A DNA stretch of 62,975 nucleotides, the filler included, from Stramenopiles sp. TOSAG23-6 (Eukaryota), in assembly GCA_900128565.1 (NCBI GenBank). It is 13 parts of 13 records of this genome, joined end to end, with 100 filler letters (N's around TTAATTAATTAA, not from the genome) between each part and the next. Parts side by side here need not be neighbours in the genome. Positions count along the whole stretch, not along the records: positions 9,745 to 14,513 come from LT637059.1; 12 more parts are not named here. One strand, written 5' to 3'. The position numbers were made by a program, and so were the translations under genes. Within the stretch, counting starts at the first letter, position 1. Each line of letters begins with the position of its first letter. Of this stretch, positions 1 through 62,975 are shown in pieces. The notes beneath the pieces were generated by a model. The model was not told the DNA's origin. It ran no database searches and was given only the letters and a program-made list of their open reading frames with translations.

Positions 1-61
1 ATTTCAAAATTAGTACAAAAAAAAAAAAAAAAAGTTTTGCTTAGGTACAAAATTTCGTACG

Positions 62-93
<32 letters not shown>

Positions 94-140
94 TTGGGAA
101 AAAAATTTCGAACAAAAAAAAAAAAAAAAAAAAAACATAC

Positions 141-576
141 ACGAACCAAGACTGATTTTAGAAAAGAAAACGTCTTTGATGGGAAATCCTGGTGCATTGG
201 CTTTCAACTTTGGCTCCACACTTCGTCGCACCATTAGTTCTATTGCATCATTTAAATGAGGCCAAATGCTTTTGATGGTATTATTCAACCAATCTAATTT
301 CTCTACGTCAGGATTACGCACCCATTTTGGATAGGTTGTAATATTATCCTTTGAAGCTTGTCGTGATTTGATAATAGCGTGATAATCTACAATATTCAGT
401 GCACTTATAAGAGGACTCCATTCCATTATTAATTGACCTCCAAAGAACCAAAACAGTATCGGAGGTAATAAATATAAGAGTGGAAGGTTATAGACACCAA
501 CTCCATATAGCAACGTTGCTGATACACANGTTATCAACACGAAAAGACATCGTGCTGGTAGTAAACCTAAACCCAT
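141..576 (-). CDS. SMP-domain (extended synaptotagmin/tricalbin-like) membrane protein, 5' exon, partial
   Basis: Hydrophobic N-terminus followed by YPKWVRNPDVEKLDWLNNTIKSIWPHL...VEPKL...FSKISLG, typical of the start of an SMP domain. A family intron begins at 140 (GTATG) and runs off the contig. Confidence 0.75.
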
Positions 577-1045
577 TTTGATTAAATATTATACAATTAG
601 CACCAGCTCATATACGCTACTGAAGTANAGATGTATGGTTAGTAGTATTTCACTTGCTCTACTCTAAACCCTTTGAACGAAAAATCCAATATTAAAATAA
701 TATCTATATTGTATACAGCTACCTCTTTGAGAGAGGAGAAGAAAAACGACGACGGTTGTTTTTTTAGCTGGCTGAGCAGGTTTGTGATTTGTGATTTTAT
801 TATAGATACTTTCAGTTTACCGTCTAGCATTTGTATCTCTCTCTCTCTCCAGTCTCCACTCCACTACAACAAGCCCAAAAAACACACCAGTAAAATTCGG
901 TGTTTTAATCAATAGCCAAAGAGAGGTAAAAAAAGGACACTTTAAGTTCTCATTGTAAGAGTAGTAATACTCACTACACGTGTAGTGTAAAANACGATAT
1001 ANTACGAAAAGAGTACAATACACAACTACAAAACACACAGATATA

Positions 1046-2710
1046 ATGTCACGACGAGCAAAGGGTACTGCATTGACTGTACGAAATAACAGAACACCAG
1101 CTCGTAAAGCTGTTGTTCCAGCGAGAAAAGTTGCAGCTTTTGTAGACAAATTATATAAAATATTAGAGACGGCTTCTCCAGATATCATTCGTTGGACGAA
1201 TGGNGGCTCAGCTTTTGAAGTCAACGATACCGACAGACTTTCAAAGGAAGTATTATCTGTGTATTATCGAAGCGGAAATTTCCAAAGTTTTATTCGCCAA
1301 CTACATTTTTATATGTTTCGACGTATTGAAGATACAAAGAAAAAACAAACGAAAAAGACACATTGGGAATTCACACATGAATATTTTATTCGAGGTCGTC
1401 CCCATTTAATGTCAAAAATACAGAGAAAGACAAATGTATGTTTTATTTTTTTTTTTAAACCGAAAAAAAAAAAAATCCAATTTTTTTTTCGTAGGAAATT
1501 TTGTACCTAACAAATGTTTTAGAATTTTTTTCAAATATTTTTCCAAAATGCATGGTGACCTACAAACGAAAGCTGAGGTCAATGTTCTCAAGGAAGAAGT
1601 AGCAATGCTGCGTCATACCATGACCAATTTATATTCCAAGATGAACCAAATGTCACAGGTAATGCTTGCTCTTGTAAATGAAAGACCCGATTTACACTCA
1701 ACAATTAAAAACATGTATGCTTTTTTTTTTCGGTAAAAAAAAAATCGAATTTTTTTTCGTACGAAATTTTGTACCTAACAAAAAAATTTAGATTTTTTTG
1801 AAATATTTTTTCAAAATACATAATTTTAAGTCGAAGTCCACAAAGTACTGGACAGTCGCCAAATTTGAACCAAATCTCTTCGTCAATGGTTCCTTCCATG
1901 GCTACTCCTCTACCCATGCCTATAATACCAGTCAATACGAATAACATCAACACATTTTCCAGCGATTTTTCTACTGATTCAAAAAAAAGAAAATTAGGTC
2001 AAAGTACAACTGAGAAAAATAGTGATGATTTTTTACAGTTTAATTTTCCTCATGGAACAAGTACACAGCCACATATTAATTCAAACACAATACCCAAAAA
2101 TTCTCTTTCTCCAAATGAGGATGAAACATTTGCCATTGAATATTTAGGTGATTTGGAACGTGTACCATCACCAGATTACACTTTAATTTCTACCGATCGG
2201 AATAATGCGAATAGCCCTAACCCTAGTGGTTCTAATGGGAATGGGGTCAATACTAGTACTATGGACCCATCATGGAAGAAGTTTCCTGGTGATGGTAATA
2301 TTACAAGTTCATATGGACGTAGAAGGCATATTCCTAATTCATCACTAGATTTAACAAATGAAAAGAATGATTTTATAACNAACAATAATAACAATCATGG
2401 TAGTGANAATTTAGAAATGCCGAAATTTGATAGATTAGCTTCNTATGACAAAATTCCATATAGTGAGTTNAATAGATTATCAAGTATAAATAGTATTGGT
2501 AGTATAGATTTGACTGATTTAGGTATGGCCATTGATGACGCCGATAACCCTAATAGTAATAATCGTAATAACCCTAACCCTACAAATAAAAAAAANCAAN
2601 TTGGGGCACAAAAAAATGACGATGATATTTTAAATGTTTTAACCGATTCTCTATGGGATACACAAGACTGGGATGCTAATTTAAAACCAAAGGAGAATAA
2701 TGATTTATAG
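1046..2710 (+). CDS. Heat-shock-factor-type transcription factor (HSF DNA-binding domain, coiled coil, low-complexity tail); 3 exons
   Basis: Motifs AFVDKLYKIL..IIRW...SFIRQLHFYMFR..WEFTHEYFIRGRPHLMSKIQRK. Removing introns 1436-1553 and 1715-1821 (both GT..AT) joins three ORFs in frame. Confidence 0.9.
1436..1553 (+). other. Family intron, GT..AT, 118 nt
   Basis: AAT|GTATG...GAAATTTTGTACCTAAC...CCAAAATGCAT|GGT. The AG downstream of the core (1521-1522) gives a frameshift and a stop. Confidence 0.85.
1715..1821 (+). other. Family intron, GT..AT, 107 nt
   Basis: AAC AT|GTATG...CGTACGAAATTTTGTACCTAAC...AAAATACAT|A ATT; removal restores the frame into ORF 1865-2710. Confidence 0.8.
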
Positions 2711-2832
2711 TCATTTTTAAAGATGTGTGTTGTATTATAATGTATATATTTTCAAAAAATAAAAAAAAATCGAAAATTTTGAATANTTTTGAATATTTTT
2801 GGGTACCTGCCCCATTGACACCATTATTTGAT

Positions 2833-4617
2833 TTACATAATATCTCTAATATCTGACGTCGTTTCAACGGATTCCAATAATTTCTGCTGCAATTCCACCC
2901 TTTGTTGTGACTGTTCCTCCTCAGGCTCAAGCATATTCGATTCATGTGCATTTTCCCTCATTTGAAGCTCGATTCTTCTCGTTTCAAGCTGCAATTGTTG
3001 TAAACGCAGAGCGTGCTCCATTTTTTCCCTTTCAAACTGCATTTGTTGTAAACGCAGAGCGTGCTCCATTTCTTCCCTTTCAAACTGCATTTTTTCAAGC
3101 TCCATATTCCATTCAAGCTCCATTTGTTCCATTAATTCATCTCTTTTTCTTTCTTGATCTTCTGCATAACTTCTTTTTGATACTTGTTCACCCCAGCTGT
3201 AAAACATTTTCAATTTTCTCATCAAAGACCAAAATATAGTTGATTTAGATAATTGTAAATACGGATTATCCACTTTTCTGATGACGGCATTGGATGATTT
3301 TGCTTCTTGTTCTGGTTCTTGTTCTGGTTCTGGATGAATGCTTTCTTGTTCTGGTTCTTGTTCTGGTTCTTGTTCTGGTCGATATTTTTTAGAAATTTCT
3401 TTTACAGCAACAACAAATCGATTTTCTTGTGAAATGCGACAGTTATCTTCTTCTGTAAAATTAGACGGAAATATATCAAAACCGCTCAGACTGACATGAT
3501 GAGTTTCACCAGTTTGAAATACAAGCGCCTGTCCAAGTTTATCCATATCAGTAGGAAACCAAAAGTTTGCAAAGGATTCGTCTTTGGTGGGCTCAGATGG
3601 CGGAGGACATGTATGTTTGAATTCTGAGTCACTGATACTTTCTCCTTCATTGTTGACCCGAATTGCAAGTGGATGAACACGTAGTGGAAGTTTCAAAGGA
3701 AACCATACATTATACATTTGTTTCACATATAATGAAGGCTGCTCTTTTTCGTAAGATTTTTCTTCTTTATATGAAGGAATATTGTTCAGTGGGCGAATAA
3801 CACGATCTTCTGGCTCCCCGGATAATACAGTCTCATAATAATGTTCGATTGCTTCATTGAGTGTGTCAACATGAGCATACTTTACAGCAGAATTTCCTTC
3901 ATTTTCGTCATTTCCAACTGCGACAGGACACTGATCTCTTCCTTGTGTTGGCTTATTATCATCTTGTGTTACTCTGACAGCTGTCGATAATCTCCTGACC
4001 AAATCAAGAAAATGAAAGTCTTTAGAATCAGTTTCAACCTTTTCCTGAATAAAGTCATTTTCTTTTTGTAAAATTTTTTCTCGAACTGGGACAATTTCGT
4101 CAAGTCTGTACAAAAATATTTCCTCGTGAAACTGACACCGTTCGTCTTTTTCACACTCAAGTTCTTCTTTAATTGTTCCACAATCATGTGGTCCTTTGTA
4201 ATCATGAACAGGCCAACAATGCGGAAGTTGCTCTGTCAGCTCTCTCTTTATACTCCCCCAGGCGTCATATTGGAGATGTTCAAAACGTTTATAATCCTGC
4301 GGTTCCGCCTTTACATCTTGCAAGTCAAGTTCAAAACCAGAAACACCATGATGATATAAACTAAGATTAGTGAAATCTTTAAATGATTTTGGCACGAATG
4401 TAACTTTTGCAGTCGTATGACAATTTCCAGAACCAATATTGGTTACTTCACTTGCTTCATATTTGTCGTGACCATAACCACTTTTGAATGTTACATTTCT
4501 CTCAAAAAAAACACTTGCGCTTGCGCTTGCCTTCTTCTCTTCTACCACTTCCATTGCTTGATTTATCTCACACGATAAAAATAATGTAAGAATGGACCAT
4601 AGATAATTTAAATGCAT
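2833..4617 (-). CDS. Intronless secreted protein, possibly CmcJ/NvfI/AsaB-like oxidoreductase, with EQEP and coiled-coil repeats
   Basis: 594-aa ORF with a signal peptide. Motifs AHVD, NVWFPL, HPLAI, HHVSL and RISQENR occur in the order seen in that family; the family call is from memory and tentative. Confidence 0.5.
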   Translation of the reverse strand: MHLNYLWSILTLFLSCEINQAMEVVEEKKASASASVFFERNVTFKSGYGHDKYEASEVTNIGSGNCHTTAKVTFVPKSFKDFTNLSLYHHGVSGFELDLQDVKAEPQDYKRFEHLQYDAWGSIKRELTEQLPHCWPVHDYKGPHDCGTIKEELECEKDERCQFHEEIFLYRLDEIVPVREKILQKENDFIQEKVETDSKDFHFLDLVRRLSTAVRVTQDDNKPTQGRDQCPVAVGNDENEGNSAVKYAHVDTLNEAIEHYYETVLSGEPEDRVIRPLNNIPSYKEEKSYEKEQPSLYVKQMYNVWFPLKLPLRVHPLAIRVNNEGESISDSEFKHTCPPPSEPTKDESFANFWFPTDMDKLGQALVFQTGETHHVSLSGFDIFPSNFTEEDNCRISQENRFVVAVKEISKKYRPEQEPEQEPEQESIHPEPEQEPEQEAKSSNAVIRKVDNPYLQLSKSTIFWSLMRKLKMFYSWGEQVSKRSYAEDQERKRDELMEQMELEWNMELEKMQFEREEMEHALRLQQMQFEREKMEHALRLQQLQLETRRIELQMRENAHESNMLEPEEEQSQQRVELQQKLLESVETTSDIRDIM

Positions 4618-4817
4618 TCTTGTTGCTCTCTCTCTTTTTAGTGATACCGGTACCTGAATCCCAAAACAAAAGTATTTTCTTTTAATTTCAATGTTTTTTT
4701 CATACGGTACTGTACTGCGCTGAACACTGTATACTTTTTACATTTATTTTGGTTTTGGTTTTTCGTGTGTGGANNNNNNNNNNNNNNNNNNNNNNNNNNN
4801 NNNNNNNNNNNNNNNNN

Positions 4818-4829
4818 TTAATTAATTAA
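4818..4829. other. Artificial contig linker (TTAATTAATTAA between N runs); 12 copies in the window
   Basis: The same six-frame-stop linker also starts at about 9689, 14558, 19422, 24277, 29132, 33984, 38827, 43668, 48507, 53345 and 58183, spaced ~4.85 kb apart. Confidence 0.97.
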
Positions 4830-4986
4830 NNNNNNNNNNNNNNNNNNNNNNNNNNNNNNNNNNNNNNNNNNNNCAAAATTTCGTATGAAACCAAAAAAAA
4901 AAAATCGATTTTTTGTTAAAAAAAAAATTGTTAGGTACAAAATTTCGTACTAAAAAAAACAAAAATGGTAAAAAAAAAAAATGTAC

Positions 4987-5425
4987 AAGCAAGAATAAGA
5001 GTGTATGCCGTCCGTTCACATAATTTCATGAGCTGCAACAATGAACTCTCATTATCATCGACGTCTACATGACAAATTATAAGTCGATTTTTAAATTTAT
5101 GTGGGGATATTTTTGTGCAACGATCTATAATATATTTGGGATGAAGCATGTGATACTTTAAACTCAAAAATAGTGCACAAACACCATTTCCCAATAGGTA
5201 ATCAGCGTCAATTTTGATATCAGAAAAATGCCATGAAACAACACGAATGTGTTTAAGGATAGGATTTCCGCGCTGCCGAGATGATACTGTGATTGATTTC
5301 CCCGTAGACGTTAATGCTGCAGCATTTCGAGAAGTACGTCTATTATTTGCAGTAGTATACTCTGCCTTTGACCGAGGTTGGATTTGTTTCGATGAACTTT
5401 TAGGGAAATCAACATTGGTTTTCAT
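4987..5425 (-). CDS. ERCC1: DNA excision repair protein ERCC1/Rad10, first exon, partial
   Basis: ITVSSRQRGNPILKHI..ADYLLG..CALFLSLKYHMLHPKYI..TLILA. A family intron starts at 4986 (GTACA). Confidence 0.92.
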
Positions 5426-5799
5426 GATATCACAACTAAAACAATGAAAGAAACAATATACTTTTATACATTATTTCTTTTAAAGAACATAACTTCTTCA
5501 CATGAAACAAAAAAACAAGGAAGTAGTAGTGGCAAAGAAACAAAGTCGAAGTCTTCAGACTCTTCAAATCAAATCAAAACACCAAAATTTTGACCGACAC
5601 GAAATTTTGGAAATTTTGAATTTTTTTTTTTAGAAATGGATTTCCATCTTTACCTTCTTTACCACATTTACTATAAGTGAATAAATACTCCCTATGCTAT
5701 AGATAGATATTGATTTGAACAATTCTTTGAATTCAGAAAAAAAAACATAAAATTTATAATATTATATTTTATTTTATAATCATTGTGAAACGTCAAATA

Positions 5800-8700
5800 T
5801 TACGCTCCAATAGATAATACATCTTGACCAGATCCACGTACAAACACAACTGGAGGCATATCTACTGATAATATTTCAAGCCAACTTGTATATCTTCTAG
5901 TTTCCATTTGAAGATCTGCCAAGGGTAGTTGTACAAATATGATTGCCGATTTGACCGATGCTTCGTATAACAATTCTCTTAAACGCAGTACTACATTGTG
6001 AAAAAATATTTTTCCAAAATGTTTTTTGTTAGGTATGTAATTAGGTACAAAAAAAATACATGAAATGAATATTGAAGACGTACTCCTGCTAGTTTTTGTA
6101 GAAGCGTATTCCCCTCTCGCACTAATGCCTCTCCCAAATAAACCTCCTTTATTTTCACCATCATTCGTTGAGAAACCTGCATGTTTGCAAATGGTTTCAT
6201 ATTGTAATGTTGTTTTTTCACTTGGTCGAGTGGTTAACTCTGCCTCTATGGCCTCTACTTGTGCCGGTATTCGTAATTTTTTTAATAAATGGATCATTCT
6301 ACCAAGTGCTGCACTCAATTTTTCTTTGAAGGTTTTCGACTTGGATGCAANTACAAAAACTCGTATGAAATGATTTTGCCATACACGATGTTTTTGCACT
6401 AGAAAAGCAAGTAAGATTGTAAAACCACCATCATTGGCTAGCCACCAAACATCAATGTATTGTTTATCTTTTTTTGAAGATATGCCCATAATAGAGCTCT
6501 CGGAATACGATTCTGACGACATACGTCGAAGAATCGGCTTAACTATTTGGTTGTTATTGTTTGAGAATGACTTATCNCTTTTAAAATTACCAAATACACC
6601 TGAAGTAGAACTATGGGGATTAGTTTGATCTTCCTTTTGGAAATTGTCGTTCTTTTCTTTTATTAATGGCAGAGGCAATGAAAACCCTGTATCTATATCA
6701 CGAAATATACCATTTGAATCTCGTAATACAATCATTCCATAATTGTGCCAAATAGAATCTTGTATTATNGCTTCATATTCTAAAACTTCAGTTGCTGGTG
6801 CTGTGTCCCAGTCCTTTTTCCATCCTATCAGTACTGTATTTGGTCTAATTCTACCAAGGCCAGTTGTTTGAAGTAAATTACAAAATCCTTCATGTAATGT
6901 TGGTGCACTAATCACTTCGCAGAATGCACCACAATGGCTATGTTTATTTCGCCATACATGAGGGTTATTATATAAAAAATCATGCATTTTAGCCTTGATC
7001 TCTTGAGCATTCAGAAGATCTTCTCTTCTTGAAAGAAATCGATTACCACTTAATTGTTTAGAGTTGCAAACAACATTACCACAACACATTACTCCACCAC
7101 CACTGGAGTTTATTATAATGGCTAATTTCATCATTGCCATTCTTGAATTTGAAATATGATGAGTATTATCATTAAAAGCTTCTAAACAACCTGTAAGTAC
7201 TAAAAGTTCGGGTCTAAATGTTTTAGCATGTGGTGAAATTTCATCAAGTTCTTGAATATGTTTCAAAGTTACTACATATTTTCTGGCCTCCTGTGCAGGA
7301 CCCCAATGAACATCAATGTCAAGAAATCCTACGTATACATATATAAACGCACCTAAAACAAATGATAACAGTGTATACATCCAATTCATAACAAACATAC
7401 ATACCACNCACAGGAGTGCACCAACCAATGCTAACCATTTATTATAGTATTTAAATGTAGGTCTCCAAGACGAATGATTAGCATTTGCTACAGAGAAACA
7501 AGCATAGTTCAATGTCGCATATGCAATCATGAAAAAGTTTGAAATGAGAGGGGCAATATAGTCCAACTCGCCAATCAAACAAAATGCAGTTCCAATCACA
7601 AAAGTGAGGACGTATCCTCTCACAGGTTCATTNCCATGTNTTTNGNAAAATANTTCNAAAAAAAATCTNAAAAATGTGTTAGGTACAAAATTTCGTACGA
7701 AAAAAAAAACAAATTNAAATTTTCAAAAAAATAAAACATACATCACCGCTACCTTTTGAAAAGAAACGTAAACAAGCCCATGGAAATATATTATCTGCTG
7801 CAAGAGATTGAAGAATTCGTGGAGCACCAACAATGGATGCTAATGCTGACGAGAGAGTCGCTGCCCATACACCAACGTATAAAAGTGGAGAAAATACTGA
7901 CACTGTTTCCAGAATCAGTTTATTATATAACAAACCTCCAGTTGGTATTTTTCCAGTAAAATTGTTTGTATATTTTCCAGCTCCATTATCTGGACATATT
8001 TGCATTCCATCTGGATCAGAACACCTNACACANGTTAGACCTACAATCCAAATAAATATTACATATGTTGCAAATGTGAGAGCAATACCACGCGATGTTC
8101 CTTTTGGAATAGCTTCTGAAGGATCGTCCAGGTCACCACTCATATTACAGCCAGCTGTTATNCCTGTGACAGCAGGGAAAAATACACTAAATACACTGAA
8201 AAATGAATACTTGAAACCTGTGGAAGGATCCACCTGAAATGCAGGTAAATACATAGACGTCCAGTTTGTATCAGACACTGATATTTTTGTATTGCCAAAT
8301 GTTGCTTTCAAATCAAATCCCCAGAAACCTAACCCTGCATTAGTTGATCTACTTGGAACACCTGGTAAGAAAATACCTATAAATATACTTACCATTGAAA
8401 CAATTAGAATAAATAATAATATACGCATACTTTTTGCATATAATTTTGCTCCCCCTCCGGCAGACACAGCTAATAATATACTCATAGTACCTACACAATA
8501 NANTCTCATATCCCACGCCCAAGATCCTAATAAAGGTTCAATATCATTTTTTTTTAATATATCGAGAAGAGATTCGACAAAACCTATTGTATACATTGAA
8601 CATGCTACGGCCTGTGCAAAATAAAATAATAAACCAATCACTCCGCCGAATGCAGGACCGAGATTTCTTGAAATCAAAAAATAAGGTCCACCTGTACCGA

Positions 8701-9311
8701 CTTCACCATTTGTACATGTATTTTGGAAAAATATTTCAAAAAAAAAAATTAAAATTTGTTAGGTACAACATTTCGTACGAAAAAAAAATTCGATTTTTTT
8801 GTAAAAAAAAAAAAAACATACATAGAGCAAATATTGAAAGAGCAGTGATACCCGTGACGATATTCGATAATATTACTATTAATGTGCCTAACAAAATACC
8901 TGCCTGACCAGTAACCCAACTAGTACGTAGAAACATAATTACTCCCCATATATTCAATAGAACAGGGACCATGACTCCATCAAACCAGTTCAATTTTGTA
9001 CCAGANTCTTGGGAGACTTGAGCTTTTTTCTTTACATATTTTTTATGAGACATTGCTTTTGAGTTTGGAGCATACACGTCTTTTATATTTTTTAAATCCA
9101 ATGATACATGAGAAGGATCTTTTACTTGTCTAAATTGTAATGTGTTTGGAGGGCTCTCATATGCATCGTCAAACTTTCTTACTTTGTTGAATTTATTCGA
9201 TGCAACAACGACCTTGGCCACTGTTCGCATAGACGGTACTTTTCTTTTACTTTCTATTGCTACTAGCGGAAGCATTGTATCTTTATCATCTTTAATAGCA
9301 TATTCTGACAT
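5800..9311 (-). CDS. SLC12 cation-chloride cotransporter (NKCC/KCC-like); 4 exons
   Basis: Motifs [32 protein letters not shown] and FVRGSG. Removing introns 8716-8821 (GT..AT), 7636-7741 (GT..AT) and 5991-6083 (GT..AG) rebuilds [20 protein letters not shown] and KTSRILRLRELL. Confidence 0.93.
8716..8821 (-). other. Family intron, GT..AT, 106 nt
   Basis: CTA T|GTATG...AAAATACAT|GT ACA AAT GGT. There is no AG between CCTAAC and the conserved TNG motif. Confidence 0.88.
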
Positions 9312-9753
9312 TTTTTTTATTCTAAAGTAGAAACGATATTTATAATGCCATACTTTTTTTCATTCAATGAAAATCTGTCGATCTAGCTAATAGTAGTAAG
9401 TAGCTATTTGTACTCGTAAGTAGTCTAAAATAATAGTGGGAAAAAAACGGACAGTGAGCAGTTGAAAAAATTTACGTTAAAAACCGTATCCTAATTTAAA
9501 TTTCAGATCCAGAATCGTATCTGCTTTGTTTGTTGTTCTGCCGTTGAAATATCTAATATCTAAGTTTTTGACAATAACAAACCTAAAATCGCCATAATGA
9601 AGAAACATGTACTACTTATTCTACTATTATCAACGTGTCTTTCTNNNNNNNNNNNNNNNNNNNNNNNNNNNNNNNNNNNNNNNNNNNNTTAATTAATTAA
9701 NNNNNNNNNNNNNNNNNNNNNNNNNNNNNNNNNNNNNNNNNNNNTTTTTTTAA

Positions 9754-9786
<33 letters not shown>

Positions 9787-9891
9787 GGTTAGGTAAAAAA
9801 TTTCGTACAAAAACCAAAAAAAAAAAAAAAAAAAAAAAAAAATTGGACCTAACATTTTTTTTATAATTTTATTTTTATCTTTACTACACAG

Positions 9892-10240
9892 GGACATATA
9901 ACTTTTTTATCAAAGTTTCAAAAGATATTTACAACATTTGATTCAAATGGTGATGGAATAGTCGATGAGGAAGAATTAAGACATATTATTGTTACTTTAG
10001 ATAATTCAAAAACTCTAGAAAATGTCAACAAAATTGTAAATTTGATTGATGTATGTTTTTTATTTTTTTTTTACAAAAAAATCTAAATTTTTTTTTCGTA
10101 CGAAATTTTGTACCTAACAAATTTTGGAATTTTTTTTTAAATATTTTTCCAAAAAACATCCTTATAATAATCAACGCATTACATACAGTCAATGTATTAA
10201 TGCCCTATCCGATGAATTGATGCGCTTAGTGTGTATTTAA
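9892..10240 (+). CDS. EF-hand protein, last two exons, partial
   Basis: EF-hand FDSNGDGIVDEEEL. Removing intron 10051-10159 (GT..AT) gives IDPYNNQRITYSQC; stop at 10238-10240. Confidence 0.75.
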
Positions 10241-10377
10241 TAAGTAGTATATTGCTTGTATTGCGTGTAAGATTTTTCCATATATTTTTGTTTAATTTTG
10301 AAAAATAAAAGTAGGACATTACAATTGTTACGCATTTTTTTAAAATGGACATTGAAAATAAATGAGCTCAAATATTT

Positions 10378-10653
10378 TCATTGTTTCTCTATTTTTGTGA
10401 GAAGATCTTGAAGTTCTTCCAAATCTCTTTGGCCACAAGGAGAATTATCATTCATCGATCTAATCGTCTGTATATGTGAAAAATAACCACAACTACAGAG
10501 AATACCTAAAGTTCCTGCAGCCTTTACATAAGACCTGACAACCTCATCATTTGTACGTATTAGGGTTCTTGTGAATGGAACAAATATCAGAAGCTCATCC
10601 TTTGATGAAGATTGCATAATAAATTGCCAAGCCCGAGTTAATTTGGAAAACAT
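10378..10653 (-). CDS. Small hypothetical protein
   Basis: 91-aa ATG-initiated ORF with one hydrophobic segment; no recognised motif. Confidence 0.35.
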   Translation of the reverse strand: MFSKLTRAWQFIMQSSSKDELLIFVPFTRTLIRTNDEVVRSYVKAAGTLGILCSCGYFSHIQTIRSMNDNSPCGQRDLEELQDLLTKIEKQ

Positions 10654-11091
10654 CTTAGACTGACTTTGTCAACATATTGGAGGAAAATGTATAATGTGTA
10701 TCACTTTGAAAAGTCCTTTGAAAAGAATGAAACACATACCAAACACACATCTCCTAGTAGCTAGTAAAAATATCTCTCAACCTCAAAAACTTTGTATCTC
10801 CGAGGGCGAAATTTTAAAACTTTCCCATTACCCGGTCCCCGGTATTGGAAAAGGTATACCCGATTTCGTGGTGTACACAAACTTGGTTGGGTCAAGTGCG
10901 AAGAAGCTGTCAAGAAAAAGAAGAAGCTGCTTTGCTGAAAACCATAATATATATAGCGGTACTACGTACTAGTACGAAGTCCACACAAACAGAAAACTAC
11001 TTACAGTACCCAGTCTTGATTGTCCACGCAATACCCTATTTTAAATTGATTCAGTGTGTCAAATTGCTTTTCTTTTGCATGATATTTTAGA

Positions 11092-13951
11092 ATGCAGTCC
11101 AATGATGGCACCGAATGTCTCACTGTTGGAGCCGAAGCGTTTCGATTAATCGATAACCTGTCATTTCCGTGTATAATTAAAGATGTCAAAGTGGATACTT
11201 TCTCCGTACAATATACTGATGACGGTTTCATCGAAGACAGTGTCCCTCAAAGTGAGCTTACATCTCGTAGTGGTGTTATTGATTTAGTTAATTGTCAGCA
11301 GGATGTTGAAATAATTCGTCCGTTTAATGCACATAGAAAAGCAGATTTAGTTGTAGAAAAGACACCCGTATCTTTTGTTGATCAGAAAAGTGACTCAGTT
11401 GTAAAAGAAAAGTGTCAACTGGACAAATATATAGTTCACAAATGTAATACAATAGACAATAAGCCTGTATCAAACAAAGAACTATTAAAAACGGAAACAA
11501 AGAAGGAAACAACAACAATAAAAACGGACACAAACAATGTTTCAATTATAAAAAACTCCATCCACCCTAAATCTAATGTCTCCGACTCTGAAGCATCTTT
11601 AATTTTGAAAGCAGCTGGTGAGTCAAGAACTTGGAGCCAACTCAATGTCTTTGAGAAATGGGAAGCTATGAAAAAAGGGTTTAATCGTATTCTTGAAAAA
11701 CATGTACATTTTCATCATTTATTTCACCCTACCCTGATATATTGTGGAGTATAGAACGTTTTTTTTTTTTCACTTTTTTTTCGTAGGTAATTTTGTACCT
11801 AACAATTTTTTTTTGTTTTTGAAATATTTTTTTTTTTTTTTTTTGTAGATTCTTCAATTTTCTCCATATTTGTTCTTCAAATGTATTTTCTAGAATTCTA
11901 CTGAAATTATTGTACCTAAAGAAATATAAATCTAAGAACTCACATATTTTCACTAACCCTAACCCTAACCCTAATTTTCACAACACATGTTGAACAAATT
12001 TCCATCGCACTTCAACAGGACAATTCTCTGTTTAATGACAAATTCCAAAACACATTTGATACCATTGATGAGTTTGATGATGTATGTTTTATATTTTTTT
12101 TTTTACCGAAAAAAAAAAATCGATTTTTTTTTTTGGTTTTTCGTACGAAATTTTGTACCTAATAAAACATTTTTTTTTTTTTTGAAATATTTTTCAAGAA
12201 TAAATTTTGTCATTGATGAACCAGAAGAACTGAATTTAAAAATAAGACAATTATCAAGAATGTTGAAACAATCAAAGAATACTATTATTTTTACAGGTGC
12301 TGGCTTGAGCACATCCTCAGGAATTCCGGCATATCGAGGGAAAAATAGTATCAAAAATATAGAAAAAAGAAAAAAAACATCTTTGTTGACTAAACATCCT
12401 AACCCTAACCCTAACCCTACTACACTTTCCACATCAAAAAAATCAAAAAAATCAAAAAAATCAAAAACATCAAAAACATCAAAAACATCAAAAACATCAA
12501 AAACATCAAAAACATCAAAAAACGCTGAATCAGAAGAAAAGCATACGACACACTTGCCTTCTACATCTGATATGATTTCAATTGTGCCAAGCAAAGCACA
12601 CGAAATCATCACAAAACTTGTTGACTCAAAACAGTATGTTTTCATACTTTTAAACCCTAACCCTAGTAACCCTACCCTAAAAAAAAAAGAAAATTTTAAA
12701 TCTTCATTCAAAACCAAACATATTTTTTTTTTTTTTTTAATTTTTTTTACAATATTGTGTTCATTGCCATCATTTCACAAAATATTGATGCATTTCTTTC
12801 TTATCATTATATGAATTACATGGTATTTTTTTTTTTAATACGAAATGTTGTACCTAACAATTTTTTTTAGATTTTTTTTGAAATATTTTTTTACAATATT
12901 TTGTTCATTGCGTCATTTCACAAAATATTGATGGATTACACCTTAAAAGTGGTTTATCTAAAGAATCATTATATGAATTACATGGTAATATTTTTATGGA
13001 AGTGTGTAATTCTGTAGATGGTTGTACGTTTTCATAATTGAATTTCAAATTTATTTTTTTTTCGTACGAAATTTCGTACCTAACAAATTTTACAAAAAAA
13101 AAATATTTTTTTTCACATTGTATGTGGCATAGAGACAATTCAAGAAAATCCAATGACGTCATTTATTGAATTACAGGAAAGATTCAAACAAAAGAAAAAT
13201 GATACCATTGATGTTCATGTATGTTTTATTTTTTTTTATTGGGAATTTTGTACCTAAAATATTTTGGAATTTTTTTTGAAATATTTTTCCAAAATATTTT
13301 TTTTTTCATACGAAATTTTGTACCTAACAAATTTTAAAAAAAATTTCGAAATATTTTTCCAAAATACATTTAACAGGACGAAAATGTCAATATTGTAATG
13401 CCCCTACTCGAGATAATATTATCGGTTATGGTGAACCACTTAATGTACATTTTCATTTGAATTACATATATATATATATGTAGATATTTTTCTACCAAAA
13501 TTTGTACTTTAAAAAAAAATATTTTTTTTTCTACCAAAATTTGTACTTACAAAAAAAATATTTTCTTTACAAAAACGTTTCACGATATAGGCAGATGTCA
13601 TTAGTAAAGCTTCAAAAATCGCAAAGAATGCAGATTTGATCATTGCAGTAGGATCTAGTCTTGGAGTTATTCCAGCAGCGACTCTTTGTATGTTTGTCTT
13701 ATCCTAATCCTTCAATGATACAATTATTTCTATTTCATAAAAAAAAATTTTTTTTTGTTTTTCATAGTAAATTTTGTACCTAAAAAAAAAAAAAAAAAAA
13801 AAATATATTTTGTTATACTACATGTACAATGGGAAAATCATTAGTAATTATTAATATAGGTAAAACATCGCTAGATACTACGGCGCAACTTTTGATTAAA
13901 GGAAATATTAATGATGTTTTTGAACAACTATCAACTAGAATGTATATATAA
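11092..13951 (+). CDS. SIRT6/7-like sirtuin with an N-terminal Tudor-like domain; 8 exons
   Basis: Motifs [47 protein letters not shown] and LVIINIGKT. Introns at 11704-11988, 12082-12205, 12634-12901, 13024-13123, 13219-13369, 13445-13590 and 13688-13823. The join to ORF 11092 is less certain than the sirtuin core. Confidence 0.85.
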
Positions 13952-14090
13952 AATCGAGAGACAATATTTTTTATAAGTAAAATAAAAAAAAATAAAAAAA
14001 TAAAATAAAAGTTTTGTCAATTTTTTTTTTTTTAATGCTCGTTTTTTAGTTGTATTACGTACAAAATTTCGTATGAAAAAAAATATTTAC

Positions 14091-14399
14091 ATTGTCGAAA
14101 TCTCATTCTTCATTATGCTTACATACATTAACTCAACTTGTTTTTTATCAATATCTTTTGCGTCATTATGTGATAGCACATATTTTTGTAGGAAAGTATT
14201 TAAAAAAAAACATCAATTTCGTTAGGTACAACATTTCGTATGAAAAAAATATATATCAAATTATTTTTTCCTGGATTGAATTTTTTTTTGTTAGGTACAA
14301 AATTTTTGTATGAAAAAATGATGAAAATGTACTCTATGCACCCAATCTGACATTGGTGTTTTTTCACGAACATTAGGATTATATGTATAAGAATTAAGC
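14091..14399 (-). CDS. Fragment of an unidentified multi-exon gene
   Basis: Two short open exons (..PMSDWVHR|VLSHNDAK..) join on removing intron 14180-14332 and are flanked by further family introns. Confidence 0.4.
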
Positions 14400-14702
14400 A
14401 TGTATTTGTGTGAAGGAAAAAAAAATGAAAAAAAAAATGAATTTTTTTTTTCATTTTTGTATGAAATTTTCATAGTAAAAAAAAAAAAAAAAAATTTGAA
14501 AATTAAAAAAAATNNNNNNNNNNNNNNNNNNNNNNNNNNNNNNNNNNNNNNNNNNNNTTAATTAATTAANNNNNNNNNNNNNNNNNNNNNNNNNNNNNNN
14601 NNNNNNNNNNNNNTATTTTGGAAAAATATTTCAAAAAAAAATCGTTAGGTACAAAATTTCGTACGAAAAATAAATTAGAAATTGAAAAAAAATAAAACAT
14701 AC

Positions 14703-15548
14703 ATCACATCGATTACTTTCCAGTGAAGGTAAACCAGCAACCGAGAAGACACCATATGCATCATCAGCAGCATCAGTTAAGTTGCTTCTACTACCAAATG
14801 TAGACCTTTTTTTACTTGCATTATCTTCAGATAACTCAAAATCATACAATGTAGAGAGTGAGGAATCGCCTTGATTATATCGTTTTGAAATAGTAGTCTC
14901 ATGCCCTGTATTCACACCCCACCCACGAGAAAGATGCAAACGAGAATTATTATCAGAAAGTGACTGAAGACCTCGTTCACCTTTAACTAAAAAACCAAGT
15001 CCATAGGCATCATTTTTTGCAACCACTGTAATTTCTTCTGACAAATTCGTTGGAGCAAAATGATGCGTCTCTGCAAGGATACTTTCGCCTGCAAAACGCA
15101 TGTCACTACGTTGCCGTGCAGGACCCACACCTTGCCCTTCCTTCCAGCCCATTTGCTGTAATAATAAACGACCTACCGTTGGTGGAGTACAAGTAATTAA
15201 TTCAGAGATCTGATTTCCAGGTACGATAGACTGAGATATAGTATTATCTTTATTTGATTTGGATGTAGAGCTTTGGTCTTTAGAATTTGGATTTGAGTAA
15301 AGACCTCTTAGTAATAACTGCCTACCTAACATGGGGTCATCCTCATCATCCATGAAATCCTCAGGTCGTTGACGTCTTGTATCTTTTTTATCAGCCGACG
15401 AAGAAAATGTCCCGGGTTGCCATCCCTCTTTGGTACCACATGTATTATAATACCCTGCGGAGAAACCTCCTGTAAAAGCTCCATGAAATCGGCGGCGTCC
15501 TTCTTTATCCGTCACAACTCCTTCATCACGCTTTACTGGCTTCATCAT
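14703..15548 (-). CDS. GPATCH1: G-patch domain protein GPATCH1/TGH-like (DUF1604), partial
   Basis: RRFHGAFTGGFSAGYYNTCGTKEGW, RPEDFMDDED and G-patch GRLLLQQMGWKEGQGVG. An intron starts at 14702; a further upstream exon is possible. Confidence 0.88.
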
Positions 15549-15981
15549 GTATGTAGTACAATTTGTTAGGTTTCTCAAACTATGCTACGTAATACTAGTT
15601 GCTTTACACAATATGCTATATACTAAACATGAATTAATTTGATTGTAACCACCCAATGGTACTCATATAATTAGTCCAGCGAAAGGTACCGTGGTTGATC
15701 TGGATGAAAATGTTTATCGATATTTTCCCGAAGTTTCCTTTCTCTGACATTCGCGAGCTACAGGTCTTTTTCTTTTGAACACGAAATAAATAATAAAAAA
15801 TCATCCAAAATCTAATTCATGCAGAGCAGCTGATAAAATTCAGTGTTCCTGCGTAAGAATTTCCGAATGTCAGGCAGTTCCTGTGTAAATAAATGTCAGG
15901 CAGAAAGAAGAAACTTCTCAGCAACTGCATTTGTTGTTTCATTTCCTATACACTTGTTGCGTGAAAATAGAACGTTCAAGT

Positions 15982-16916
15982 ATGAACGGCGACTTAAAAG
16001 TACAACATTGTAAAGGTCCTCGGCGTCGAACCAGCACAATGGTCGTTGCTGAAGGTGGTGAGGTTAAAAAGAGTCAAAAAGAGTCAACGAAAGAATCTAC
16101 CTTCTGGTCTCAAATCACGGCACGAAAAAGTTTGGAAGTTATACTTACTGAGGAAAGTGAAGCAGATTTAGATCGATCTCTAACCCTTACTGATTTACTA
16201 GCTATTGGTATTGGTGGTACAGTAGGTTCTGGAATTTTTGTAACGACAGGCTTGATTGCGCATGCTTATGCCGGGCCTGGCGTTGTTTTGAGTTGGTTAA
16301 TCGGTGGTGTCTGTTGTTGTATCAGTGGTTTATCGTATGCAGAAATGAGTTCTCGTCTGCCTAGTGCGGGTTCGGCATATGCATATACTTACTATACTAT
16401 GGGTGAACTTCCGGCATTTATTGTTGGTGGACTATTGTATGTTTTCGTTATTAATTTCCAACTTATTTTTTTACAAAGAAAATTTTGTACCTAACGAATT
16501 TTTTTTAACTTGACATATTTTTTTACATTACTTGACGTTAGAATACGGAGTAAGTGCAGCAGCTGTTGCTCGAAGTTGGGGTGATAAAGTTGTATTTGTT
16601 ATTGAGGAACAGTTTAAGCTAAATGGGGTTGGTTTCCTAAATTATGAATATGGAGCTTTCATGGCAGGTTTAATTCAGTTTTTATCTGTTTTACTTCTTC
16701 TTCTTGGATTTTCTATAAGTACACGAGTGATAAAGGTGGCAACAGTGTTTAAAGTAATACTTGTAATTTTTATCATGATTGTTGGGTTTATTCATTTTGA
16801 TATTTCAAATGTAAGTCCAATTGTACCAAAGTCACATCAGTTCATACCCAGTACTAAAGATAAAGAAAATGGTTTACATTCCTTCCCATCATTTGGTTTC
16901 ACTGGTATAATGTAGG

Positions 16917-16947
<31 letters not shown>

Positions 16948-18003
16948 TTAAACTTTTATACCAAAGATTGTTTTCTTACAAATTGTACAAAAAAAATAAT
17001 TATTTTTGCACAATACATGGCAGGTGCAACTCAAGCTTTCTTCGGTTTTGTCGGATTTGATGAAGTGTGTTGTATGGCAGCACAAACACAAGACACCCGA
17101 AGAGTTATGCCAAAGGCTGTTCTTGGTACTATCGCTGGTGTCACTGTCCTCTCTGCTGGTGCAAGCTTAGCTCTTGTAGGTATGTCAGATTATAAAAACA
17201 TTTCAGCTGTTTCAGGTTTTACTTCCGCATTCCAGCAGCATGACTTAGACTGGGTAGCATACATTGTCTCTTTTGGAGAACTTTTGACATTGCCTTTTGT
17301 TGTGGTCATTGCTTTTTTAGCACAACCACAATTACTTTTTGCAATGTCGAAAGATGGGCTCTTACCTGAAATCTTTAGTGCGACAGATAAGAACAAGAAT
17401 TTGTTTTGGGGTACGGCCATTAGTGGAACTTTAATGACGGTTATTGCGGTATTTGTTCCCTTTACTCATCTTGAAGATGTTATTTGCACTGGCGTATTAA
17501 TAAGTTTCAACATGACTAATGTAGCTCTTATTCTAGTACGTCTTCGGGAACAAAAACAATCCCTCGACACACAGAAAATCAAAGTAAAATCGACCAATAC
17601 ATTTTCACCTGAAAATATTGGACCAGCTTTGCTCTGGTTTTATATAATGTTTACTATTATATCTGCATTTCTTATTACATACTCCGATTTCAATGAACAC
17701 TCAAATACTGTTCCGATATCTACAGTACTATTCTCAGTTGCAGTGGCCATTATGTGTCTTGCACTTTTATGCTATTTCAGTAAACATGAAAAAGAATCTT
17801 TCTCTGACCCAGATGATATTTTTAAAGTACCACTTGTTCCGTTCATTCCATGTGTTGGAATCGCTTTGAATACGTACCTCATTAGTACAACAAAGTGGGA
17901 AAGTTTACTTCTTACAGTTGGATTTTTGGTGCTGTGTATCCTCGGATATTTCGCATATGGTTACCAAAATGCAGAATCACGAAACAATTGGAATCGCAAA
18001 TAA
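15982..18003 (+). CDS. Cationic amino-acid transporter (APC/CAT family); 3 exons
   Basis: Motifs GIGGTVGSGIFV, AGSAYAY, FFGFVGFD and FKVPLVPFIP. Introns 16437-16533 (GT..TT) and 16912-17018 (GT..AT). Confidence 0.92.
16437..16533 (+). other. Family intron, GT..TT, 97 nt
   Basis: CTA TT|GTATG...CATTACTT|G ACG TTA GAA TAC gives GGLLTLEYG; TT is present at both junctions. Confidence 0.8.
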
Positions 18004-18225
18004 AAATTGGAATAAGTTGTTAGCAAAAAACAATTCTTTTAAAGAAACAATGAGTCCTTGTCATCATAAATATTAATGTAATATCTTATTTACTTTCATG
18101 TAGTGTTAGGAAGCATAAATCTTGAAACAATTTTATTATTTGTACATTTTGTTTTTTAAATAAAAAATCTTCACGATATGTGCATATCGACTTATATATA
18201 TTCCAAACAAAAAGAGGTAATTATT

Positions 18226-19299
18226 TTACTGTGAGAAAATAAAAGAAACGAGAGCAAAAATAGCACTTAAAATTGAGAGCTTTTGGCTCATATCAACACC
18301 AGAACGAAGCGTTGCATCAAGCGATACTACATGTGGAGTTTTAGGGCATACTGGATCACTTGCGACTCCAACCTTTGTACCAAAGTTACGCATGCCGTTA
18401 CTTGTCTTTGATAATACGACAGTTCCTTCATATGTTCCTCCCATGCCTTGTGTACAATGTCCACCTATGCTTTTATTAAACGGATAGTAAAAAAGAAAGT
18501 CAATGCACATTTCATCCTCAGAGCCTAGCCCAAATTTAATATCTTTATCGGTCTTATTATTGAACCAGCACTTTGTATTCAATTTATCACCTTTTTCGAT
18601 GTCGTACGTTTGTACTAAGGTTGGATCTTGAAACGCAAAAGAAAAGTATTCTACGGCATTTGGGCGTGTTTTTGTAGTGCCGTCAGACTTTGTAATTTCA
18701 GTATACATTTGATCTCCCGTTCCATGCATATGTAATATTGAGCCAAAAACAGTAATTTTATGTGGCCAATTCTTTGTTGTGTTTGCAGCACACGTCCATT
18801 CAAATGAGGAACGCCCTGGTTTAATCGCTGTGCCCGATTTACCAAGAATGCCATCGCCAAGCTGTAAAACACCTGCCTCGTGTTGCATCGTAGCTTTTGA
18901 CAACCACATTCGAAGACCATTATTATCTTTCAAACCCGAAGCACCAGTGATGTTATCATAATGAACTTGCAACCTGAAACTCTTATAATTTTTAAAAGGT
19001 ATTCCAACTCCTTTTGGCAATTCATCAAAAAATGTCATTCCGCCAACCCATATAACGGTCGTATACTTATTTTCATCACAATTGTCGTTTTCAAATCCGT
19101 ATAGTACAAAATGATGGACATTTGCCGCAGTATTTGGTGTTTTCTTTTTCCCTTCAAACGCTACTATATTATTATAGCCATTCGATTTCATTGTGGTCCA
19201 AGCCGTTTTTGTCTTATAACAATACTCCCAATAAGTAGTTCGAGTCGTGGGAATTGGCTGACCTCCAGTTTGTGGTGTTTGGTAGGTCTTAACGTCATC
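18226..19299 (-). CDS. Copper type II ascorbate-dependent (DBH/MOXD1-like) monooxygenase, last exon
   Basis: Motifs HHFVLY, LQVHYDN, HMH and EDEMC, plus a hydrophobic C-terminus. Preceded by a family intron 3' end (..AACTACAT at 19300). Confidence 0.88.
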   Translation of the reverse strand, partial: DDVKTYQTPQTGGQPIPTTRTTYWEYCYKTKTAWTTMKSNGYNNIVAFEGKKKTPNTAANVHHFVLYGFENDNCDENKYTTVIWVGGMTFFDELPKGVGIPFKNYKSFRLQVHYDNITGASGLKDNNGLRMWLSKATMQHEAGVLQLGDGILGKSGTAIKPGRSSFEWTCAANTTKNWPHKITVFGSILHMHGTGDQMYTEITKSDGTTKTRPNAVEYFSFAFQDPTLVQTYDIEKGDKLNTKCWFNNKTDKDIKFGLGSEDEMCIDFLFYYPFNKSIGGHCTQGMGGTYEGTVVLSKTSNGMRNFGTKVGVASDPVCPKTPHVVSLDATLRSGVDMSQKLSILSAIFALVSFIFSQ

Positions 19300-19493
19300 A
19301 TGTAGTTTGGAAAAACATTTCAAAAAAAAATCGTTAGGTACAAAATTTCGTACGAAAAATAAATTCGAAATTGAAAANNNNNNNNNNNNNNNNNNNNNNN
19401 NNNNNNNNNNNNNNNNNNNNNTTAATTAATTAANNNNNNNNNNNNNNNNNNNNNNNNNNNNNNNNNNNNNNNNNNNNGATGAAGAAAACGTAC

Positions 19494-20164
19494 TTTTTTC
19501 CTATCCAAAATGACGCCCAACTAAGAACCAATATATATACTGGATCACGGTTATAAATGGACATATAAGAAAAAAAACAGAACAACAAAAATATTAATCC
19601 TATTGCTATATCATCACCATAATTAGGAGAGTGAAAACCAGAAGCAACAAATGAAATCGTGAAATTCAAAAACGTGGCAACCGTCACCCAAGCTGTATAT
19701 ATACTAAATACTACATCAACAACGATTATCTCAGTATATGAAACTCGTGGTGAATGCCATAATCCTGCTTTTTGATAAATAGTAAACAATGCTGCCAGGA
19801 GGGACATCAAAAGTATTGAACTGAGCCATACAGCGAGAGGTTTCTCCAACGTAAAGACGATTATCCAGAAAGCGTTTAAGAAGCAAGAAAGACAAAAGAG
19901 ACCTCCAATTTTATCAAGAGCACCAATCCTTTTTCGATTTGCCGGTAATGCTTGAAATACAACAAAACAAGCCAATCCAGAATATATCACTCCCCAGATC
20001 GAAAAAGCTGAGCCAGCAGGAGTAAGAAAGTTCTCGTACAACTTTGAGACGGCACCTATGCTAGCTTGACCCTTGTATAATTTCCCCGCACCACCAAGAG
20101 CATTAATTACTATGCAAAATATAAATGAAAGAATATTGAGAACCCATAAAGGAAGAACGCCCAT
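19494..20164 (-). CDS. Multi-pass membrane protein, TspO-like (tryptophan-rich sensory) family, partial
   Basis: Motifs TPAGSAFSIWGVIY, LNAFW and FSIYTAWVTVAT, about 7 TM segments; an intron starts at 19493. Confidence 0.65.
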
Positions 20165-20429
20165 CACTGAAGATCAAAAAGAGCAATATCTCGAAGGATG
20201 TGTTCCCGAGTCTGACCGTGTTTTTGAAAAAAATCGAATTGAAAAAATCGAAAAAAAAAATTATAGCTAAAATAATAGCAAATTCAAAAATTGAGTCAGC
20301 AAAAATCTCAAATCATCGAAAACAAAGGTCCACTCCTAACTCTACAACTTCCCAGAGCTATTAATATAGGTAATATTGGAAACATTAAGAGGAAACACAC
20401 ACCACATTTAACACACTAGTACGTGTATA

Positions 20430-20699
20430 ATGATAAGAATAGCATCTCATTGCGCTTTCAGGCAAATATGTAAGCCGCGCCAAACTTCTATAGCATCCTT
20501 TTGTACGTCTACTTCCCCCACTTCCAATTCTAGTTCTGAGTCATCTTCCAGCAGTAATAGCCAAAATGGTTCAACGACTTCTCAGACTGATTCTCGTGGT
20601 CGCGATATTGCATTTAAGCCCAACGATAGTGGTTGGGGATATAATGACCAATATGCTAATAAGTTCGATAGTATTTTTGGCGGTAAGTCAAAAAAGTAG
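20430..20699 (+). CDS. Small protein with a mitochondrial-type presequence
   Basis: 89-aa ORF with an R/S-rich N-terminus and a compact C-terminal segment; function unknown. Confidence 0.5.
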   Translation: MIRIASHCAFRQICKPRQTSIASFCTSTSPTSNSSSESSSSSNSQNGSTTSQTDSRGRDIAFKPNDSGWGYNDQYANKFDSIFGGKSKK

Positions 20700-20781
20700 T
20701 GCCCTTTATCTGAACGTATCAAAAATGGACTTCATAACATAATGCTAACACAATAAACATCTTTTTATATTTGCGAGTCAC

Positions 20782-23700
20782 TTAAAATTTCATTATTTTT
20801 TCCTTCTTCATTCTACCATCTATCCCAAGAACCATACGTCGTTCTTGACTATCTGCTGATCCTGGTCTATTTCGAGAAGTTCTAAGTACAGGAAGTTCTG
20901 TTTCTTTTTCAAATTCTCCGGAGAGTAGTTTTTTTCTAAAGTCATCAACGATAGGAACATTAGCAGCCTCCAGTTCTCTTTGTAATCGCGCCAGTCGCAT
21001 TGCTTTCTCTCTTTGCATGGTCTTTTTCCAATATGCTTTTGTTTTCAAAGCTTTGCGGCGTGCATTATCACGCTGTTTTTTAAAGTTTGCTAGCGCTTTT
21101 TGCTTTGGTGTAAGTTCGTCAGTTGAAACTACGTCGGCACCAGAAACTAATCTCGGCTGCATTTTTATTAAGTCTATTTTAGCTTTTTGTAAAAGTTTTG
21201 ATACACTTTTACTTTTTGCTAATTCATATGCATATCTATTTCGATTATTTTTTGTATTTAACATACGGAATAATCCTAAAATACGGAATTTTTTAAGCTT
21301 CCATGTATTTTGGAAAAATATTTCAAAATTGTTTTTGTTAGGTACAAAATTTCGTACGAAAAACAAATTGAAACTTGAAAAAAAATAAAACATACATTCG
21401 CCCTTACTGCACTCATATATTGTAGGAGCCGTCAAAGCCGTACACGTAGACAAGTGATTACGACGCGCGGCCCAGTGAAGTGCCGTATCACCATTCCCAT
21501 CTTGAATATCCATATCAGCTCCGTGATATATTAAATAATTTACAATGTCAGTACTTCCTGCTCTAGCAGCAACATGAAGTGGTGTCATTGCAGTTAAAAT
21601 ATCAGTTTCTCTATTTGTATCTGCATTTTTCTTCTCAACTAAGTATTTAACAAGATTCAAGTGACCAGCCCAGCAAGCATTATGTAACAATAAATCACCT
21701 GTATCAGACTCAGGATCATTCACTGAAAATATCCGATGTTCTTGATGCTTCTGACGTTTCGTTTCATCTTCTATAAGCTCCCCCAGTCTTTTTGTGGAGA
21801 CTCCAACACGTGCACCAGTCCAAGGATTATGTACAGATGCATCTACTTGATTTTGATGTTCAATAGCTGAAATTTCTGCCATTTTTTTTTCTAATTCTTT
21901 ACGGGCAGCATTCTCAACATTGCGTTTTTCAATACCTTTTCTCCACCATACATGACATAACTGAATGAATTTTCTGTGATTGCTTTCAATACGATGTTGA
22001 GATAATTTAGCTTTTGCAAAATGCCTCTGATTGAGCTCTTCAGAACGCATTTTAATACAATTTCGTTCCTCCTCTTCTCGCTCTTTTGCATTTCTAATAA
22101 GCCTTTCAGAATGATTTGCAGCATTAATGGCTCCTTGGGTCAATTGTAAACATTCGTTAACTCTCGGATGAAAAGAAAAAAACGCCCGCTTTGCTGATTT
22201 GATACCTTTAGAAAAGTCCAAAGGTGTTTCATCATCTCTATCATAATCGTCAGAATTTACATTAGCACAATATAACATACTAGCCTCAGCTTTTTCCACT
22301 GACTTTTTAAAGCGATCTATTTGGCCAACTTGTTGTAAAGGTTTCGAAACCTTGTACCGAAATATATCTCGCGACATCAAGGCAGTCAAATCTGCCCATC
22401 CTTGATATAACCTACGTACATCTGCTTCTAATGCAATGATAGGTAACTGACTGGCATCTAACATTGCTTCTTCCACTAAATTGCGATAATTTTCAGTAAC
22501 ATCTGACACACGTTTTTCGAATAAGTTCAATTTGTTTTTCATTTCTTCTTTTCCACCACAATAAGCTTCGTCGGATTCAACTTCTGCTTTCAAAGATACA
22601 ACTTTAGCAAGTTTTTTCTGTGCTTTTTTCATTAGTTTCTTTGTAGCGCGGATCGCCTTCCAGACTTTGACAAACTTTTCTAATCCTGTGATACCTTCAA
22701 ACTTGTCTAACGTAAATTGAACACGCTCAACACTATGAGATAACCCTTCAGTCTCTTGATTCAAAGTTTTAGAAAGTTTCTTAAGCTCTGCTTTCATTTG
22801 ATCCTTTGCTTTTTTTCTTGAAGCTGCTTCTTCTCTCGCTTGTTTTTGACGCCATGCACACTGAGTCTTCAATGCAGCATCTTTTTGACGCTGAATGACG
22901 TCACCAACATCCTCTAGAAAATACTCGAATGCAACTTTATCTTTATGTTCAGGATGTTTGTATCTACGAGCAACTAGCGTAACGTCTTTTTTATCCAATC
23001 GAAATGAATATTTCTTTTTGACAAGAAAATAAAAACTTTGTTGGTTCAAATAATCATTATTTTCATCATCAAGTTGACGAAATGCACGAGCGAATGCATC
23101 ATAAATTCCTCTATTTTTTACTTGATCAACAATTGACCACATTATTCGGTCCAACTTTTCTTCCTCTGCCATTGAAAATGCTTGGCCAGAAGGATTTGAA
23201 AAACCAAGTGTGTCTCTCTTCTTCTTTGCTTTGGCAGCTTTTTCTGCTTCTTCTTTTTGTATTGCTTGTTGTTTCTTGATGTCAGTTTTATGCTGGTTTT
23301 CATATATTTTTCGAATATCTTGAACAAATAAATGGTAGTCAACGGCATTATGCTTTTGAGAATGGTGGTAACGACGGACAACTAACTTCATATTAGGTTC
23401 TATTATTCGTAATCGAAACTTGACTTGAAATATTGACATGAAAGATTTTGCATCTAAATAATGCCTATAGTTGATATCTGCATCTCCAAATGCCTGAAGA
23501 AATTCTTCTGTTGTACCATGGTGTTTCAATTGGGCAACTATATGCCACAGTGTTGCGTCTAAATCTTCTTCTTCTTCAAGCGTAAATTTATCACCAGAAC
23601 TATTTGAAAAACCAAAATGTTGTGACTTTTTCCGCCGCGCAGCAGCTGCTTCGTCTGCTTGTTGTTTTTGTATTCTTAGTTGTTTCAATTTCGCTGATTT

Positions 23701-24232
23701 TAGCTGCTTTTCATGTATTTTACTAATATCGCTTACTAAGATAGGATAGTCCACAGACGTTAAAGTTTCATCAGTAGAATTATGACGATAACGACGTATG
23801 ACTAACTTCATATTTGCATTGTTTATTCTCAACCTAAACCTTTCCTGAAAGATCGACTGAAATATATGAAAATCTAAATGAGATTGCTTCTGGACATCTG
23901 AGTCACTAAATGATTTCACAAAGTCTTCGAAAATACCATAGTGATGTAATTGGGCAACTATATGCCACAGTGTTGAGTCTAAATCTTCTTCTTCTTCGAG
24001 TGTAAATTTCTCACCAGAATTATTTGAAAACCCAAAATGAGCCTTCTTTGCTAGATCAGCTTGATTCAAAAGTTCTTTTTGAGCTCGTGCTTCAATACGC
24101 AAACGCTCAGCCTCCGCTTTTGCAGCAGCTTCAAGACGCAATGCTTCAGCTTTTGCTTTTGCCTCTGCTTCTGCTTCTGCTTTTGCCTCTGCTTCTGCTT
24201 TTGCTTTTGCCTCTGCTTCTGCTTTTGCTTTT
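20782..24232 (-). CDS. Large protein with three EF-hand-like repeats, an IQ motif, coiled coil and ankyrin repeats; 5' partial
   Basis: Three HFGFSN..EEEDLD..WHIV repeats, TQCAWRQKQAR, and ankyrins LLHNACWAGH, TPLHVAARAG and TALHWAARRN. Contains an in-frame 93-nt intron at 21303-21395 (GT..AT). Confidence 0.8.
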
Positions 24233-24360
24233 NNNNNNNNNNNNNNNNNNNNNNNNNNNNNNNNNNNNNNNNNNNNTTAATTAATTAANNNNNNNNNNNN
24301 NNNNNNNNNNNNNNNNNNNNNNNNNNNNNNNNAGAAGAGGAGACAAGACTATCTGCTGTA

Positions 24361-24963
24361 GTGGAACCATTTGATGATACTGTTGATAAAAATGTACCAC
24401 CTGTAGTATCAAATAGTAGTAGTAGTGGAAAAAAACGGAAATCAAATTCATCATCATCTAATAGTGTAGTGAAACGTCAAAAAATAGAAAATAAAGGTGC
24501 ACAGAATTTATTTGAACTTGGTTATGCAAAATATTATGGCATAGATTTTCAGACGAAAGATAAAGAGAATGGAATACTAATGATTGAATCTGCAGCTATT
24601 GCTGGATTTCCAATGGCTATTGCATATTGTACATATTTTGGTTGGAATGGTTATGAAGTGGATGAAGATAAAGCATTTAAAATGTTTATGGATAATAGTG
24701 ATTATAGTTATGCTCAATATTATATTGGTATTTGTTATTATTGTGGTTTTGGTGTTGCTGGAGACGAAAAAGAAGCTTTCAGGTGGTTTACTAAATCTGC
24801 TAATGCAGGAAATAGTCGAGGACAACATAAACTTGGTTATGGTTATTTTCATGGTGAAGGTGTTGCTGTAGACAAAAAGGAAGCTTTCAAGTGGTATACC
24901 AAAGCTGCTAATGCTGGTAATAGAGATGCACAATATAAAGTTGATAATTACAACTTTTCTTAA
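24361..24963 (+). CDS. Sel1-repeat protein, 5' partial
   Basis: Repeated AQYYIGICYYCGFGV..KEAFRWFTKSANAGN units. Confidence 0.9.
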   Translation: MEPFDDTVDKNVPPVVSNSSSSGKKRKSNSSSSNSVVKRQKIENKGAQNLFELGYAKYYGIDFQTKDKENGILMIESAAIAGFPMAIAYCTYFGWNGYEVDEDKAFKMFMDNSDYSYAQYYIGICYYCGFGVAGDEKEAFRWFTKSANAGNSRGQHKLGYGYFHGEGVAVDKKEAFKWYTKAANAGNRDAQYKVDNYNFS

Positions 24964-25219
24964 TCTAATGCTACTTTGAATTCTGAGAGTCTGAAACGTT
25001 TTTGTAACCCTAACCCTAATTACAACTTTTCTTAATCTAATTCTACTTTGAATTCTGAGAGTCTGAAACGTTTTTGTAAATGTGTGGCATAGCTTTTATT
25101 ATCCACTCAACAATATAGTTTGTATTAGGGTTAGGATGTTGTATGAGATTTGTATTAGGCGTATACTATTGATTGATACGAAAACACCAAACAAATATCA
25201 TATACAACAATTATACTGT

Positions 25220-25320
25220 GTATGTTTTATTTTTTTTCAATTTTGAATTTAGTTTTGTTTTCGTACGAAATTTTGTACCTAACGAATTTTACAAAAAACA
25301 AATATTTTTTCACAATACTG
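25220..25320 (+). mobile_element. Full-length intron-family element outside any clear CDS
   Basis: GTATG...TTTCGTACGAAATTTTGTACCTAAC...CACAATACTG, with ATACTGTG at both ends (25213-25220 and 25315-25322). Mobility is inferred, not shown. Confidence 0.55.
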
Positions 25321-25597
25321 TGCTAACATTTTTGCATTGCTTTGGAAGATCAAAGATTTCATTTTTGCATTGCTTTGGAGGATTAAAGATGTATACAAGC
25401 ACTGTATATAATCTTGATTAATGTCATCAACAATAAATATATTTATGATGGTACAATATTATATAGTAAATTTTGTAAAAAGACAATTTTATAATAAAAT
25501 CTAAGACTTCAAAATTTCGTGTTTTGAAATGTATGTCTCATCAGGCACTGGGTACAGTAACTATATAGTTAGTGATACTTATTTTAAAAATAAAAAA

Positions 25598-28500
25598 TCA
25601 TATTTTGTCAGTCTTTTTCAAACGTCGCAAGAAAAAGATATACCCTTTTACTGATTTATCTAAAAATTCTTGTTTTGTTATTTTGTTTACTCTCAAATCA
25701 TTGTATTCTCTTGCATACTTTTTATTATCAGCAATATCATCATCATTTGCATCACTATTATCATCATCATCATCAGCCATAGCTGGAGTCGTTTTTATTT
25801 CATTCGCTTCCATTCTCTGATATTCTATATAGTGTCCGCCCTCGATAGAATAGTGTCCGCCCTCGGTACGATCATTAGTATGAAGAATAAATCCTCTTAC
25901 TTCATGTGTTTTTGTACCATCAGTTTTATTTAATGATACTTTCATATCTTTATTAAAACTTGTGTTTTTTGTAATTTTTTGACTACCAAATACTTGGCCA
26001 GGTTTAGTTGTTTTAAACCGGGCAAGAGTTACAATTGTTCCTTTTTCACCAAAGATGCATATATTGTGAAAAAATATTTCAAAAATTTCATTTTTTTTTG
26101 TTAGATATGAAATTTTGTATGAAAAATTGATTTTGGTAAAAAAAATTGTTATAAAAACGTACATGTACTGACATCTTCAATATGAAAATCCCATGGTTTG
26201 AGAACTTCTTCTTCTGTTGTTTTGCGAATACCTTTAATTTGTGCTTTATTTGCTTTTGCTTTAACAATTTCTATGTTTTTGTCGATTTTACTCCTTTTTA
26301 CATCTCGCACAAGCTTCATAAAAAGCTCTAATGCTTTATGAAAATCACCATTTGCTTCTATTGAACATAAAAGTTTAGTAGCAAAATCTTTTGAAAGTTT
26401 AGTAGCGAAATCTTTTGATTTCTGAAAACTCAAAATTGTCTGAAAACTCTTCATTTTCTGAAACCTTTCTATCTTTTTTTTGAATTCTTCATCAGTCTTT
26501 TCACATTTTTTATTTTGTTTTTCAGTCTCTAAAAGTTCAGAAAATTCCTTCCAAGCGTTAAAATATACTGACTCTCCTTGTAGAGCTTTGAGGTTTTGTT
26601 TTTCATCATCTAATCCTTGAAGTTTTTTATCATAATCACTTTTTTGAATCAAGTCAAAGTCTAATTTAAATTCTGGATCATCTGAAAGTAGATCTTCAAA
26701 ACCGCCAAGGTTTCGTTTAGGTTCTTGCGTACAGAATAAATTCACTTTATTTTCAAAAGAAAAATTATCCTGTAGAGTTTCATCATCAAGATGAATAATC
26801 AAAGGATCTACTAAACTAGCTTTTTTTACTATAGTCCAAGTGAACTTTATATATTTCTTCCCATCATTTCCATCAACAGGAATAGGAGTAATTGAGACCT
26901 GTTCTATCCACTTTCTCTTGTCACTACCATTAAGAAATTCTATTGGGATCCGTGGGAAATACTCCTTTAGTAGTTGTTTTAGTTTTGGTTGTTCCAATGA
27001 TTCAAATGTTTGAACATCATCTTTCTGCTCTCGCATAGCCGTTACTTTTGTCTTATAATACGGTCTAGTGGCAATGTTTTCATCCATTTCAAGTCCTCTC
27101 ATTTGAATCAATTTTATTATATTTTCACTAGCATCTTGTTGCTTGTTCCATTTATTAGGAAATACCTTCTGCTGCATAGTTTTTATACTACTCAACAAGC
27201 TTTTGTCATCTTTTAATATACTATTATCACCATTCAGATATTTTGATATTTTCATTGCTTCATTATGAACAACTTGATTTTTTTCTCCTTGTTTATCTAA
27301 ATAAGCCTCTCTCAGCTCCGGATTTCTCGACAAGAATTGCATTGACGCATTTGCATAACATGTAGCACCAAGATTGCCGATTCCCCAATCTAATCCCGGA
27401 TTTAGTGGTGCTGATGATGTTGCTGGTGTTTCCCGCTTCGGAGCAATTACACCGCGTACAACAGCATTCGCTTCAACATCATCAGTACTATCAGCTAAAT
27501 CATGTTTTTCTTTTTCTTTTGCTACTGGTATAAAACAAGTCTTTCCTTCTTCACTTACGTCTACCGATGTTTCAACCCCTGTTTTAGGATTTTTAAAGAA
27601 ATATAGTGTATCATAATACAAGCTTTCGCTTCTCACAAATTCTCCAACAAATTTTGGAGTATTTTTGCTGAAGTAGACGTTATACTTTGACTCTGCCATG
27701 TTGGTATCTCTTGCAGAACGTGTACATTCAGTTGTCGAGTAAGAAGTTCCTTTAATAAAATCATGTTCGTCGAATCTGTAACATTGAATTTCACCGTCAT
27801 TTGGTCTTAGAGAAGCATCATCATTTATTTCGGTAAATTTCGGTACAATATCTTTGGCCAGCAACAGTAATGTATCTTGCTCTACTTCTGTAAAACCTAC
27901 TAAATGTACTTCTTTCAATGTATTTGGTTTTGTATAAAGAGTTTCACAAACGTTCTGAAGACCAATTTTTAAAACTTCTTCAAGTGTTTTGTTTCCTCTA
28001 AAAATTCCTGAAGACAAAAGTGAAAATCCTAAATATTCACAATGTTTTTGTACACTTTGATCTATAGCATTATAATATGCTTCACGAAGTTTCTTATCAG
28101 CATTCTCCATATCTTGAAAATTTAATGTTCTATAATCTCTATAATCTGGACCAACAGCATGAATGATAATCTTTGCAAATAAAGTACCATATTGTTTTGG
28201 TCCAGTTGTTTTGGCTTGACCTGTTTCAATACGAATATCTTTTTTTCTTCCATTCCGGTATTTAATTGTTTTTTCTATTTTAAAATCTCTACGATCAATA
28301 TCCAGTTGTGTACCACCAGCGGTGGTTACAGCTTCGTCAACGCCACCTCCCCCGAGTCCTCCAGTATTTGCTGCATTTACAATAGCTGTTTTTTCAGGAA
28401 TCCAATCTCTTCTTCCTTTACCAAAATTAACAACACTTCCTTTGGAGATACACAATTTTGTATTTTTAATTGGAAAACACTTGATTTCGCATACTACTGG

Positions 28501-29086
28501 TCCGACGGGTTTTTTTGCCGATCCACAGACATCATCACTACCACGTGGTTTTGTTGGTGTTGTTTCTGGTGGTGGTACTGGTTCTGGTTCTGGATCATCA
28601 TTAGTACTATCCTCCTCCTCCCCCTCCTCATCAATAGCTTCCGGCTGTTTTATCATTTCGAGAGCCTGATCTAAGCTTATTTTACCACTATCAAGTTCAG
28701 GCTTCAGCCCTAGTTTCATCATGTCGAGAGCCTGCTCTTGGGTTATTTTATCACTATCAAGCCAACCCTGAACAGTACGCGACAGGGTTGTTGCTGTTGT
28801 TTCTGGTTCTGGTTCTGGTGGTGCTGCATCATCAACATCATCACTACTATCCTCTCCCCCCCCTGTTGTTGGTGGTGGTTCTTGTGGTGGTGGTGGTTCT
28901 GGTTCTGCATTATCAACATCATCACTACTACCCTCCTCACCCCCCTCCTCCTCCTCATCATCATCATCACTACTATCCTCCTCCTCCTCCTCCTCATCAC
29001 TACTACTATCCTCCTCCTCATCAGGGTCAATCCTAACTTCTGACGATCCACCGACATCAGCACTATCATTAAGAAATTCTATTGGG
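25598..29086 (-). CDS. Macrodomain plus ubiquitin-specific protease (C19) fusion protein; 5' partial, 2 exons
   Basis: Macro motifs AIVNAAN..GGGGVD, IIHAVGPDY and LLSSGIF; USP Cys box GIGNLGATCYANASMQ, QQDASE and His box GGHY. Intron at 26059-26162; the frame stays open through acidic repeats up to the gap. Confidence 0.85.
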
Positions 29087-29300
29087 ANNNNNNNNNNNNN
29101 NNNNNNNNNNNNNNNNNNNNNNNNNNNNNNNTTAATTAATTAANNNNNNNNNNNNNNNNNNNNNNNNNNNNNNNNNNNNNNNNNNNNCAAAATTTCGTAT
29201 GAAACCAAAAAAAAAAAATCGATTTTTTGTTAAAAAAAAAATTGTTAGGTACAAAATTTCGTACTAAAAAAAACAAAAATGGTAAAAAAAAAAAATGTAC

Positions 29301-29739
29301 AAGCAAGAATAAGAGTGTATGCCGTCCGTTCACATAATTTCATGAGCTGCAACAATGAACTCTCATTATCATCGACGTCTACATGACAAATTATAAGTCG
29401 ATTTTTAAATTTATGTGGGGATATTTTTGTGCAACGATCTATAATATATTTGGGATGAAGCATGTGATACTTTAAACTCAAAAATAGTGCACAAACACCA
29501 TTTCCCAATAGGTAATCAGCGTCAATTTTGATATCAGAAAAATGCCATGAAACAACACGAATGTGTTTAAGGATAGGATTTCCGCGCTGCCGAGATGATA
29601 CTGTGATTGATTTCCCCGTAGACGTTAATGCTGCAGCATTTCGAGAAGTACGTCTATTATTTGCAGTAGTATACTCTGCCTTTGACCGAGGTTGGATTTG
29701 TTTCGATGAACTTTTAGGGAAATCAACATTGGTTTTCAT
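29301..29739 (-). CDS. ERCC1: ERCC1 first exon (duplicate copy)
   Basis: Translation identical to 4987-5425. Confidence 0.9.
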
Positions 29740-30094
29740 GATATCACAACTAAAACAATGAAAGAAACAATATACTTTTATACATTATTTCTTTTAAAGA
29801 ACATAACTTCTTCACATGAAACAAAAAAACAGGAAGTAGTAGTGGCAAAGAAACAAAGTCGAAGTCTTCAAATCAAATCAAAACACCAAAATTTTAATTT
29901 TGCCAAAATTTTGACCGACACGAATTTTTTTTTTTAGAAATGGATTTCCATATTTACCTTCTTTACTACTAAGTGAATAAATACTCCCTAAGTTGAAGTA
30001 GATATTGATTTGAACAATTCTCTGAATTCAGAAAAAAAAAACATAAAATTTATAATATTATATTTTATTTTTAATCATTGTGAAACGTCAAGCA

Positions 30095-33000
30095 TTACGC
30101 TCCAATAGATAATACATCTTGACCAGATCCACGTACAAACACTACTGGAGGCATATCTACTGATAATATTTCAAGCCAACTTGTATATCTTCTAGTTTCC
30201 ATTTGAAGATCTGCCAAGGGTAGTTGTACAAATATGATTGCCGATTTGACCGATGCTTCGTATAACAATTCTCTTAAACGCAGTACTACATTGTGAAAAA
30301 ATATTTTTCCAAAATGTTTTTTGTTAGGTATGTAATTAGGTACAAAAAAAATACATGAAATGAATATTGAAGACGTACTCCTGCTAGTTTTTGTAGAAGC
30401 GTATTCCCCTCTCGCACTAATGCCTCTCCCAAATAAACCTCCTTTATTTTCACCATCATTCGTTGAGAAACCTGCATGTTTGCAAATGGTTTCATATTGT
30501 AATGTTGTTTTTTCACTTGGTCGAGTGGTTAACTCTGCCTCTATGGCCTCTACTTGTGCCGGTATTCGTAATTTTTTTAATAAATGGATCATTCTACCAA
30601 GTGCTGCACTCAATTTTTCTTTGAAGGTTTTCGACTTGGATGCAANTACAAAAACTCGTATGAAATGATTTTGCCATACACGATGTTTTTGCACTAGAAA
30701 AGCAAGTAAGATTGTAAAACCACCATCATTGGCTAGCCACCAAACATCAATGTATTGTTTATCTTTTTTTGAAGATATGCCCATAATAGAGCTCTCGGAA
30801 TACGATTCTGACGACATACGTCGAAGAATCGGCTTAACTATTTGGTTGTTATTGTTTGAGAATGACTTATCNCTTTTAAAATTACCAAATACACCTGAAG
30901 TAGAACTATGGGGATTAGTTTGATCTTCCTTTTGGAAATTGTCGTTCTTTTCTTTTATTAATGGCAGAGGCAATGAAAACCCTGTATCTATATCACGAAA
31001 TATACCATTTGAATCTCGTAATACAATCATTCCATAATTGTGCCAAATAGAATCTTGTATTATNGCTTCATATTCTAAAACTTCAGTTGCTGGTGCTGTG
31101 TCCCAGTCCTTTTTCCATCCTATCAGTACTGTATTTGGTCTAATTCTACCAAGGCCAGTTGTTTGAAGTAAATTACAAAATCCTTCATGTAATGTTGGTG
31201 CACTAATCACTTCGCAGAATGCACCACAATGGCTATGTTTATTTCGCCATACATGAGGGTTATTATATAAAAAATCATGCATTTTAGCCTTGATCTCTTG
31301 AGCATTCAGAAGATCTTCTCTTCTTGAAAGAAATCGATTACCACTTAATTGTTTAGAGTTGCAAACAACATTACCACAACACATTACTCCACCACCACTG
31401 GAGTTTATTATAATGGCTAATTTCATCATTGCCATTCTTGAATTTGAAATATGATGAGTATTATCATTAAAAGCTTCTAAACAACCTGTAAGTACTAAAA
31501 GTTCGGGTCTAAATGTTTTAGCATGTGGTGAAATTTCATCAAGTTCTTGAATATGTTTCAAAGTTACTACATATTTTCTGGCCTCCTGTGCAGGACCCCA
31601 ATGAACATCAATGTCAAGAAATCCTACGTATACATATATAAACGCACCTAAAACAAATGATAACAGTGTATACATCCAATTCATAACAAACATACATACC
31701 ACNCACAGGAGTGCACCAACCAATGCTAACCATTTATTATAGTATTTAAATGTAGGTCTCCAAGACGAATGATTAGCATTTGCTACAGAGAAACAAGCAT
31801 AGTTCAATGTCGCATATGCAATCATGAAAAAGTTTGAAATGAGAGGGGCAATATAGTCCAACTCGCCAATCAAACAAAATGCAGTTCCAATCACAAAAGT
31901 GAGGACGTATCCTCTCACAGGTTCATTNCCATGTNTTTNGNAAAATANTTCNAAAAAAAATCTNAAAAATGTGTTAGGTACAAAATTTCGTACGAAAAAA
32001 AAAACAAATTNAAATTTTCAAAAAAATAAAACATACATCACCGCTACCTTTTGAAAAGAAACGTAAACAAGCCCATGGAAATATATTATCTGCTGCAAGA
32101 GATTGAAGAATTCGTGGAGCACCAACAATGGATGCTAATGCTGANGAGAGAGTCGCTGCCCATACACCAACGTATAAAAGTGGAGAAAATACTGACACTG
32201 TTTCCAGAATCAGTTTATTATATAACAAACCTCCAGTTGGTATTTTTCCAGTAAAATTGTTTGTATATTTTCCAGCTCCATTATCTGGACATATTTGCAT
32301 TCCATCTGGATCAGAACACCTNACACANGTTAGACCTACAATCCAAATAAATATTACATATGTTGCAAATGTGAGAGCAATACCACGCGATGTTCCTTTT
32401 GGAATAGCTTCTGAAGGATCGTCCAGGTCACCACTCATATTACAGCCAGCTGTTATNCCTGTGACAGCAGGGAAAAATACACTAAATACACTGAAAAATG
32501 AATACTTGAAACCTGTGGAAGGATCCACCTGAAATGCAGGTAAATACATAGACGTCCAGTTTGTATCAGACACTGATATTTTTGTATTGCCAAATGTTGC
32601 TTTCAAATCAAATCCCCAGAAACCTAACCCTGCATTAGTTGATCTACTTGGAACACCNGGTAAGAAAATACCTATAAATATACTTACCATTGAAACAATT
32701 AGAATAAATAATAATATACGCATACTTTTTGCATATAATTTTGCTCCCCCTCCGGCAGACACAGCTAATAATATACTCATAGTACCTACACAATANANTC
32801 TCATATCCCACGCCCAAGATCCTAATAAAGGTTCAATATCATTTTTTTTTAATATATCGAGAAGAGATTCGACAAAACCTATTGTATACATTGAACATGC
32901 TACGGCCTGTGCAAAATAAAATAATAAACCAATCACTCCGCCGAATGCAGGACCGAGATTTCTTGAAATCAAAAAATAAGGTCCACCTGTACCGACTTCA

Positions 33001-33606
33001 CCATTTGTACATGTATTTTGGAAAAATATTTCAAAAAAAAAAATTAAAATTTGTTAGGTACAACATTTCGTACGAAAAAAAAATTCGATTTTTTTGTAAA
33101 AAAAAAAAAAACATACATAGAGCAAATATTGAAAGAGCAGTGATACCCGTGACGATATTCGATAATATTACTATTAATGTGCCTAACAAAATACCTGCCT
33201 GACCAGTAACCCAACTAGTACGTAGAAACATAATTACTCCCCATATATTCAATAGAACAGGGACCATGACTCCATCAAACCAGTTCAATTTTGTACCAGA
33301 NTCTTGGGAGACTTGAGCTTTTTTCTTTACATATTTTTTATGAGACATTGCTTTTGAGTTTGGAGCATACACGTCTTTTATATTTTTTAAATCCAATGAT
33401 ACATGAGAAGGATCTTTTACTTGTCTAAATTGTAATGTGTTTGGAGGGCTCTCATATGCATCGTCAAACTTTCTTACTTTGTTGAATTTATTCGATGCAA
33501 CAACGACCTTGGCCACTGTTCGCATAGACGGTACTTTTCTTTTACTTTCTATTGCTACTAGCGGAAGCATTGTATCTTTATCATCTTTAATAGCATATTC
33601 TGACAT
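30095..33606 (-). CDS. SLC12 cation-chloride cotransporter (duplicate copy)
   Basis: Same as 5800-9311; introns at 33011-33116, 31931-32036 and 30286-30378. Confidence 0.92.
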
Positions 33607-34094
33607 TTTTTTTATTCTAAAGTAGAAACGATATTTATAATGCCATACTTTTTTTCATTCAATGAAAATCTGTCGATCTAGCTAATAGTAGTAAGTAGCT
33701 ATTTGTACTCGTAAGTAGTCTAAAATAATAGTGGGAAAAAAACGGACAGTGAGCAGTTGAAAAAATTTACGTTAAAAACCGTATCCTAATTTAAATTTCA
33801 GATCCAGAATCGTATCTGCTTTGTTTGTTGTTCTGCCGTTGAAATATCTAATATCTAAGTTTTTGACAATAACAAACCTAAAATCGCCATAATGAAGAAA
33901 CATGTACTACTTATTCTACTATTATCAACGTGTCTTTCTNNNNNNNNNNNNNNNNNNNNNNNNNNNNNNNNNNNNNNNNNNNNTTAATTAATTAANNNNN
34001 NNNNNNNNNNNNNNNNNNNNNNNNNNNNNNNNNNNNNNNGTACAAAATTTTTTGAAAAAAATAAATTCAAAATTGAAAAAAAAATAAAACATAC

Positions 34095-35150
34095 TTCAAT
34101 GTTGGAGCAGCGTTTTTGCATATAATTGAACCTGTCTCTCGACTTCCAGTAAATGAAACTTTAGCAATATTTGGATGTTGAGATAAATGCTGACAAATAT
34201 TGTGAAAAATATTCTTTGAATTTTTTTTTTCTTACTTTGTTAGCTATGAAATCTTGTACGAAAAAACAATTGTGATGATGATGATACACGTACCCACACT
34301 GCCGTCTCCTAAGACCACATTTAAAACTCCATCGGGTGAATATTGAAAACGTAATTACAAAAAAAAAATCTTAGGTACAACATTTCGTATGAAAAAAAAA
34401 ACTGATACATTCGAAATTGAAATGAATGTTGAAAACGTATAATCCAGCCTCAGTGAACACTTCTGCAAGAGCAAGAGCAGTGAGAGGAGTTAATTCGGAT
34501 GGCTTAAATACAATAGAATTACCACATGCCAATGCAGGGGCAACTTTCCACGACATTCCTTGAATTGGATAATTCCAAGCACCAATACCAGCAGTGACTC
34601 CAAGAGGCTCCCGTCTAGTATATGCAAAAGAACCACCAGGCTGACCACCACCAATAGGAACATGAGTGCCTAAAGTAGCAAAGTTGCTACATAAACCTCC
34701 CATGTACTCAATACAGTCTCTTGCACTAATAACATCAACATATGGAGTCTCGGAAATAGGACGACCTGTGTCGATAGCTTCCAGCTCAGACAAAGCATCA
34801 TTTCGTTCAGTGAGTATATTGGCTGCACGGTGCATAATTCGACCTCTTTCGGCTCCAGACATGGCAGCCCATCTCCGCTGACCTTCGCATGCACTAGATA
34901 TTGCATAATCAACATCTTGCGAACACGCTACCTCGATTTCTGTAAGTATATCACCAGTATTTGGATTCGGAACAGGTATCGTCTCATTAGCCGATGACGC
35001 ATCGTGGAACTGACCATTGATCCAACTCTTCACACGTGGAGGAACACCCGAAATGCCATCGCCTTTATTGTAAGAGGCAAGACTTGTCACTGTCCTCCAA
35101 TGTGATATCCTCGGGTGTATAAGCCTACACCGGGTTAAATTCATCATCAT
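34095..35150 (-). CDS. Aldehyde dehydrogenase, ALDH9/betaine-aldehyde dehydrogenase-like; 3' partial
   Basis: Motifs REPLGVTAGIGAWNYP, KPSELTP, EAGLPDGVLNVV and KVSFTGS. Introns at 34338-34440 and 34195-34293, and one starting at 34094. Confidence 0.93.
34195..34293 (-). other. Family intron, GT..TT, 99 nt
   Basis: GTG G|GTACG...CACAATATTT|GT CAG CAT rebuilds VGQHLSQHP. Confidence 0.8.
34338..34440 (-). other. Family intron, AT..TC, 103 nt
   Basis: GGA TT|ATACG...CAATATTC|A CCC GAT rebuilds EAGLPDG. Confidence 0.8.
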
Positions 35151-35441
35151 TGGGAGTCGTTTTTAATGACGGGCACTGATGATGAATGAATTTGAGTTGA
35201 GTTCAATGAGAGTTTGTTGTTGTTGTTGATCAAGTCAAGTCAGTCAAGTCGAAGTGATGTCATATTCGTCATGCATGAACAACAAACAGAACACGAAATA
35301 AATCGATAAAAAAAAAATTAAATATCATATATGTGATTCAAAAAATAATTTTAAAACAATAACTATTTGAACATATGATGCACATATGATATCATTTGAT
35401 TTAATAAAAATTATTGAGCAAAATAGATACTTGGGGTCATT

Positions 35442-38400
35442 TTAGTGATTTTTCTCACTCTTACTCACACAACTTTTTGCTGGGCAAGATGAACTTTCTT
35501 CACTTACGTCTGTGCAAACTCCTCCATTTTCAGCAGAGAGTACAATTTGTCTAGTTCTCCACATCAAACCATGTGTTTTTTCATCTTTACTGTGACAAAA
35601 GCAATCAGACCAATTTGACCAAACACCAGGAATACAAGATCTTTTCTTTAACCAAAATTTTGTCGAAGGTGAACAACTTTCGCCAACTTTTACTTTAAGA
35701 TAAAGGTGACTTGGAACTTCTTTTGAAGATGCAGTTTTTTGTATTCTACAACGAATAACTTCTGATATTTGATTNCCTTCAACGCTGATAGGGACTCCTC
35801 GCATCTTCAGTATTCTAATATTCGCATCGCCTTCACCCCATGTGGATGATATTACTAATTTCCAAAGACGCCCGATATTATTTTTATCCAAAGGATACTC
35901 AATAGTTTTCTTCTCATCTTTCGAAAAATCTGGCAACTCGGCTTCTAAACTAGGTATTTTGCTCCACCATGTCGCAGATTCAGAGTCAGCAGCTTTAGAA
36001 TTACTTCTAGAAGCGAATAATTTTATATGTCTCGGTGCTCCATTGTCAGAATGTGGTGCAATTCTAATATGGGTGATATTAAAAGGTGTACCTAGATCCA
36101 ATACTATAAAATGATCAGGTTTCATATTTTTGTCTGCTGACCAATAACATTCATCGTCTCGAAGAATATTACTTGCCGGGCCAACACATAAACTTTCCCT
36201 GGTACAAGACTTTGCATCCTTGAATTTATTACAAGAAATATTTTCTGGTCCAAAACTTCCATTGTAACCTAATTTCCCCCGGCAAGAGAATGTATCCTCC
36301 ATCCAACTACATCCTCTTCTAGAAGAACGATACGTTGGCTTATCTGGAATAGAAGCGTATATATCAGGCAGCCATGAAGACGGATTTGCTTCAACAGAAA
36401 CACTTGTACAATTTACGGCGTTCTTGCCAGAACCAAAAGTAACCTTAGGTAGACACTTATGATCTAACATTTCAGCACTATCAAATATTTGAACCCTATC
36501 TAAAGATCCATTAAATTTCTCAATATTCTCTTCAGAGCCATGCGAGGAACTTCCCAATGTCAATAGTGGCTTATTCAATAATTCATCCTTATTCCAAATT
36601 CCTACAATATCGACTGTTTCACTTGCTGGCAATATATCGCCACATTGTTTGGTTCCTGCAGTATTTGATAGCATCCCATGCACGGCTTCGTGTCCAAATG
36701 AACACCCACGACATGTTTTGTTCTGTAAATAGGTTCCAATTGGACACCGAGAACATCTTTCTTCGATATTATAGTCAACAACTTCAAACAAATTTTTACT
36801 AAAGTCTTTATCTTCATTCGTTGGTTTGCATTGTGGATCAATGTTCCCATTGTCTAATTTACCAAAATATATTCTACAGGAGTGTGTCGTACTTTGGTGA
36901 ATATTATCATTCCGAAGAGATATATAAGTACAATATTTTAGATTTTGCCCTCCTCCGTATTTCATCTTATTATCTGCTGAGCGATTGATTTTGTCACATT
37001 CCTTTGCACACATTTCCAAGGAATATATTGAATTAGATTTCCCTATACATCTTTTGTCGTGTTCGGTTCCGAAACCACCACAAATCATGGTTTGTAATAT
37101 ACTTTCCTTTGAACAAGACCCAAACCCTTTTTTTTTGTTGAAGCAAAAATGAGAAGGATTTTTGTACACTCCTGTCGGGTGCATTTCATGTTTTTTTCCA
37201 TTAATATAAATAGATGCTCGAAGACTCTCAGGCTTTTTTTTCAATGAAGATACATATGCATCAACAAATTCAAGGGTTGTATCCAATTGAAAACTTCGCG
37301 ATGCTTCTTTCTTAATTGGTTTACTTATGGCAACAATGTCGTCTCTTTCACCCTGACAATTCGTTTTCCTGAAAACGATTCTACCGTCAACCAACATTCC
37401 TTTAGCCTTCACAGTATTTACCGTAATATCTTTTAAATAATTTGAGCCAAGAATATTCATTAATGAGTTAGGAGTGTGGTAAATTCGAATATCTTGTACA
37501 AGCCCTTTTAAAGTGCCTATGTTTGCTGCATGTGTACAACCACTTGAAGAATTCTCTTCTGGTGATGACCCAAACCAAATTTGACTTGTCGCCGGCGAAT
37601 ATTTCAGACTTGAGCCCCCACTGATACTCAAAGAAATTATTTCATTAGATAAAACGATAGCAGAACTATTCATACTGGATACAAAAACACGTAGCTGTCC
37701 ATTCTTTCGGGCAACACTAATATGTTGCCATTCACAGCACTTGATACGTGTCTTGACAATACTTGATGTGACTTCAGAACCTCCATCTGCGTAAACTAAG
37801 CGCAACCTTCCAACATTACATTCGACAGGATCGCAAGCAGTTGAAAGCAATTTTACGTATCTATTACATTTACCAGCAAGACCTTTATCTATGTAACGCA
37901 TAATTTCTACTGTATCGACTTCCGTATTGTTTTTTTTGTCTTGTAAAGTTAGCATGGGCATTTTTAACCAGAATGAAATTATCCAATTATCTACACCAAA
38001 ACCAAAATTGCCGCCATGAATATTCAATCTACCTATGCCAGTAAAGTGATAAGCCATAGCNNNNNNNNNNNNNNNNNNNNNNNNNNNNNNNNNNNNNNNN
38101 NNNNNNNNNNNNNNNNNNNNNNNNNNNNNNNNNNNNNNNNNNNNNNNNNNNNNNNNNNNNNNNNNNNNNNNNNNNNTTCCTTCCGTAAAGAATTGAAGAA
38201 CTACCTCGCTCGACTGAGTTGCACAGACCACGCAAAATAAGTCCAGGTGTTTCACGTGGGAATTCTCCATCTTTATAAAAAATTGAAAGACTATTACAAG
38301 ATTTGTGAAAGTTCTGGTGACCGCCCAAAAGAAATATACCACCATTACCTCCATAAGGTGTTACTGTGGCACTCAATCGAATACTACTGACTGAATTTGT

Positions 38401-38782
38401 GTTCAATTCTTTAAAATGTATTGGTTTGTAAACTTTTTCAGGAAATTCAAAAATAAGCTTGCCTATTGGAAAAGCTTTGGGGTTGAATGAATGTTTCACT
38501 GTTGAGCATTTTGATCCAAACGAATGCCCGAATATTGATATTTCGTCACCTTGGCTTGCTTCATGGGGTACCACAATATCGATTTTTGGTGCTTCATATG
38601 AAAATAACACGTCATTGCTGCTGCCTATGCAACCACTTTGATAAACTGCAACTTTTAGATTTTTCCCCATACCAGGTGGTACAATGCAACCGATAGTTCT
38701 TTCATCATAGTACTTTAAATCCTTGCATAACCGACCACCCACCGTTACATAGTTCAAAAAGTCCTCCACAAATACCCCTCTG
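35442..38782 (-). CDS. Large Cys-rich extracellular multidomain protein (IPT/TIG, LamG-like, PAN-like, discoidin-like, TSP1); 5' partial with an internal gap
   Basis: CIVPPGMGKNLKV (TIG), WIISFW..EWQHISV..DIRIY (LamG), FIVLDLG (discoidin-like) and WSNWSDC..RTR..AENGGVC (TSP1). The frame changes across the N gap at 38061-38176. Confidence 0.7.
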
Positions 38783-38913
38783 NNNNNNNNNNNNNNNNNN
38801 NNNNNNNNNNNNNNNNNNNNNNNNNNTTAATTAATTAANNNNNNNNNNNNNNNNNNNNNNNNNNNNNNNNNNNNNNNNNNNNAAAATTTTTGAAATATTT
38901 TTCCAAAATACAT

Positions 38914-41365
38914 ATACAGAACTCAATGGAACTTGTCATTGTGAAGCACCAGCAATACCTGACCCTATCACCGGGAATTGCGAGTGTATGAATGGTTCAA
39001 AAGCATCTGCAGAACATGGAAAAGGATGTGAGTGTATGTATGTTTTATTTTTTTTAATTGTTTAGCTAAATATTTTTTCATAGGAAATTTTGTACCTAAC
39101 AATTTTTTTTTTTTTTTTGGTAAAAAAATTTTGAAATATTTTTCCAAAATACAGATGTCGCGTTTTAATTGCGTCATTGGGTACTATGTACGGAAGACGC
39201 CTTTGTTCTGCAACTTCTTTGTCTTTCAGACACACACAACTGAGTTCGTCCTCAGGAAGAATCATGTATGTTTTTTTTTTTTTTTTTGTATGAATTTTTT
39301 TTCGTACGTAATTTTGTACCTAACAAATTTTCAAAAATTTTTTTCAAATATTTTTACAAAACACATTGGTGGTTTTTTAGCATGCAATCCTCCTCTTGTT
39401 CATCTGGATCTCTCGAATAATCGTATTGAATTTGGTGTCAAAGATATTATAACAGGTTTGAAGAACAACACACGACTCTTGGAACTAATGCTGAACAACA
39501 ATGGAGTCCGGGATAAAGATGCATTACATTTTATACCAGCACTTCATGTCAATAAAACACTACAAAACTTGGACTTGTTATCTAATCCAATTGATGAACA
39601 GACATATAAAACAATATCGTCTATGCTACAAAAACAACAAAACCAAAAGACGACTGACGTCTCAGCGACAATAATTAAAACTGACGCAACAGTCAAAATA
39701 GATCCGAAAGAGACAAAACAAGAAGAGAATAATGATAAAAATATGTCACGGCCAATTCAAAACAATGTTGAGCCAAATCTAAAAGAAGAAAGTCAAATAG
39801 AAATTATAGATATTCAGAAAAAAAATAAACATACGAAAAACAAAATTCAATCGAAAGTTATTACAAAAATAATACCTTCAAAAGTGCAGGTAGAACAATC
39901 TAGCAGAAGAAAGAAACTCATGTACGTTTTCATTATGAATTTCAATTTTTTTTTTTTTTTGGTTTTTTATAAAAATTTTGTACCTAACAAATTTTGAATT
40001 TAATTTTTTTTACAATACATGAAAAAAGCTAGAGCCTGGATGAAATTCCAGCAAGAAAGGCGCGAGATTTTAGCAAAAGAAAGAGTTGCCCTTGCAAATT
40101 CTCTTGCTTTAAGGGAATCTAAAGATACGGCAAACATGACTGAAAAGTTAGAAAATAGAAAAAATGTTACAAAAGTACAAAAAGTACAAAAATCGAAAAC
40201 TCTCAAAGCAACAGGGAAAACAGCAACAATAGCAAAGACAAAAACAGCAAAGACAAAAACAATATCAAAAGTGACCAAGGTAATAGAAAAAATAAGTGCA
40301 AAACCAATAAAACCAATGAAACTTATAAAACCAATAAAACCAAAAAAAACAAAAAAAGTGATACCAAAAACAAAAAAAGTAATACCAAAAGCAGAAAAAG
40401 TGACACTAAAAGCAGAAAAAGTGATACTAAAAGCAAATATTCCCGAAGAACCAAAGCTATTGTCACAGGACACACTTGATAGTCTCATATCTCCAATGTC
40501 GCATAATTTTCATCGTAAGAAAACTAATCCTAGAGAAGCACAAAATGTCAGAATACGTGAATATCTAAAAAATAGTGGTGCTCAAAAGTTCACTACTACT
40601 GCTGATTCAGAATCGATTAGGGTTAGGGTTACTACTGATTCAGAATTGGCCAAAGGGAATCCAGTAGTTGGTTCACCAATACGGATTCGTAATGCAAATG
40701 TTATGCCAAAATCAACAGGAAAATTTAGAGAAAAATTCAAACAGAAGTTCAAGCAAAATCAAACTAAACTACAAAATACATCAAATGAAAAACTTTTAAA
40801 TTCATCGCCAATTATCTGTAAAACATCAAAGTCAACGCCAAAAATAAAACCAACTACAATTGTTCCAAAATCAATTTGGACTTCATCTTTAGTTCCGGAA
40901 AGAACAGCCCCAATATCAAGTAATGCTACATCAAAAAATATCGCTGCTAACAAATCTCCTCGGAAATCACAAATATCAAAAACACCGACTGCAAAAACTG
41001 TAAAAACTGTACTTGAGCCTCGGTTCCGACCACACACATCTCATGAACACAAAGATATGAAAAAATATAGACCAGCAACATCAAAGGGAGGAACTAAACA
41101 AAATACTTTTACATATGCTGCTGAAATTGGTAAAGTGTTTGGTTGGGCAGAGAGAGCCAGTCGGAGAGACGAAAAGCAGCAAAAAAGAGCTGAAATTTAT
41201 GCTCTCAATGTTATTATGAGGGAATGGAGAGATCGCGAAATGGAGCAGTGGGCTGCAATGAAGGGTGAGGTATGGAATGTTGATTGGACTTGTCGTTTTT
41301 GTTGGAGTGGTAATGAATACTATGAAAAACGTTGTAATTTGTGTCAAAGCAAGAAACCAAATTAA
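38914..41365 (+). CDS. RNI-like LRR protein with a Lys-rich region and a C-terminal RanBP2-type zinc finger; 5' partial
   Basis: LVHLDLSNNRI, LQNLDLLSNPI and WTCRFC..N....RCNLC. Introns 39038-39154 (GT..AG), 39266-39366 and 39922-40020 (both GT..AT). Confidence 0.8.
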
Positions 41366-41573
41366 AATATAAATGAAAAACGTTGTAATTTGTGTCAAAG
41401 CAAGAAACCAAATTAAAATATAAAGGAATTTTTATATACTTAAATTTAAATCTTTTCTTCCCCACATAATCCCAACCACATAGATAAGAATCCATCAACC
41501 ATATACACAAGAATGTATCACTGTTTATCTAGGAAAAAATCATTAGTTCTTATATATTAGAGAAAGTGGATAT

Positions 41574-43553
41574 TTAAGGGCTTTCTGACAAACATTGTAA
41601 ATGTAGACTTTTTTGACCTGAGAAAAGTACTGCAACAACTGTTGCGTAATTGACAAGATCTGAGTTAATCGTATTCCCAGATTTAAGCAACAAATTAAAT
41701 ATACTTTTGCATTGAGATGTGTTCTCTTCAGATGATAAAATATTGAAAAAGTTCAAAGCATAAACAAATTCTGAAAAGGTTAATAGACCAGATTTGTCAT
41801 TATCTGCGATAGTCCAAAACTTATCTGGAGAAATATGCTTCAGTATTATTTTTTGTCTAATTAATTCTAATGTATCATTTGTACTCGCTGCTGCCTGGGC
41901 CTTTTTGTTTTCATGCGAGGCTTCCCACTTTGCTGCCTTTAGCATACTATGACAAATAAGACAATCACATACACCTGATTTATAAATTTTTGCCATTGTT
42001 GGATATTTTGCCATCAAATCTGCTAAAGTTGCTGTATGAGGTGCTAGGGTTGTTGGATTTGTGACCTTGTGCTCTGCATTAACTTCAATGGGGGTTGCCT
42101 TTTCTGTAGCCTATACTGTAGAAAAATATATTCAATTCGGTATTCATTAGATACAAAATTTGGTAAAAAACATTTTTGATTTCTGATGAAAACGTACTTT
42201 TTGTTGTATTTTAAAGTTTTTTTCTTTTGTGACGTTGTTTGAATCATTCGAATCATTAATTGTTGATATACTTTTGCGCTTTCTCCTTTGCAACGTTTCA
42301 TTTGCCTTAATCCTATAAGCCTTCCAATCATTCATTTTGTTTGAAAGATCTGCTTCAGCTATTTTCAACTTTTGCTTCAAAGTTTTAATTTCATTCAGTA
42401 AAATAGATTTTTCTTTCTCAAGAAACTCTTCGGAGTACTCTACATTTGCTTCAAGTATCATACGATCTTTGTAATATTCTTTAATGTCACCTTGATGATT
42501 TTGATTTAATTTAGCTTGCTTGTTAAGTATCTCCCGCCATTCATTCCTTAGAGATTCTTTCTTAGATTCGATCACTGATTTTGCTTTTCGAAAATCCTTT
42601 TTGAGTTTGAAACTTTCATTTTGAAGAATACGAAGCCGTGATTTTAATTCGTCCAAGAGTTGCCGACCCTGATCCTTTGCTTTTGTCTCTCGAACATTAA
42701 GTTCTTTCAATTTGGCTTTTAAATTTACTATTTCATCGCATACAAAAAAATCCATTCCTGGTAGAGTTTGATTAGTCTTATCTGTTGACTTTCTATGAAA
42801 AAATTGTCTTCCCGTTGTATCATCCACGCATTCTCTCCAATCGCTCTGCCAATCCTGATAAAGTTTCAAAATAAAAGACAAAACGCTGCATTTTTCCTTG
42901 TGAAGTTTCGAAATAGTTTTTTCATTCTCCAGCTCGGCTTTCTTGAGGGATTGGTTGGCTGCTTTTTCCTTATTCAACATTGATTTTATATTCACCTCTA
43001 TATCTTTATTTATCTTGATATCCTCTTGTTCAAGTTCTGATTCACGACTTTGCAACTTCATCTCTGTTTCCGAAATCATTTCTTTCAATTTGAAAACGTT
43101 AACTGTATCTTTAGAATATTTACAAATTAAGTCTATTGCACGCCTTGTGTCTTTACGATTAGTTTTGGCTTCAGCATCTCGTGCATCTAAATAATCTTGC
43201 AACTTAACTTTCTCACTCTTGGCATCTTTCTTATATTTTTCAATAGATAAATTATATTTATTACTTGTCGTCATATTGTATATTTCCCGTTTTAACTTCA
43301 AGACGTTAGCAGCTGCAAGGCTTACAACATTGCGGTGATTCATTTCCTTTTCTAGTTGTTCAAAAAGATTTTGTTCTTCAAGAATAACCTGCTTTTTGTC
43401 ACAAAGTTTTACTTCTTCGAGTTTAGATCTCTCTTTCTGTAAAATCAGTTCTCTTTCACTCGCCTTTTGTAATTCTGCTGAAAATTCAATTTTTAATTTA
43501 GTTTTGTAATCAGAATGTGTCGCATCAATTAAAGATTTATAGTGGTTCATAAT
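41574..43553 (-). CDS. Coiled-coil protein with a WW-like domain and an EF-hand; 5' partial
   Basis: DWRECVDDTTGRQFFHR and DNDKSGLLTFSEF. Removing intron 42111-42197 (GT..AG) joins two ORFs in frame. Confidence 0.75.
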
Positions 43554-43838
43554 ATGTATTTTGGAAAAATATTTCAAAAAAAATCTAAAAAAGTTTGTTA
43601 GGTACAAAATTTCGTACGAAAAANNNNNNNNNNNNNNNNNNNNNNNNNNNNNNNNNNNNNNNNNNNNTTAATTAATTAANNNNNNNNNNNNNNNNNNNNN
43701 NNNNNNNNNNNNNNNNNNNNNNNAAAAAAACAAAAAAAAAATTGTTAGGTACAATTTTTTTTTTTTTTTTTTTTCGTATAAAAAAAAAAAATAAAATTCG
43801 AAATTAAGAAAATTCTGTAAAAAAAAAAAAAAACGTAC

Positions 43839-46800
43839 AAACTCCAAGTTTTTGTACATCTTCTCGACATTTACCAAATAAATCACGACATTGACCACTT
43901 TTGCATTGTTGACCATTTCCACATTCTTCATTATTTGAATGACATGGAGAGCCATGAGGAATCGTACTGCATAACTTATCACGACAGGTTTGTCCTAGAC
44001 CACATGTTGTTTCTTTATTCATTGGACATTTTGATAATGTATCTGGAATAGCAACGCAATCACCACTTAAAATATCACATTTTTGTTCAGCGTCACAGTC
44101 CATATTTGACGTGCATTTACTTCGTTTTGTTATTAGTTTTATTTCTTCAAAATGACAAAGACGTAAACATCTTTTCTTTATACAAACGATTCCATGTATT
44201 TTGGAAAAATATTTCAAAAAAAAATTATGAAAAATTTGTTAGGTACAAAATTTCGTATGAAAAAAATTTGAAAAAAAAATTGAAAAAAAAAAATTGAAAA
44301 AAAAAAAAGACATACATTCCCTACACAGGATTTTTCATTCGTTGCACAACTTGCAGGTTTTTGACCAAATACTCCAAAGACAATCATACATTTTCCTTTT
44401 GTAGTACAATATTGACCAATTCCACAATCTTGATCACTAAAACATTTGGAACCTTGTGACATAAATATACATTTTGTATCAAAACATTTATGTTGATATG
44501 GACAGTCAAAAGAATGACTACATCTTATTTTGTTTTTTGTTCTTAATTTCATATTTCTTACATGTTCAATAGTTTCAGTCATTGCAGCATTACAATAAAA
44601 TCTCCGACACTTTCCAGCGAGACATGTTTGTCCTTCTCCACAGGAGTTAAATTGTCCATCTAAACCACAATAACTCAAAACTGGTCTATATTCACATATT
44701 CCAGTATCACTTTGTTTTGAAGCAACACATCGTTGACCATTTCCACAACCACTCAATTCTTCAGACCCACTCTTATTACTTAAACAAACTGAACCTTCCA
44801 AAATGTTTAAACATCTCCCAGCAGCACATCGTTGATTGGCTGTACAACCTAAATTATCAAAACATAATTTGCCTGAGGCTGGATAGAGAAAACCTTTAAT
44901 GAGTGGTTTTGTTTTTCCATAAATTGAAATACAATAATTATTTTGACATCTTTGTGAATATCCACAATCCTCTTCAATATTACATGGAGTGGAACTAAAT
45001 ACAAACATGCAGATGCCTAAAACACATCGGAATCCATTGCCACACTCATTCGAAGTATTACCATCTGTAGTCGTACATTTTTTATTCATAATATTTTTTG
45101 TATTTTTTGTATTTTCTTCAGTATTTTTTGTAGTATTTTTACTATTTTTAGTCGTATATACATCAATTGTTGAATAGAGATCCATACATTTACCTCTGTC
45201 ATGAATACCAATTGAATCTTCCACATACAATTTATTTTTTATTCTTGATACTAATGAAACTTCTACTTGATTTTTTGAATGTACTTTAGCTTTTGAATGT
45301 TCTAAACTTTGAAATCTATATGTATTTTGATCATCATTATTTTCCATGTCACAGACCTGTCCACTACCACAATCTTCATCATGAACACATGGAGCCCCTT
45401 CTGGAATACTTGGCATATGTGAGAATATTGTAGATAAACTAAGAGCAATTTCTCTTTCTACTACATTTCTTCTTTGAATTTTTATTGTAAAGAAATATTT
45501 TTTTTAATTTTTTAATTTTTTTTGGTTAGGTACAAAATTTCGTACGAAAACTAAAAAAAAAAATTAAAAAAAATTAAATTTTCAAAAAAAAAAAAAAACA
45601 TACTGAATCATCAAGTTCTTTTCCTTTCCCTGTTAGCAAAAGAATCATTCTTAACTCTTTATTAATTTTTATTAGCGACGTTTGTAAAATATTTAATTTT
45701 ACTTCATTTGCTTTGATTTCTGCAGTATTTGTACTACACTTTTTCAAATCTAATTCAGCTTGATGTATTTTGGAAAAATATTTCAAAAAAAATTCTAAAA
45801 AATTTGTTAGGAAAAAAAATTTTAATTTAAATTTTGAAATTTAAAAAAAAACATACATATCTTTGTTGTAATTGTGATAATAAAGCTGACACTTCTTCTA
45901 GACCATCATGAATGATTTTATCCTGCATTGGACCAATAATTTTTTCCATAAATTCATTTCGTTTGTTTGTGTTGACTTTTTGTTGTATTTCTAATACTCT
46001 GACTTTTTTATACTTTTTCAGTTTATTCAACCAAAATATTTCTGTTTTCACGGACAAATCATACGAATGTTCAGTCTTTTTCAATTGTTCTTGTAATTGT
46101 TGTTTTAAATTATTCATGAGACGATTAAAATTTGACTGATTTTGAGTATTTTTTAGAGTATTTTTTAGAGTATTTTTTTGAGTATTTTGTGGAAAACCAA
46201 TAGCTGAAAGACCAGCTTGAGTCATCATTACATTGGTTAAATTTTTGATTTTTTCTTTCAAATTATTGATTTCTTTTACAACATCTCTCGACGCAATTTT
46301 TGCTTTTTTATATTCACAATCTCCGATACAGATGTCATATTTTTGACGTTCTAATATAGAGCATGTATTGTGAAAAAATATTTTTTTTTTAAACTTTTTT
46401 TGTTAGGTACAAAATTTACTATGAAAAAAAAAATTACTTTTTTAAAAATTTTTTTTTTTTGAAAAAAATAATATATACATGTGGCTTCACAGGATCCCGG
46501 TACCACACGACGACCACCATGCCCGGTGGTGAATAATGCATGATTTTGGCTAGTACCATCAGGATTTTTTGTTGGGTTTGTTGGAATACGAAGGGAGCTA
46601 CCTAAAGCAATTGGAATTTTTTTTTTCATTGTTTCATTTTTTTTATTTTCTTCGTTTTTTTTCATTGTTTCGTTTTTTTTATTTTCAGTATTTTTTTTAT
46701 TTTTAGTATTTTTAGTATCAGAATTGACAGTTTTATCATGATTACCTTTATTATATTTCATATTATTTGTATTTTTTTTCATACCAAATTCTGTACCTAA

Positions 46801-47604
46801 CAAAGATTCATCTGTTTTTGATTGAACCATTCCAAATATTAATTTTTGAACATGTCTTGAATGATCAATACTCATAATATTTATGTTTTTGTCATGTATT
46901 TTTTCTTCACGGTTTTTAATTTTTTCATAATTAGTGGCAAAATACGGAGGACAGACACAATGGACGTCTTTATCACCTAATAGACATACACAAGTTGTAT
47001 TTTTATGTAATTTTAGGAAAATATTTGAAAAAAAAAATCAAATTTTTTGTTAGGTACAAAATTCACTACGAAAAGTTTTTTTGAAATATACAAAATTGAA
47101 ATATCAAAAACGTACATAGGATTGTACCATTTGGACGACTCTTTTCGTTACTGTGTGTAATCGTTCCCCCACTAGAGGATAACATGATTGATTCCTACTT
47201 TGAATGAAACAATCAAGCCCTTCAAAAAGAAGCGCTTCGACTCCACAAGAACGTAAAACAATTCTAGCAGAGAGTCTATCAAAGTATTCGTGTTTCACTG
47301 AGCCAGTGTTTTGTGTATGGGCTCTATCGGCTCTATGTTGTTCATCATTTGGATCTACATCTATTATTTGATGTCTCTCTTCTTCTTGAGCGTTTTGAGT
47401 TTCTTCCTGTATATACACGTCAACGTCTGATTCTAGATTGAATGGTTCTGATTGATCCACTGCCGATAGAGTTTGCGTGTTAGACGTCCTTTCTATTTTC
47501 CCCGCCAAACTGAAAGTACCGAAATTAGAGACACAGTCGCTCTGGAAAATGGCAACGTAAAACAGAACTGTATAGATAGACATGCGACGTGATTGACGTA
47601 TCAT
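43839..47604 (-). CDS. Secreted protein with a coiled coil and many short Cys-rich repeats; at least 6 exons, 3' partial
   Basis: Signal peptide and repeated C..D.DCG.GQ.C units. Removing introns 47005-47115, 46363-46478, 45763-45856, 45480-45603 and 44194-44315 links six ORF segments in frame. Confidence 0.75.
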
Positions 47605-47894
47605 TATGATACACTACTTGTGCTTGTTCTCGTGTGATGTATTGTATAAATGAAGGATATAATCCGGATGTTGGATGAAGAACTTTAGGAAAGGAGAACA
47701 ATAAAATAAAAATCTGATACAACACACTGGAACGAAAATTTGAAATTCAAAAAAAATGTCGCATCTTTCTCCATCCATCTTTGAAAAAAAAAAATCAGAT
47801 TTCGTGTAGTACACCAAAAATGAATAAATTATAAACAATTTCAAATTTATTCAAAAGATCAAAAACTCTCAATAAATAAATCAATTACAGTTTT

Positions 47895-48397
47895 TTACAG
47901 TTTTTCATTCATTTCTGGTACAGCTTTGAACAAATCAGCTACAAGACCATAATCTGCAACTTGAAAAATTGGTGCTTCAGGGTCTTTGTTAATGGCTACA
48001 ATGGTTTTCGAATCTTTCATACCTGCCAAATGCTGAATGGCACCTGAAATACCAGCTGCAATATACAAATCAGGAGCAACAACTTTACCAGTTTGACCTA
48101 CTTGCATATCATTAGGGACATATCCAGCATCAACAGCAGCTCTAGACGCTCCCATTGCTGCGTTAAGTTTTCCTGCCATGTCTTCCAACATTTTGAAATT
48201 CTCGCCTGATTTTAGACCTCGGCCACCTGATACAACGACGCGAGCTGCAGTGAGTTCAGGTCTATCACTTTTACTGACTTCGTCAGATAGCCACGTGGAG
48301 AGACCGACATCTGGGCTACTGGGGAGTGAAGCATCTTCTACAGTCGCACTACCACCCGTTAACTCAGCCTTCTCGAATGCTGTTCCACGGACTGTAC
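47895..48397 (-). CDS. ETFA: Electron transfer flavoprotein alpha subunit, last exon
   Basis: [32 protein letters not shown] and [15 protein letters not shown]. The preceding intron ends ..AAATAAAT at 48398. Confidence 0.97.
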
Positions 48398-48677
48398 ATT
48401 TATTTTAGAAAAATATTTCAAAAAAAAATCTAAAAAATTTGTTAGGTACGAAATTTCGTACGNNNNNNNNNNNNNNNNNNNNNNNNNNNNNNNNNNNNNN
48501 NNNNNNTTAATTAATTAANNNNNNNNNNNNNNNNNNNNNNNNNNNNNNNNNNNNNNNNNNNNCAATCGAAGAACGCAAAGCGATTAAAAGAAAAAAGAAA
48601 GCGGCTAAAAAAGCTAACGGAAACGGCGTAAAATCGAAGGACACTTAAAAATCTAAAAAAGGAAAACAGGTTTTGAA

Positions 48678-49887
48678 TTGAATTCAGGAATGGGTTGGGC
48701 AACAATTTGTTGGTTGGCTGAAAATGAACCTAACACTCTTACGCGGTATAATTCTTGTGGTACAATTGCAGATTTTCTCTCTCAACGTTTGTTGTTTTGT
48801 AATAGTGAAGATTCAACTAATTGTTCAACTAATTGTAGCAGTGTGAGAAGAAGTTTAAATATGGATGAAACGAATGCTCATAGTTTTGGTTTTTTTGACC
48901 TCACTAAAAGTACATGGGATGTACAAGCACTTGAAATAATGAAAGTTCCATCAGATTTTATTCCTAATGTTGTAGCAGCAGGTACAATTATTGGTACAGT
49001 TAACCCATCGAGTCCCATAGCTAAAAAATGGAAAATTGCTGCTTGTGCTCTGATGTGTCCAGTTGGTGATTCTGCTGCTAGTGTAGTTACTTTATTGAAG
49101 AAACCAAGTGACGCTGTTATCAATATAGGCACATCTGCACAGATTTCGCTGCTTTTACCTTCAACTGAATGTAGTGATAAAAAATCAATGGTTACTTTTG
49201 GTACAACTTTTACAACGAAAAATTCTGAACTTCGGCCTTTCCTCAAAAATGAAGTAATTGTAGTTGGTGCCTCTCTGAACGGTGGTAACGTGGTGGATCA
49301 AACTTTTCAAAATATACAAAACATTATAAAAGATGTCACTGAGAATATAATAGAAAAAACTCAAATTTGTAGGATTTTAAATGAAAGTGCCATAAAAATA
49401 TTTGAAAAAAGTCAAATAATTGACAAAACAAATCATTCCAACGCTAACCCTAGTAACTCACATTTGATGTGTAATCCTATATTTTATGGTGAAAGATCAA
49501 ATATTTGGGGTACCGGGAGCATTACTGGAATAAACAGTTTAAATTTTAATATAGGAGAAATCTTTAAAGCAACAGTCATGGGTTTGCTTCAAAACCTTTC
49601 TTCCTTTGTTGATTGTTCGTATGTTTTCATTATTTCAAATTTATTTTTTTTCTTTGAAAATTAATTATTAACTTATTTCAAATGTAACATATTTCCAAAA
49701 ATACATGTTACTTGCGAACATTACACATTTACAATGTGTAGGCGGTGCTTTTGCAAAGAATCAGGCATTAAGAGCAGCAGTGTCCCATGTATTTCCTGGT
49801 GTGAAGACAACATTTGTTTCAAAATATCATCAAGTGGAAGCTGCTGCTGGTGCTGCGGTGTTATCGCAGCAGAGTTATCTTGGATAG
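48678..49887 (+). CDS. SHPK: Sedoheptulokinase-like FGGY kinase; 5' partial
   Basis: GWATICWL, GTIADF, GDSAASV, NIGTSAQ, ASLNGGNV and P.FYGER. Intron at 49619-49706 (GT..AT). Confidence 0.8.
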
Positions 49888-49958
49888 ATTTTGGATACAA
49901 ATTTCGATACAATAATAAGCTTGAAATAAAAATCAGAGATTAAGAGAACTTTAATTCC

Positions 49959-50417
49959 TTACAGTTCTCCTTGAGATTGAGTAATATCCAGGGCTCTTTC
50001 CATAGATTCTGTTACCTGCTCTGGCGAGCTGTAGTAATAAAGAGCTTCAGCACGGGCTCCAAAATTTTCGACGTCAAGAAGTTTCATCGATGGGTCTGTA
50101 AATAGAATTCGCGGAAAGTACTTACCATCAGGCGAAAAACCTTTACGGTCCGTTAGACATTTATCGCCACACTTTATCATTACAAATGCTTGTGAAAGTC
50201 TTCTAACTTCTTGGTTATCATCTAAATCCGGGAGCAATTTTTGGCAAGCTTTGCACCACGACTTGGTCATGAGGACGAGAGCTGGCCGTTTAGTAGAGGC
50301 TGCAATTGAACTACCCTCCTCAAAACTATTGTACCAACGAATCGGCTCTGCAGTACAGGTAGAAACTATAAAGTGAATGATAAATGCTGTACTTAAAATG
50401 CTTCTTAATGAAAACAT
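49959..50417 (-). CDS. ER thioredoxin-fold protein (TXNDC12/AGR-like)
   Basis: Signal peptide, KSWCKAC, SPDGKYFPRILF and a C-terminal QGEL. Confidence 0.85.
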   Translation of the reverse strand: MFSLRSILSTAFIIHFIVSTCTAEPIRWYNSFEEGSSIAASTKRPALVLMTKSWCKACQKLLPDLDDNQEVRRLSQAFVMIKCGDKCLTDRKGFSPDGKYFPRILFTDPSMKLLDVENFGARAEALYYYSSPEQVTESMERALDITQSQGEL

Positions 50418-50628
50418 TTTCTACTTCTATAAAATTTAGTGAATTTATTTTGTCCTCAAAATAACCATTTTTGTTCCGTAACAAAACTTTGCATGATTTG
50501 AATCATTTGATTTTCGAAAAATTTTGGATTTCGTGCAACACCATGGAGTCAGTCTAGTGTCGATGTTACCTAACTTCTACTTACTAGACACAGACATGTA
50601 CTAATAACCAGGTGAACCAATCACGGAA

Positions 50629-52029
50629 ATGTCGGGCCCATCTATTGTAGCCCATACACAGCTCCATCGAAGTGATGTTGATAAAGATCAGGCACATCTG
50701 CTACGGAAGAAAGCCAAGAAAGCCAAGAAAGCCAAGAAAAAGAAAGCCAAGAAAGCCAAGAAAGCCAAGAAAGCCAAGAAAGTCAAGAAAGCCAAGAAGA
50801 TTGATTGCGGTGAAAGTGATGTAGTTACTGTTAGTGTGATACCTCCAGAAGAAGATAGAAGTAGGTTGCCACCAGAGGATTCAAAGAATATAGAAAACCG
50901 GGATTCTAGAATATGCGTTTCTGAACACAAATGGGGCGAGAAAGGTGAAAAGTTCAAGAGTGGTCGTTGGAGTACCAACGAACATAAAATTCTAACAGAA
51001 GAAATTGATTCTTTCGTAAAGGAACATAATATTGAGCTAACAGCTTTATTGAGTGTCGGGAAGTCAAAGCTAAAGCGCGCATGGTTAGATATTGCACGTT
51101 GTTTACCCAATCGCACTATAGATTCATGTTATTATCACGGTGAACGATATATCCATAATAGTGGTGTTCGCCAGAAGTGGACTGAAGACGAAATCAACGA
51201 TTTAGAACGATATGTTCAAATCCATGGAAGAAAATGGGTCAAAATTGGGAAGCTACTTGGACGTTATAACGTCGCATGTCGGGACAAATATCGTGATTTG
51301 AAGAGTCAAGGAACAAAACGACAAAAATGGTTTAGCAATCATGATGAACGACTTGTAAAATATGTACGGAAGTTTCATAGTGATGATGGGGTGAATAATT
51401 CTCTTCGCAAATATCCAATAAAGAACGTACACTGGGATAAAGTTGTACAGCATTTACATGATAGAGGTCGAAACCAAGCTAGGCATAGGTATTACAATGT
51501 TGTCCTTCCTAGATTAGTTGCAAAAAATACAAAAAATACAAAAAATACAAAAAATACACAAAATACACAAAACAGTAAAAAGTCTACTTCATATAATGGA
51601 TGGACTGATAAACAGGAACTAGCCCTAATTAATGCTATAGTAGAATCAGGAGCGGAGGACGAGTCCGAAATTCCCTGGGAGAATTTGCATCATGTATTAG
51701 AGAATTCCCCAGAAGATCGTTCTCTTATAAAGCCTCGCTTTACTCAGTGCGCTGCGCGTAATTTGAAATTAATGTGGAAGAAAATTCAAAGAAGAATTCC
51801 GAGTGCTGGATTGTTAAGTTTTAATGAGATTATTGAAACGTTAGTTGCTGATGTGAAGTGTACTGGGGCTAAAGAATCTGCTAAGAAGCATAGTGAAAAA
51901 GACGAAGATTTGAAACTTTTGTTACATTTAAGTTCAATCGAAGAACGCAAAGCGATTAAAAGAAAAAAGAAAGCGGCTAAAAAAGCTAAACGGAAACGGC
52001 GTAAAATCGAAGGACACTTAAAAATCTAA
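50629..52029 (+). CDS. Myb/SANT-repeat protein (Reb1/TTF1/DMTF1-like)
   Basis: KSGRWS..E and KWTEDE..HGRKWVKIG..LGR....CRDKYR, with further Myb repeats and a (KKA)n tract. Confidence 0.85.
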   Translation: MSGPSIVAHTQLHRSDVDKDQAHLLRKKAKKAKKAKKKKAKKAKKAKKAKKVKKAKKIDCGESDVVTVSVIPPEEDRSRLPPEDSKNIENRDSRICVSEHKWGEKGEKFKSGRWSTNEHKILTEEIDSFVKEHNIELTALLSVGKSKLKRAWLDIARCLPNRTIDSCYYHGERYIHNSGVRQKWTEDEINDLERYVQIHGRKWVKIGKLLGRYNVACRDKYRDLKSQGTKRQKWFSNHDERLVKYVRKFHSDDGVNNSLRKYPIKNVHWDKVVQHLHDRGRNQARHRYYNVVLPRLVAKNTKNTKNTKNTQNTQNSKKSTSYNGWTDKQELALINAIVESGAEDESEIPWENLHHVLENSPEDRSLIKPRFTQCAARNLKLMWKKIQRRIPSAGLLSFNEIIETLVADVKCTGAKESAKKHSEKDEDLKLLLHLSSIEERKAIKRKKKAAKKAKRKRRKIEGHLKI

Positions 52030-52346
52030 AAAAAAATGTTAGGTACAAAATTTCGTATGAAAAAAAAAAGCTAGAACAGCAAAAACAACTAAATAATCCT
52101 AGAAGGACCAAAATAGCAAAGAAATTTTGTAAATTTTTTTTTTTAAATTAAAAATTATAAAAGCAAATCCTTGGTAACCATTGGAATTATTTTGTATTTG
52201 GCTTAAATGACTAAATGACTATATAAATTACATTCATCATGTCTTTCCACAACAATTTCCTTTTGGTACGAACATTTTTTTTTTTTTAGTAAATTGTTTT
52301 TCATAGTAAATTTTGTACCTAACAAAAAAAATCAAAACAACAGGTA

Positions 52347-53211
52347 TTACTTAACACCAGGTTTTGTATTTGGTCGATTTTGATTGATGAGATTTTCAAG
52401 ATCGTCCACGGTAGAAATGCCATGAGCAGACTTTGCAATTTTACGTGATGCTTCAAAAGCATTTGACACCCGAGTTTTATCGGCTTCTAGCTCAGTCATA
52501 TGAGATTCGAGTCTCTCACTGATGTCATCAATGAGTTTCGCACAAGCAGTTGCACCTGTATGATGAAAAAATATTTCAAAAAAAAAATAAAAATTTGTTA
52601 GGTACAAAATTTCCTATGAAAAAAAAATTCGATTTTTTTGTAAAAAAAAAAATAAAACACACCTGTACCCCCGAGGGAATTATAGCTCATCATTACTGAA
52701 TATGGATCAAGAACTTTTTTCACCTTTTCTTCATCAGCATCAATACCTTCGTTTTTCAAATGTTCCATAACAGCGTTTATGTCAGTTAAATTTCTTCCCG
52801 ATCGAGTTAATTTTCCAACAAGGGAACCAACAATGTATTCTGGAAAAATATTTCAAAAAAAAAAAAAAATCGTTAGGTACAAAATTTCGTACGAAAAAAA
52901 AAATCAAAATTAAAAAAAATAAAACATACACGTTGTACCTCGAGATATTATCATTGCACCACCATTATTTGGCATTTCTAGACAAGTTGGTCTATCATCA
53001 CCAACACCTCCACCATTTGGTAATGGAGAACTACACAAAATATTATTGTCAGAATCTTTAGGGTTAGGGTTACTGTCTGAATCTTTAGGGTTAACGTTAA
53101 CGTGTACTGCATTATGACTAGACTTGGGATTGCGCAATAAACTTTTATCTATTGCCATTAATTCAACTGAATTTCCCGCAGTTACAGCAAACGTACCATC
53201 TGAAGACATAC
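52347..53211 (-). CDS. Hypothetical protein, last three exons
   Basis: Open exons separated by family introns ~52833-52931 (5' boundary ambiguous by 2 nt) and 52556-52662 (GT..AG). Confidence 0.55.
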
Positions 53212-53427
53212 ATGCATTGTAGGAAAAAAAAAATTTCAAAAATTTGTTAGGTACAAAATTTCGTATGAAAAATTAAAATTTCAAAAAAAAAAAATTAAAT
53301 NNNNNNNNNNNNNNNNNNNNNNNNNNNNNNNNNNNNNNNNNNNNTTAATTAATTAANNNNNNNNNNNNNNNNNNNNNNNNNNNNNNNNNNNNNNNNNNNN
53401 AATTTTGATAATAATATCAAATTATCA

Positions 53428-53646
53428 ATGGTAATGTTTGTGGGTGAAGTGACTTGGATTCCTGGGTATTGGATTGGTGTTGCATTAGACGAACCTCTAG
53501 GCAAAAATGACGGACGTGGTCCTGATGGAAAAAAATATTTTGAAGCAATGCGGAAATGTGGTGTATTCAAGCGACCTCAAAATGTTCTAGTGGGTGATTA
53601 TCCTGAGGAAGAGATTAATTTTGACACATCTGAAGAAGAGTTGTAA
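53428..53646 (+). CDS. TBCB: Tubulin-folding cofactor B, C-terminal CAP-Gly domain, partial
   Basis: WIGVALDEPLGKNDG..YF....GVF.RP..V.VGDYPEE followed by an acidic tail. Confidence 0.8.
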   Translation: MVMFVGEVTWIPGYWIGVALDEPLGKNDGRGPDGKKYFEAMRKCGVFKRPQNVLVGDYPEEEINFDTSEEEL

Positions 53647-53802
53647 TAAAATTTGATTTTTCTTGAAGTACAAAATTTTCTACAAAACAAAATTGAAATT
53701 TGAAAAAAAATATAGTACTTTTTGTTTCATTAACAATATCTTTTTACTTTTACATTTTATTTTCTTTACATTAATAGTATGACAAAATATTTATGTTCCA
53801 AA

Positions 53803-54744
53803 TTACGGGGCAGAAGGATCAACCCAACCTTTTGTTGGATCCATTTGCGCAACTTTAAACTGTCGTTCTAATTCGCGTTGTTGTTCGTATGGGCAGTCAA
53901 ATGTTATTTTTTTGCCATGCGCATCCACCAGTGTAGGCGAAAGCGCACGCATATCATCAGAGAGATTAATCTGCTGTTGCCACGTTTTTTCAGCATCCGA
54001 CTGAAGGAGTTCTTTGAATGCATTTCGATCAGTTCCAATGAATCCTGAATTATTTGAAGACTTCTTTTTACCATCTAACTGATCTCGTATAAGCATGTTA
54101 TGATTCAGTGACTTACATCGTAGTGCAAGAAAGCGATCATCAGCCATCTGAATGTATGAAAAGTCAGATATTGGAGCTATGACTGGCTTTGCTAACATTC
54201 CAAAAGGTAAATGGCGAATAACTTTGAGCTGTTTTCCCTCTAAAAGTTCCATGGAATGGACAGACTGTCGGGCTAGGAAACCACCAGAGACGCATGTCAT
54301 TGTTCCAATTGCTAAACCAGAAAGAATCATGAGCTGATGATACCACTGACGATCCATAAAGGGGAGCATCAGATATTCATAACCTAGATAACCCCAAATT
54401 CCCCAAAAGGTGGAGGCAAACACACTTGCAGAGACCAACAGACCTCTCTGATCAGACTTATAAAATAACCGCGATTCTTCGGAAGGTGATAACTTTAATT
54501 CACGGAGAGATTTTCGCTTTTGAATCATATCTAAGCTCCATCTTTGGGGTTTCTTTTTCTTTGCTACGATAGTAGTGCTACTCTCAATATGGTCTTTTTC
54601 AAATGACTTTGGACTTGTAAAGAAACTCACATTCCGATATTGAAAATATTTTGATGGAAAAGAAACAAATGCTTGAGATTTCGTCAACTTAGACAAAGTT
54701 AGTGTTCTACACATTATGCTTGAAGTATGAGCAACTTTCAACAT
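53803..54744 (-). CDS. Putative mitochondrial two-TM protein (TMEM70/186/223-like)
   Basis: 313-aa ORF with a presequence-like N-terminus and two hydrophobic helices; family tentative. Confidence 0.5.
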   Translation of the reverse strand: MLKVAHTSSIMCRTLTLSKLTKSQAFVSFPSKYFQYRNVSFFTSPKSFEKDHIESSTTIVAKKKKPQRWSLDMIQKRKSLRELKLSPSEESRLFYKSDQRGLLVSASVFASTFWGIWGYLGYEYLMLPFMDRQWYHQLMILSGLAIGTMTCVSGGFLARQSVHSMELLEGKQLKVIRHLPFGMLAKPVIAPISDFSYIQMADDRFLALRCKSLNHNMLIRDQLDGKKKSSNNSGFIGTDRNAFKELLQSDAEKTWQQQINLSDDMRALSPTLVDAHGKKITFDCPYEQQRELERQFKVAQMDPTKGWVDPSAP

Positions 54745-55113
54745 ACTTTATAAACACAATAATCTAATTAATGATGGTTACTTGCTAAATAGTAATATCG
54801 GGGTTATAGTACGTAGTAGTAGTAGTAGCTTTGCAACTTAAGAGAGTGTTTTACTTCTACTCAAGACTAATGAAATGAAGAGCTAAATTATTTGACAATT
54901 TGTATTTGTTCATGTTTCTGTCATGTCAAAAAACACGAAAAAGAAAATACACGAAAAAGAAAAAAAACGAAAAAACGAAGAAATTTCTGCATGACCAGTA
55001 AGTCGAAATTTATACTATCAATCAACCCACAAACATTACCATTGATAATTTGATATTATTATCAAAATTGTGAATCCGTCAGGTACAAATTAACAAACAA
55101 TACAGTAATCGGC

Positions 55114-57461
55114 ATGGATGAAGATACCAAATTGGATGACATTGCTAAATCAGGAGCGGTTCAAATTATTTCCATTGACATAGAAAATGAAACTGTGGAA
55201 CTTCACGAGGAAGCTCTCAAAACTATTTTGGGCAGAATTCCGGAAGAAACACCAGTTTCAGTTATCAGCGTCGTAGGTGCGTTTCGTATGGGTAAATCGT
55301 TCATGCTTGATTTAATGTTACGTTACTTGAAGAATACTTCGATCCTTGCCGATAATGGTAGTTTTGAACTACGTCAAACAGAAACTGCTAATGAAACGAA
55401 CCTCAGTGACGATGAAGGTTGGATCAGTTTAGACACACCACTAGAAGGGAACGAAAGACAGGGTCAAGGACACACTGGTTTTTCCTGGCGTTCTGGTAAA
55501 GATCGTATGACTACAGGAATATGGATGTGGCCACAGCATTTTATTCGTACATTGTCCTCTGGGAAAGAAGTAGCCGTTTTATTAATGGATACACAAGGTA
55601 TGTTTGATGGTCGTACTTCCCAAATGTTAACAGCGGCAATATTTGGAATTAGTACTTTGCTATCTTCTTATCAAATCTATAATGTCAGTCGTCAAATACA
55701 AGAAGATAACTTACAACATCTCGCTTTATTTGCCGAGTATGGACGGCTCGCGTTAGTCGGGGAGCAAAAAGCTCATGAGGAAATTCTCAAAAGACCTGCA
55801 AAAAAAAGCATGTATGTTGTCATCATGAATTTCGAATTTATTTTATTTTTTCAAAACAATTTCATACCTAACAATGTTAAGTTTTGAAAACACACATTTA
55901 CACAATACATGTCCAGTGGAGGAACTGATACTTCTAGCTCTACATCATCTAATAATGATGATAAGAAAAAATCTGCACAGGAAAATAGAAAAGAAAAACA
56001 AAAAGAACAAAAAGAACAAAATGAACAAAATGAACAAAATGAATCGGCACCTTTTCAACGATTGGATTTTGTAGTTCGCGATTGGCAAAATTTTGAGGAT
56101 GAAGATGAAACCGATGAAATGCTGCAATCAATGCCGGGTTATCTAACTCAAATGGTATCGGCACATCACAATGAAAAAGCTTTGAGTGATCTAAATGATA
56201 CTAGAACCCAAATTTATGCATGCTTCAAAAATGTGGGTTGTTTTTTACTCCCTCATCCTGGTTTTGCCGTAACTCGTAAAGATTATGCGGGGAATATGGC
56301 AGATATTAGAGAACCTTTCTTACGAATGTACGTTGTCATTCTCTTAATGTCTTACTGTTAACGTAAAAAATGTAGTTATTTTTTTTTTGGTAGAACATTT
56401 TTTTTTGAAATAATTTTTTTTTTGAATATTTTTTCACAAAACATGGTGGATATATATTTAAAACGTATTTTTAAAGAACATTTAGAGCCAAAAATTATTA
56501 ATAATCTTGCATTAAATGGTTCACGTATGTTTATATGAATTTCTAATTTAATATTTTTTTCATACGAAATTTTGTACCTTGTTTAGATATGCTAAAGGCT
56601 ATGTTTCACTATTTCGCGAAGCAAAAATTTTTCCAGAAGCAAAAACACTTCTTGCAGCGACAGCTTGTACGTTTTCAATCATTCATTTCAAATTTATTTT
56701 TTTTCATATGAAATTTCATACCTAAAATATTTTTTTTTTTTAGTTTTTATCATGCACGTTTATTTATTCAATTTAAAAAAAAAAATAATACCTATTTCTC
56801 TGCTTTCGAATGGTTTCAATGACTATTATTTCATGTTTTCATGTGTAATGACACACCTAACAAAAAAAATCAAATGTTTGAAATATTTTTTTACTATATA
56901 TATGCTGCAAACTTAAATGCAAAAGAAGCAGGATTTAAACGGTATAGAATGACAATGAATACTCGTTGCTCAGCTTCTATGGAATATGTAGGACCTGCAG
57001 ATTTAGAGCAACTTCATAAAAAGTCAACACAATTAGCTCTTGACAGCTTCAACGAAATCGCAACTGTTGGCAATGCACTTGAAATTGATAAATTCAGAAC
57101 GTCATTGATGGATGAAATATTGAAACAATTTCAGGAATATCAACAACAAAATTCCAACAAAGATCCCTTCAAAAATGTGGAATACTTTATTATTCCTCTA
57201 TTCATTGCCTTTGTAGCATATTTTGGACGTATTTTTAGTGATTTGACTTGTTATGAAGCAGAAACCAAATCATTTGACTTTGAATATGCAGATGTTTGCA
57301 ATCGAGCTTCAATATACTTTGGATATGTTCAATGGGCAATTATTTTTTTTGTTCTTGCTGGATTTCTCTCATCATCTGCCGTTGCTCTTTCACAACTTAA
57401 AATGATTTTTAACATGTTGAGTGGTGCATCCGTCCTTGCAGCCAATGCGAATTCGAAATAA
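55114..57461 (+). CDS. ATL: Atlastin-like GTPase; 5 exons
   Basis: GAFRMGKSF, TTGIWMW, LMDTQG, VRDW, LPHPG and a C-terminal TM pair. Introns at 55812-55910, 56328-56444, 56525-~56579 (truncated) and 56667-56901. Confidence 0.9.
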
Positions 57462-57851
57462 ATTTTATGGAGTCTGACAAAATGTAAAAGACTTTATAAT
57501 GAGCTTTATAATAAATTCTATAAAGAATTCACTACACCAATTTCGAATTTGTTGTTTTCATTTTCACTTGCTACATTTTTTTTGTATTACTTATTACTAT
57601 GTTTGGTTTTCACACCTTTATTACGTACGAAGTAGGTGAAGTATATTTTTATGTACTATGTTAGGTAATCTACACGCTACAGGGTATCCCTGGAGCTGCA
57701 AATAAAGTGAACGTATTAATTATCGAGAAAATTTATTCGAATAAAGAGAAAAAAAATACAATATTGAATATCCTGTTTTTTTTGTGTAATACTGCTTACA
57801 ATATACATGACATATGGCATTGTGAACATCATACATATGCTACAGTGAAAG

Positions 57852-58138
57852 TCAAAAGTGATTTTTTTTTAAACCTGATGATATAATGCGACACTCTTTT
57901 TTGTGTATACTCCAATGTGTTTTTTGACACTTCTTTGAACAATACCACGCACATTTACACCCAGTACAAAAGAATAATTTAGTATTTTTGTCAACTTTAC
58001 CACAATTCACACATTTTGAGTTGTGACGTTTTATTATGTCGTTTTTTAGTGCCTCATCTGTTGTATCTGTTATCTGCTTTTTTGCTTTCTTGATCAACTC
58101 TGCTCCTGTTTTATAACATTTAGTGACACCCAGACCCT
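57852..58138 (-). CDS. MYND zinc-finger protein, 3' end
   Basis: CVNC...CTGC....YCSKKCQKTHWSIHKKEC. Confidence 0.88.
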
Positions 58139-58286
58139 NNNNNNNNNNNNNNNNNNNNNNNNNNNNNNNNNNNNNNNNNNNNTTAATTAATTAANNNNNN
58201 NNNNNNNNNNNNNNNNNNNNNNNNNNNNNNNNNNNNNNAAAAAAAAAATTTTGGTAAAAAAATTCTTAAAAAATTTAAAAAAAAAA

Positions 58287-58318
<32 letters not shown>

Positions 58319-58541
58319 CAACGCACTTGAATGATATAAAAATCCCATAATTGAAACAGTGTTGATATTTTGTACAAATACGTCAATGTGTTTTTGTTGT
58401 TGTTAGATTTTAGAATTATTTATAAAAACGAATCAGTTATTCAAATCATAAAAAAAATTGAAAAAGTAAAAAAATAAATTTAAAAAAAAAATTGAAAAAA
58501 AAAAAAAATTAGGGTTAGGGTTTAAAAAAAAATTAAACTAC

Positions 58542-60083
58542 GTCAAGTGGTGTCGAATGCGATAATAAAGTCAATAACCAAGGTGTTGCATATAGCTCTG
58601 GTACCATATCTTCATTAATTAATTTCTTGGCTAATATAGGATTATGAAATTGAAGAAGTAATTGAAACAAATGTAGTTGACATTGTAAACTAATAAAATC
58701 ATTTTTTGTGTTTTTCGTGTTTTTTGTATTTTTTGTATTTTTCGTGTTTTTTGTATTATTATCATCATAATTTGAAAATGAGTGAGGCAAAAATTTCTTT
58801 GAAAATGAGGAAAAAAGTTGAAAACAAATACCAGCATTTAATTTGTCCATTAATTCTACATCATACTTTTGTGGTTCATTTACATACCATTGTATATCTT
58901 CATCAAATAATTCGTTAGGTACAGAATTTCGTACGAAAAAAATACTACCATTATCAAGAGTTTGGTTTCGTTTTTGTGTTTTACAATATACATTTGATAA
59001 TGTTTTTTCATTTTTTTCATTTTTTTCATTTATACTATTAGTGATTCCAGTTCTTGATACATCATGTATCTTATGTACACTTTTATTTCTATGTAACTCA
59101 TCATGTGTAGTAGCATGTATTTTGAAAAAATATTTCAAAAAAAATCTAAAATATTTGTTAGGTACAAAATTTCGTATGAAAAAAAACACTTAAATTTGAA
59201 ATTATGTACACTTTCATTTTTTTTTTTATTCATATTGTGTTTACTATTTCCATTTATCGTATCTGTTTTATTTATATTACAAATTGATAAATACACAAAG
59301 GGAGCCAATACTTCGTTCACGTATTATGGGAAAAAAAAAAATTGAAAATTTGTTAGGTACAAAATGTACTACAAAAAAAAAAAAAAAAAAAAAAACTAAA
59401 TTTGAAATTCGAAATTGAAAACATGCATACCTTGCTTATATCTTGAGTTTTGAATGGCACAATTAAAATGTAATAAGTGATATAAAACTCGTTTTGTGGA
59501 ATTTTTTTTAAATTCATGTATTTNGTAAAANTATTNCAAAAAAAANCTAAAAAAAAANGTTAGGTACAAATTTTCGTACGAAAAAAAAAATAAATTCGAA
59601 ATTGAAAAAAAAATAAAAAGATACATCAATATCACCTCTAGTTCGTTCTATGTCAACACGGATAATACGATGATTAAAGCTTTCTTTATACTTTGTGTAT
59701 ACAATTTCTTTGTGGAGCGATTGTACAATTTGTGTTGTTTCAGAATTTGTTGTAGGGTTAGGGTTTTTGGTTTTGAAATTATTTTCTTTTATTTTTTTAT
59801 TTTCAGAATGTTCAGTACCAAAATTTTTGTTTGAAGACATCGAAGAGACTTGAAGCAAAATGCACCATACAGTAAAACGAATATAACCTGGAATTTCTCC
59901 ACCTAATGATTTACATAGATGACGAACTACATTAGGTCTAGGTGGGCTGGTGGGGGAAAACACTTCGTCATGAAGTTTTGCGATATATTTTTGACGTAGA
60001 CTGTGTGCATCGTCCTGCAAAGTATTTGACAATACAGTAGGTATCACTGGTACATCTTTATCTGTATCATGGGTGGGTTTCAT
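58542..60083 (-). CDS. TBC-domain Rab GTPase-activating protein; 3' partial
   Basis: IRVDIERT, YKQGMNEVLAPF and LLQFHNP..LYATPWLLTL. Introns at 59516-59624, 59319-59426 and 59115-59209. Confidence 0.88.
59319..59426 (-). other. Family intron, GC..GT, 108 nt
   Basis: CAA GGT AT|GCATG...TAATACGT|G AAC GAA rebuilds the TBC motif YKQGMNE. Confidence 0.8.
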
Positions 60084-60638
60084 TAGATTCAACAGGAAGA
60101 CATATACAACAGTTACTAAAGCCTATATACAGGGTTCAAGAAATCAGATTGTTCAAAATCTTCAAATAGTAAAACATTGACAGAACGAGAGAGTTAAAAT
60201 AAAGTCTTTGTACTCCTTTTCAATTTGAAAGATATGGAACACTACACAATTATCTGTTAGTAATATATACTATAAGCCTTTTGTAAAGTGAATACAAAAA
60301 TTATTAAGTAATCTTATTTTAAATTTCCTTGCGTAAAATGTTTGACTTTGTATTTTGGTACGATTTTTTTTTTTTTTTTTTTTTGAAAGACGAGTCGGAG
60401 TCTGACGATTTTTTGAAATCACACGAGATCGAGATGGATTTGAGATTTGAGATTCTTCAATTTCAAATTTATAATTTCAATTTCCAATTTATTGGAAGAC
60501 AAGACGTCGGTTAAAAGTTGAGTGCCGTATCTTCATCATCAAAAAAGAAGAGTTGTGGGAATAAAACGAATCCAAGCTATACGTTAACAAAGCTTCGAGA
60601 GTACAATTGGAGACGTAGTACTTTCAAACATATTCAAA

Positions 60639-61541
60639 ATGGTACATGTAAACAAAGTTTTAAAATGCATGTTTCTAAGCGGTTTAGGAATAACACAAAT
60701 AAGAGCTGTTCGTTTAGGAGCAATTGATCCACTCACCGGGCAGAATCCAAACGAAGGCAAACCCAGAGAGACTCCTAGAGAGCAAGCACTCCAAGGCCAA
60801 ATTAAATATTTGACAGAGGAAAAAGCCCAATTACTTAAAGAAAAGATTGCTGCCGAAAAAAGCAAGGAATCACTTTGCAGGGCACTCACTGAATCGCAGT
60901 TTTTGGAACTTCCCATGGTAAAACGGCAAAAAGAAGACGCTGACCGGATGAACAAATATATTGTTACATTACATAAACCGTATACGCAACAAAAAGGTGA
61001 CTCAGCAATCGATCAGGCAACGTATAATACAATTGTTCTTGGTATTAAAAAAGAGTGTAAGTTGCCTGTGGCAGCAGCACGAACTCAAAATGCATTTGAT
61101 GCTGCTGCGACAGTGTCATACGATAAACATAAAGATAGTGCACTCCAAATGGCGAAGGATTATTATATGTGGAAAGAGTGTTGTCGAATATGCCAAGCTT
61201 ATCATCATTGGAAGTTTATTGGAGGAAGTGCTGCATGTCATACGGGAAATTATGATGAATTAAGAAAATGTAGGGACAAAGCTAAAGCAGATCATTGGTA
61301 CACTGCTAGTTATGACAGCTGTCCAGAGTCGCGAGGTCAACAAATGGATCCAAAATTTAACAAGTATTGGCCTGGCTACCACGGGAACCTTTCTGATCAA
61401 CATGGTGGTTTAGGTTGTGACGATCAAGCAAGGAGATACCCGAATTTAAATCTCGACCCAGACGCTGCTCGATATTCTGATATACCACGACAATATCAAG
61501 TTACAGGAGCACACGGATGGAATAATGCATCCTGTCCATAG
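60639..61541 (+). CDS. Hypothetical secreted Cys-containing protein
   Basis: 300-aa intronless ORF with a signal-peptide-like N-terminus. Confidence 0.6.
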   Translation: MVHVNKVLKCMFLSGLGITQIRAVRLGAIDPLTGQNPNEGKPRETPREQALQGQIKYLTEEKAQLLKEKIAAEKSKESLCRALTESQFLELPMVKRQKEDADRMNKYIVTLHKPYTQQKGDSAIDQATYNTIVLGIKKECKLPVAAARTQNAFDAAATVSYDKHKDSALQMAKDYYMWKECCRICQAYHHWKFIGGSAACHTGNYDELRKCRDKAKADHWYTASYDSCPESRGQQMDPKFNKYWPGYHGNLSDQHGGLGCDDQARRYPNLNLDPDAARYSDIPRQYQVTGAHGWNNASCP

Positions 61542-61778
61542 ATGCTATACTATATACTATATAAAAACTTCCTCTGATTGGCGTATCAATAGATTCGTAC
61601 CTTTTTTTGCAAGTACTGTATTGTAATGAAACAAAAATAAAGAATTTTGTTTTTCCTAAAAAAATACAAAGATACTTCCATATTTCTTTTTTTTTAATTA
61701 TCTTGGTAGAATGCTACAATAATGTCAACCATATGTATGAGTTATCGCAAATATTTGAAACCGCGCACCTACTACATC

Positions 61779-61782
<4 letters not shown>

Positions 61783-61811
<29 letters not shown>

Positions 61812-61869
61812 TGTATGTATGTATGTATCTATCTATGTATCTATNTATCTATCTATCTATCTATCTATC
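61783..61869. repeat. Compound (TATG)n/(TATC)n microsatellite
   Basis: Tetranucleotide runs read directly from the sequence. Confidence 0.95.
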
Positions 61870-62067
61870 TGTAGATTCCGATATATTTTTTACTCAATCA
61901 CTGAATAAAAAATGTAAAAATTTCATCGGAGTTTTTCTTTTATTTTTTCGGAATTTCTTGTCGGTGTCGTCGATCCAGTGATCATACTATTACAGAACTG
62001 TAGCATGTATTGTAAGGTGTACAACGTAATATCTATAGTTTAGATCAGACTTTACTACATACTACAA

Positions 62068-62169
62068 CCGTAAGATATAAAGGATAAGCCTTTACTAAGT
62101 ACTACACAAACCTAAGATATAAAGGATAAGCCTTTACTAAGTACTACTAACCTAAGATAAAGGATAAGA
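62068..62169. repeat. Tandem repeat, ~40-43-nt unit, about 2.5 copies
   Basis: TAAGATATAAAGGATAAGCCTTTACTAAGTACTAC is repeated. Confidence 0.85.
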
Positions 62170-62975
62170 CTGTCAGACTTTTGTGTTTGATCAAATTGTA
62201 AGTCGTGCCTATCAATAGTTGTATAGTGTAATTTTAATGTATCGATTTGCATTATTTCATCTCTTTTGTTAACTTTGTCGACTTTGTATTACTTCGTATC
62301 TTTTATTACAGAGATTCTCAATAAACAACAACAGAATAGAAGAAACTTCATTACAATATAAAGAACAAGCGTGAATAAGGTTTTGCTTTTTTTTTTCATA
62401 GGAAATTCTCTACCTAACGATTGTACGGATTTTCTTGTACACAAACAAACACAGAAAAACATTTCAAACTAGACATTAGGATTAGGGTTATTGAACATAC
62501 ACATTAGTGATATTCTATAATATACTTGAAAAACTATTGAACATAAATTAGTGATACTTTTTTATACGAAAATTCGTACCTAAAGAAAAAGAAAAAAAAA
62601 GTGTAACCCTAACCCTAACTTGTATAAATCTACTTGAAATCTCTTCGTCTATTTTTTTCAGTTTTAGAACGTATAAAAAAAAGTAGGGTTAGGGTTACTA
62701 CAGAATCATTTTCTGCTCAATTTATAAATTTATATAGTAAAACAGTGATGAAAAACAATAGTATAAAAACTAGAACAGAAGAAATTCAAGACATAAAAGA
62801 ATTGTCAACATTAGGTACACATTTTGGTACGAATTTCCCAATTTCTTTAATTGATCATGTTTTAAATCAACAAAAACAAAGAAAACTTGATAAATTATCA
62901 TCTTTGGATGAAAATATTTCAAAAAAAAATTCGTTAGGTACAAAATTTCCTATAAAAAAAAAAAAAAAAAAAAAA

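What the first reader, a model, noticed from the sequence alone, without database searches (positions are those of the whole stretch)
1436..59624. Window-wide family of non-canonical introns whose 3' splice site is usually not AG (mostly GT..AT)
Seen: unrelated genes on nearly all contigs are interrupted by similar inserts of mostly 87-125 nt, co-oriented with the gene: GTAYG-[T/A tracts]-TTTCGTACGAAATTTTGTACCTAAC-..GAAATATTTTT..(C/A)AATAY-NN. The reading frame, and where present conserved motifs (SLC12 TNG, sirtuin HLTGRKC, ALDH, TBC), is restored when the cut falls 2 nt after the TAY-like triplet. Manual tally of 38 non-redundant complete introns: 3' end AT 27, AG 5, TT 3, TC 1, AA 1, GT 1. 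Known: U2-type introns almost always end in AG, and U12 AT-AC introns carry an ATATCC 5' motif that is absent here. Mass non-canonical introns are described in a few lineages (euglenids, Amoebophrya, Fritillaria), but I do not recognise this signature. Inference: an AG-independent spliceosome variant or another splicing route operates here. I cannot confirm novelty without a search.
Basis: partly seen in the sequence, partly recalled or inferred. Interest (0 to 1): 0.96.

Follow-up and report, generated by a model that had tools for sequence, protein, structure and literature searches.

The report
Repeated introns that lack AG ends
Nearly every gene in this AT-rich marine protist sequence is interrupted by copies of one ~100-base repeated element that looks like an ordinary intron at its start and branch site but usually ends in AT instead of AG.

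Summary
The window is 13 short contigs (two are duplicates). All carry copies of one ~90-125 nt element: (AT)|GTAYGTTTT...CGTACGAAATTTTGTACCTAAC...T-rich...YCA(A/C)AATAY+2 nt|(G). The core 11-mer occurs 52 times against 1.1 expected.

Exact removal, from the G of GTAYG to 2 nt past TAY, restores conserved proteins without an indel at 8 junctions tested by homology (SLC12 x3, betaine-aldehyde dehydrogenase x2, cationic amino-acid transporter x2, sirtuin). It joins the longest flanking ORFs in 27 of 33 curated introns.

My tally of the 33 is 3' AT 23, AG 5, TT 2, TC 1, AA 1, GT 1.

- This is a very high-copy mobile-element ("introner") family.
- In 19 of 33 copies the exon also ends in AT, so GT..AT and AT..AC give the same mRNA.
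- Three decidable introns reject the shifted reading.

No RNA evidence could be obtained, so spliceosomal, AG-independent removal is inferred, not shown. The closest precedents are Fritillaria and Amoebophrya transposon-derived non-canonical introns. Here the 5' site and branch box stay canonical, and the host's best named protein relatives are stramenopiles. I rate it a new variant of a known kind, of high interest.

The parts
1436..1553 (+). intron, 118 nt, GT..AT, in HSF-type gene
   Evidence: full-length element; joins longest ORFs; HSF domain upstream
1715..1821 (+). intron, 107 nt, GT..AT
5991..6083 (-). intron, 93 nt, GT..AG, SLC12 gene (C)
   Evidence: homology scan with 26 SLC12 homologues; best is 93-nt removal, weak margin
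7636..7741 (-). intron, 106 nt, GT..AT (= AT..AC), SLC12 gene (B)
   Evidence: homology scan; best is exact 106-nt removal
8716..8821 (-). intron, 106 nt, GT..AT (= AT..AC), SLC12 gene (A)
   Evidence: homology scan; best is exact 106-nt removal, 6 shift-equivalent cuts, none ending in AG
10051..10159 (+). intron, 109 nt, GT..AT
12082..12205 (+). intron, 124 nt, GT..AT (3' box TAAAT), sirtuin gene
13024..13123 (+). intron, 100 nt, GT..AT, sirtuin gene
   Evidence: upstream exon matches SIRT7/6
13219..13369 (+). intron, 151 nt, GT..AT; one full element plus a 5'-truncated tandem copy; sirtuin gene
   Evidence: downstream exon aligns to SIRT7 222-242, weak (E 1.1)
13688..13823 (+). intron, 136 nt, GT..AT, sirtuin gene
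16437..16533 (+). intron, 97 nt, GT..TT (= TT..AC), cationic amino-acid transporter gene
   Evidence: exons abut on chain 9uat_A at residues 116 / 117 (junction codon) / 118
16912..17018 (+). intron, 107 nt, GT..AT, diverged copy without the TACCTAAC box, same transporter gene
   Evidence: exons abut on 9uat_A at 249 / 250 / 251
21303..21395 (-). intron, 93 nt, GT..AT, ankyrin-repeat gene
   Evidence: flanking ORFs of 946 and 172 codons
26059..26162 (-). intron, 104 nt, GT..AT
34195..34293 (-). intron, 99 nt, GT..TT, betaine-aldehyde dehydrogenase gene
   Evidence: homology scan; junction residue is G in 120 of 120 homologues, the shifted reading gives C
34338..34440 (-). intron, 103 nt, AT..TC (or TA..CA): neither end canonical; same gene
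   Evidence: homology scan; junction residue L matches homologues (L 59, V 55, I 3, M 1, F 1, A 1 of 120), the shifted reading gives S, 0 of 120
39038..39154 (+). intron, 117 nt, GT..AG
   Evidence: the short exon between this and the next intron is open in two frames
39266..39366 (+). intron, 101 nt, GT..AT
39922..40020 (+). intron, 99 nt, GT..AT
   Evidence: ORFs of 296 and 447 codons
42111..42197 (-). intron, 87 nt, GT..AG
44194..44315 (-). intron, 122 nt, GT..AT
   Evidence: repeat depth about 5e5 against about 11 for unique sequence in run X1
45480..45603 (-). intron, 124 nt, GT..AA
   Evidence: the shifted reading creates a stop codon
45763..45856 (-). intron, 94 nt, GT..AT
46363..46478 (-). 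intron, 116 nt, GT..AT
   Evidence: 3' boundary spanned by independent metagenome contigs
47005..47115 (-). intron, 111 nt, GT..AT
52556..52662 (-). intron, 107 nt, GT..AG
52833..52931 (-). intron, 99 nt, GT..AT, 5' site GTGTATG (2 nt upstream of the usual register)
   Evidence: only the 99-nt removal joins the 113- and 77-codon ORFs
55812..55910 (+). intron, 99 nt, GT..AT, diverged copy
56328..56444 (+). intron, 117 nt, GT..AT, diverged copy
56525..56586 (+). intron, 62 nt, GT..AG, 3'-truncated copy
   Evidence: frame test not met
59115..59209 (-). intron, 95 nt, GT..AT, TBC-domain gene
   Evidence: TBC domain in the downstream exon
59319..59426 (-). intron, 108 nt, GC..GT, TBC-domain gene
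   Evidence: junction gives YKQGM|NEVLAP (the TBC motif is recalled, not tested)
59516..59624 (-). intron, 109 nt, GT..AT, TBC-domain gene
46762..46817 (+). partial element copy antisense to the surrounding minus-strand ORF

Best explanation
A lineage-specific, very high-copy 'introner' family has filled the genes of this AT-rich marine protist with ~100-nt introns.

Each copy carries four features. The first is a yeast-like 5' splice site (GTAYGT). The second is a branch-site-like box (TACCTAAC, preceded by a small hairpin CGTACGAAATTTTGTAC) 33-55 nt before the 3' end. The third is a T-rich tract. The fourth is a 3' box YCA(A/C)AATAY followed by exactly two more nucleotides, usually AT, after which the exon resumes, usually with G.

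Shown: the copies are repeated, sit in sense orientation in unrelated genes, and must be removed exactly to give conserved proteins.

Inferred: the major spliceosome removes them from pre-mRNA. U1/U6 would read GUAUGU and U2 would read UACCUAAC. The second step would be aimed at the position 2 nt past AAUAY rather than at an AG. AGs lying closer to the branch box are skipped.

Inferred and unresolved: how the site is read. It could be by the 3' box, by the short helix that the palindromic termini can form, or by a first-last nucleotide pair (G1 with U-1 in 26 of 33; the single A1 intron ends in C).

Also unresolved: how the family spreads. One option is a DNA transposon with a 2-bp AT duplication. 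The other is reverse splicing into AU|G sites.
For: - Repeat family: 52 core matches against 1.1 expected. Pairwise identity reaches 0.92, median 0.67.
- Depth over the element is thousands of times that of flanking unique sequence in three DNA runs.
- 13 of 26 contig ends fall inside a copy.
- Exact removal is required. Homology scans give the nominal junction as best at SLC12-A, SLC12-B, SLC12-C, ALDH-1 and ALDH-2. Solved-structure alignments abut without a gap at two transporter junctions. 27 of 33 join the longest ORFs.
- Splice-signal-like positions stay conserved in diverged copies: +1 G 32 of 33, +2 T 32, +3 A 31, +5 G 29, +6 T 32; -4 A 29, -2 A 29, -1 T 26. A CT[AG]A[CT] box was found in 30 of 33.
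- Similarity stops at exon -3 and exon +2.
- Register: the 2-nt-shifted reading fails in all 3 decidable introns (S where 0 of 120 homologues have S; C where 120 of 120 have G; a stop codon).
- All 33 curated introns are co-oriented with their genes.
Against: - There is no RNA evidence. The single RNA run laid (X8) covered only repeat parts and showed no spliced joint.
- No spliceosome gene or snRNA of this organism could be examined.
- For 19 AT/AT introns the chemistry could equally be AT..AC.
- The terminal helix shows no covariation beyond consensus: 160 paired cells against 157.7 in permutations, and 1166 of 5000 permutations reach the observed value. Folding z-scores are weak, +1.0 to -2.3.
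- The A1...C-1 intron is one case in a draft assembly.
- A target-site duplication is not shown beyond AT. Among 14 introns that are not AT/AT, only 2 match.
- The curated boundaries were partly chosen by frame.
Confidence: 0.6

Rival explanations
1. For the majority class the chemistry is AT..AC: the intron is ATGTAYG...ATAC, shifted 2 nt. It would be removed as a U2-type or minor-spliceosome-like AT-AC intron, and only decayed copies use other cuts.
For: 19 of 33 have AT before GTAYG and AT as the last two letters, so both readings give the same mRNA. An A-first, C-last pair is known to be tolerated (recalled). TACCTAAC resembles the U12 branch box TCCTTAAC at 6 of 8 positions (recalled consensus).
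Against: The shift fails in 3 of 3 decidable introns. GTAYGT would sit at +3 to +8, out of register with U1/U6. The U12 5' box RTATCCTT is met in 0 of 33. The branch box lies 33-55 nt from the end, far beyond the short U12 spacing (recalled).
Confidence: 0.12
2. The removal is RNA excision without the spliceosome. It would be guided by the helix that the palindromic termini form (exon AU + GUAU with AUAC + AU), as proposed for euglenid nonconventional introns.
For: The terminal helix appears in the minimum-energy and centroid folds of 5 of 8 copies. Positions +1:-3, +2:-4 and +3:-5 can pair in 31, 31 and 29 of 33. The one A at +1 faces a T at -3. The cut sits a fixed 2 nt past the helix, whatever the letters.
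Against: There is no covariation beyond consensus. The helix is absent or broken in working introns such as 16437..16533 and 34440..34338. A strong 5' GTAYGT, a branch box and a T-tract persist in diverged copies. Those signals are unnecessary under this model.
Confidence: 0.1
3. The inserts are not removed from RNA at all. Either they are cut out of DNA (like ciliate internal eliminated sequences), or the genes are dead or the inserts are assembly artefacts.
For: Short direct repeats (AT) and inverted termini resemble excision elements (recalled features). The assembly is a fragmented draft with Ns.
Against: All 33 curated inserts are co-oriented with their genes, which DNA excision does not require. 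Exons are otherwise intact and conserved. Inserts are present in independent DNA runs, including across an exon-intron boundary. No listed DNA joint skips an element exactly, though 140 joints were not shown. Lengths are mostly not multiples of three, so retention would break nearly every gene.
Confidence: 0.05

Closest known systems
Introner elements (Micromonas pusilla, Aureococcus, dinoflagellates, many aquatic protists; PMC9860276 and PMC11282704, passages read)
   Same: Short, near-identical, multi-copy sequences that are the introns of unrelated genes. They often have inverted termini and short flanking repeats, and their removal leaves the mRNA unchanged. They are concentrated in aquatic protists.
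   Different: Described families keep GY..AG ends, and those surveys start from annotated introns. Here 28 of 33 lack a 3' AG.
Fritillaria borealis / F. pellucida non-canonical introns (PMC13326754, abstract and sections 4 and 21 read)
   Same: They are transposon-derived, the 3' AG is a minority and 3' AT is the commonest end (44% and 34%). A pyrimidine-A-pyrimidine triplet sits at the 3' end (here CAT in most). They are removed by a U2-type spliceosome in that animal.
   Different: In Fritillaria the 5' end is non-GT too (AG/AC and AG/AT classes; only 5% GT/AG). Here 31 of 33 keep GT, with a full GTAYGT and a strong branch box. The host here is a protist whose best named protein relatives are stramenopiles, not a tunicate.
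Amoebophrya non-canonical introners (PMC7789003, seen only in search listings and through the review PMC11282704)
   Same: Repeated intronic elements with inverted termini and short duplications. Most of those introns are non-canonical.
   Different: Both ends vary there and U1 snRNA was reported missing. Here the 5' site is canonical.
Euglenid nonconventional introns (PMC11282704 passages; PMC12501133 and PMC11170887 in search listing only)
   Same: The ends can pair and bring the splice sites together. Short repeats sit at the junctions.
   Different: Euglenid introns lack a 5' GT consensus and a pyrimidine tract. Here both are present.
U12-type (minor) introns and U2-type AT-AC introns (recalled knowledge)
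   Same: They tolerate non-AG 3' ends. The AT..AC reading is formally possible for 19 of 33.
   Different: The 5' box RTATCCTT is absent in 33 of 33. The branch box lies too far from the 3' end.

Membership tests
Introner / transposon-derived intron family | Many near-identical copies that occupy intron positions in unrelated genes | tested here: met
   52 core matches against 1.1 expected; 33 curated introns in HSF, SLC12, sirtuin, transporter, ALDH, TBC and other genes; identity up to 0.92
Introner / transposon-derived intron family | Removal leaves an uninterrupted, conserved coding sequence | tested here: met
   8 junctions by homology; 27 of 33 by frame
Introner / transposon-derived intron family | Spliced out of RNA | not testable with these tools
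Introner / transposon-derived intron family | Terminal inverted repeats and target-site duplication | tested here: inconclusive
   Termini GTAT...ATAC pair in 29-31 of 33. The exon's last two letters equal the intron's last two in 21 of 33 (4 of 5000 permutations reach this), but only 2 of the 14 that are not AT/AT match
Canonical U2-type GT-AG intron | 3' terminal AG | tested here: not met
   AG in 5 of 33. No shift-equivalent reading gives AG at the SLC12, ALDH or transporter junctions
Canonical U2-type GT-AG intron | 5' GT with extended consensus and a branch box upstream of a pyrimidine tract | tested here: met
   GT 31 of 33, GTAYGT profile; CT[AG]A[CT] box in 30 of 33, 33-55 nt from the end
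U12-type intron | 5' box RTATCCTT | tested here: not met
   +5 is C in 1 of 33 and +6 is C in 1 of 33, never together
U12-type intron | Branch box about 10-26 nt from the 3' end (recalled range) | tested here: not met
   Distances are 33-55 nt
Euglenid-type nonconventional intron | Ends held together by a helix that is maintained by selection | tested here: inconclusive
   The helix is predicted in 5 of 8 folds, with no covariation beyond consensus
Internal eliminated sequence (DNA excision) | No orientation bias relative to genes; absent from somatic DNA | tested here: not met
   33 of 33 curated copies are in sense orientation. Inserts are present in all DNA runs laid. Somatic and germline DNA could not be told apart

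The most novel reading that the evidence does not exclude
This protist's major spliceosome has re-specified the 3' splice site genome-wide. Tens of thousands of introns would keep a textbook 5' site and branch site but end in U (mostly AU) instead of AG. The last nucleotide would be read against the first one (G1 with U-1, and A1 with C-1 in the one variant), at a fixed 2 nt past an AAUAY box. That would make it a natural system in which the second step of splicing is uncoupled from AG while the first step stays ordinary, in a lineage far from the tunicates.
Probability: 0.4. Interest if true: 0.9.

Novelty: new variant of a known kind. Interest (0 to 1): 0.8.

Why it matters
Why GT..AG is nearly universal, and how the second catalytic step picks its site, are open questions. 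The known mass exceptions (Fritillaria, Amoebophrya, euglenids, diplonemids) change both ends or use unknown machinery.

Here only the 3' end departs from the rule. The 5' site, branch box and pyrimidine tract stay canonical. That isolates 3' site recognition as the changed step, and the same genome supplies thousands of natural variants, including AG-ending siblings.

It also bears on annotation. Gene finders that demand AG would miss most introns of such a genome. They would report broken or short genes and too few introns.

It adds a case of intron gain by a mobile element on a very large scale, about one copy per 1.3 kb in this window.

Tried and rejected
- RNA evidence. One run search found 7 DNA runs and 1 metatranscriptome run with a 0.06 share of words. 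The second, on contig 10 only, showed RNA contigs on repeat parts only, no spliced joint and almost no exon cover. That gives no verdict.
- Own genome: none held.
- Rfam at gathering threshold and ARAGORN on the window: nothing.
- More copies elsewhere. A 17-mer scan returned 64 loci from metagenome contigs, 31 from genome contigs and 6 from viral contigs. All were single chance matches. The element profile found no full-length copy in the 101 loci.
- Same-species spliced proteins. The best 'longer' hits were 88% (ETFA), 56% (SLC12) and 59% (ALDH) identical, so there were none.
- TBC homologues. The representative search gave 1 low-complexity hit. Pfam on the 29- and 36-residue exons gave nothing. 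The TBC junctions therefore rest on frame and a recalled motif.
- Automatic orientation call by flanking ORFs. It was too noisy: 26 sense, 8 anti, 16 ambiguous of 50, with known sense copies in short exons called 'anti'.
- Terminal-helix covariation: not above consensus.
- First ORF-only junction scan: ambiguous, because T-runs keep frames open.
- Literature. A search on the motif letters was useless. 'GT-AT' with 'introner' found 0 papers. No listed paper joined non-canonical introns with marine stramenopiles. Passages of four marine-stramenopile genome papers mention introns only in methods or as 'few but long'. Supplements were not seen and may list introner families by taxon.
- An MMETSP taxon number in a hit's name resolved to a fungus and was ignored as unreliable.
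Full report
WHAT THE WINDOW IS

The 62,975 bases are 13 contigs of about 4.75 kb joined by N44-TTAATTAATTAA-N44 spacers. Single Ns are scattered inside some contigs. Contig 7 (29188-33939) repeats contig 2 (4874-9644). G+C is 33%.

The genes are eukaryotic: HSF, ERCC1, SLC12, a class IV sirtuin, a G-patch protein, a cationic amino-acid transporter, a copper monooxygenase, betaine-aldehyde dehydrogenase, ETF-alpha and a TBC protein.

The best named relatives of the SLC12 and ALDH proteins are heterotrophic stramenopiles (Hondaea, Cafeteria) and MMETSP transcripts, at about 50-57% identity. ETF-alpha is too conserved to place. The DNA recurs in seawater and marine metagenome runs. I treat the host as a marine protist, probably a stramenopile. 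Its exact lineage was not established.

THE OBSERVATION

The core TTGTACCTAAC (at most 1 mismatch) occurs 52 times against 1.11 expected; 0 of 100 shuffles reach that number.

Twenty full-length copies align end to end: GTAYGTTTT(A)TTTTTT, a variable A/T stretch, TTTTCGTACGAAATTTTGTACCTAAC, a T-rich stretch (often with TTTAGATTTT), GAAATATTTTTCCAAAATAC, then two more letters. A profile of them finds 80 hits at E<=1 in the window. Fifty hits remain at E<1e-3 once the duplicate contig is removed, and they lie on all contigs.

Thirteen of the 26 contig ends lie inside a copy. In the DNA runs laid on contig 10, summed depth over the element is thousands of times that over flanking unique sequence. 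In X1 it is about 5e5 against about 11; in X4 about 2.8e4 against 2-10. Summed contig depth is not a copy number, but the family is clearly very abundant.

EXACT REMOVAL IS REQUIRED

I scored every combination of 5' and 3' cut around a nominal junction against homologues, with no constraint on dinucleotides.
- For SLC12 (26 homologues) the best products are the exact 106-nt removals 8821..8716 and 7741..7636 and the 93-nt removal 6083..5991. The last has a weak margin.
- For the dehydrogenase (50 homologues) the best are the 103-nt removal 34440..34338 and the 99-nt removal 34293..34195.
- For the transporter, separate exon searches against solved structures abut without a gap on chain 9uat_A. 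Around 16437..16533 the residues run 116, 117 (junction codon), 118. Around 16912..17018 they run 249, 250, 251.
- The sirtuin exons flanking 13219..13369 align to SIRT7 on either side of a variable segment; this support is weak.

Across the 33 curated introns, 27 join the longest open frames on both sides (P = 1.4e-8 at a chance of 1/3). The six exceptions are short middle exons or exons with two open frames, and two of the six are among the homology-verified junctions. The curation used frame information in a few cases, so this P value is somewhat generous.

THE TALLY

For 33 non-redundant complete introns:
- 5' ends: GT 31, GC 1, AT 1.
- 3' ends: AT 23, AG 5, TT 2, TC 1, AA 1, GT 1.

A CT[AG]A[CT] box was found in 30 of 33, with its A 33-55 nt (mostly 39-45) from the 3' end. 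In 13 of those 30, at least one AG lies between the box and the real end and is not used.

Similarity between copies stops sharply. Exon position -3 is random, while -2 and -1 are A (25 of 33) and T (26 of 33). Exon +1 is G in 20 of 33 and +2 is random.

THE REGISTER PROBLEM

In 19 of 33 both the exon and the intron end in AT. In two more the pairs are TT/TT and AG/AG. For these, cutting at |GTAYG...TAYNN| or at |NNGTAYG...TAY| gives the same mRNA. 'GT..AT' therefore cannot be told from 'AT..AC' even with RNA-seq.

The shift changes the protein in 9 of 33, and three of these can be judged:
- At 34440..34338 the unshifted cut gives L, where 120 homologues have L 59, V 55, I 3, M 1, F 1, A 1. 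The shifted cut gives S (0 of 120).
- At 34293..34195 the unshifted cut gives G (120 of 120). The shifted cut gives C.
- At 45603..45480 the shifted cut makes a stop codon.

The common rule is therefore a cut before the first letter of [G/A]TAYG and a cut two letters after TAY, whatever those two letters are. No equivalent reading of the verified junctions ends in AG.

One intron (34440..34338) starts with AT and ends with TC (or TA..CA), so neither end is canonical. It is the only A-first intron, and its last letter is C.

NOT AN ASSEMBLY ERROR

Contigs from a different study's metagenomes (X4 record 12, X5 record 20) are about 96% identical to the window. They run from the exon across the 3' boundary of 46478..46363, and no listed difference falls on the terminal AT.

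WHAT IT MOST LIKELY IS

The element behaves like the introners described in Micromonas, Aureococcus, dinoflagellates and many other aquatic protists. Those are short multi-copy elements that are themselves the introns of unrelated genes (PMC9860276 and PMC11282704, passages read). Those families keep GY..AG.

Its 5' GTAYGT, its TACCTAAC box and its T-tract match what I recall of yeast-type U1/U6 and U2 recognition. These features persist in diverged copies that have lost most other similarity, for example 34293..34195, 16912..17018 and 55812..55910.

Strict co-orientation with genes, lengths that are mostly not multiples of three, and intact conserved exons argue for strand-specific removal from RNA. 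I therefore favour spliceosomal removal with a second step that does not need AG.

This step is inferred, not shown.

How the 3' site is found is open:
- The fixed two-letter offset from AAUAY suggests a sequence ruler.
- The termini are palindromic (ATGTAT...ATACAT) and a 6-7 bp helix across both splice sites appears in 5 of 8 folds. It shows no covariation beyond consensus and is missing in some verified introns.
- The last letter is T in 26 of 33 and G in 5. The one A-first intron ends in C. A G-U and an A-C wobble are isosteric (recalled), which makes a first-last pairing rule a testable idea, but it rests on one variant.

HOW IT SPREADS

This is unresolved.
- A 2-bp AT duplication flanking GTAT...ATAC termini would fit a small DNA transposon. 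One partial antisense copy inside an ORF (46762-46817) and copies outside clear coding sequence lean that way.
- Against it, among the 14 introns that are not AT/AT only 2 show matching flanks. AT|G could instead be a preferred site for reverse splicing.
- Tandem partial duplications of the element occur (13219..13369; 14186-14332), and one includes an exon (12760-12900).

COMPARISON WITH WHAT IS KNOWN

Fritillaria is the nearest precedent for the 3' end. In F. pellucida 44% and in F. borealis 34% of introns end in AT. A pyrimidine-A-pyrimidine triplet forms the last three bases. The introns derive from small transposons and are removed by a U2-type spliceosome with duplicated, diverged U2AF subunits (PMC13326754, sections 4 and 21). 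There the 5' end is also non-canonical (AG/AC, AG/AT; 5% GT/AG), whereas here 31 of 33 keep GT.

Amoebophrya, euglenids and diplonemids change both ends or lack the canonical signals (review passages; search listings).

Minor-spliceosome membership fails on the 5' box (0 of 33) and on branch distance.

I found no paper in the searchable library that joins non-canonical introns or GT-AT introners with marine stramenopiles. Passages of four marine-stramenopile genome papers are silent on this or report few introns. Supplements were closed, and journals outside the library were not searched, so prior description cannot be excluded.

VERDICT

Non-AG ends are real at the DNA and homology level, while the machinery is untested.
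- I rate it a new variant of a known kind: a transposon-type intron family with non-canonical ends. Its distinctive signature is a canonical first-step set of signals with a non-AG, mostly AT, 3' end, in a lineage where I could find no report.

Noticed in passing
2215-2226, 2572-2583, 11951-11974, 12397-12420, 12655-12666, 25008-25019, 40617-40628, 53058-53069, 58509-58520, 59752-59763, 62476-62487, 62607-62618, 62683-62694: Short telomere-like runs (CCCTAA)2-3 occur 18 times against 0.13 expected. Several lie in frame inside coding ORFs, where they read as NPNP stretches (HSF, sirtuin, TBC genes). Others lie in introns.
   Followed up: partly
12760-12900: The sirtuin gene holds a tandem duplicate of an exon start plus its upstream intron 3' end. 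The first copy is decayed (frame broken, internal deletion) and probably lies inside a composite intron.
   Followed up: partly
46762-46817: A partial element copy lies antisense inside a 228-codon minus-strand ORF. It reads there as ...LLGTEFGMKK... It is either exonised or a decayed insertion.
   Followed up: no
4874-9644 and 29188-33939: Two contigs of the window are near-identical copies that differ mainly in where Ns stand.
   Followed up: no
window 43724-48462 in run X8: A metatranscriptome run holds the element at summed depth up to about 3300, while the exons of the same contig are at or near 0. This could be excised or unspliced intron RNA, or carried-over DNA. It cannot be told from contigs.
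   Followed up: no
e.g. 8770-8786 (minus strand) and most copies: Just before the branch-like box the element carries a near-perfect hairpin, CGTACGAAATTTTGTAC (6 bp, 4-nt loop). It appears in the predicted folds of several copies.
   Followed up: partly
34040-35162: The intron-bearing aldehyde dehydrogenase is closest to bacterial betaine-aldehyde dehydrogenases (up to 59% identity) and equally to a Hondaea protein (57%). Its origin was not examined.
   Followed up: no
P0122 cluster and other top SLC12 hits: The closest SLC12 relatives (about 55% identity) are full-length single ORFs on genomic contigs up to 105 kb. Those organisms seem to lack introns at the three positions interrupted here.
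   Followed up: no

Follow-up and report, generated by a model that had tools for sequence, protein, structure and literature searches.

A recurrent 25-nt core in an intron family of Stramenopiles sp. TOSAG23-6 and its probable part in splicing

The window analysed here, the whole stretch of 62,975 nucleotides (filler included) from Stramenopiles sp. TOSAG23-6, carries on its minus strand at 8758-8782 a 25-nt sequence that departs from a repeated core, TTTCGTACGAAATTTTGTACCTAAC, at one position only, a G at core position 14. One half of the core is palindromic and the other ends in a branch-point-like motif, and the question raised by the locus is whether such a motif is read as a whole when the intron around it is removed, or only in part, or not at all. 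A sequence-only reading of this DNA had proposed either an extended branch site, recognized by a modified snRNA or protein that makes up for a missing 3' AG, or the binding site of a mobilising enzyme. Here, we argue that the core is probably the central block of an intron family of the introner type, which is young and present in many copies, that only CTAAC within TACCTAAC is read in splicing, as a U2-type branch site, and that the palindrome is not needed for it.

The repeated core and its intron family

The window consists of 13 contigs of about 4.74-4.77 kb each, with N44-TTAATTAATTAA-N44 as joiners, a GC content of about 25-38% and long open reading frames that avoid all three stop codons. 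Contigs 4874-9644 and 29188-33939 are near-duplicates whose N positions coincide and whose offset shifts by 19 nt, and represent either alleles or redundant assembly; since the second nearly repeats the first, features present in both were counted once. For an atlastin-like gene, one database protein, P0122, agrees letter for letter with the window wherever the two align and has a source label beginning with GSMAST32, which we take to denote a heterotrophic marine stramenopile. Brown algae, a diatom and Ochromonas, all of them stramenopiles, are the next named relatives, with identities of about 45-55%. Five seawater metatranscriptome runs contain 8-16% of the sampled words from 48563-58138 and were the sole runs with parts of this region.

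A search of the window with Rfam at gathering scores gave zero matches, and no snRNA gene. When relaxed to E <= 0.5 the sole match in the window was mir-297-like, at 50 bits against a gathering score of 90, and this match is accounted for by a (TATG)n microsatellite of 21.8 copies at 61782-61868. Telomere-like (CCCTAA)2-3 runs occur 10 times in the window at <=1 mismatch, against 0.03 expected (Table 1). Certain of these runs lie inside open reading frames, where they are translated as NPNP, and an inverted pair is formed by two of them that point towards each other, one near 62607 and one at about 62680-62700.

The core had been reported to recur dozens of times, and the counts agree: there are 40 matches at <=3 mismatches in the window, 11 of them exact, with 0 expected and none found in 100 dinucleotide-preserving shuffles. 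Three of the 40 fall in the near-duplicate contig 29188-33939, which leaves about 37 independent loci, and a profile built from 12 full-length copies gave 57 matches in the window at E <= 0.01. The motif is indeed present at 8759-8786, where it had been placed, with its true span and strand as given above. Metagenome scans with a 20-mer of the core, and with the core plus the 3' block, gave 0 matches, and a scan with a 17-mer gave 6 single matches in viral contigs, which we take as chance. A full-text literature search on TACCTAAC returned primers and similar sequences only.

The copies belong to a family of AT-rich introns of about 87-124 nt with three conserved blocks, namely a 5' block GTATGTTTTATTTTTTTT, the core and a 3' block GAAATATTTTTCCAAAATACAT; a linker of variable sequence lies on either side of the core, and the tail between the core and the 3' end is rich in T. 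In an alignment of 23 full-length copies the first two intron positions, G1 and T2, are invariant (23/23), and the linkers differ chiefly by the length of T/A runs; they define sub-families, each of which has the whole core. Family copies occupy unrelated genes, among them those for SLC12, aldehyde dehydrogenase, argininosuccinate lyase, an atlastin-like GTPase and others. That the motif is intronic, as had been claimed, and also strand-specific is borne out by its orientation relative to the flanking open reading frame, which is sense in 35 of 48 copies, opposite in 6 and undecidable in 7.

Mean identity to the consensus in 29 introns is 0.94 for the 5' block, 0.94 for the core and 0.875 for the 3' block, figures that are rough since the gapped alignment over-fits diverged copies. 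The three blocks are about equally conserved, and the core is therefore not uniquely conserved but one block of a recently copied element. The earlier statement that the flanks vary freely holds for both linkers beside the core, in which homopolymer length is the main variable, and fails for the 5' and 3' terminal blocks, which are about as conserved as the core. Slower divergence of the core than of the remaining intron is seen relative to the linkers and is lacking relative to the 5' block, in a comparison that is biased by the detection of the majority of copies via the core itself.

Some copies are found in more complex arrangements. The introns at 13219-13369 (+) and 4875-4992 (-) are composites with two tandem cores, that is, nested or tandemly duplicated elements, and Tandem Repeats Finder reported a 70-nt unit, 2.0 copies, at 13229-13366. 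At 12760-12930 (+) a family element has a repeat of about 28 nt on each side (TTCATTGC.TCATTTCACAAAATATTGATG), and it appears that the element-containing segment was duplicated.

Splice borders and 3' ends

Table 1. Coordinates in the window of the introns, intron parts and telomere-like runs discussed in the text. A slash marks a cut.
Feature	Position	Strand	Remarks
Intron around the core at 8758-8782, 106 nt, GTATGT...ATACAT	8716..8821	-	SLC12-type cation-chloride cotransporter gene; frames consistent
5' block GTATGTTTTTTTTTTTTT, including the 5' splice site GTATGT	8804..8821	-	
Palindromic half of the core, TTTCGTACGAAA	8771..8782	-	two CpGs
Putative branch site TACCTAAC	8758..8765	-	predicted branch adenosine 8759, 43 nt from the 3' end
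3' block GAAATATTTTTCCAAAATACAT	8716..8737	-	intron end AT, not AG
Second family intron, 106 nt, GT-AT	7636..7741	-	same SLC12-type gene; exact core 7678-7702
Natural deletion variant, 94 nt, GT-AT	45763..45856	-	5' and 3' blocks intact; CCTAAC the only remnant of the core
AG-ending family member, GTGTGT...ATACAG	52556..52662	-	argininosuccinate lyase gene
Family intron with exact core	52837..52929	-	same lyase gene; ends in AT (...CCAGAAT/ACATTG)
Family-related intron without GT or AG, TACG...TTCA or, shifted by one base, ATAC...ATTC	34337..34439	-	betaine-aldehyde-dehydrogenase-like gene
Shortened member, 52 nt, 3' end within the core (..TTTTGTA/CCTTG..)	56525..56576	+	exact cut inferred from frame only
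Telomere-like runs	11951-11975, 12397-12415, 25008-25020, 40616-40628, 53057-53069, 58508-58520, 62607-62619		

That the 3' AG is missing, as the sequence-only reading had it, stands for most of the family on the evidence of homologue junctions and reading frames. Among 29 curated introns, for some of which the borders were set by analogy and frame only, the termini were GT-AT in 22, GT-AG in 4, GT-GT in 2 and GT-AA in 1. Homologues align without gaps over five junctions, which indicates exact excision. The longest flanking frames agree in 19 of the 29; for the majority of the remaining 10, shorter open frames form a consistent pair, and the borders of intron 16437-16528 are ambiguous. Non-AG introns with a branch-like motif number 25, and in 11 of them an internal AG is skipped, at least 10 nt past the branch A in 10 of the 11. 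A cut at the next exonic AG would put 15 of the 25 out of frame. Among the 29 introns, 17 follow an exon that ends in AT and 18 precede one that begins with G. No near-identical transcript-derived protein was found in the protein searches. On sequence evidence the elements are introns that would be cut out exactly, and mostly without a 3' AG.

In the SLC12-type gene, the homologues P0001 and P0002 cross both family introns with no residue lost or gained. At 8716..8821, P0001 is contiguous across the gap by tblastn at residues 133-135 (..FAIC/TNGEV..), and the equivalent cuts lie within a direct repeat, ATGTA, where none yields GT-AG. At 7636..7741, P0002 is contiguous at residues 314/315 (..KGSGD/GNEPLRGY..), the direct repeat at the borders is ATG, again with no equivalent cut that gives GT-AG, and an internal AG 12 nt past the branch A is skipped.

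The argininosuccinate lyase gene combines two kinds of 3' end. Homologues P0244 and P0245 are colinear across its AG-ending member (..SLGGTG/A..). At 52837..52929, homology puts the 3' cut 4 nt before the usual ACAT; a cut at ACAT is inconsistent with the frame, and the conserved HH-IVG motif of the homologues needs ATT GTT GGT as exon. A long low-complexity stretch (..NPKDSDSNPNPKDSDNN..) at 52930-53230 (-) stands directly upstream of ..R.THHIVG.. in this gene and was not found in the aligned parts of the homologues.

In the family-related intron 34337..34439 the core is degenerate, with CCTAAG as its final letters, and a 17-nt direct repeat, TACGTTTTCAAYATTCA, is found at both ends; the junction ..TEAGL/PDGVLNVVLGDG.. 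aligns gap-free with a solved (PDB) structure, ..TEAGV PAGVFNVVQGDG.. (= ..TEAGVPAGVFNVVQGDG..). This intron looks like a fusion in which the 5' block of a second element was joined onto the 3' end of a first. In the shortened member 56525..56576, CTAAC is absent and a CTAAT is present upstream, with homologues aligning from 56579 (LFRYAKGY..), and the motif is thus not absolutely required at that spot.

The public gene model behind P0122, at locus 55054-57461 (+), drops two in-frame pieces of exon 1 that are present in homologues, leaves out coding sequence on the flanks of the real first intron along with that intron, and translates part of intron 56328-56444 (..RMYVVILLMSY..). These errors seem to stem from a gene predictor bound to GT-AG, so that proteome predictions which apply this rule to such genomes are likely to contain errors at many loci.

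Excision at the DNA level, of the ciliate type, was considered as another way of removing the elements and was set aside in view of the canonical 5' splice site and branch motif, the strand bias, and the avoidance of all three stop codons in the long open reading frames. The 3' cut would usually be made after AT, with AG, GT and AA also used at the same place, and the last dinucleotide consequently seems to be loosely read. A more far-reaching version, which we hold only tentatively and would not expect to prevail, is that the spliceosome of this lineage no longer needs a 3' AG and cuts about 43 nt past the branch block, where almost any last base would do (T far more often than G, then A), that this relaxed rule made it possible for a single element to supply most of the introns of the genome, and that the core anchors the choice of the 3' site in addition to branching.

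Putative branch site and palindromic half

The 3' end of the core had been called branch-like in form and position, and it is so in both respects. CTAAC fits yUnAy, it is followed by a T-rich tail, and the second A of TAAC is located at a median of 43 nt (range 34-55) from the inferred 3' end in those 22 copies whose 3' block can be recognised, in keeping with the distance of about 30-50 nt given previously. The general consensus of U2-type branch sites is yUnAy, and a distance of 34-55 nt is within the U2-type range. TACCTAAC corresponds to the yeast UACUAAC with one C added, and could pair with a standard U2 over its full length only with a bulge; as CTAAC already fits yUnAy, neither a modified snRNA nor a special reader is required.

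The motif had also been described as intermediate between U2 and U12 branch sites, and the U12 side of this description could not be upheld. U12-type introns have the 5' site RTATCCTT and a branch site about 10-20 nt from the 3' end. A U12-type intron was rejected for the family, as its 5' site, GTATGTTTT beginning with GTATGT, has GT and not CC at +5/+6, and its branch motif TACCTAAC stands at 34-55 nt and not, as TCCTTAAC does, at about 10-20 nt.

Conservation of individual positions was assessed in 48 unique copies with <=5 mismatches. TACCTAA, core positions 18-24, is conserved at 94-100%, with positions 21-24 at 98-100%, and position 25, the final C, at 79%. The palindrome TTTCGTACGAAA is perfect over 12 nt in the consensus, as claimed, but intact in only 16 of the 48 copies, and its CpG positions are the weak ones: C4 is conserved at 85%, G5 at 52% (G to A in 22/48), C8 at 73% (C to G in 12/48) and G9 at 77%. 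By a rough alignment, the palindrome matches TACCTAAC in conservation once its CpGs are set aside (0.978 vs 0.970). The copies are too similar to one another, so that selection on TACCTAAC is statistically inseparable from recency. Diverged members retain CTAAC, CTAAT or TTAAC, and the palindrome is unrecognisable in them. Sub-families with different linkers all keep an intact core, an observation that would also suit a function of the palindromic half.

The natural deletion variant 45763..45856, the single case that lacks the palindrome, joins phase-0 open frames of 182 and 62 codons and has its branch A at 44 nt from the 3' end.

A structured RNA hairpin was tested as a role for the palindrome and rejected. 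In the 23 aligned introns its central G:C pair is kept in 10, and 79.0% of cells pair compared with 76.8% in shuffled alignments, a value reached by 56 of 500 shuffles; for the second hairpin, GTACGA/TTGTAC, the figures are 76.1% and 73.9%, reached by 42 of 500. RNAalifold predicted 0 pairs on these introns, and fold z-scores of single copies ranged from -2.5 to +0.6. Covariation was thus not convincing for either hairpin, and the palindrome showed no compensatory change.

These observations bear directly on the proposal that the whole 25 nt is a single extended recognition element, for which a modified snRNA or dedicated protein would anchor the 3' cut and offset the missing AG. The non-AG 3' ends that it was meant to explain are real, the spacing from the core to the 3' end is narrow while the 5' part is more variable, the entire core is kept in all sub-families, and a co-evolved snRNA has a precedent in the U1 of Entamoeba, in the part of that work considered here (10.1101/2022.06.08.495308). 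Yet the CpGs of the palindrome vary uncompensated and no consensus structure is formed, the member reduced to CCTAAC is consistent in frame, and a truncated or degenerate core does not keep members from interrupting genes at borders supported by homology; CTAAC, moreover, needs no special reader. We regard one extended branch site of 25 nt as quite improbable.

At the opposite extreme, the core could be functionless, its conservation due to recent copying beside homopolymer flanks that are more mutable, with the real branch site elsewhere. In conservation the core does not exceed the 5' block, linker differences are mainly in the length of T/A runs, and at least one member (56525-56576) does without CTAAC, all of which would be expected. 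Such an account has difficulty with the survival of CTAAC-like motifs in the deletion variant and in those members that have diverged furthest, with the scarcity of alternatives, as most copies show by eye no other good yUnAy between core and 3' end, and with the strong 5' site and strand bias, which indicate that the elements are read as introns. It has very little probability in our judgement.

The reading of the core as the middle block of an introner-type family, with CTAAC as the only part of the core that is read in splicing, accommodates these findings in the following way. Each copy would come equipped with a 5' splice site (GTATGT), with a branch site and with a T-rich tail that ends in ...ATACAT. 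Of the core, only the final 5-8 nt (CTAAC within TACCTAAC) would be read in splicing, as a U2-type branch site of the ordinary kind at about 43 nt from the 3' cut. TTTCGTACGAAA, the palindromic half, would not be needed for splicing and would be present by descent from recent masters that bore it, and it may serve in mobilisation. We infer CTAAC as the branch, the spliceosome as the cutter and likewise the mode of 3' site choice.

The second proposal of the sequence-only reading, a binding site for a mobilising enzyme, is narrowed here to the palindromic half as a candidate site for such an enzyme (for example a transposase or nuclease dimer), which would be needed in the masters only and free to decay once inserted, with CTAAC reserved for splicing; so narrowed, it overlaps with the reading preferred here. 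The perfect 12-nt palindrome is present in the consensus of every sub-family and decays, mainly at its CpGs, after insertion, and being thus ancestral to all sub-families it could belong to the mobilising machinery. A variant without it has been found only once (45763-45856). Core fragments in both orientations are seen in the probably non-coding 62350-62975, and an antisense core at 46777-46801 (+) lies inside the open reading frame 46351-47037 (-), a frame of 228 codons (..LGTEFGMK..), and may be an exonised antisense fragment or an indication that the frame is spurious. Both kinds of fragment fit, and hint at, insertion at the DNA level.

Other observations speak against such a site. Known DNA transposons have their binding sites in terminal or subterminal and not in central position, and no transposase was found by eye among the long open reading frames of the window. 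The terminal inverted repeat, ATGTAT...ATACAT, is just 6 nt long, 2 of which are exon bases. A locus-specific target-site duplication is not evident: across the 29 introns, the exon-end and intron-end dinucleotides rarely match where either of them differs from AT, and of about 13 introns that follow an exon with another final dinucleotide than AT, only 2 repeat that dinucleotide at the intron end (hand count). For the AT shared by exon end and intron end, a 2-bp duplication and a site preference are both conceivable. By a rough estimate, finally, one 12-nt palindrome in an AT-rich element of about 100 nt has a chance of a few per cent. A mobility site in the palindromic half is on balance unlikely.

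Relation to known introns

In its signals the family comes close to the yeast arrangement GTATGT...TACTAAC...YAG, having the same 5' site, a branch motif with one inserted C and a similar distance from branch to 3' end; it differs in that the last base is mostly T and not G, in its high intron density, and in being made of copies of one element. U12-type introns resemble it in a branch motif ending in ..CCT(T)AAC and in their tolerance of non-AG 3' ends such as GT-AT, but combine RTATCCTT with a spacing of about 10-20 nt where the family has GTATGT and 34-55 nt.

Bursts of intron gain are at present best explained by introners, and nearly all introner families that we know to have been described obey GY...AG. 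A survey reports introners in 5% of genomes, mostly of aquatic organisms, with borders GY...AG, as stated in the parts of it drawn on here (PMC9860276). As in Micromonas, Aureococcus and many other aquatic protists covered by these parts, the family here consists of near-identical short introns in unrelated genes of an aquatic protist host, which are richer in AT than the exons, carry at least part of their own splice signals and leave the frame intact after excision (PMC9860276). The families of the survey have GY...AG with rare GC or GA 5' sites, whereas the family here mostly ends in AT (PMC9860276); it also shows no clear target-site duplication and an inverted terminal repeat of only 6 nt. 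No mention of marine stramenopile (MAST) lineages was found in the main text of the survey (PMC9860276), and a term search of literature including the genome papers on uncultured marine stramenopiles PMC5778133 and PMC8163842, as far as their searched text extends, found no account of such introns.

Element-derived introns with non-canonical borders are described, in the sections considered, from Fritillaria borealis (AG-AC/AG-AT), Amoebophrya, euglenids and Physarum (U12-type) (PMC11282704, PMC13326754, PMC7789003). The introners of Amoebophrya resemble the present family in being repeated non-canonical introns of a marine protist, with short direct repeats spanning the borders and complementary intron ends; they have, according to the same sections, no preferred terminal dinucleotides and a U1 that was not found, whereas here GT is invariant (23/23) and AT dominates at the 3' end (PMC7789003). 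The complementary ends measure only 4-6 nt here, unlike those of Amoebophrya.

Fritillaria borealis, in the passages of the two papers used here, shares a burst of element-derived introns with non-AG 3' ends (AC/AT there) that are precisely removed, and an exon sequence before the intron that resembles the intron 3' end (PMC11282704, PMC13326754). Its introns mostly start with AG, in contrast to the strong canonical GTATGT and canonical-looking branch site found here, and the host is a tunicate and not a protist. Divergent U2AF paralogues have been implicated in Fritillaria in those passages (PMC11282704, PMC13326754).

The present family differs from these systems in that a strong canonical 5' site and a branch motif are retained and only the 3' dinucleotide is relaxed. 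If confirmed, it would add a third or fourth independent lineage, beside Fritillaria, Amoebophrya and the euglenids, in which element-derived introns are paired with relaxed splice rules, and, should RNA data bear it out, it would offer a natural system in which the choice of the 3' site is separated from the other splicing signals.

What the first reader, a model, noticed from the sequence alone, without database searches (positions are those of the whole stretch)
13219..13369. Introner-like architecture: AT direct repeat and ATGTAT/ATACAT terminal inverted repeat
Seen: upstream exons end in AT in 23 of 38 cases and in T in 30 of 38, not in the usual AG. Typical junctions read AT|GTATG...ATAC-AT|. 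This duplicates AT and makes ATGTAT(G)TTTT nearly complementary to AAAATACAT. The duplication also tracks other bases: TT/TT at 16437-16533 and TACAG/TACAG at 52556-52662. Known: introners are MITE-like DNA transposons that take a splice site from their target-site duplication. Inference: insertion with a 2-nt TSD would explain the variable last two bases. The repeat also makes GT..AT formally equivalent to AT..AC at many sites.
Basis: partly seen in the sequence, partly recalled or inferred. Interest (0 to 1): 0.78.

Follow-up and report, generated by a model that had tools for sequence, protein, structure and literature searches.

The report
Repeated GT–AT intron family (introner)
The stretch is one copy of a roughly 100-base repeated element that forms nearly every intron in this marine protist's genes and is cut out of the RNA at GT…AT ends instead of the usual GT…AG.

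Summary
13219-13369 is an intron of a sirtuin gene with boundaries cat|GTATGT…ATACAT|tta.

My own table of 31 introns gives upstream exons ending in AT in 19 and in T in 24.

About 56 non-duplicate places in the window match one ~105-nt element, in the sense orientation of the genes. It has a GTAYGT 5' end, a near-invariant internal TTTGTACCTAAC, and an (A)ATACAT 3' end.

Metatranscriptome contigs show four splices in the same gene, ending in AT (3) or TT (1), not AG. Protein alignments support four more junctions.

The 2-nt target-duplication idea is only partly supported.
- For: exon and intron ends match in 20 of 31 (13.5 expected, p=5e-4). Three matches are non-AT. Matching copies lie closer to the consensus (p=0.01).
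- Against: 11 of 31 mismatch, and 5 of these are confirmed by RNA or protein.
- An invariant AT…AT cannot be told from an AT|G insertion preference.

DNA-level spread is favoured. An antisense copy lies in frame inside an exon, and both permease intron sites are empty in relatives. No transposase was found.

Verdict: an introner family with a non-canonical 3' splice site, a new variant of a known kind.

The parts
13219..13369 (+). The finding: sirtuin intron 4, cat|GTATGT...ATACAT|tta. It is a composite copy. One full short unit (13219-13299) ends in AAAATATTT. A 5'-truncated second unit (13300-13369) follows, with TTTGTACCTAAC at 13317-13328.
   Evidence: Sequence; two nhmmer hits, 13229-13296 and 13298-13369; frame and 349-aa ORF; homolog alignment
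12082..12205 (+). Sirtuin intron 1, at|GTATGT..AAAT|tt
   Evidence: RNA contig X9 record 26 joins 12079 to 12204 as placed; registers
12634..12901 (+). Sirtuin intron 2, ca|GTATGT..ATTT|tg. It has a single possible register and no end repeat, and it holds AACCCT repeats.
   Evidence: RNA contigs X7 record 20 and X9 record 27
13024..13123 (+). Sirtuin intron 3, tt|GTACGT..GTAT|gt
   Evidence: RNA contig X9 record 27
13445..13590 (+). Sirtuin intron 5, at|GTACAT..ATAG|gc. A diverged copy with a canonical AG end.
   Evidence: Frame; RNA contig X7 record 22 starts to fit at 13591
13688..13823 (+). Sirtuin intron 6, tt|GTATGT..ACAT|gt
   Evidence: RNA contig X7 record 22
16437..16533 (+). Amino-acid permease intron J1, tt|GTATGT..ACTT|ga (TT/TT)
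   Evidence: 10 homologs align without a gap, GGL|LTLEYG
16912..17018 (+). Amino-acid permease intron J2, at|GTAGGT..ACAT|gg
   Evidence: 10 homologs align without a gap, GFTGI|MAGATQ; absent in 22 of 22 related loci
1436..1553 (+). Family copy, AT/AT
1715..1821 (+). Family copy, AT/AT
5991..6083 (-). Diverged copy, GA/AG, in the SLC12 gene (duplicate copy at 30286-30378)
8716..8821 (-). Family copy, AT/AT (duplicate copy at 33011-33116)
10051..10159 (+). Family copy, AT/AT
14180..14332 (-). Copy with two central motifs, GA/AT
21303..21395 (-). Family copy, AT/AT, in the ankyrin-repeat gene (945 and 172 open codons on its two sides)
25220..25321 (+). Family copy, GT/GT, with the 8-nt junction repeat ATACTGTG
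26059..26162 (-). Family copy, AT/AT, in the macro/UCH gene
34195..34293 (-). Betaine-aldehyde dehydrogenase intron, gg|GTACGT..ATTT|gt
   Evidence: 10 homologs
34337..34439 (-). Dehydrogenase intron without GT. It reads tta|TACGTT..TTCA|ccc, or in the other possible register tt|ATACGT..ATTC|acc.
   Evidence: 10 homologs support EAGL|PDGV and not the GT..AT alternative
39038..39154 (+). Family copy, AT/AG
39266..39366 (+). Family copy, AT/AT
39922..40020 (+). Family copy, AT/AT
42111..42197 (-). Diverged copy, AA/AG
44194..44315 (-). Family copy, AT/AT
45763..45856 (-). Family copy, AT/AT, with a central deletion
46363..46478 (-). Family copy, AT/AT
46764..46820 (+). Antisense copy lying in frame inside the minus-strand exon 46479-47004 (reads ...SLLGTEFGMKKN...)
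   Evidence: nhmmer E=2.9e-8; translation; open frames from the flanking introns
47005..47115 (-). Family copy, AT/AT
52556..52662 (-). Family copy, AG/AG (GT-AG), with the 8-nt junction repeat TACAGGTG
55812..55910 (+). Family copy, AT/AT, in the GBP-like gene
59115..59209 (-). Family copy, GT/AT
59320..59430 (-). Family copy, AG/CG
59516..59624 (-). Family copy, AT/AT

Best explanation
The stretch is an intron of a sirtuin gene in a marine stramenopile. It is one copy, with its 3' two-thirds repeated in tandem, of a single short, non-autonomous repeated element (an introner). This element supplies essentially all introns seen in the window, at about one per kilobase.

In its sense orientation the element brings its own splicing signals:
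- GTAYGT at the 5' end.
- A near-invariant TTTGTACCTAAC about 42 nt from the 3' end. I infer this is the branch site.
- A T-rich tract.
- The terminal block GAAATATTTTTCCAAAATACAT.

The RNA is cut exactly at GT...AT, less often at ...TT or ...AG. The 3' splice site is therefore set by its position in the element and by a Y-A-U-like end, not by AG (shown).

Copies sit where the exon reads (C)AT|G. New copies seem to be born with the same dinucleotide on the exon side and at the intron end, usually AT, and the match decays as copies age (shown as a statistical trend). Whether this is a true 2-bp target duplication, or insertion at or between A and T of a preferred site, is not resolved.

I infer spread at the DNA level, like a miniature inverted-repeat element. 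Antisense copies survive only where they stay in frame or lie outside coding sequence, and sense copies survive because they splice out.
For: One family:
- The 12-mer occurs 61 times with up to 2 mismatches, against 7.95 expected. It occurs 32 times exactly.
- nhmmer finds 60 hits with a 106-nt consensus.
- Mean pairwise identity of 28 copies is 70%, range 45-90%.
- All 6 sirtuin, 2 permease and 3 dehydrogenase introns are members.

Splicing at GT...AT/TT:
- RNA contigs of two poly(A) metatranscriptome runs join 12079/12204, 12633/12902, 13022/13123 and 13686/13823.
- One contig splices intron 2 but keeps the start of intron 3, so it is RNA and not an intron-less allele (registers).
- The ends of the family model fall in frame in 19 of 23 full-length copies, against one in three by chance (p=1.7e-6).
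- Protein alignments support 16437-16533, 16912-17018, 34195-34293 and 34337-34439.

AG is not the signal: 8 of 22 non-AG introns skip an AG lying between the motif and the real end. These include RNA-confirmed introns 1 and 2.

Insertion context and end match:
- Exon ends in AT in 19 of 31. The next exon starts with G in 20 of 31.
- End match is 20 of 31 against 13.5 expected (p=5e-4). Fisher 17/2/4/8 gives p=0.002.
- Matching copies are nearer the consensus (p=0.010).

DNA-level spread and recent gain:
- An antisense copy lies in frame within an exon, and fragments lie in non-coding DNA.
- Depth over element bins is about 10^4 times that of neighbouring bins in a DNA run (a rough figure).
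- The family is absent from 80 related permease loci.
- Intron J2 is absent in 22 of 22 and J1 in 18 of 21 related loci. One of them is a genomic contig of the closest relative, at 53% identity.
- Intron phases are 12/10/9.

Host: the best named homologs are from oomycetes, a diatom and a labyrinthulid. The window's words occur in seawater metagenomes and metatranscriptomes.
Against: - No autonomous element or transposase is in the window.
- No empty-site polymorphism was seen within the species.
- The inverted repeat is short: 6 bp, then 3-4 more after a bulge. It needs the exon's AT to reach 6 bp.
- 11 of 31 introns have unlike exon and intron ends.
- The two young non-AT matches have 7-8-nt repeats that a fixed 2-bp duplication does not explain.
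- Sense orientation and the AT|G context would also follow from reverse splicing.
- The branch-site role of the 12-mer is inferred from its position and its CTAAC core, not shown.
- RNA evidence covers one gene only, from two runs of one study. The finding's own intron was not among the junction rows shown.
- Two relatives have a GT-AG intron only two codons from J1, in the same phase. An old intron that slid or was replaced cannot be excluded there.
- Only about 57 kb of the genome was available.
Confidence: 0.7

Rival explanations
1. The same intron family spreads through RNA. Excised introns reverse-splice into transcripts at sites that look like a ligated exon junction (AT|G), are copied back into DNA and recombine. 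There is no target duplication. The exon-side AT is a spliceosomal site preference.
For: - Clear-cut copies lie in the sense orientation of their genes: 39 of 60 hits by the crude ORF test, and 2 of the 7 'opposite' calls are false.
- The repeated unit equals the spliced unit.
- AT|G appears at both junctions, just as AG|G does in ordinary introns.
- No transposase was found.
- 11 of 31 ends do not match.
Against: - An antisense, nearly full-length copy lies inside a coding exon, and fragments lie in either orientation in non-coding DNA.
- Non-AT ends match more often than chance: 3 against 0.68 expected, p=0.018.
- The match decays with divergence.
- A terminal inverted repeat is present.
Confidence: 0.17
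2. There is no mobile element. These are ordinary old introns that look alike because this organism's spliceosome needs long, fixed signals at the 5' end, the branch region and the 3' end.
For: - The 12-mer is far better kept than the rest of the element.
- All introns seen share the layout.
Against: - Blocks with no plausible signal role are shared in order over about 100 nt: CAATTTCGAATTT, CGTACGAAAT and GAAATATTTTTCC.
- Antisense and fragment copies exist.
- The intron positions are absent in relatives.
- Phases are even, 12/10/9.
- Tandem partial duplications occur inside introns.
Confidence: 0.06
3. They are minor-spliceosome (U12-type) AT-AC introns, read two bases to the left: |ATGTATG...ATAC|AT.
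For: 17 of 31 introns allow this register because of the AT repeat.
Against: - RNA-confirmed 12634-12901 has only the GT..TT register. The registers of 13024-13123 and 13688-13823 include no AT..AC.
- The 5' end is GTAYGT, not the ATATCC motif (motif recalled).
- The putative branch motif lies 33-55 nt from the end. In U12-type introns it is about 10-15 nt (recalled).
Confidence: 0.02
4. They are DNA segments removed from the genome (ciliate-type eliminated sequences bounded by TA), not introns.
For: For 13219-13369 and 16437-16533, a TA...TA removal also stays in frame (my reading).
Against: - For 16437-16533 it would add two residues that 10 homologs lack.
- An RNA contig is spliced at one intron and unspliced at the next.
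- The host is a stramenopile that uses the standard stops in long ORFs.
Confidence: 0.01

Closest known systems
Introners (introner elements) of Micromonas, Aureococcus, dinoflagellates and many aquatic protists (Gozashti et al. 2022, PMC9860276, passages read; Huff et al. 2016, recalled)
   Same: - Many similar copies of one short element form introns at unrelated sites, mostly within genes.
- The element supplies its own splice signals.
- Short end repeats and inverted termini occur in many families.
- Positions are specific to the lineage.
   Different: - Known families are described with GY-AG ends. Here the normal 3' end is AT (21 of 31), with AG in only 5.
- The surveys start from annotated introns. 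They discard families with unfamiliar splice sites unless RNA supports them (PMC12130899, passage read), so such a family could be missed.
- Here essentially all introns seen belong to one family.
Non-canonical, transposon-derived introns of the tunicate Fritillaria borealis (Henriet et al. 2019, as summarised in PMC11282704, passage read)
   Same: - Most introns break the GT-AG rule and sit at species-specific positions.
- They carry inverted termini and target duplications.
- The spliceosome appears to have adapted.
   Different: - There the 5' end is non-canonical (AG-AC, AG-AT and many other pairs).
- Here the 5' end is a textbook GTAYGT with a CTAAC-type motif, and only the last base departs (T for G).
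- Here there is one family rather than many.
Introner elements of Amoebophrya (Farhat et al. 2021, PMC7789003, passages read)
   Same: - A marine protist with repeated non-canonical introns.
- They have inverted repeats and 3-5-nt direct repeats that overlap the exon/intron borders.
- There is no clear transposase.
   Different: - There the splice dinucleotides have no dominant pattern, the inverted repeats are 8-20 nt and form hairpins, and U1 components look reduced.
- Here the ends are uniform, the inverted repeat is 6(+4) nt, and no stable fold is predicted.
Nonconventional introns of euglenids and hemistasiid diplonemids (PMC12621601, passages read)
   Same: The borders are non-GT-AG and the intron ends can pair with each other.
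   Different: - Those lack a conserved 5' GT and depend on strong end pairing.
- Here the 5' GT is universal in 31 of 31 tabulated introns (one further intron lacks it). Pairing is weak and shows no compensatory change.
- The host is a stramenopile.
Fungal introner-like elements (as summarised in PMC9860276, passage read)
   Same: Short introns that multiply within genes in the sense orientation. Spread by reverse splicing has been proposed for them.
   Different: They have GT-AG ends and no inverted termini or duplications. Here there are AT ends, a short inverted repeat and antisense copies.

Membership tests
Introner (repeated, intron-forming element) | Many sequence-similar introns at non-homologous sites | tested here: met
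   60 nhmmer hits, of which 56 lie outside the duplicate contig. They fall in sirtuin, permease, SLC12, ankyrin, macro/UCH, GBP, dehydrogenase and unnamed genes.
Introner (repeated, intron-forming element) | The copies are removed from the RNA as introns | tested here: met
   4 junctions by RNA contigs. 19 of 23 model-defined ends are in frame. 4 junctions are supported by protein alignment.
Introner (repeated, intron-forming element) | Positions are lineage-specific, or polymorphic for presence and absence | tested here: inconclusive
   Tested for one gene only. J2 is absent in 22 of 22 and J1 in 18 of 21 related loci, one of them a genomic contig of the closest relative. Two loci have a GT-AG intron two codons from J1. 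No within-species empty site was seen.
Miniature inverted-repeat DNA transposon | Terminal inverted repeats | tested here: inconclusive
   ATGTAT/ATACAT plus TTT/AAA after a one-base bulge, paired in 84% of cells. It is short, and it reaches 6 bp only if the exon's AT is counted.
Miniature inverted-repeat DNA transposon | Target-site duplication of fixed length that varies from locus to locus | tested here: inconclusive
   20 of 31 ends match, p=5e-4. There are 3 non-AT matches against 0.68 expected. But 11 mismatch, and the repeats run from 0 to 8 nt.
Miniature inverted-repeat DNA transposon | Copies in both orientations and outside genes | tested here: met
   An antisense copy lies in an exon at 46764-46820. 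Fragments lie at 9785-9835, 52030-52075 and 62382-62583. No intact full-length intergenic copy was seen.
Miniature inverted-repeat DNA transposon | An autonomous partner with the same termini that encodes a transposase | tested here: not met
   None among the 30 ORFs scanned with Pfam. The whole genome is not held, so this says little.
U12-type (AT-AC) introns | AT-AC or GT-AG ends, with a 5' ATATCC-type motif and a branch motif close to the 3' end (features recalled) | tested here: not met
   RNA-confirmed registers exclude AT-AC for 3 of 4 introns. The 5' end is GTAYGT. The motif lies 33-55 nt from the end.
Euglenid-type nonconventional introns | Variable borders without a 5' GT consensus, and stable pairing of the intron ends | tested here: not met
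   GT in 31 of 31 tabulated introns. No consensus fold. No compensatory pairs.
Ciliate eliminated sequences | TA-bounded removal at the DNA level | tested here: not met
   The TA..TA reading of 16437-16533 adds two residues that are absent in 10 homologs. A partly spliced RNA contig exists.

The most novel reading that the evidence does not exclude
In this uncultured marine stramenopile the major spliceosome has shifted its normal 3' splice site from AG to a position-defined ...YAU, genome-wide. The shift arose by co-evolution with one invading introner family that replaced the ancestral introns. The first and last intron bases would then work as a G-U pair. This would explain why the one intron that starts with A can be read as ending in C (34337-34439), and why GT...AG copies still splice. 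That would make GT-AT a third regular intron class and a natural test case for how the second splicing step picks its site.
Probability: 0.35. Interest if true: 0.88.

Novelty: new variant of a known kind. Interest (0 to 1): 0.76.

Why it matters
Introners are the best current explanation for bursts of intron gain. Surveys find them through annotated GT-AG introns, so a family with another 3' end is invisible to them, and it also breaks gene prediction in the host genome.

Three features stand out here:
- One family seems to account for nearly every intron.
- It keeps an orthodox 5' site and a branch-like motif.
- It ends in AT, while AG dinucleotides upstream of the real end are skipped.

The system therefore separates two questions that are usually tangled: how such elements spread, and how the spliceosome chooses the 3' site. 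Both can be tested with data that already exist, namely single-cell assemblies and ocean metatranscriptomes.

In practice, gene models for this organism need GT-AT/TT-aware splicing. Otherwise most proteins will be truncated at each element.

Tried and rejected
**Searches that found nothing or were not available**
- The whole genome is not held.
- Rfam found nothing in the window, so no snRNA genes could be examined.
- RNAalifold gave no consensus fold for 16 copies.
- The exact 22-mer of the element was absent from the metagenome, prokaryote-genome and viral contig collections.
- Searching with sirtuin exon 2 returned no homologs. Homologs came from a 40-residue core instead.
- Earlier scan notes held nothing.

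**Limits of the read mapping**
- Only the one contig 9745-14513 could be laid.
- The joint table was dominated by contigs from other copies of the repeat. Those rows, and the uncovered bins, were not used as evidence.
- No shown row bridges 13218/13370.

**Readings rejected**
- A GT-AG solution for 13219-13369, which has no frame.
- TA..TA removal.
- The AT..AC register.
- The GT..AT alternative for the dehydrogenase intron, which would add two residues.

**Introns I could not resolve and left out of the table**
- 52833-52931, where three in-frame ends are possible.
- 56523-56638 and 56667-56732.
- 45522-45603.
- 11704-11848.
- Copies cut by contig ends or Ns: 35-68, 4922-4986, 7635-7743, 14614-14704, 19299-19378, 38885-38913, 43554-43628, 48397-48462 and 53211-53276.
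- The four copies of the duplicate contig.

**Literature**
Searches found no paper describing GT-AT introns or this family. Passages from two papers on single-cell genomes of uncultured stramenopiles (PMC5778133, PMC3998028) mention introns only in their methods.
Full report
**What the window is**

The window has 32% G+C and eukaryotic genes with short AT-rich interruptions. It is not one molecule. Spacers of N44-TTAATTAATTAA-N44 recur every ~4.85 kb and the pieces fall in size order, so it is a chain of ~4.75-kb contigs whose neighbours are not linked. Two of the contigs (4874-9644 and 29188-33939) are 99.0% identical.

The best named homologs of its permease are from oomycetes and a diatom, and a labyrinthulid is among the named homologs of its dehydrogenase. 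Its words occur in seawater metagenomes and poly(A) metatranscriptomes. The host is therefore a marine stramenopile. No whole genome is held.

**The observation**

13219-13369 reads cat|GTATGTTTT...CCAAAATACAT|tta. It lies in a sirtuin gene. Removing these 151 nt joins DVH to LTGRKCQYC, and no GT-AG choice keeps the frame. With all six predicted introns removed, the gene is one open 349-aa sirtuin. Twelve homologs align across the junction as VH|LTGRKC against FK|PTGRRC.

The upstream side carries a 15-residue insertion, so homology alone does not fix the junction to the base. None of the RNA contig rows shown bridges this intron.

The introns are copies of one element.
- TTTGTACCTAAC occurs 61 times with up to 2 mismatches, against 7.95 expected, and 32 times exactly.
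- An nhmmer model built from the copies finds 60 hits in 63 kb, 4 of them in the duplicate contig.
- The 106-nt consensus is CATGTATGTTTT..(T/A-rich)..TTTTTCGTACGAAATTTTGTACCTAACAAATTTT..TTTTTGAAATATTTTTCCAAAATACATGT.
- Mean pairwise identity of 28 copies over model columns is 70%, range 45-90%. The 12-mer is far better kept than the rest.
- Every intron I could define in the sirtuin (6), permease (2) and aldehyde dehydrogenase (3) genes is a member.
- The finding's own intron is a composite: one short full unit whose end has decayed to ATATTT, then a 5'-truncated second unit. 14180-14332 likewise has two central motifs.

**Are they spliced, and where?**

Contigs from two poly(A) metatranscriptome runs (one study) laid on contig 9745-14513 show four joints: 12079/12204, 12633/12902 (seen in both runs), 13022/13123 and 13686/13823 (table 8).

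One contig is spliced at the second intron but runs 52 nt into the third. It is therefore RNA, not an intron-less allele.

After allowing for equivalent placements, the only register common to all four starts with GT:
- at|GT..AT|
- ca|GT..TT| (a single possible register)
- tt|GT..AT|
- tt|GT..AT|

A fifth contig begins to fit at 13591, the predicted AG end of the fifth intron.

Independent support:
- Taking G of GTAYGT and the T of ...ACAT from the family model puts the flanking ORFs in frame in 19 of 23 full-length unique copies, against one in three by chance (p=1.7e-6). Two of the four failures are in frame one base further on.
- Ten homologs align without a gap across 16437-16533 and 16912-17018.
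- Ten homologs support 34195-34293 (gg|GT..TT|).

**The 3' site**

Of the 31 tabulated introns, 21 end in AT, 5 in AG, 3 in TT, 1 in GT and 1 in CG. All start with GT.

The A of the TACCTAAC-like motif lies a median of 42 nt (33-55) from the end. Eight of 22 non-AG introns, including two RNA-confirmed ones, contain an AG between the motif and the real end that is passed over. The end therefore falls at a fixed place in the terminal block of the element rather than at the first AG.

One further intron (34337-34439, minus strand) lacks GT altogether. Ten homologs require EAGL|PDGV. That leaves TA..CA or, one base to the left, AT..TC. The second register pairs a first A with a last C where the family normally has G and T. 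This is one case only.

**The direct repeat**

- AT is 9.3% of dinucleotides in long ORFs.
- The next exon starts with G in 20 of 31, so the exon junction reads (C)AT|G.
- Exon-end and intron-end dinucleotides are identical in 20 of 31, against 13.5 expected from shuffled pairs (p=5e-4).
- Non-AT matches number 3 against 0.68 expected (p=0.018). Fisher's test on AT by AT (17/2/4/8) gives p=0.002.
Matching introns are closer to the consensus in their interior (median 0.79 v 0.71, one-sided p=0.010). Of the 12 copies at 0.80 or above, 10 match.

Against a simple 2-nt duplication:
- 11 of 31 do not match. Three of these are confirmed by RNA and one by protein alignment.
- TT is a recurrent end variant, which weakens the TT/TT example.
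- The two young non-AT matches have 8-nt junction repeats, ATACTGTG and TACAGGTG.
- Positions -3 and -4 show no locus-specific match.

As the introner surveys themselves note, a repeat that is the same at nearly all sites cannot be told apart from an insertion-site preference (PMC9860276, passage read). Insertion between A and T with no duplication would give the same picture.

**Inverted termini**

ATGTAT(G)TTT at the 5' junction is complementary to AAATACAT at the 3' end in 84% of cells in 16 copies. There is no compensatory change, and shuffled controls do as well. RNAalifold finds no fold. This reads as an inherited terminal inverted repeat, not a selected RNA helix. It is short and needs the exon's AT to reach 6 bp.

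**How it spreads**

By a crude flanking-ORF test, 39 of 60 hits lie in the sense of the gene, 14 are ambiguous and 7 are 'opposite'. Two of the 7 are RNA-confirmed sense introns with short exons.

A nearly full-length antisense copy (46764-46820, E=2.9e-8) lies in frame inside the minus-strand exon between two sense introns and reads through as SLLGTEFGMKKN. Fragments lie in non-coding DNA at 9785-9835, 52030-52075 and 62382-62583. A second possible in-frame antisense piece is at 62904-62962.

These favour insertion at the DNA level in either orientation, followed by selection. They argue against spread by reverse splicing alone. No transposase domain was found in the 30 ORFs scanned, which says little for 57 kb.

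**Age and relatives**

- The family model has no hit in 80 related permease loci from metagenomes.
- Of the 22 best loci, all 22 are uninterrupted at J2 and 18 of 21 at J1.
- Two loci have a GT-AG intron two codons upstream of J1 in the same phase, and one has an intron seven codons downstream.
- The closest relative (53% identity) is genomic DNA, with a convergent neighbouring ORF, and has no intron at J2.
- Intron phases are 12/10/9.
- In a DNA metagenome the summed contig depth over element bins is about 10^4 times that of neighbouring bins. This is a rough sign of thousands of copies.

**Comparison with what is known**

It works like an introner. It differs from described families in its regular non-AG end, and in supplying apparently all the introns.
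- F. borealis and Amoebophrya also have transposon-like non-canonical introns, but with diverse or non-GT ends (PMC11282704, PMC7789003, passages read).
- Euglenozoan nonconventional introns lack the GT and rely on end pairing (PMC12621601, passages read).
- U12-type and ciliate-type readings fail direct tests.
- Seven literature searches found no description of GT-AT introns or of this family. Supplements of the surveys were closed.

**Verdict**

The element is an introner with a non-canonical 3' splice site. The 2-nt duplication remains a live but unproven part of the story.

Noticed in passing
Spacers at 4774-4873, 9645-9744, 14514-14613 and onward, about every 4.85 kb: The window is a chain of ~4.75-kb contigs in falling size order, joined by N44-TTAATTAATTAA-N44. 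Gene neighbourhoods across the spacers are artificial, and many contig ends fall inside copies of the intron element.
   Followed up: yes
4874-9644 and 29188-33939: Two contigs carrying the SLC12 transporter gene are 99.0% identical over 4.77 kb, with the same four intron copies. They are a duplicate assembly or two alleles.
   Followed up: partly
34337-34439 (-): This dehydrogenase intron has no GT. The protein alignment forces TA..CA or AT..TC ends. The second register would pair a first A with a last C where the family normally has G and T.
   Followed up: partly
46764-46820 (+), inside minus-strand exon 46479-47004: An antisense copy of the intron element is read through in frame as part of a protein. 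A similar piece lies at 62904-62962 in an open + frame at the window's end.
   Followed up: partly
62603-62700; also 11950-11975, 12407-12425 and 12653-12693: Telomere-like AACCCT repeats occur inside the contigs. One pair is inverted (GTAACCCTAACCCTAAC...GTAGGGTTAGGGTTAC) around ~65 nt, like a small inverted-repeat element. A run lies just upstream of the sirtuin coding region, one is inside intron 2, and one is translated as NPNPNP in sirtuin exon 2.
   Followed up: no
12413-12538: A 9-nt tandem repeat (ACATCAAAA and variants) in sirtuin exon 2 encodes a (SKK/SKT)n insertion within the sirtuin, upstream of its core. RNA contigs show length variants there.
   Followed up: no
Element interior, e.g. 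13062-13073 and 13348-13357: The element holds two perfect palindromes, TTTCGTACGAAA and GAAATATTTC. They could be protein-binding sites, and their role is unknown.
   Followed up: no
L012 about 4290-4510 and L015 about 4275-4540 (metagenome loci): Two distant permease relatives have a canonical GT-AG intron two codons upstream of the window's J1 intron, in the same phase. This may be chance or an old intron site nearby.
   Followed up: partly
13023-13122: The sirtuin zinc-binding motif reads C-NSVDG-C where 12 homologs have CxxC. The RNA-confirmed splice at this spot leaves three extra residues.
   Followed up: no
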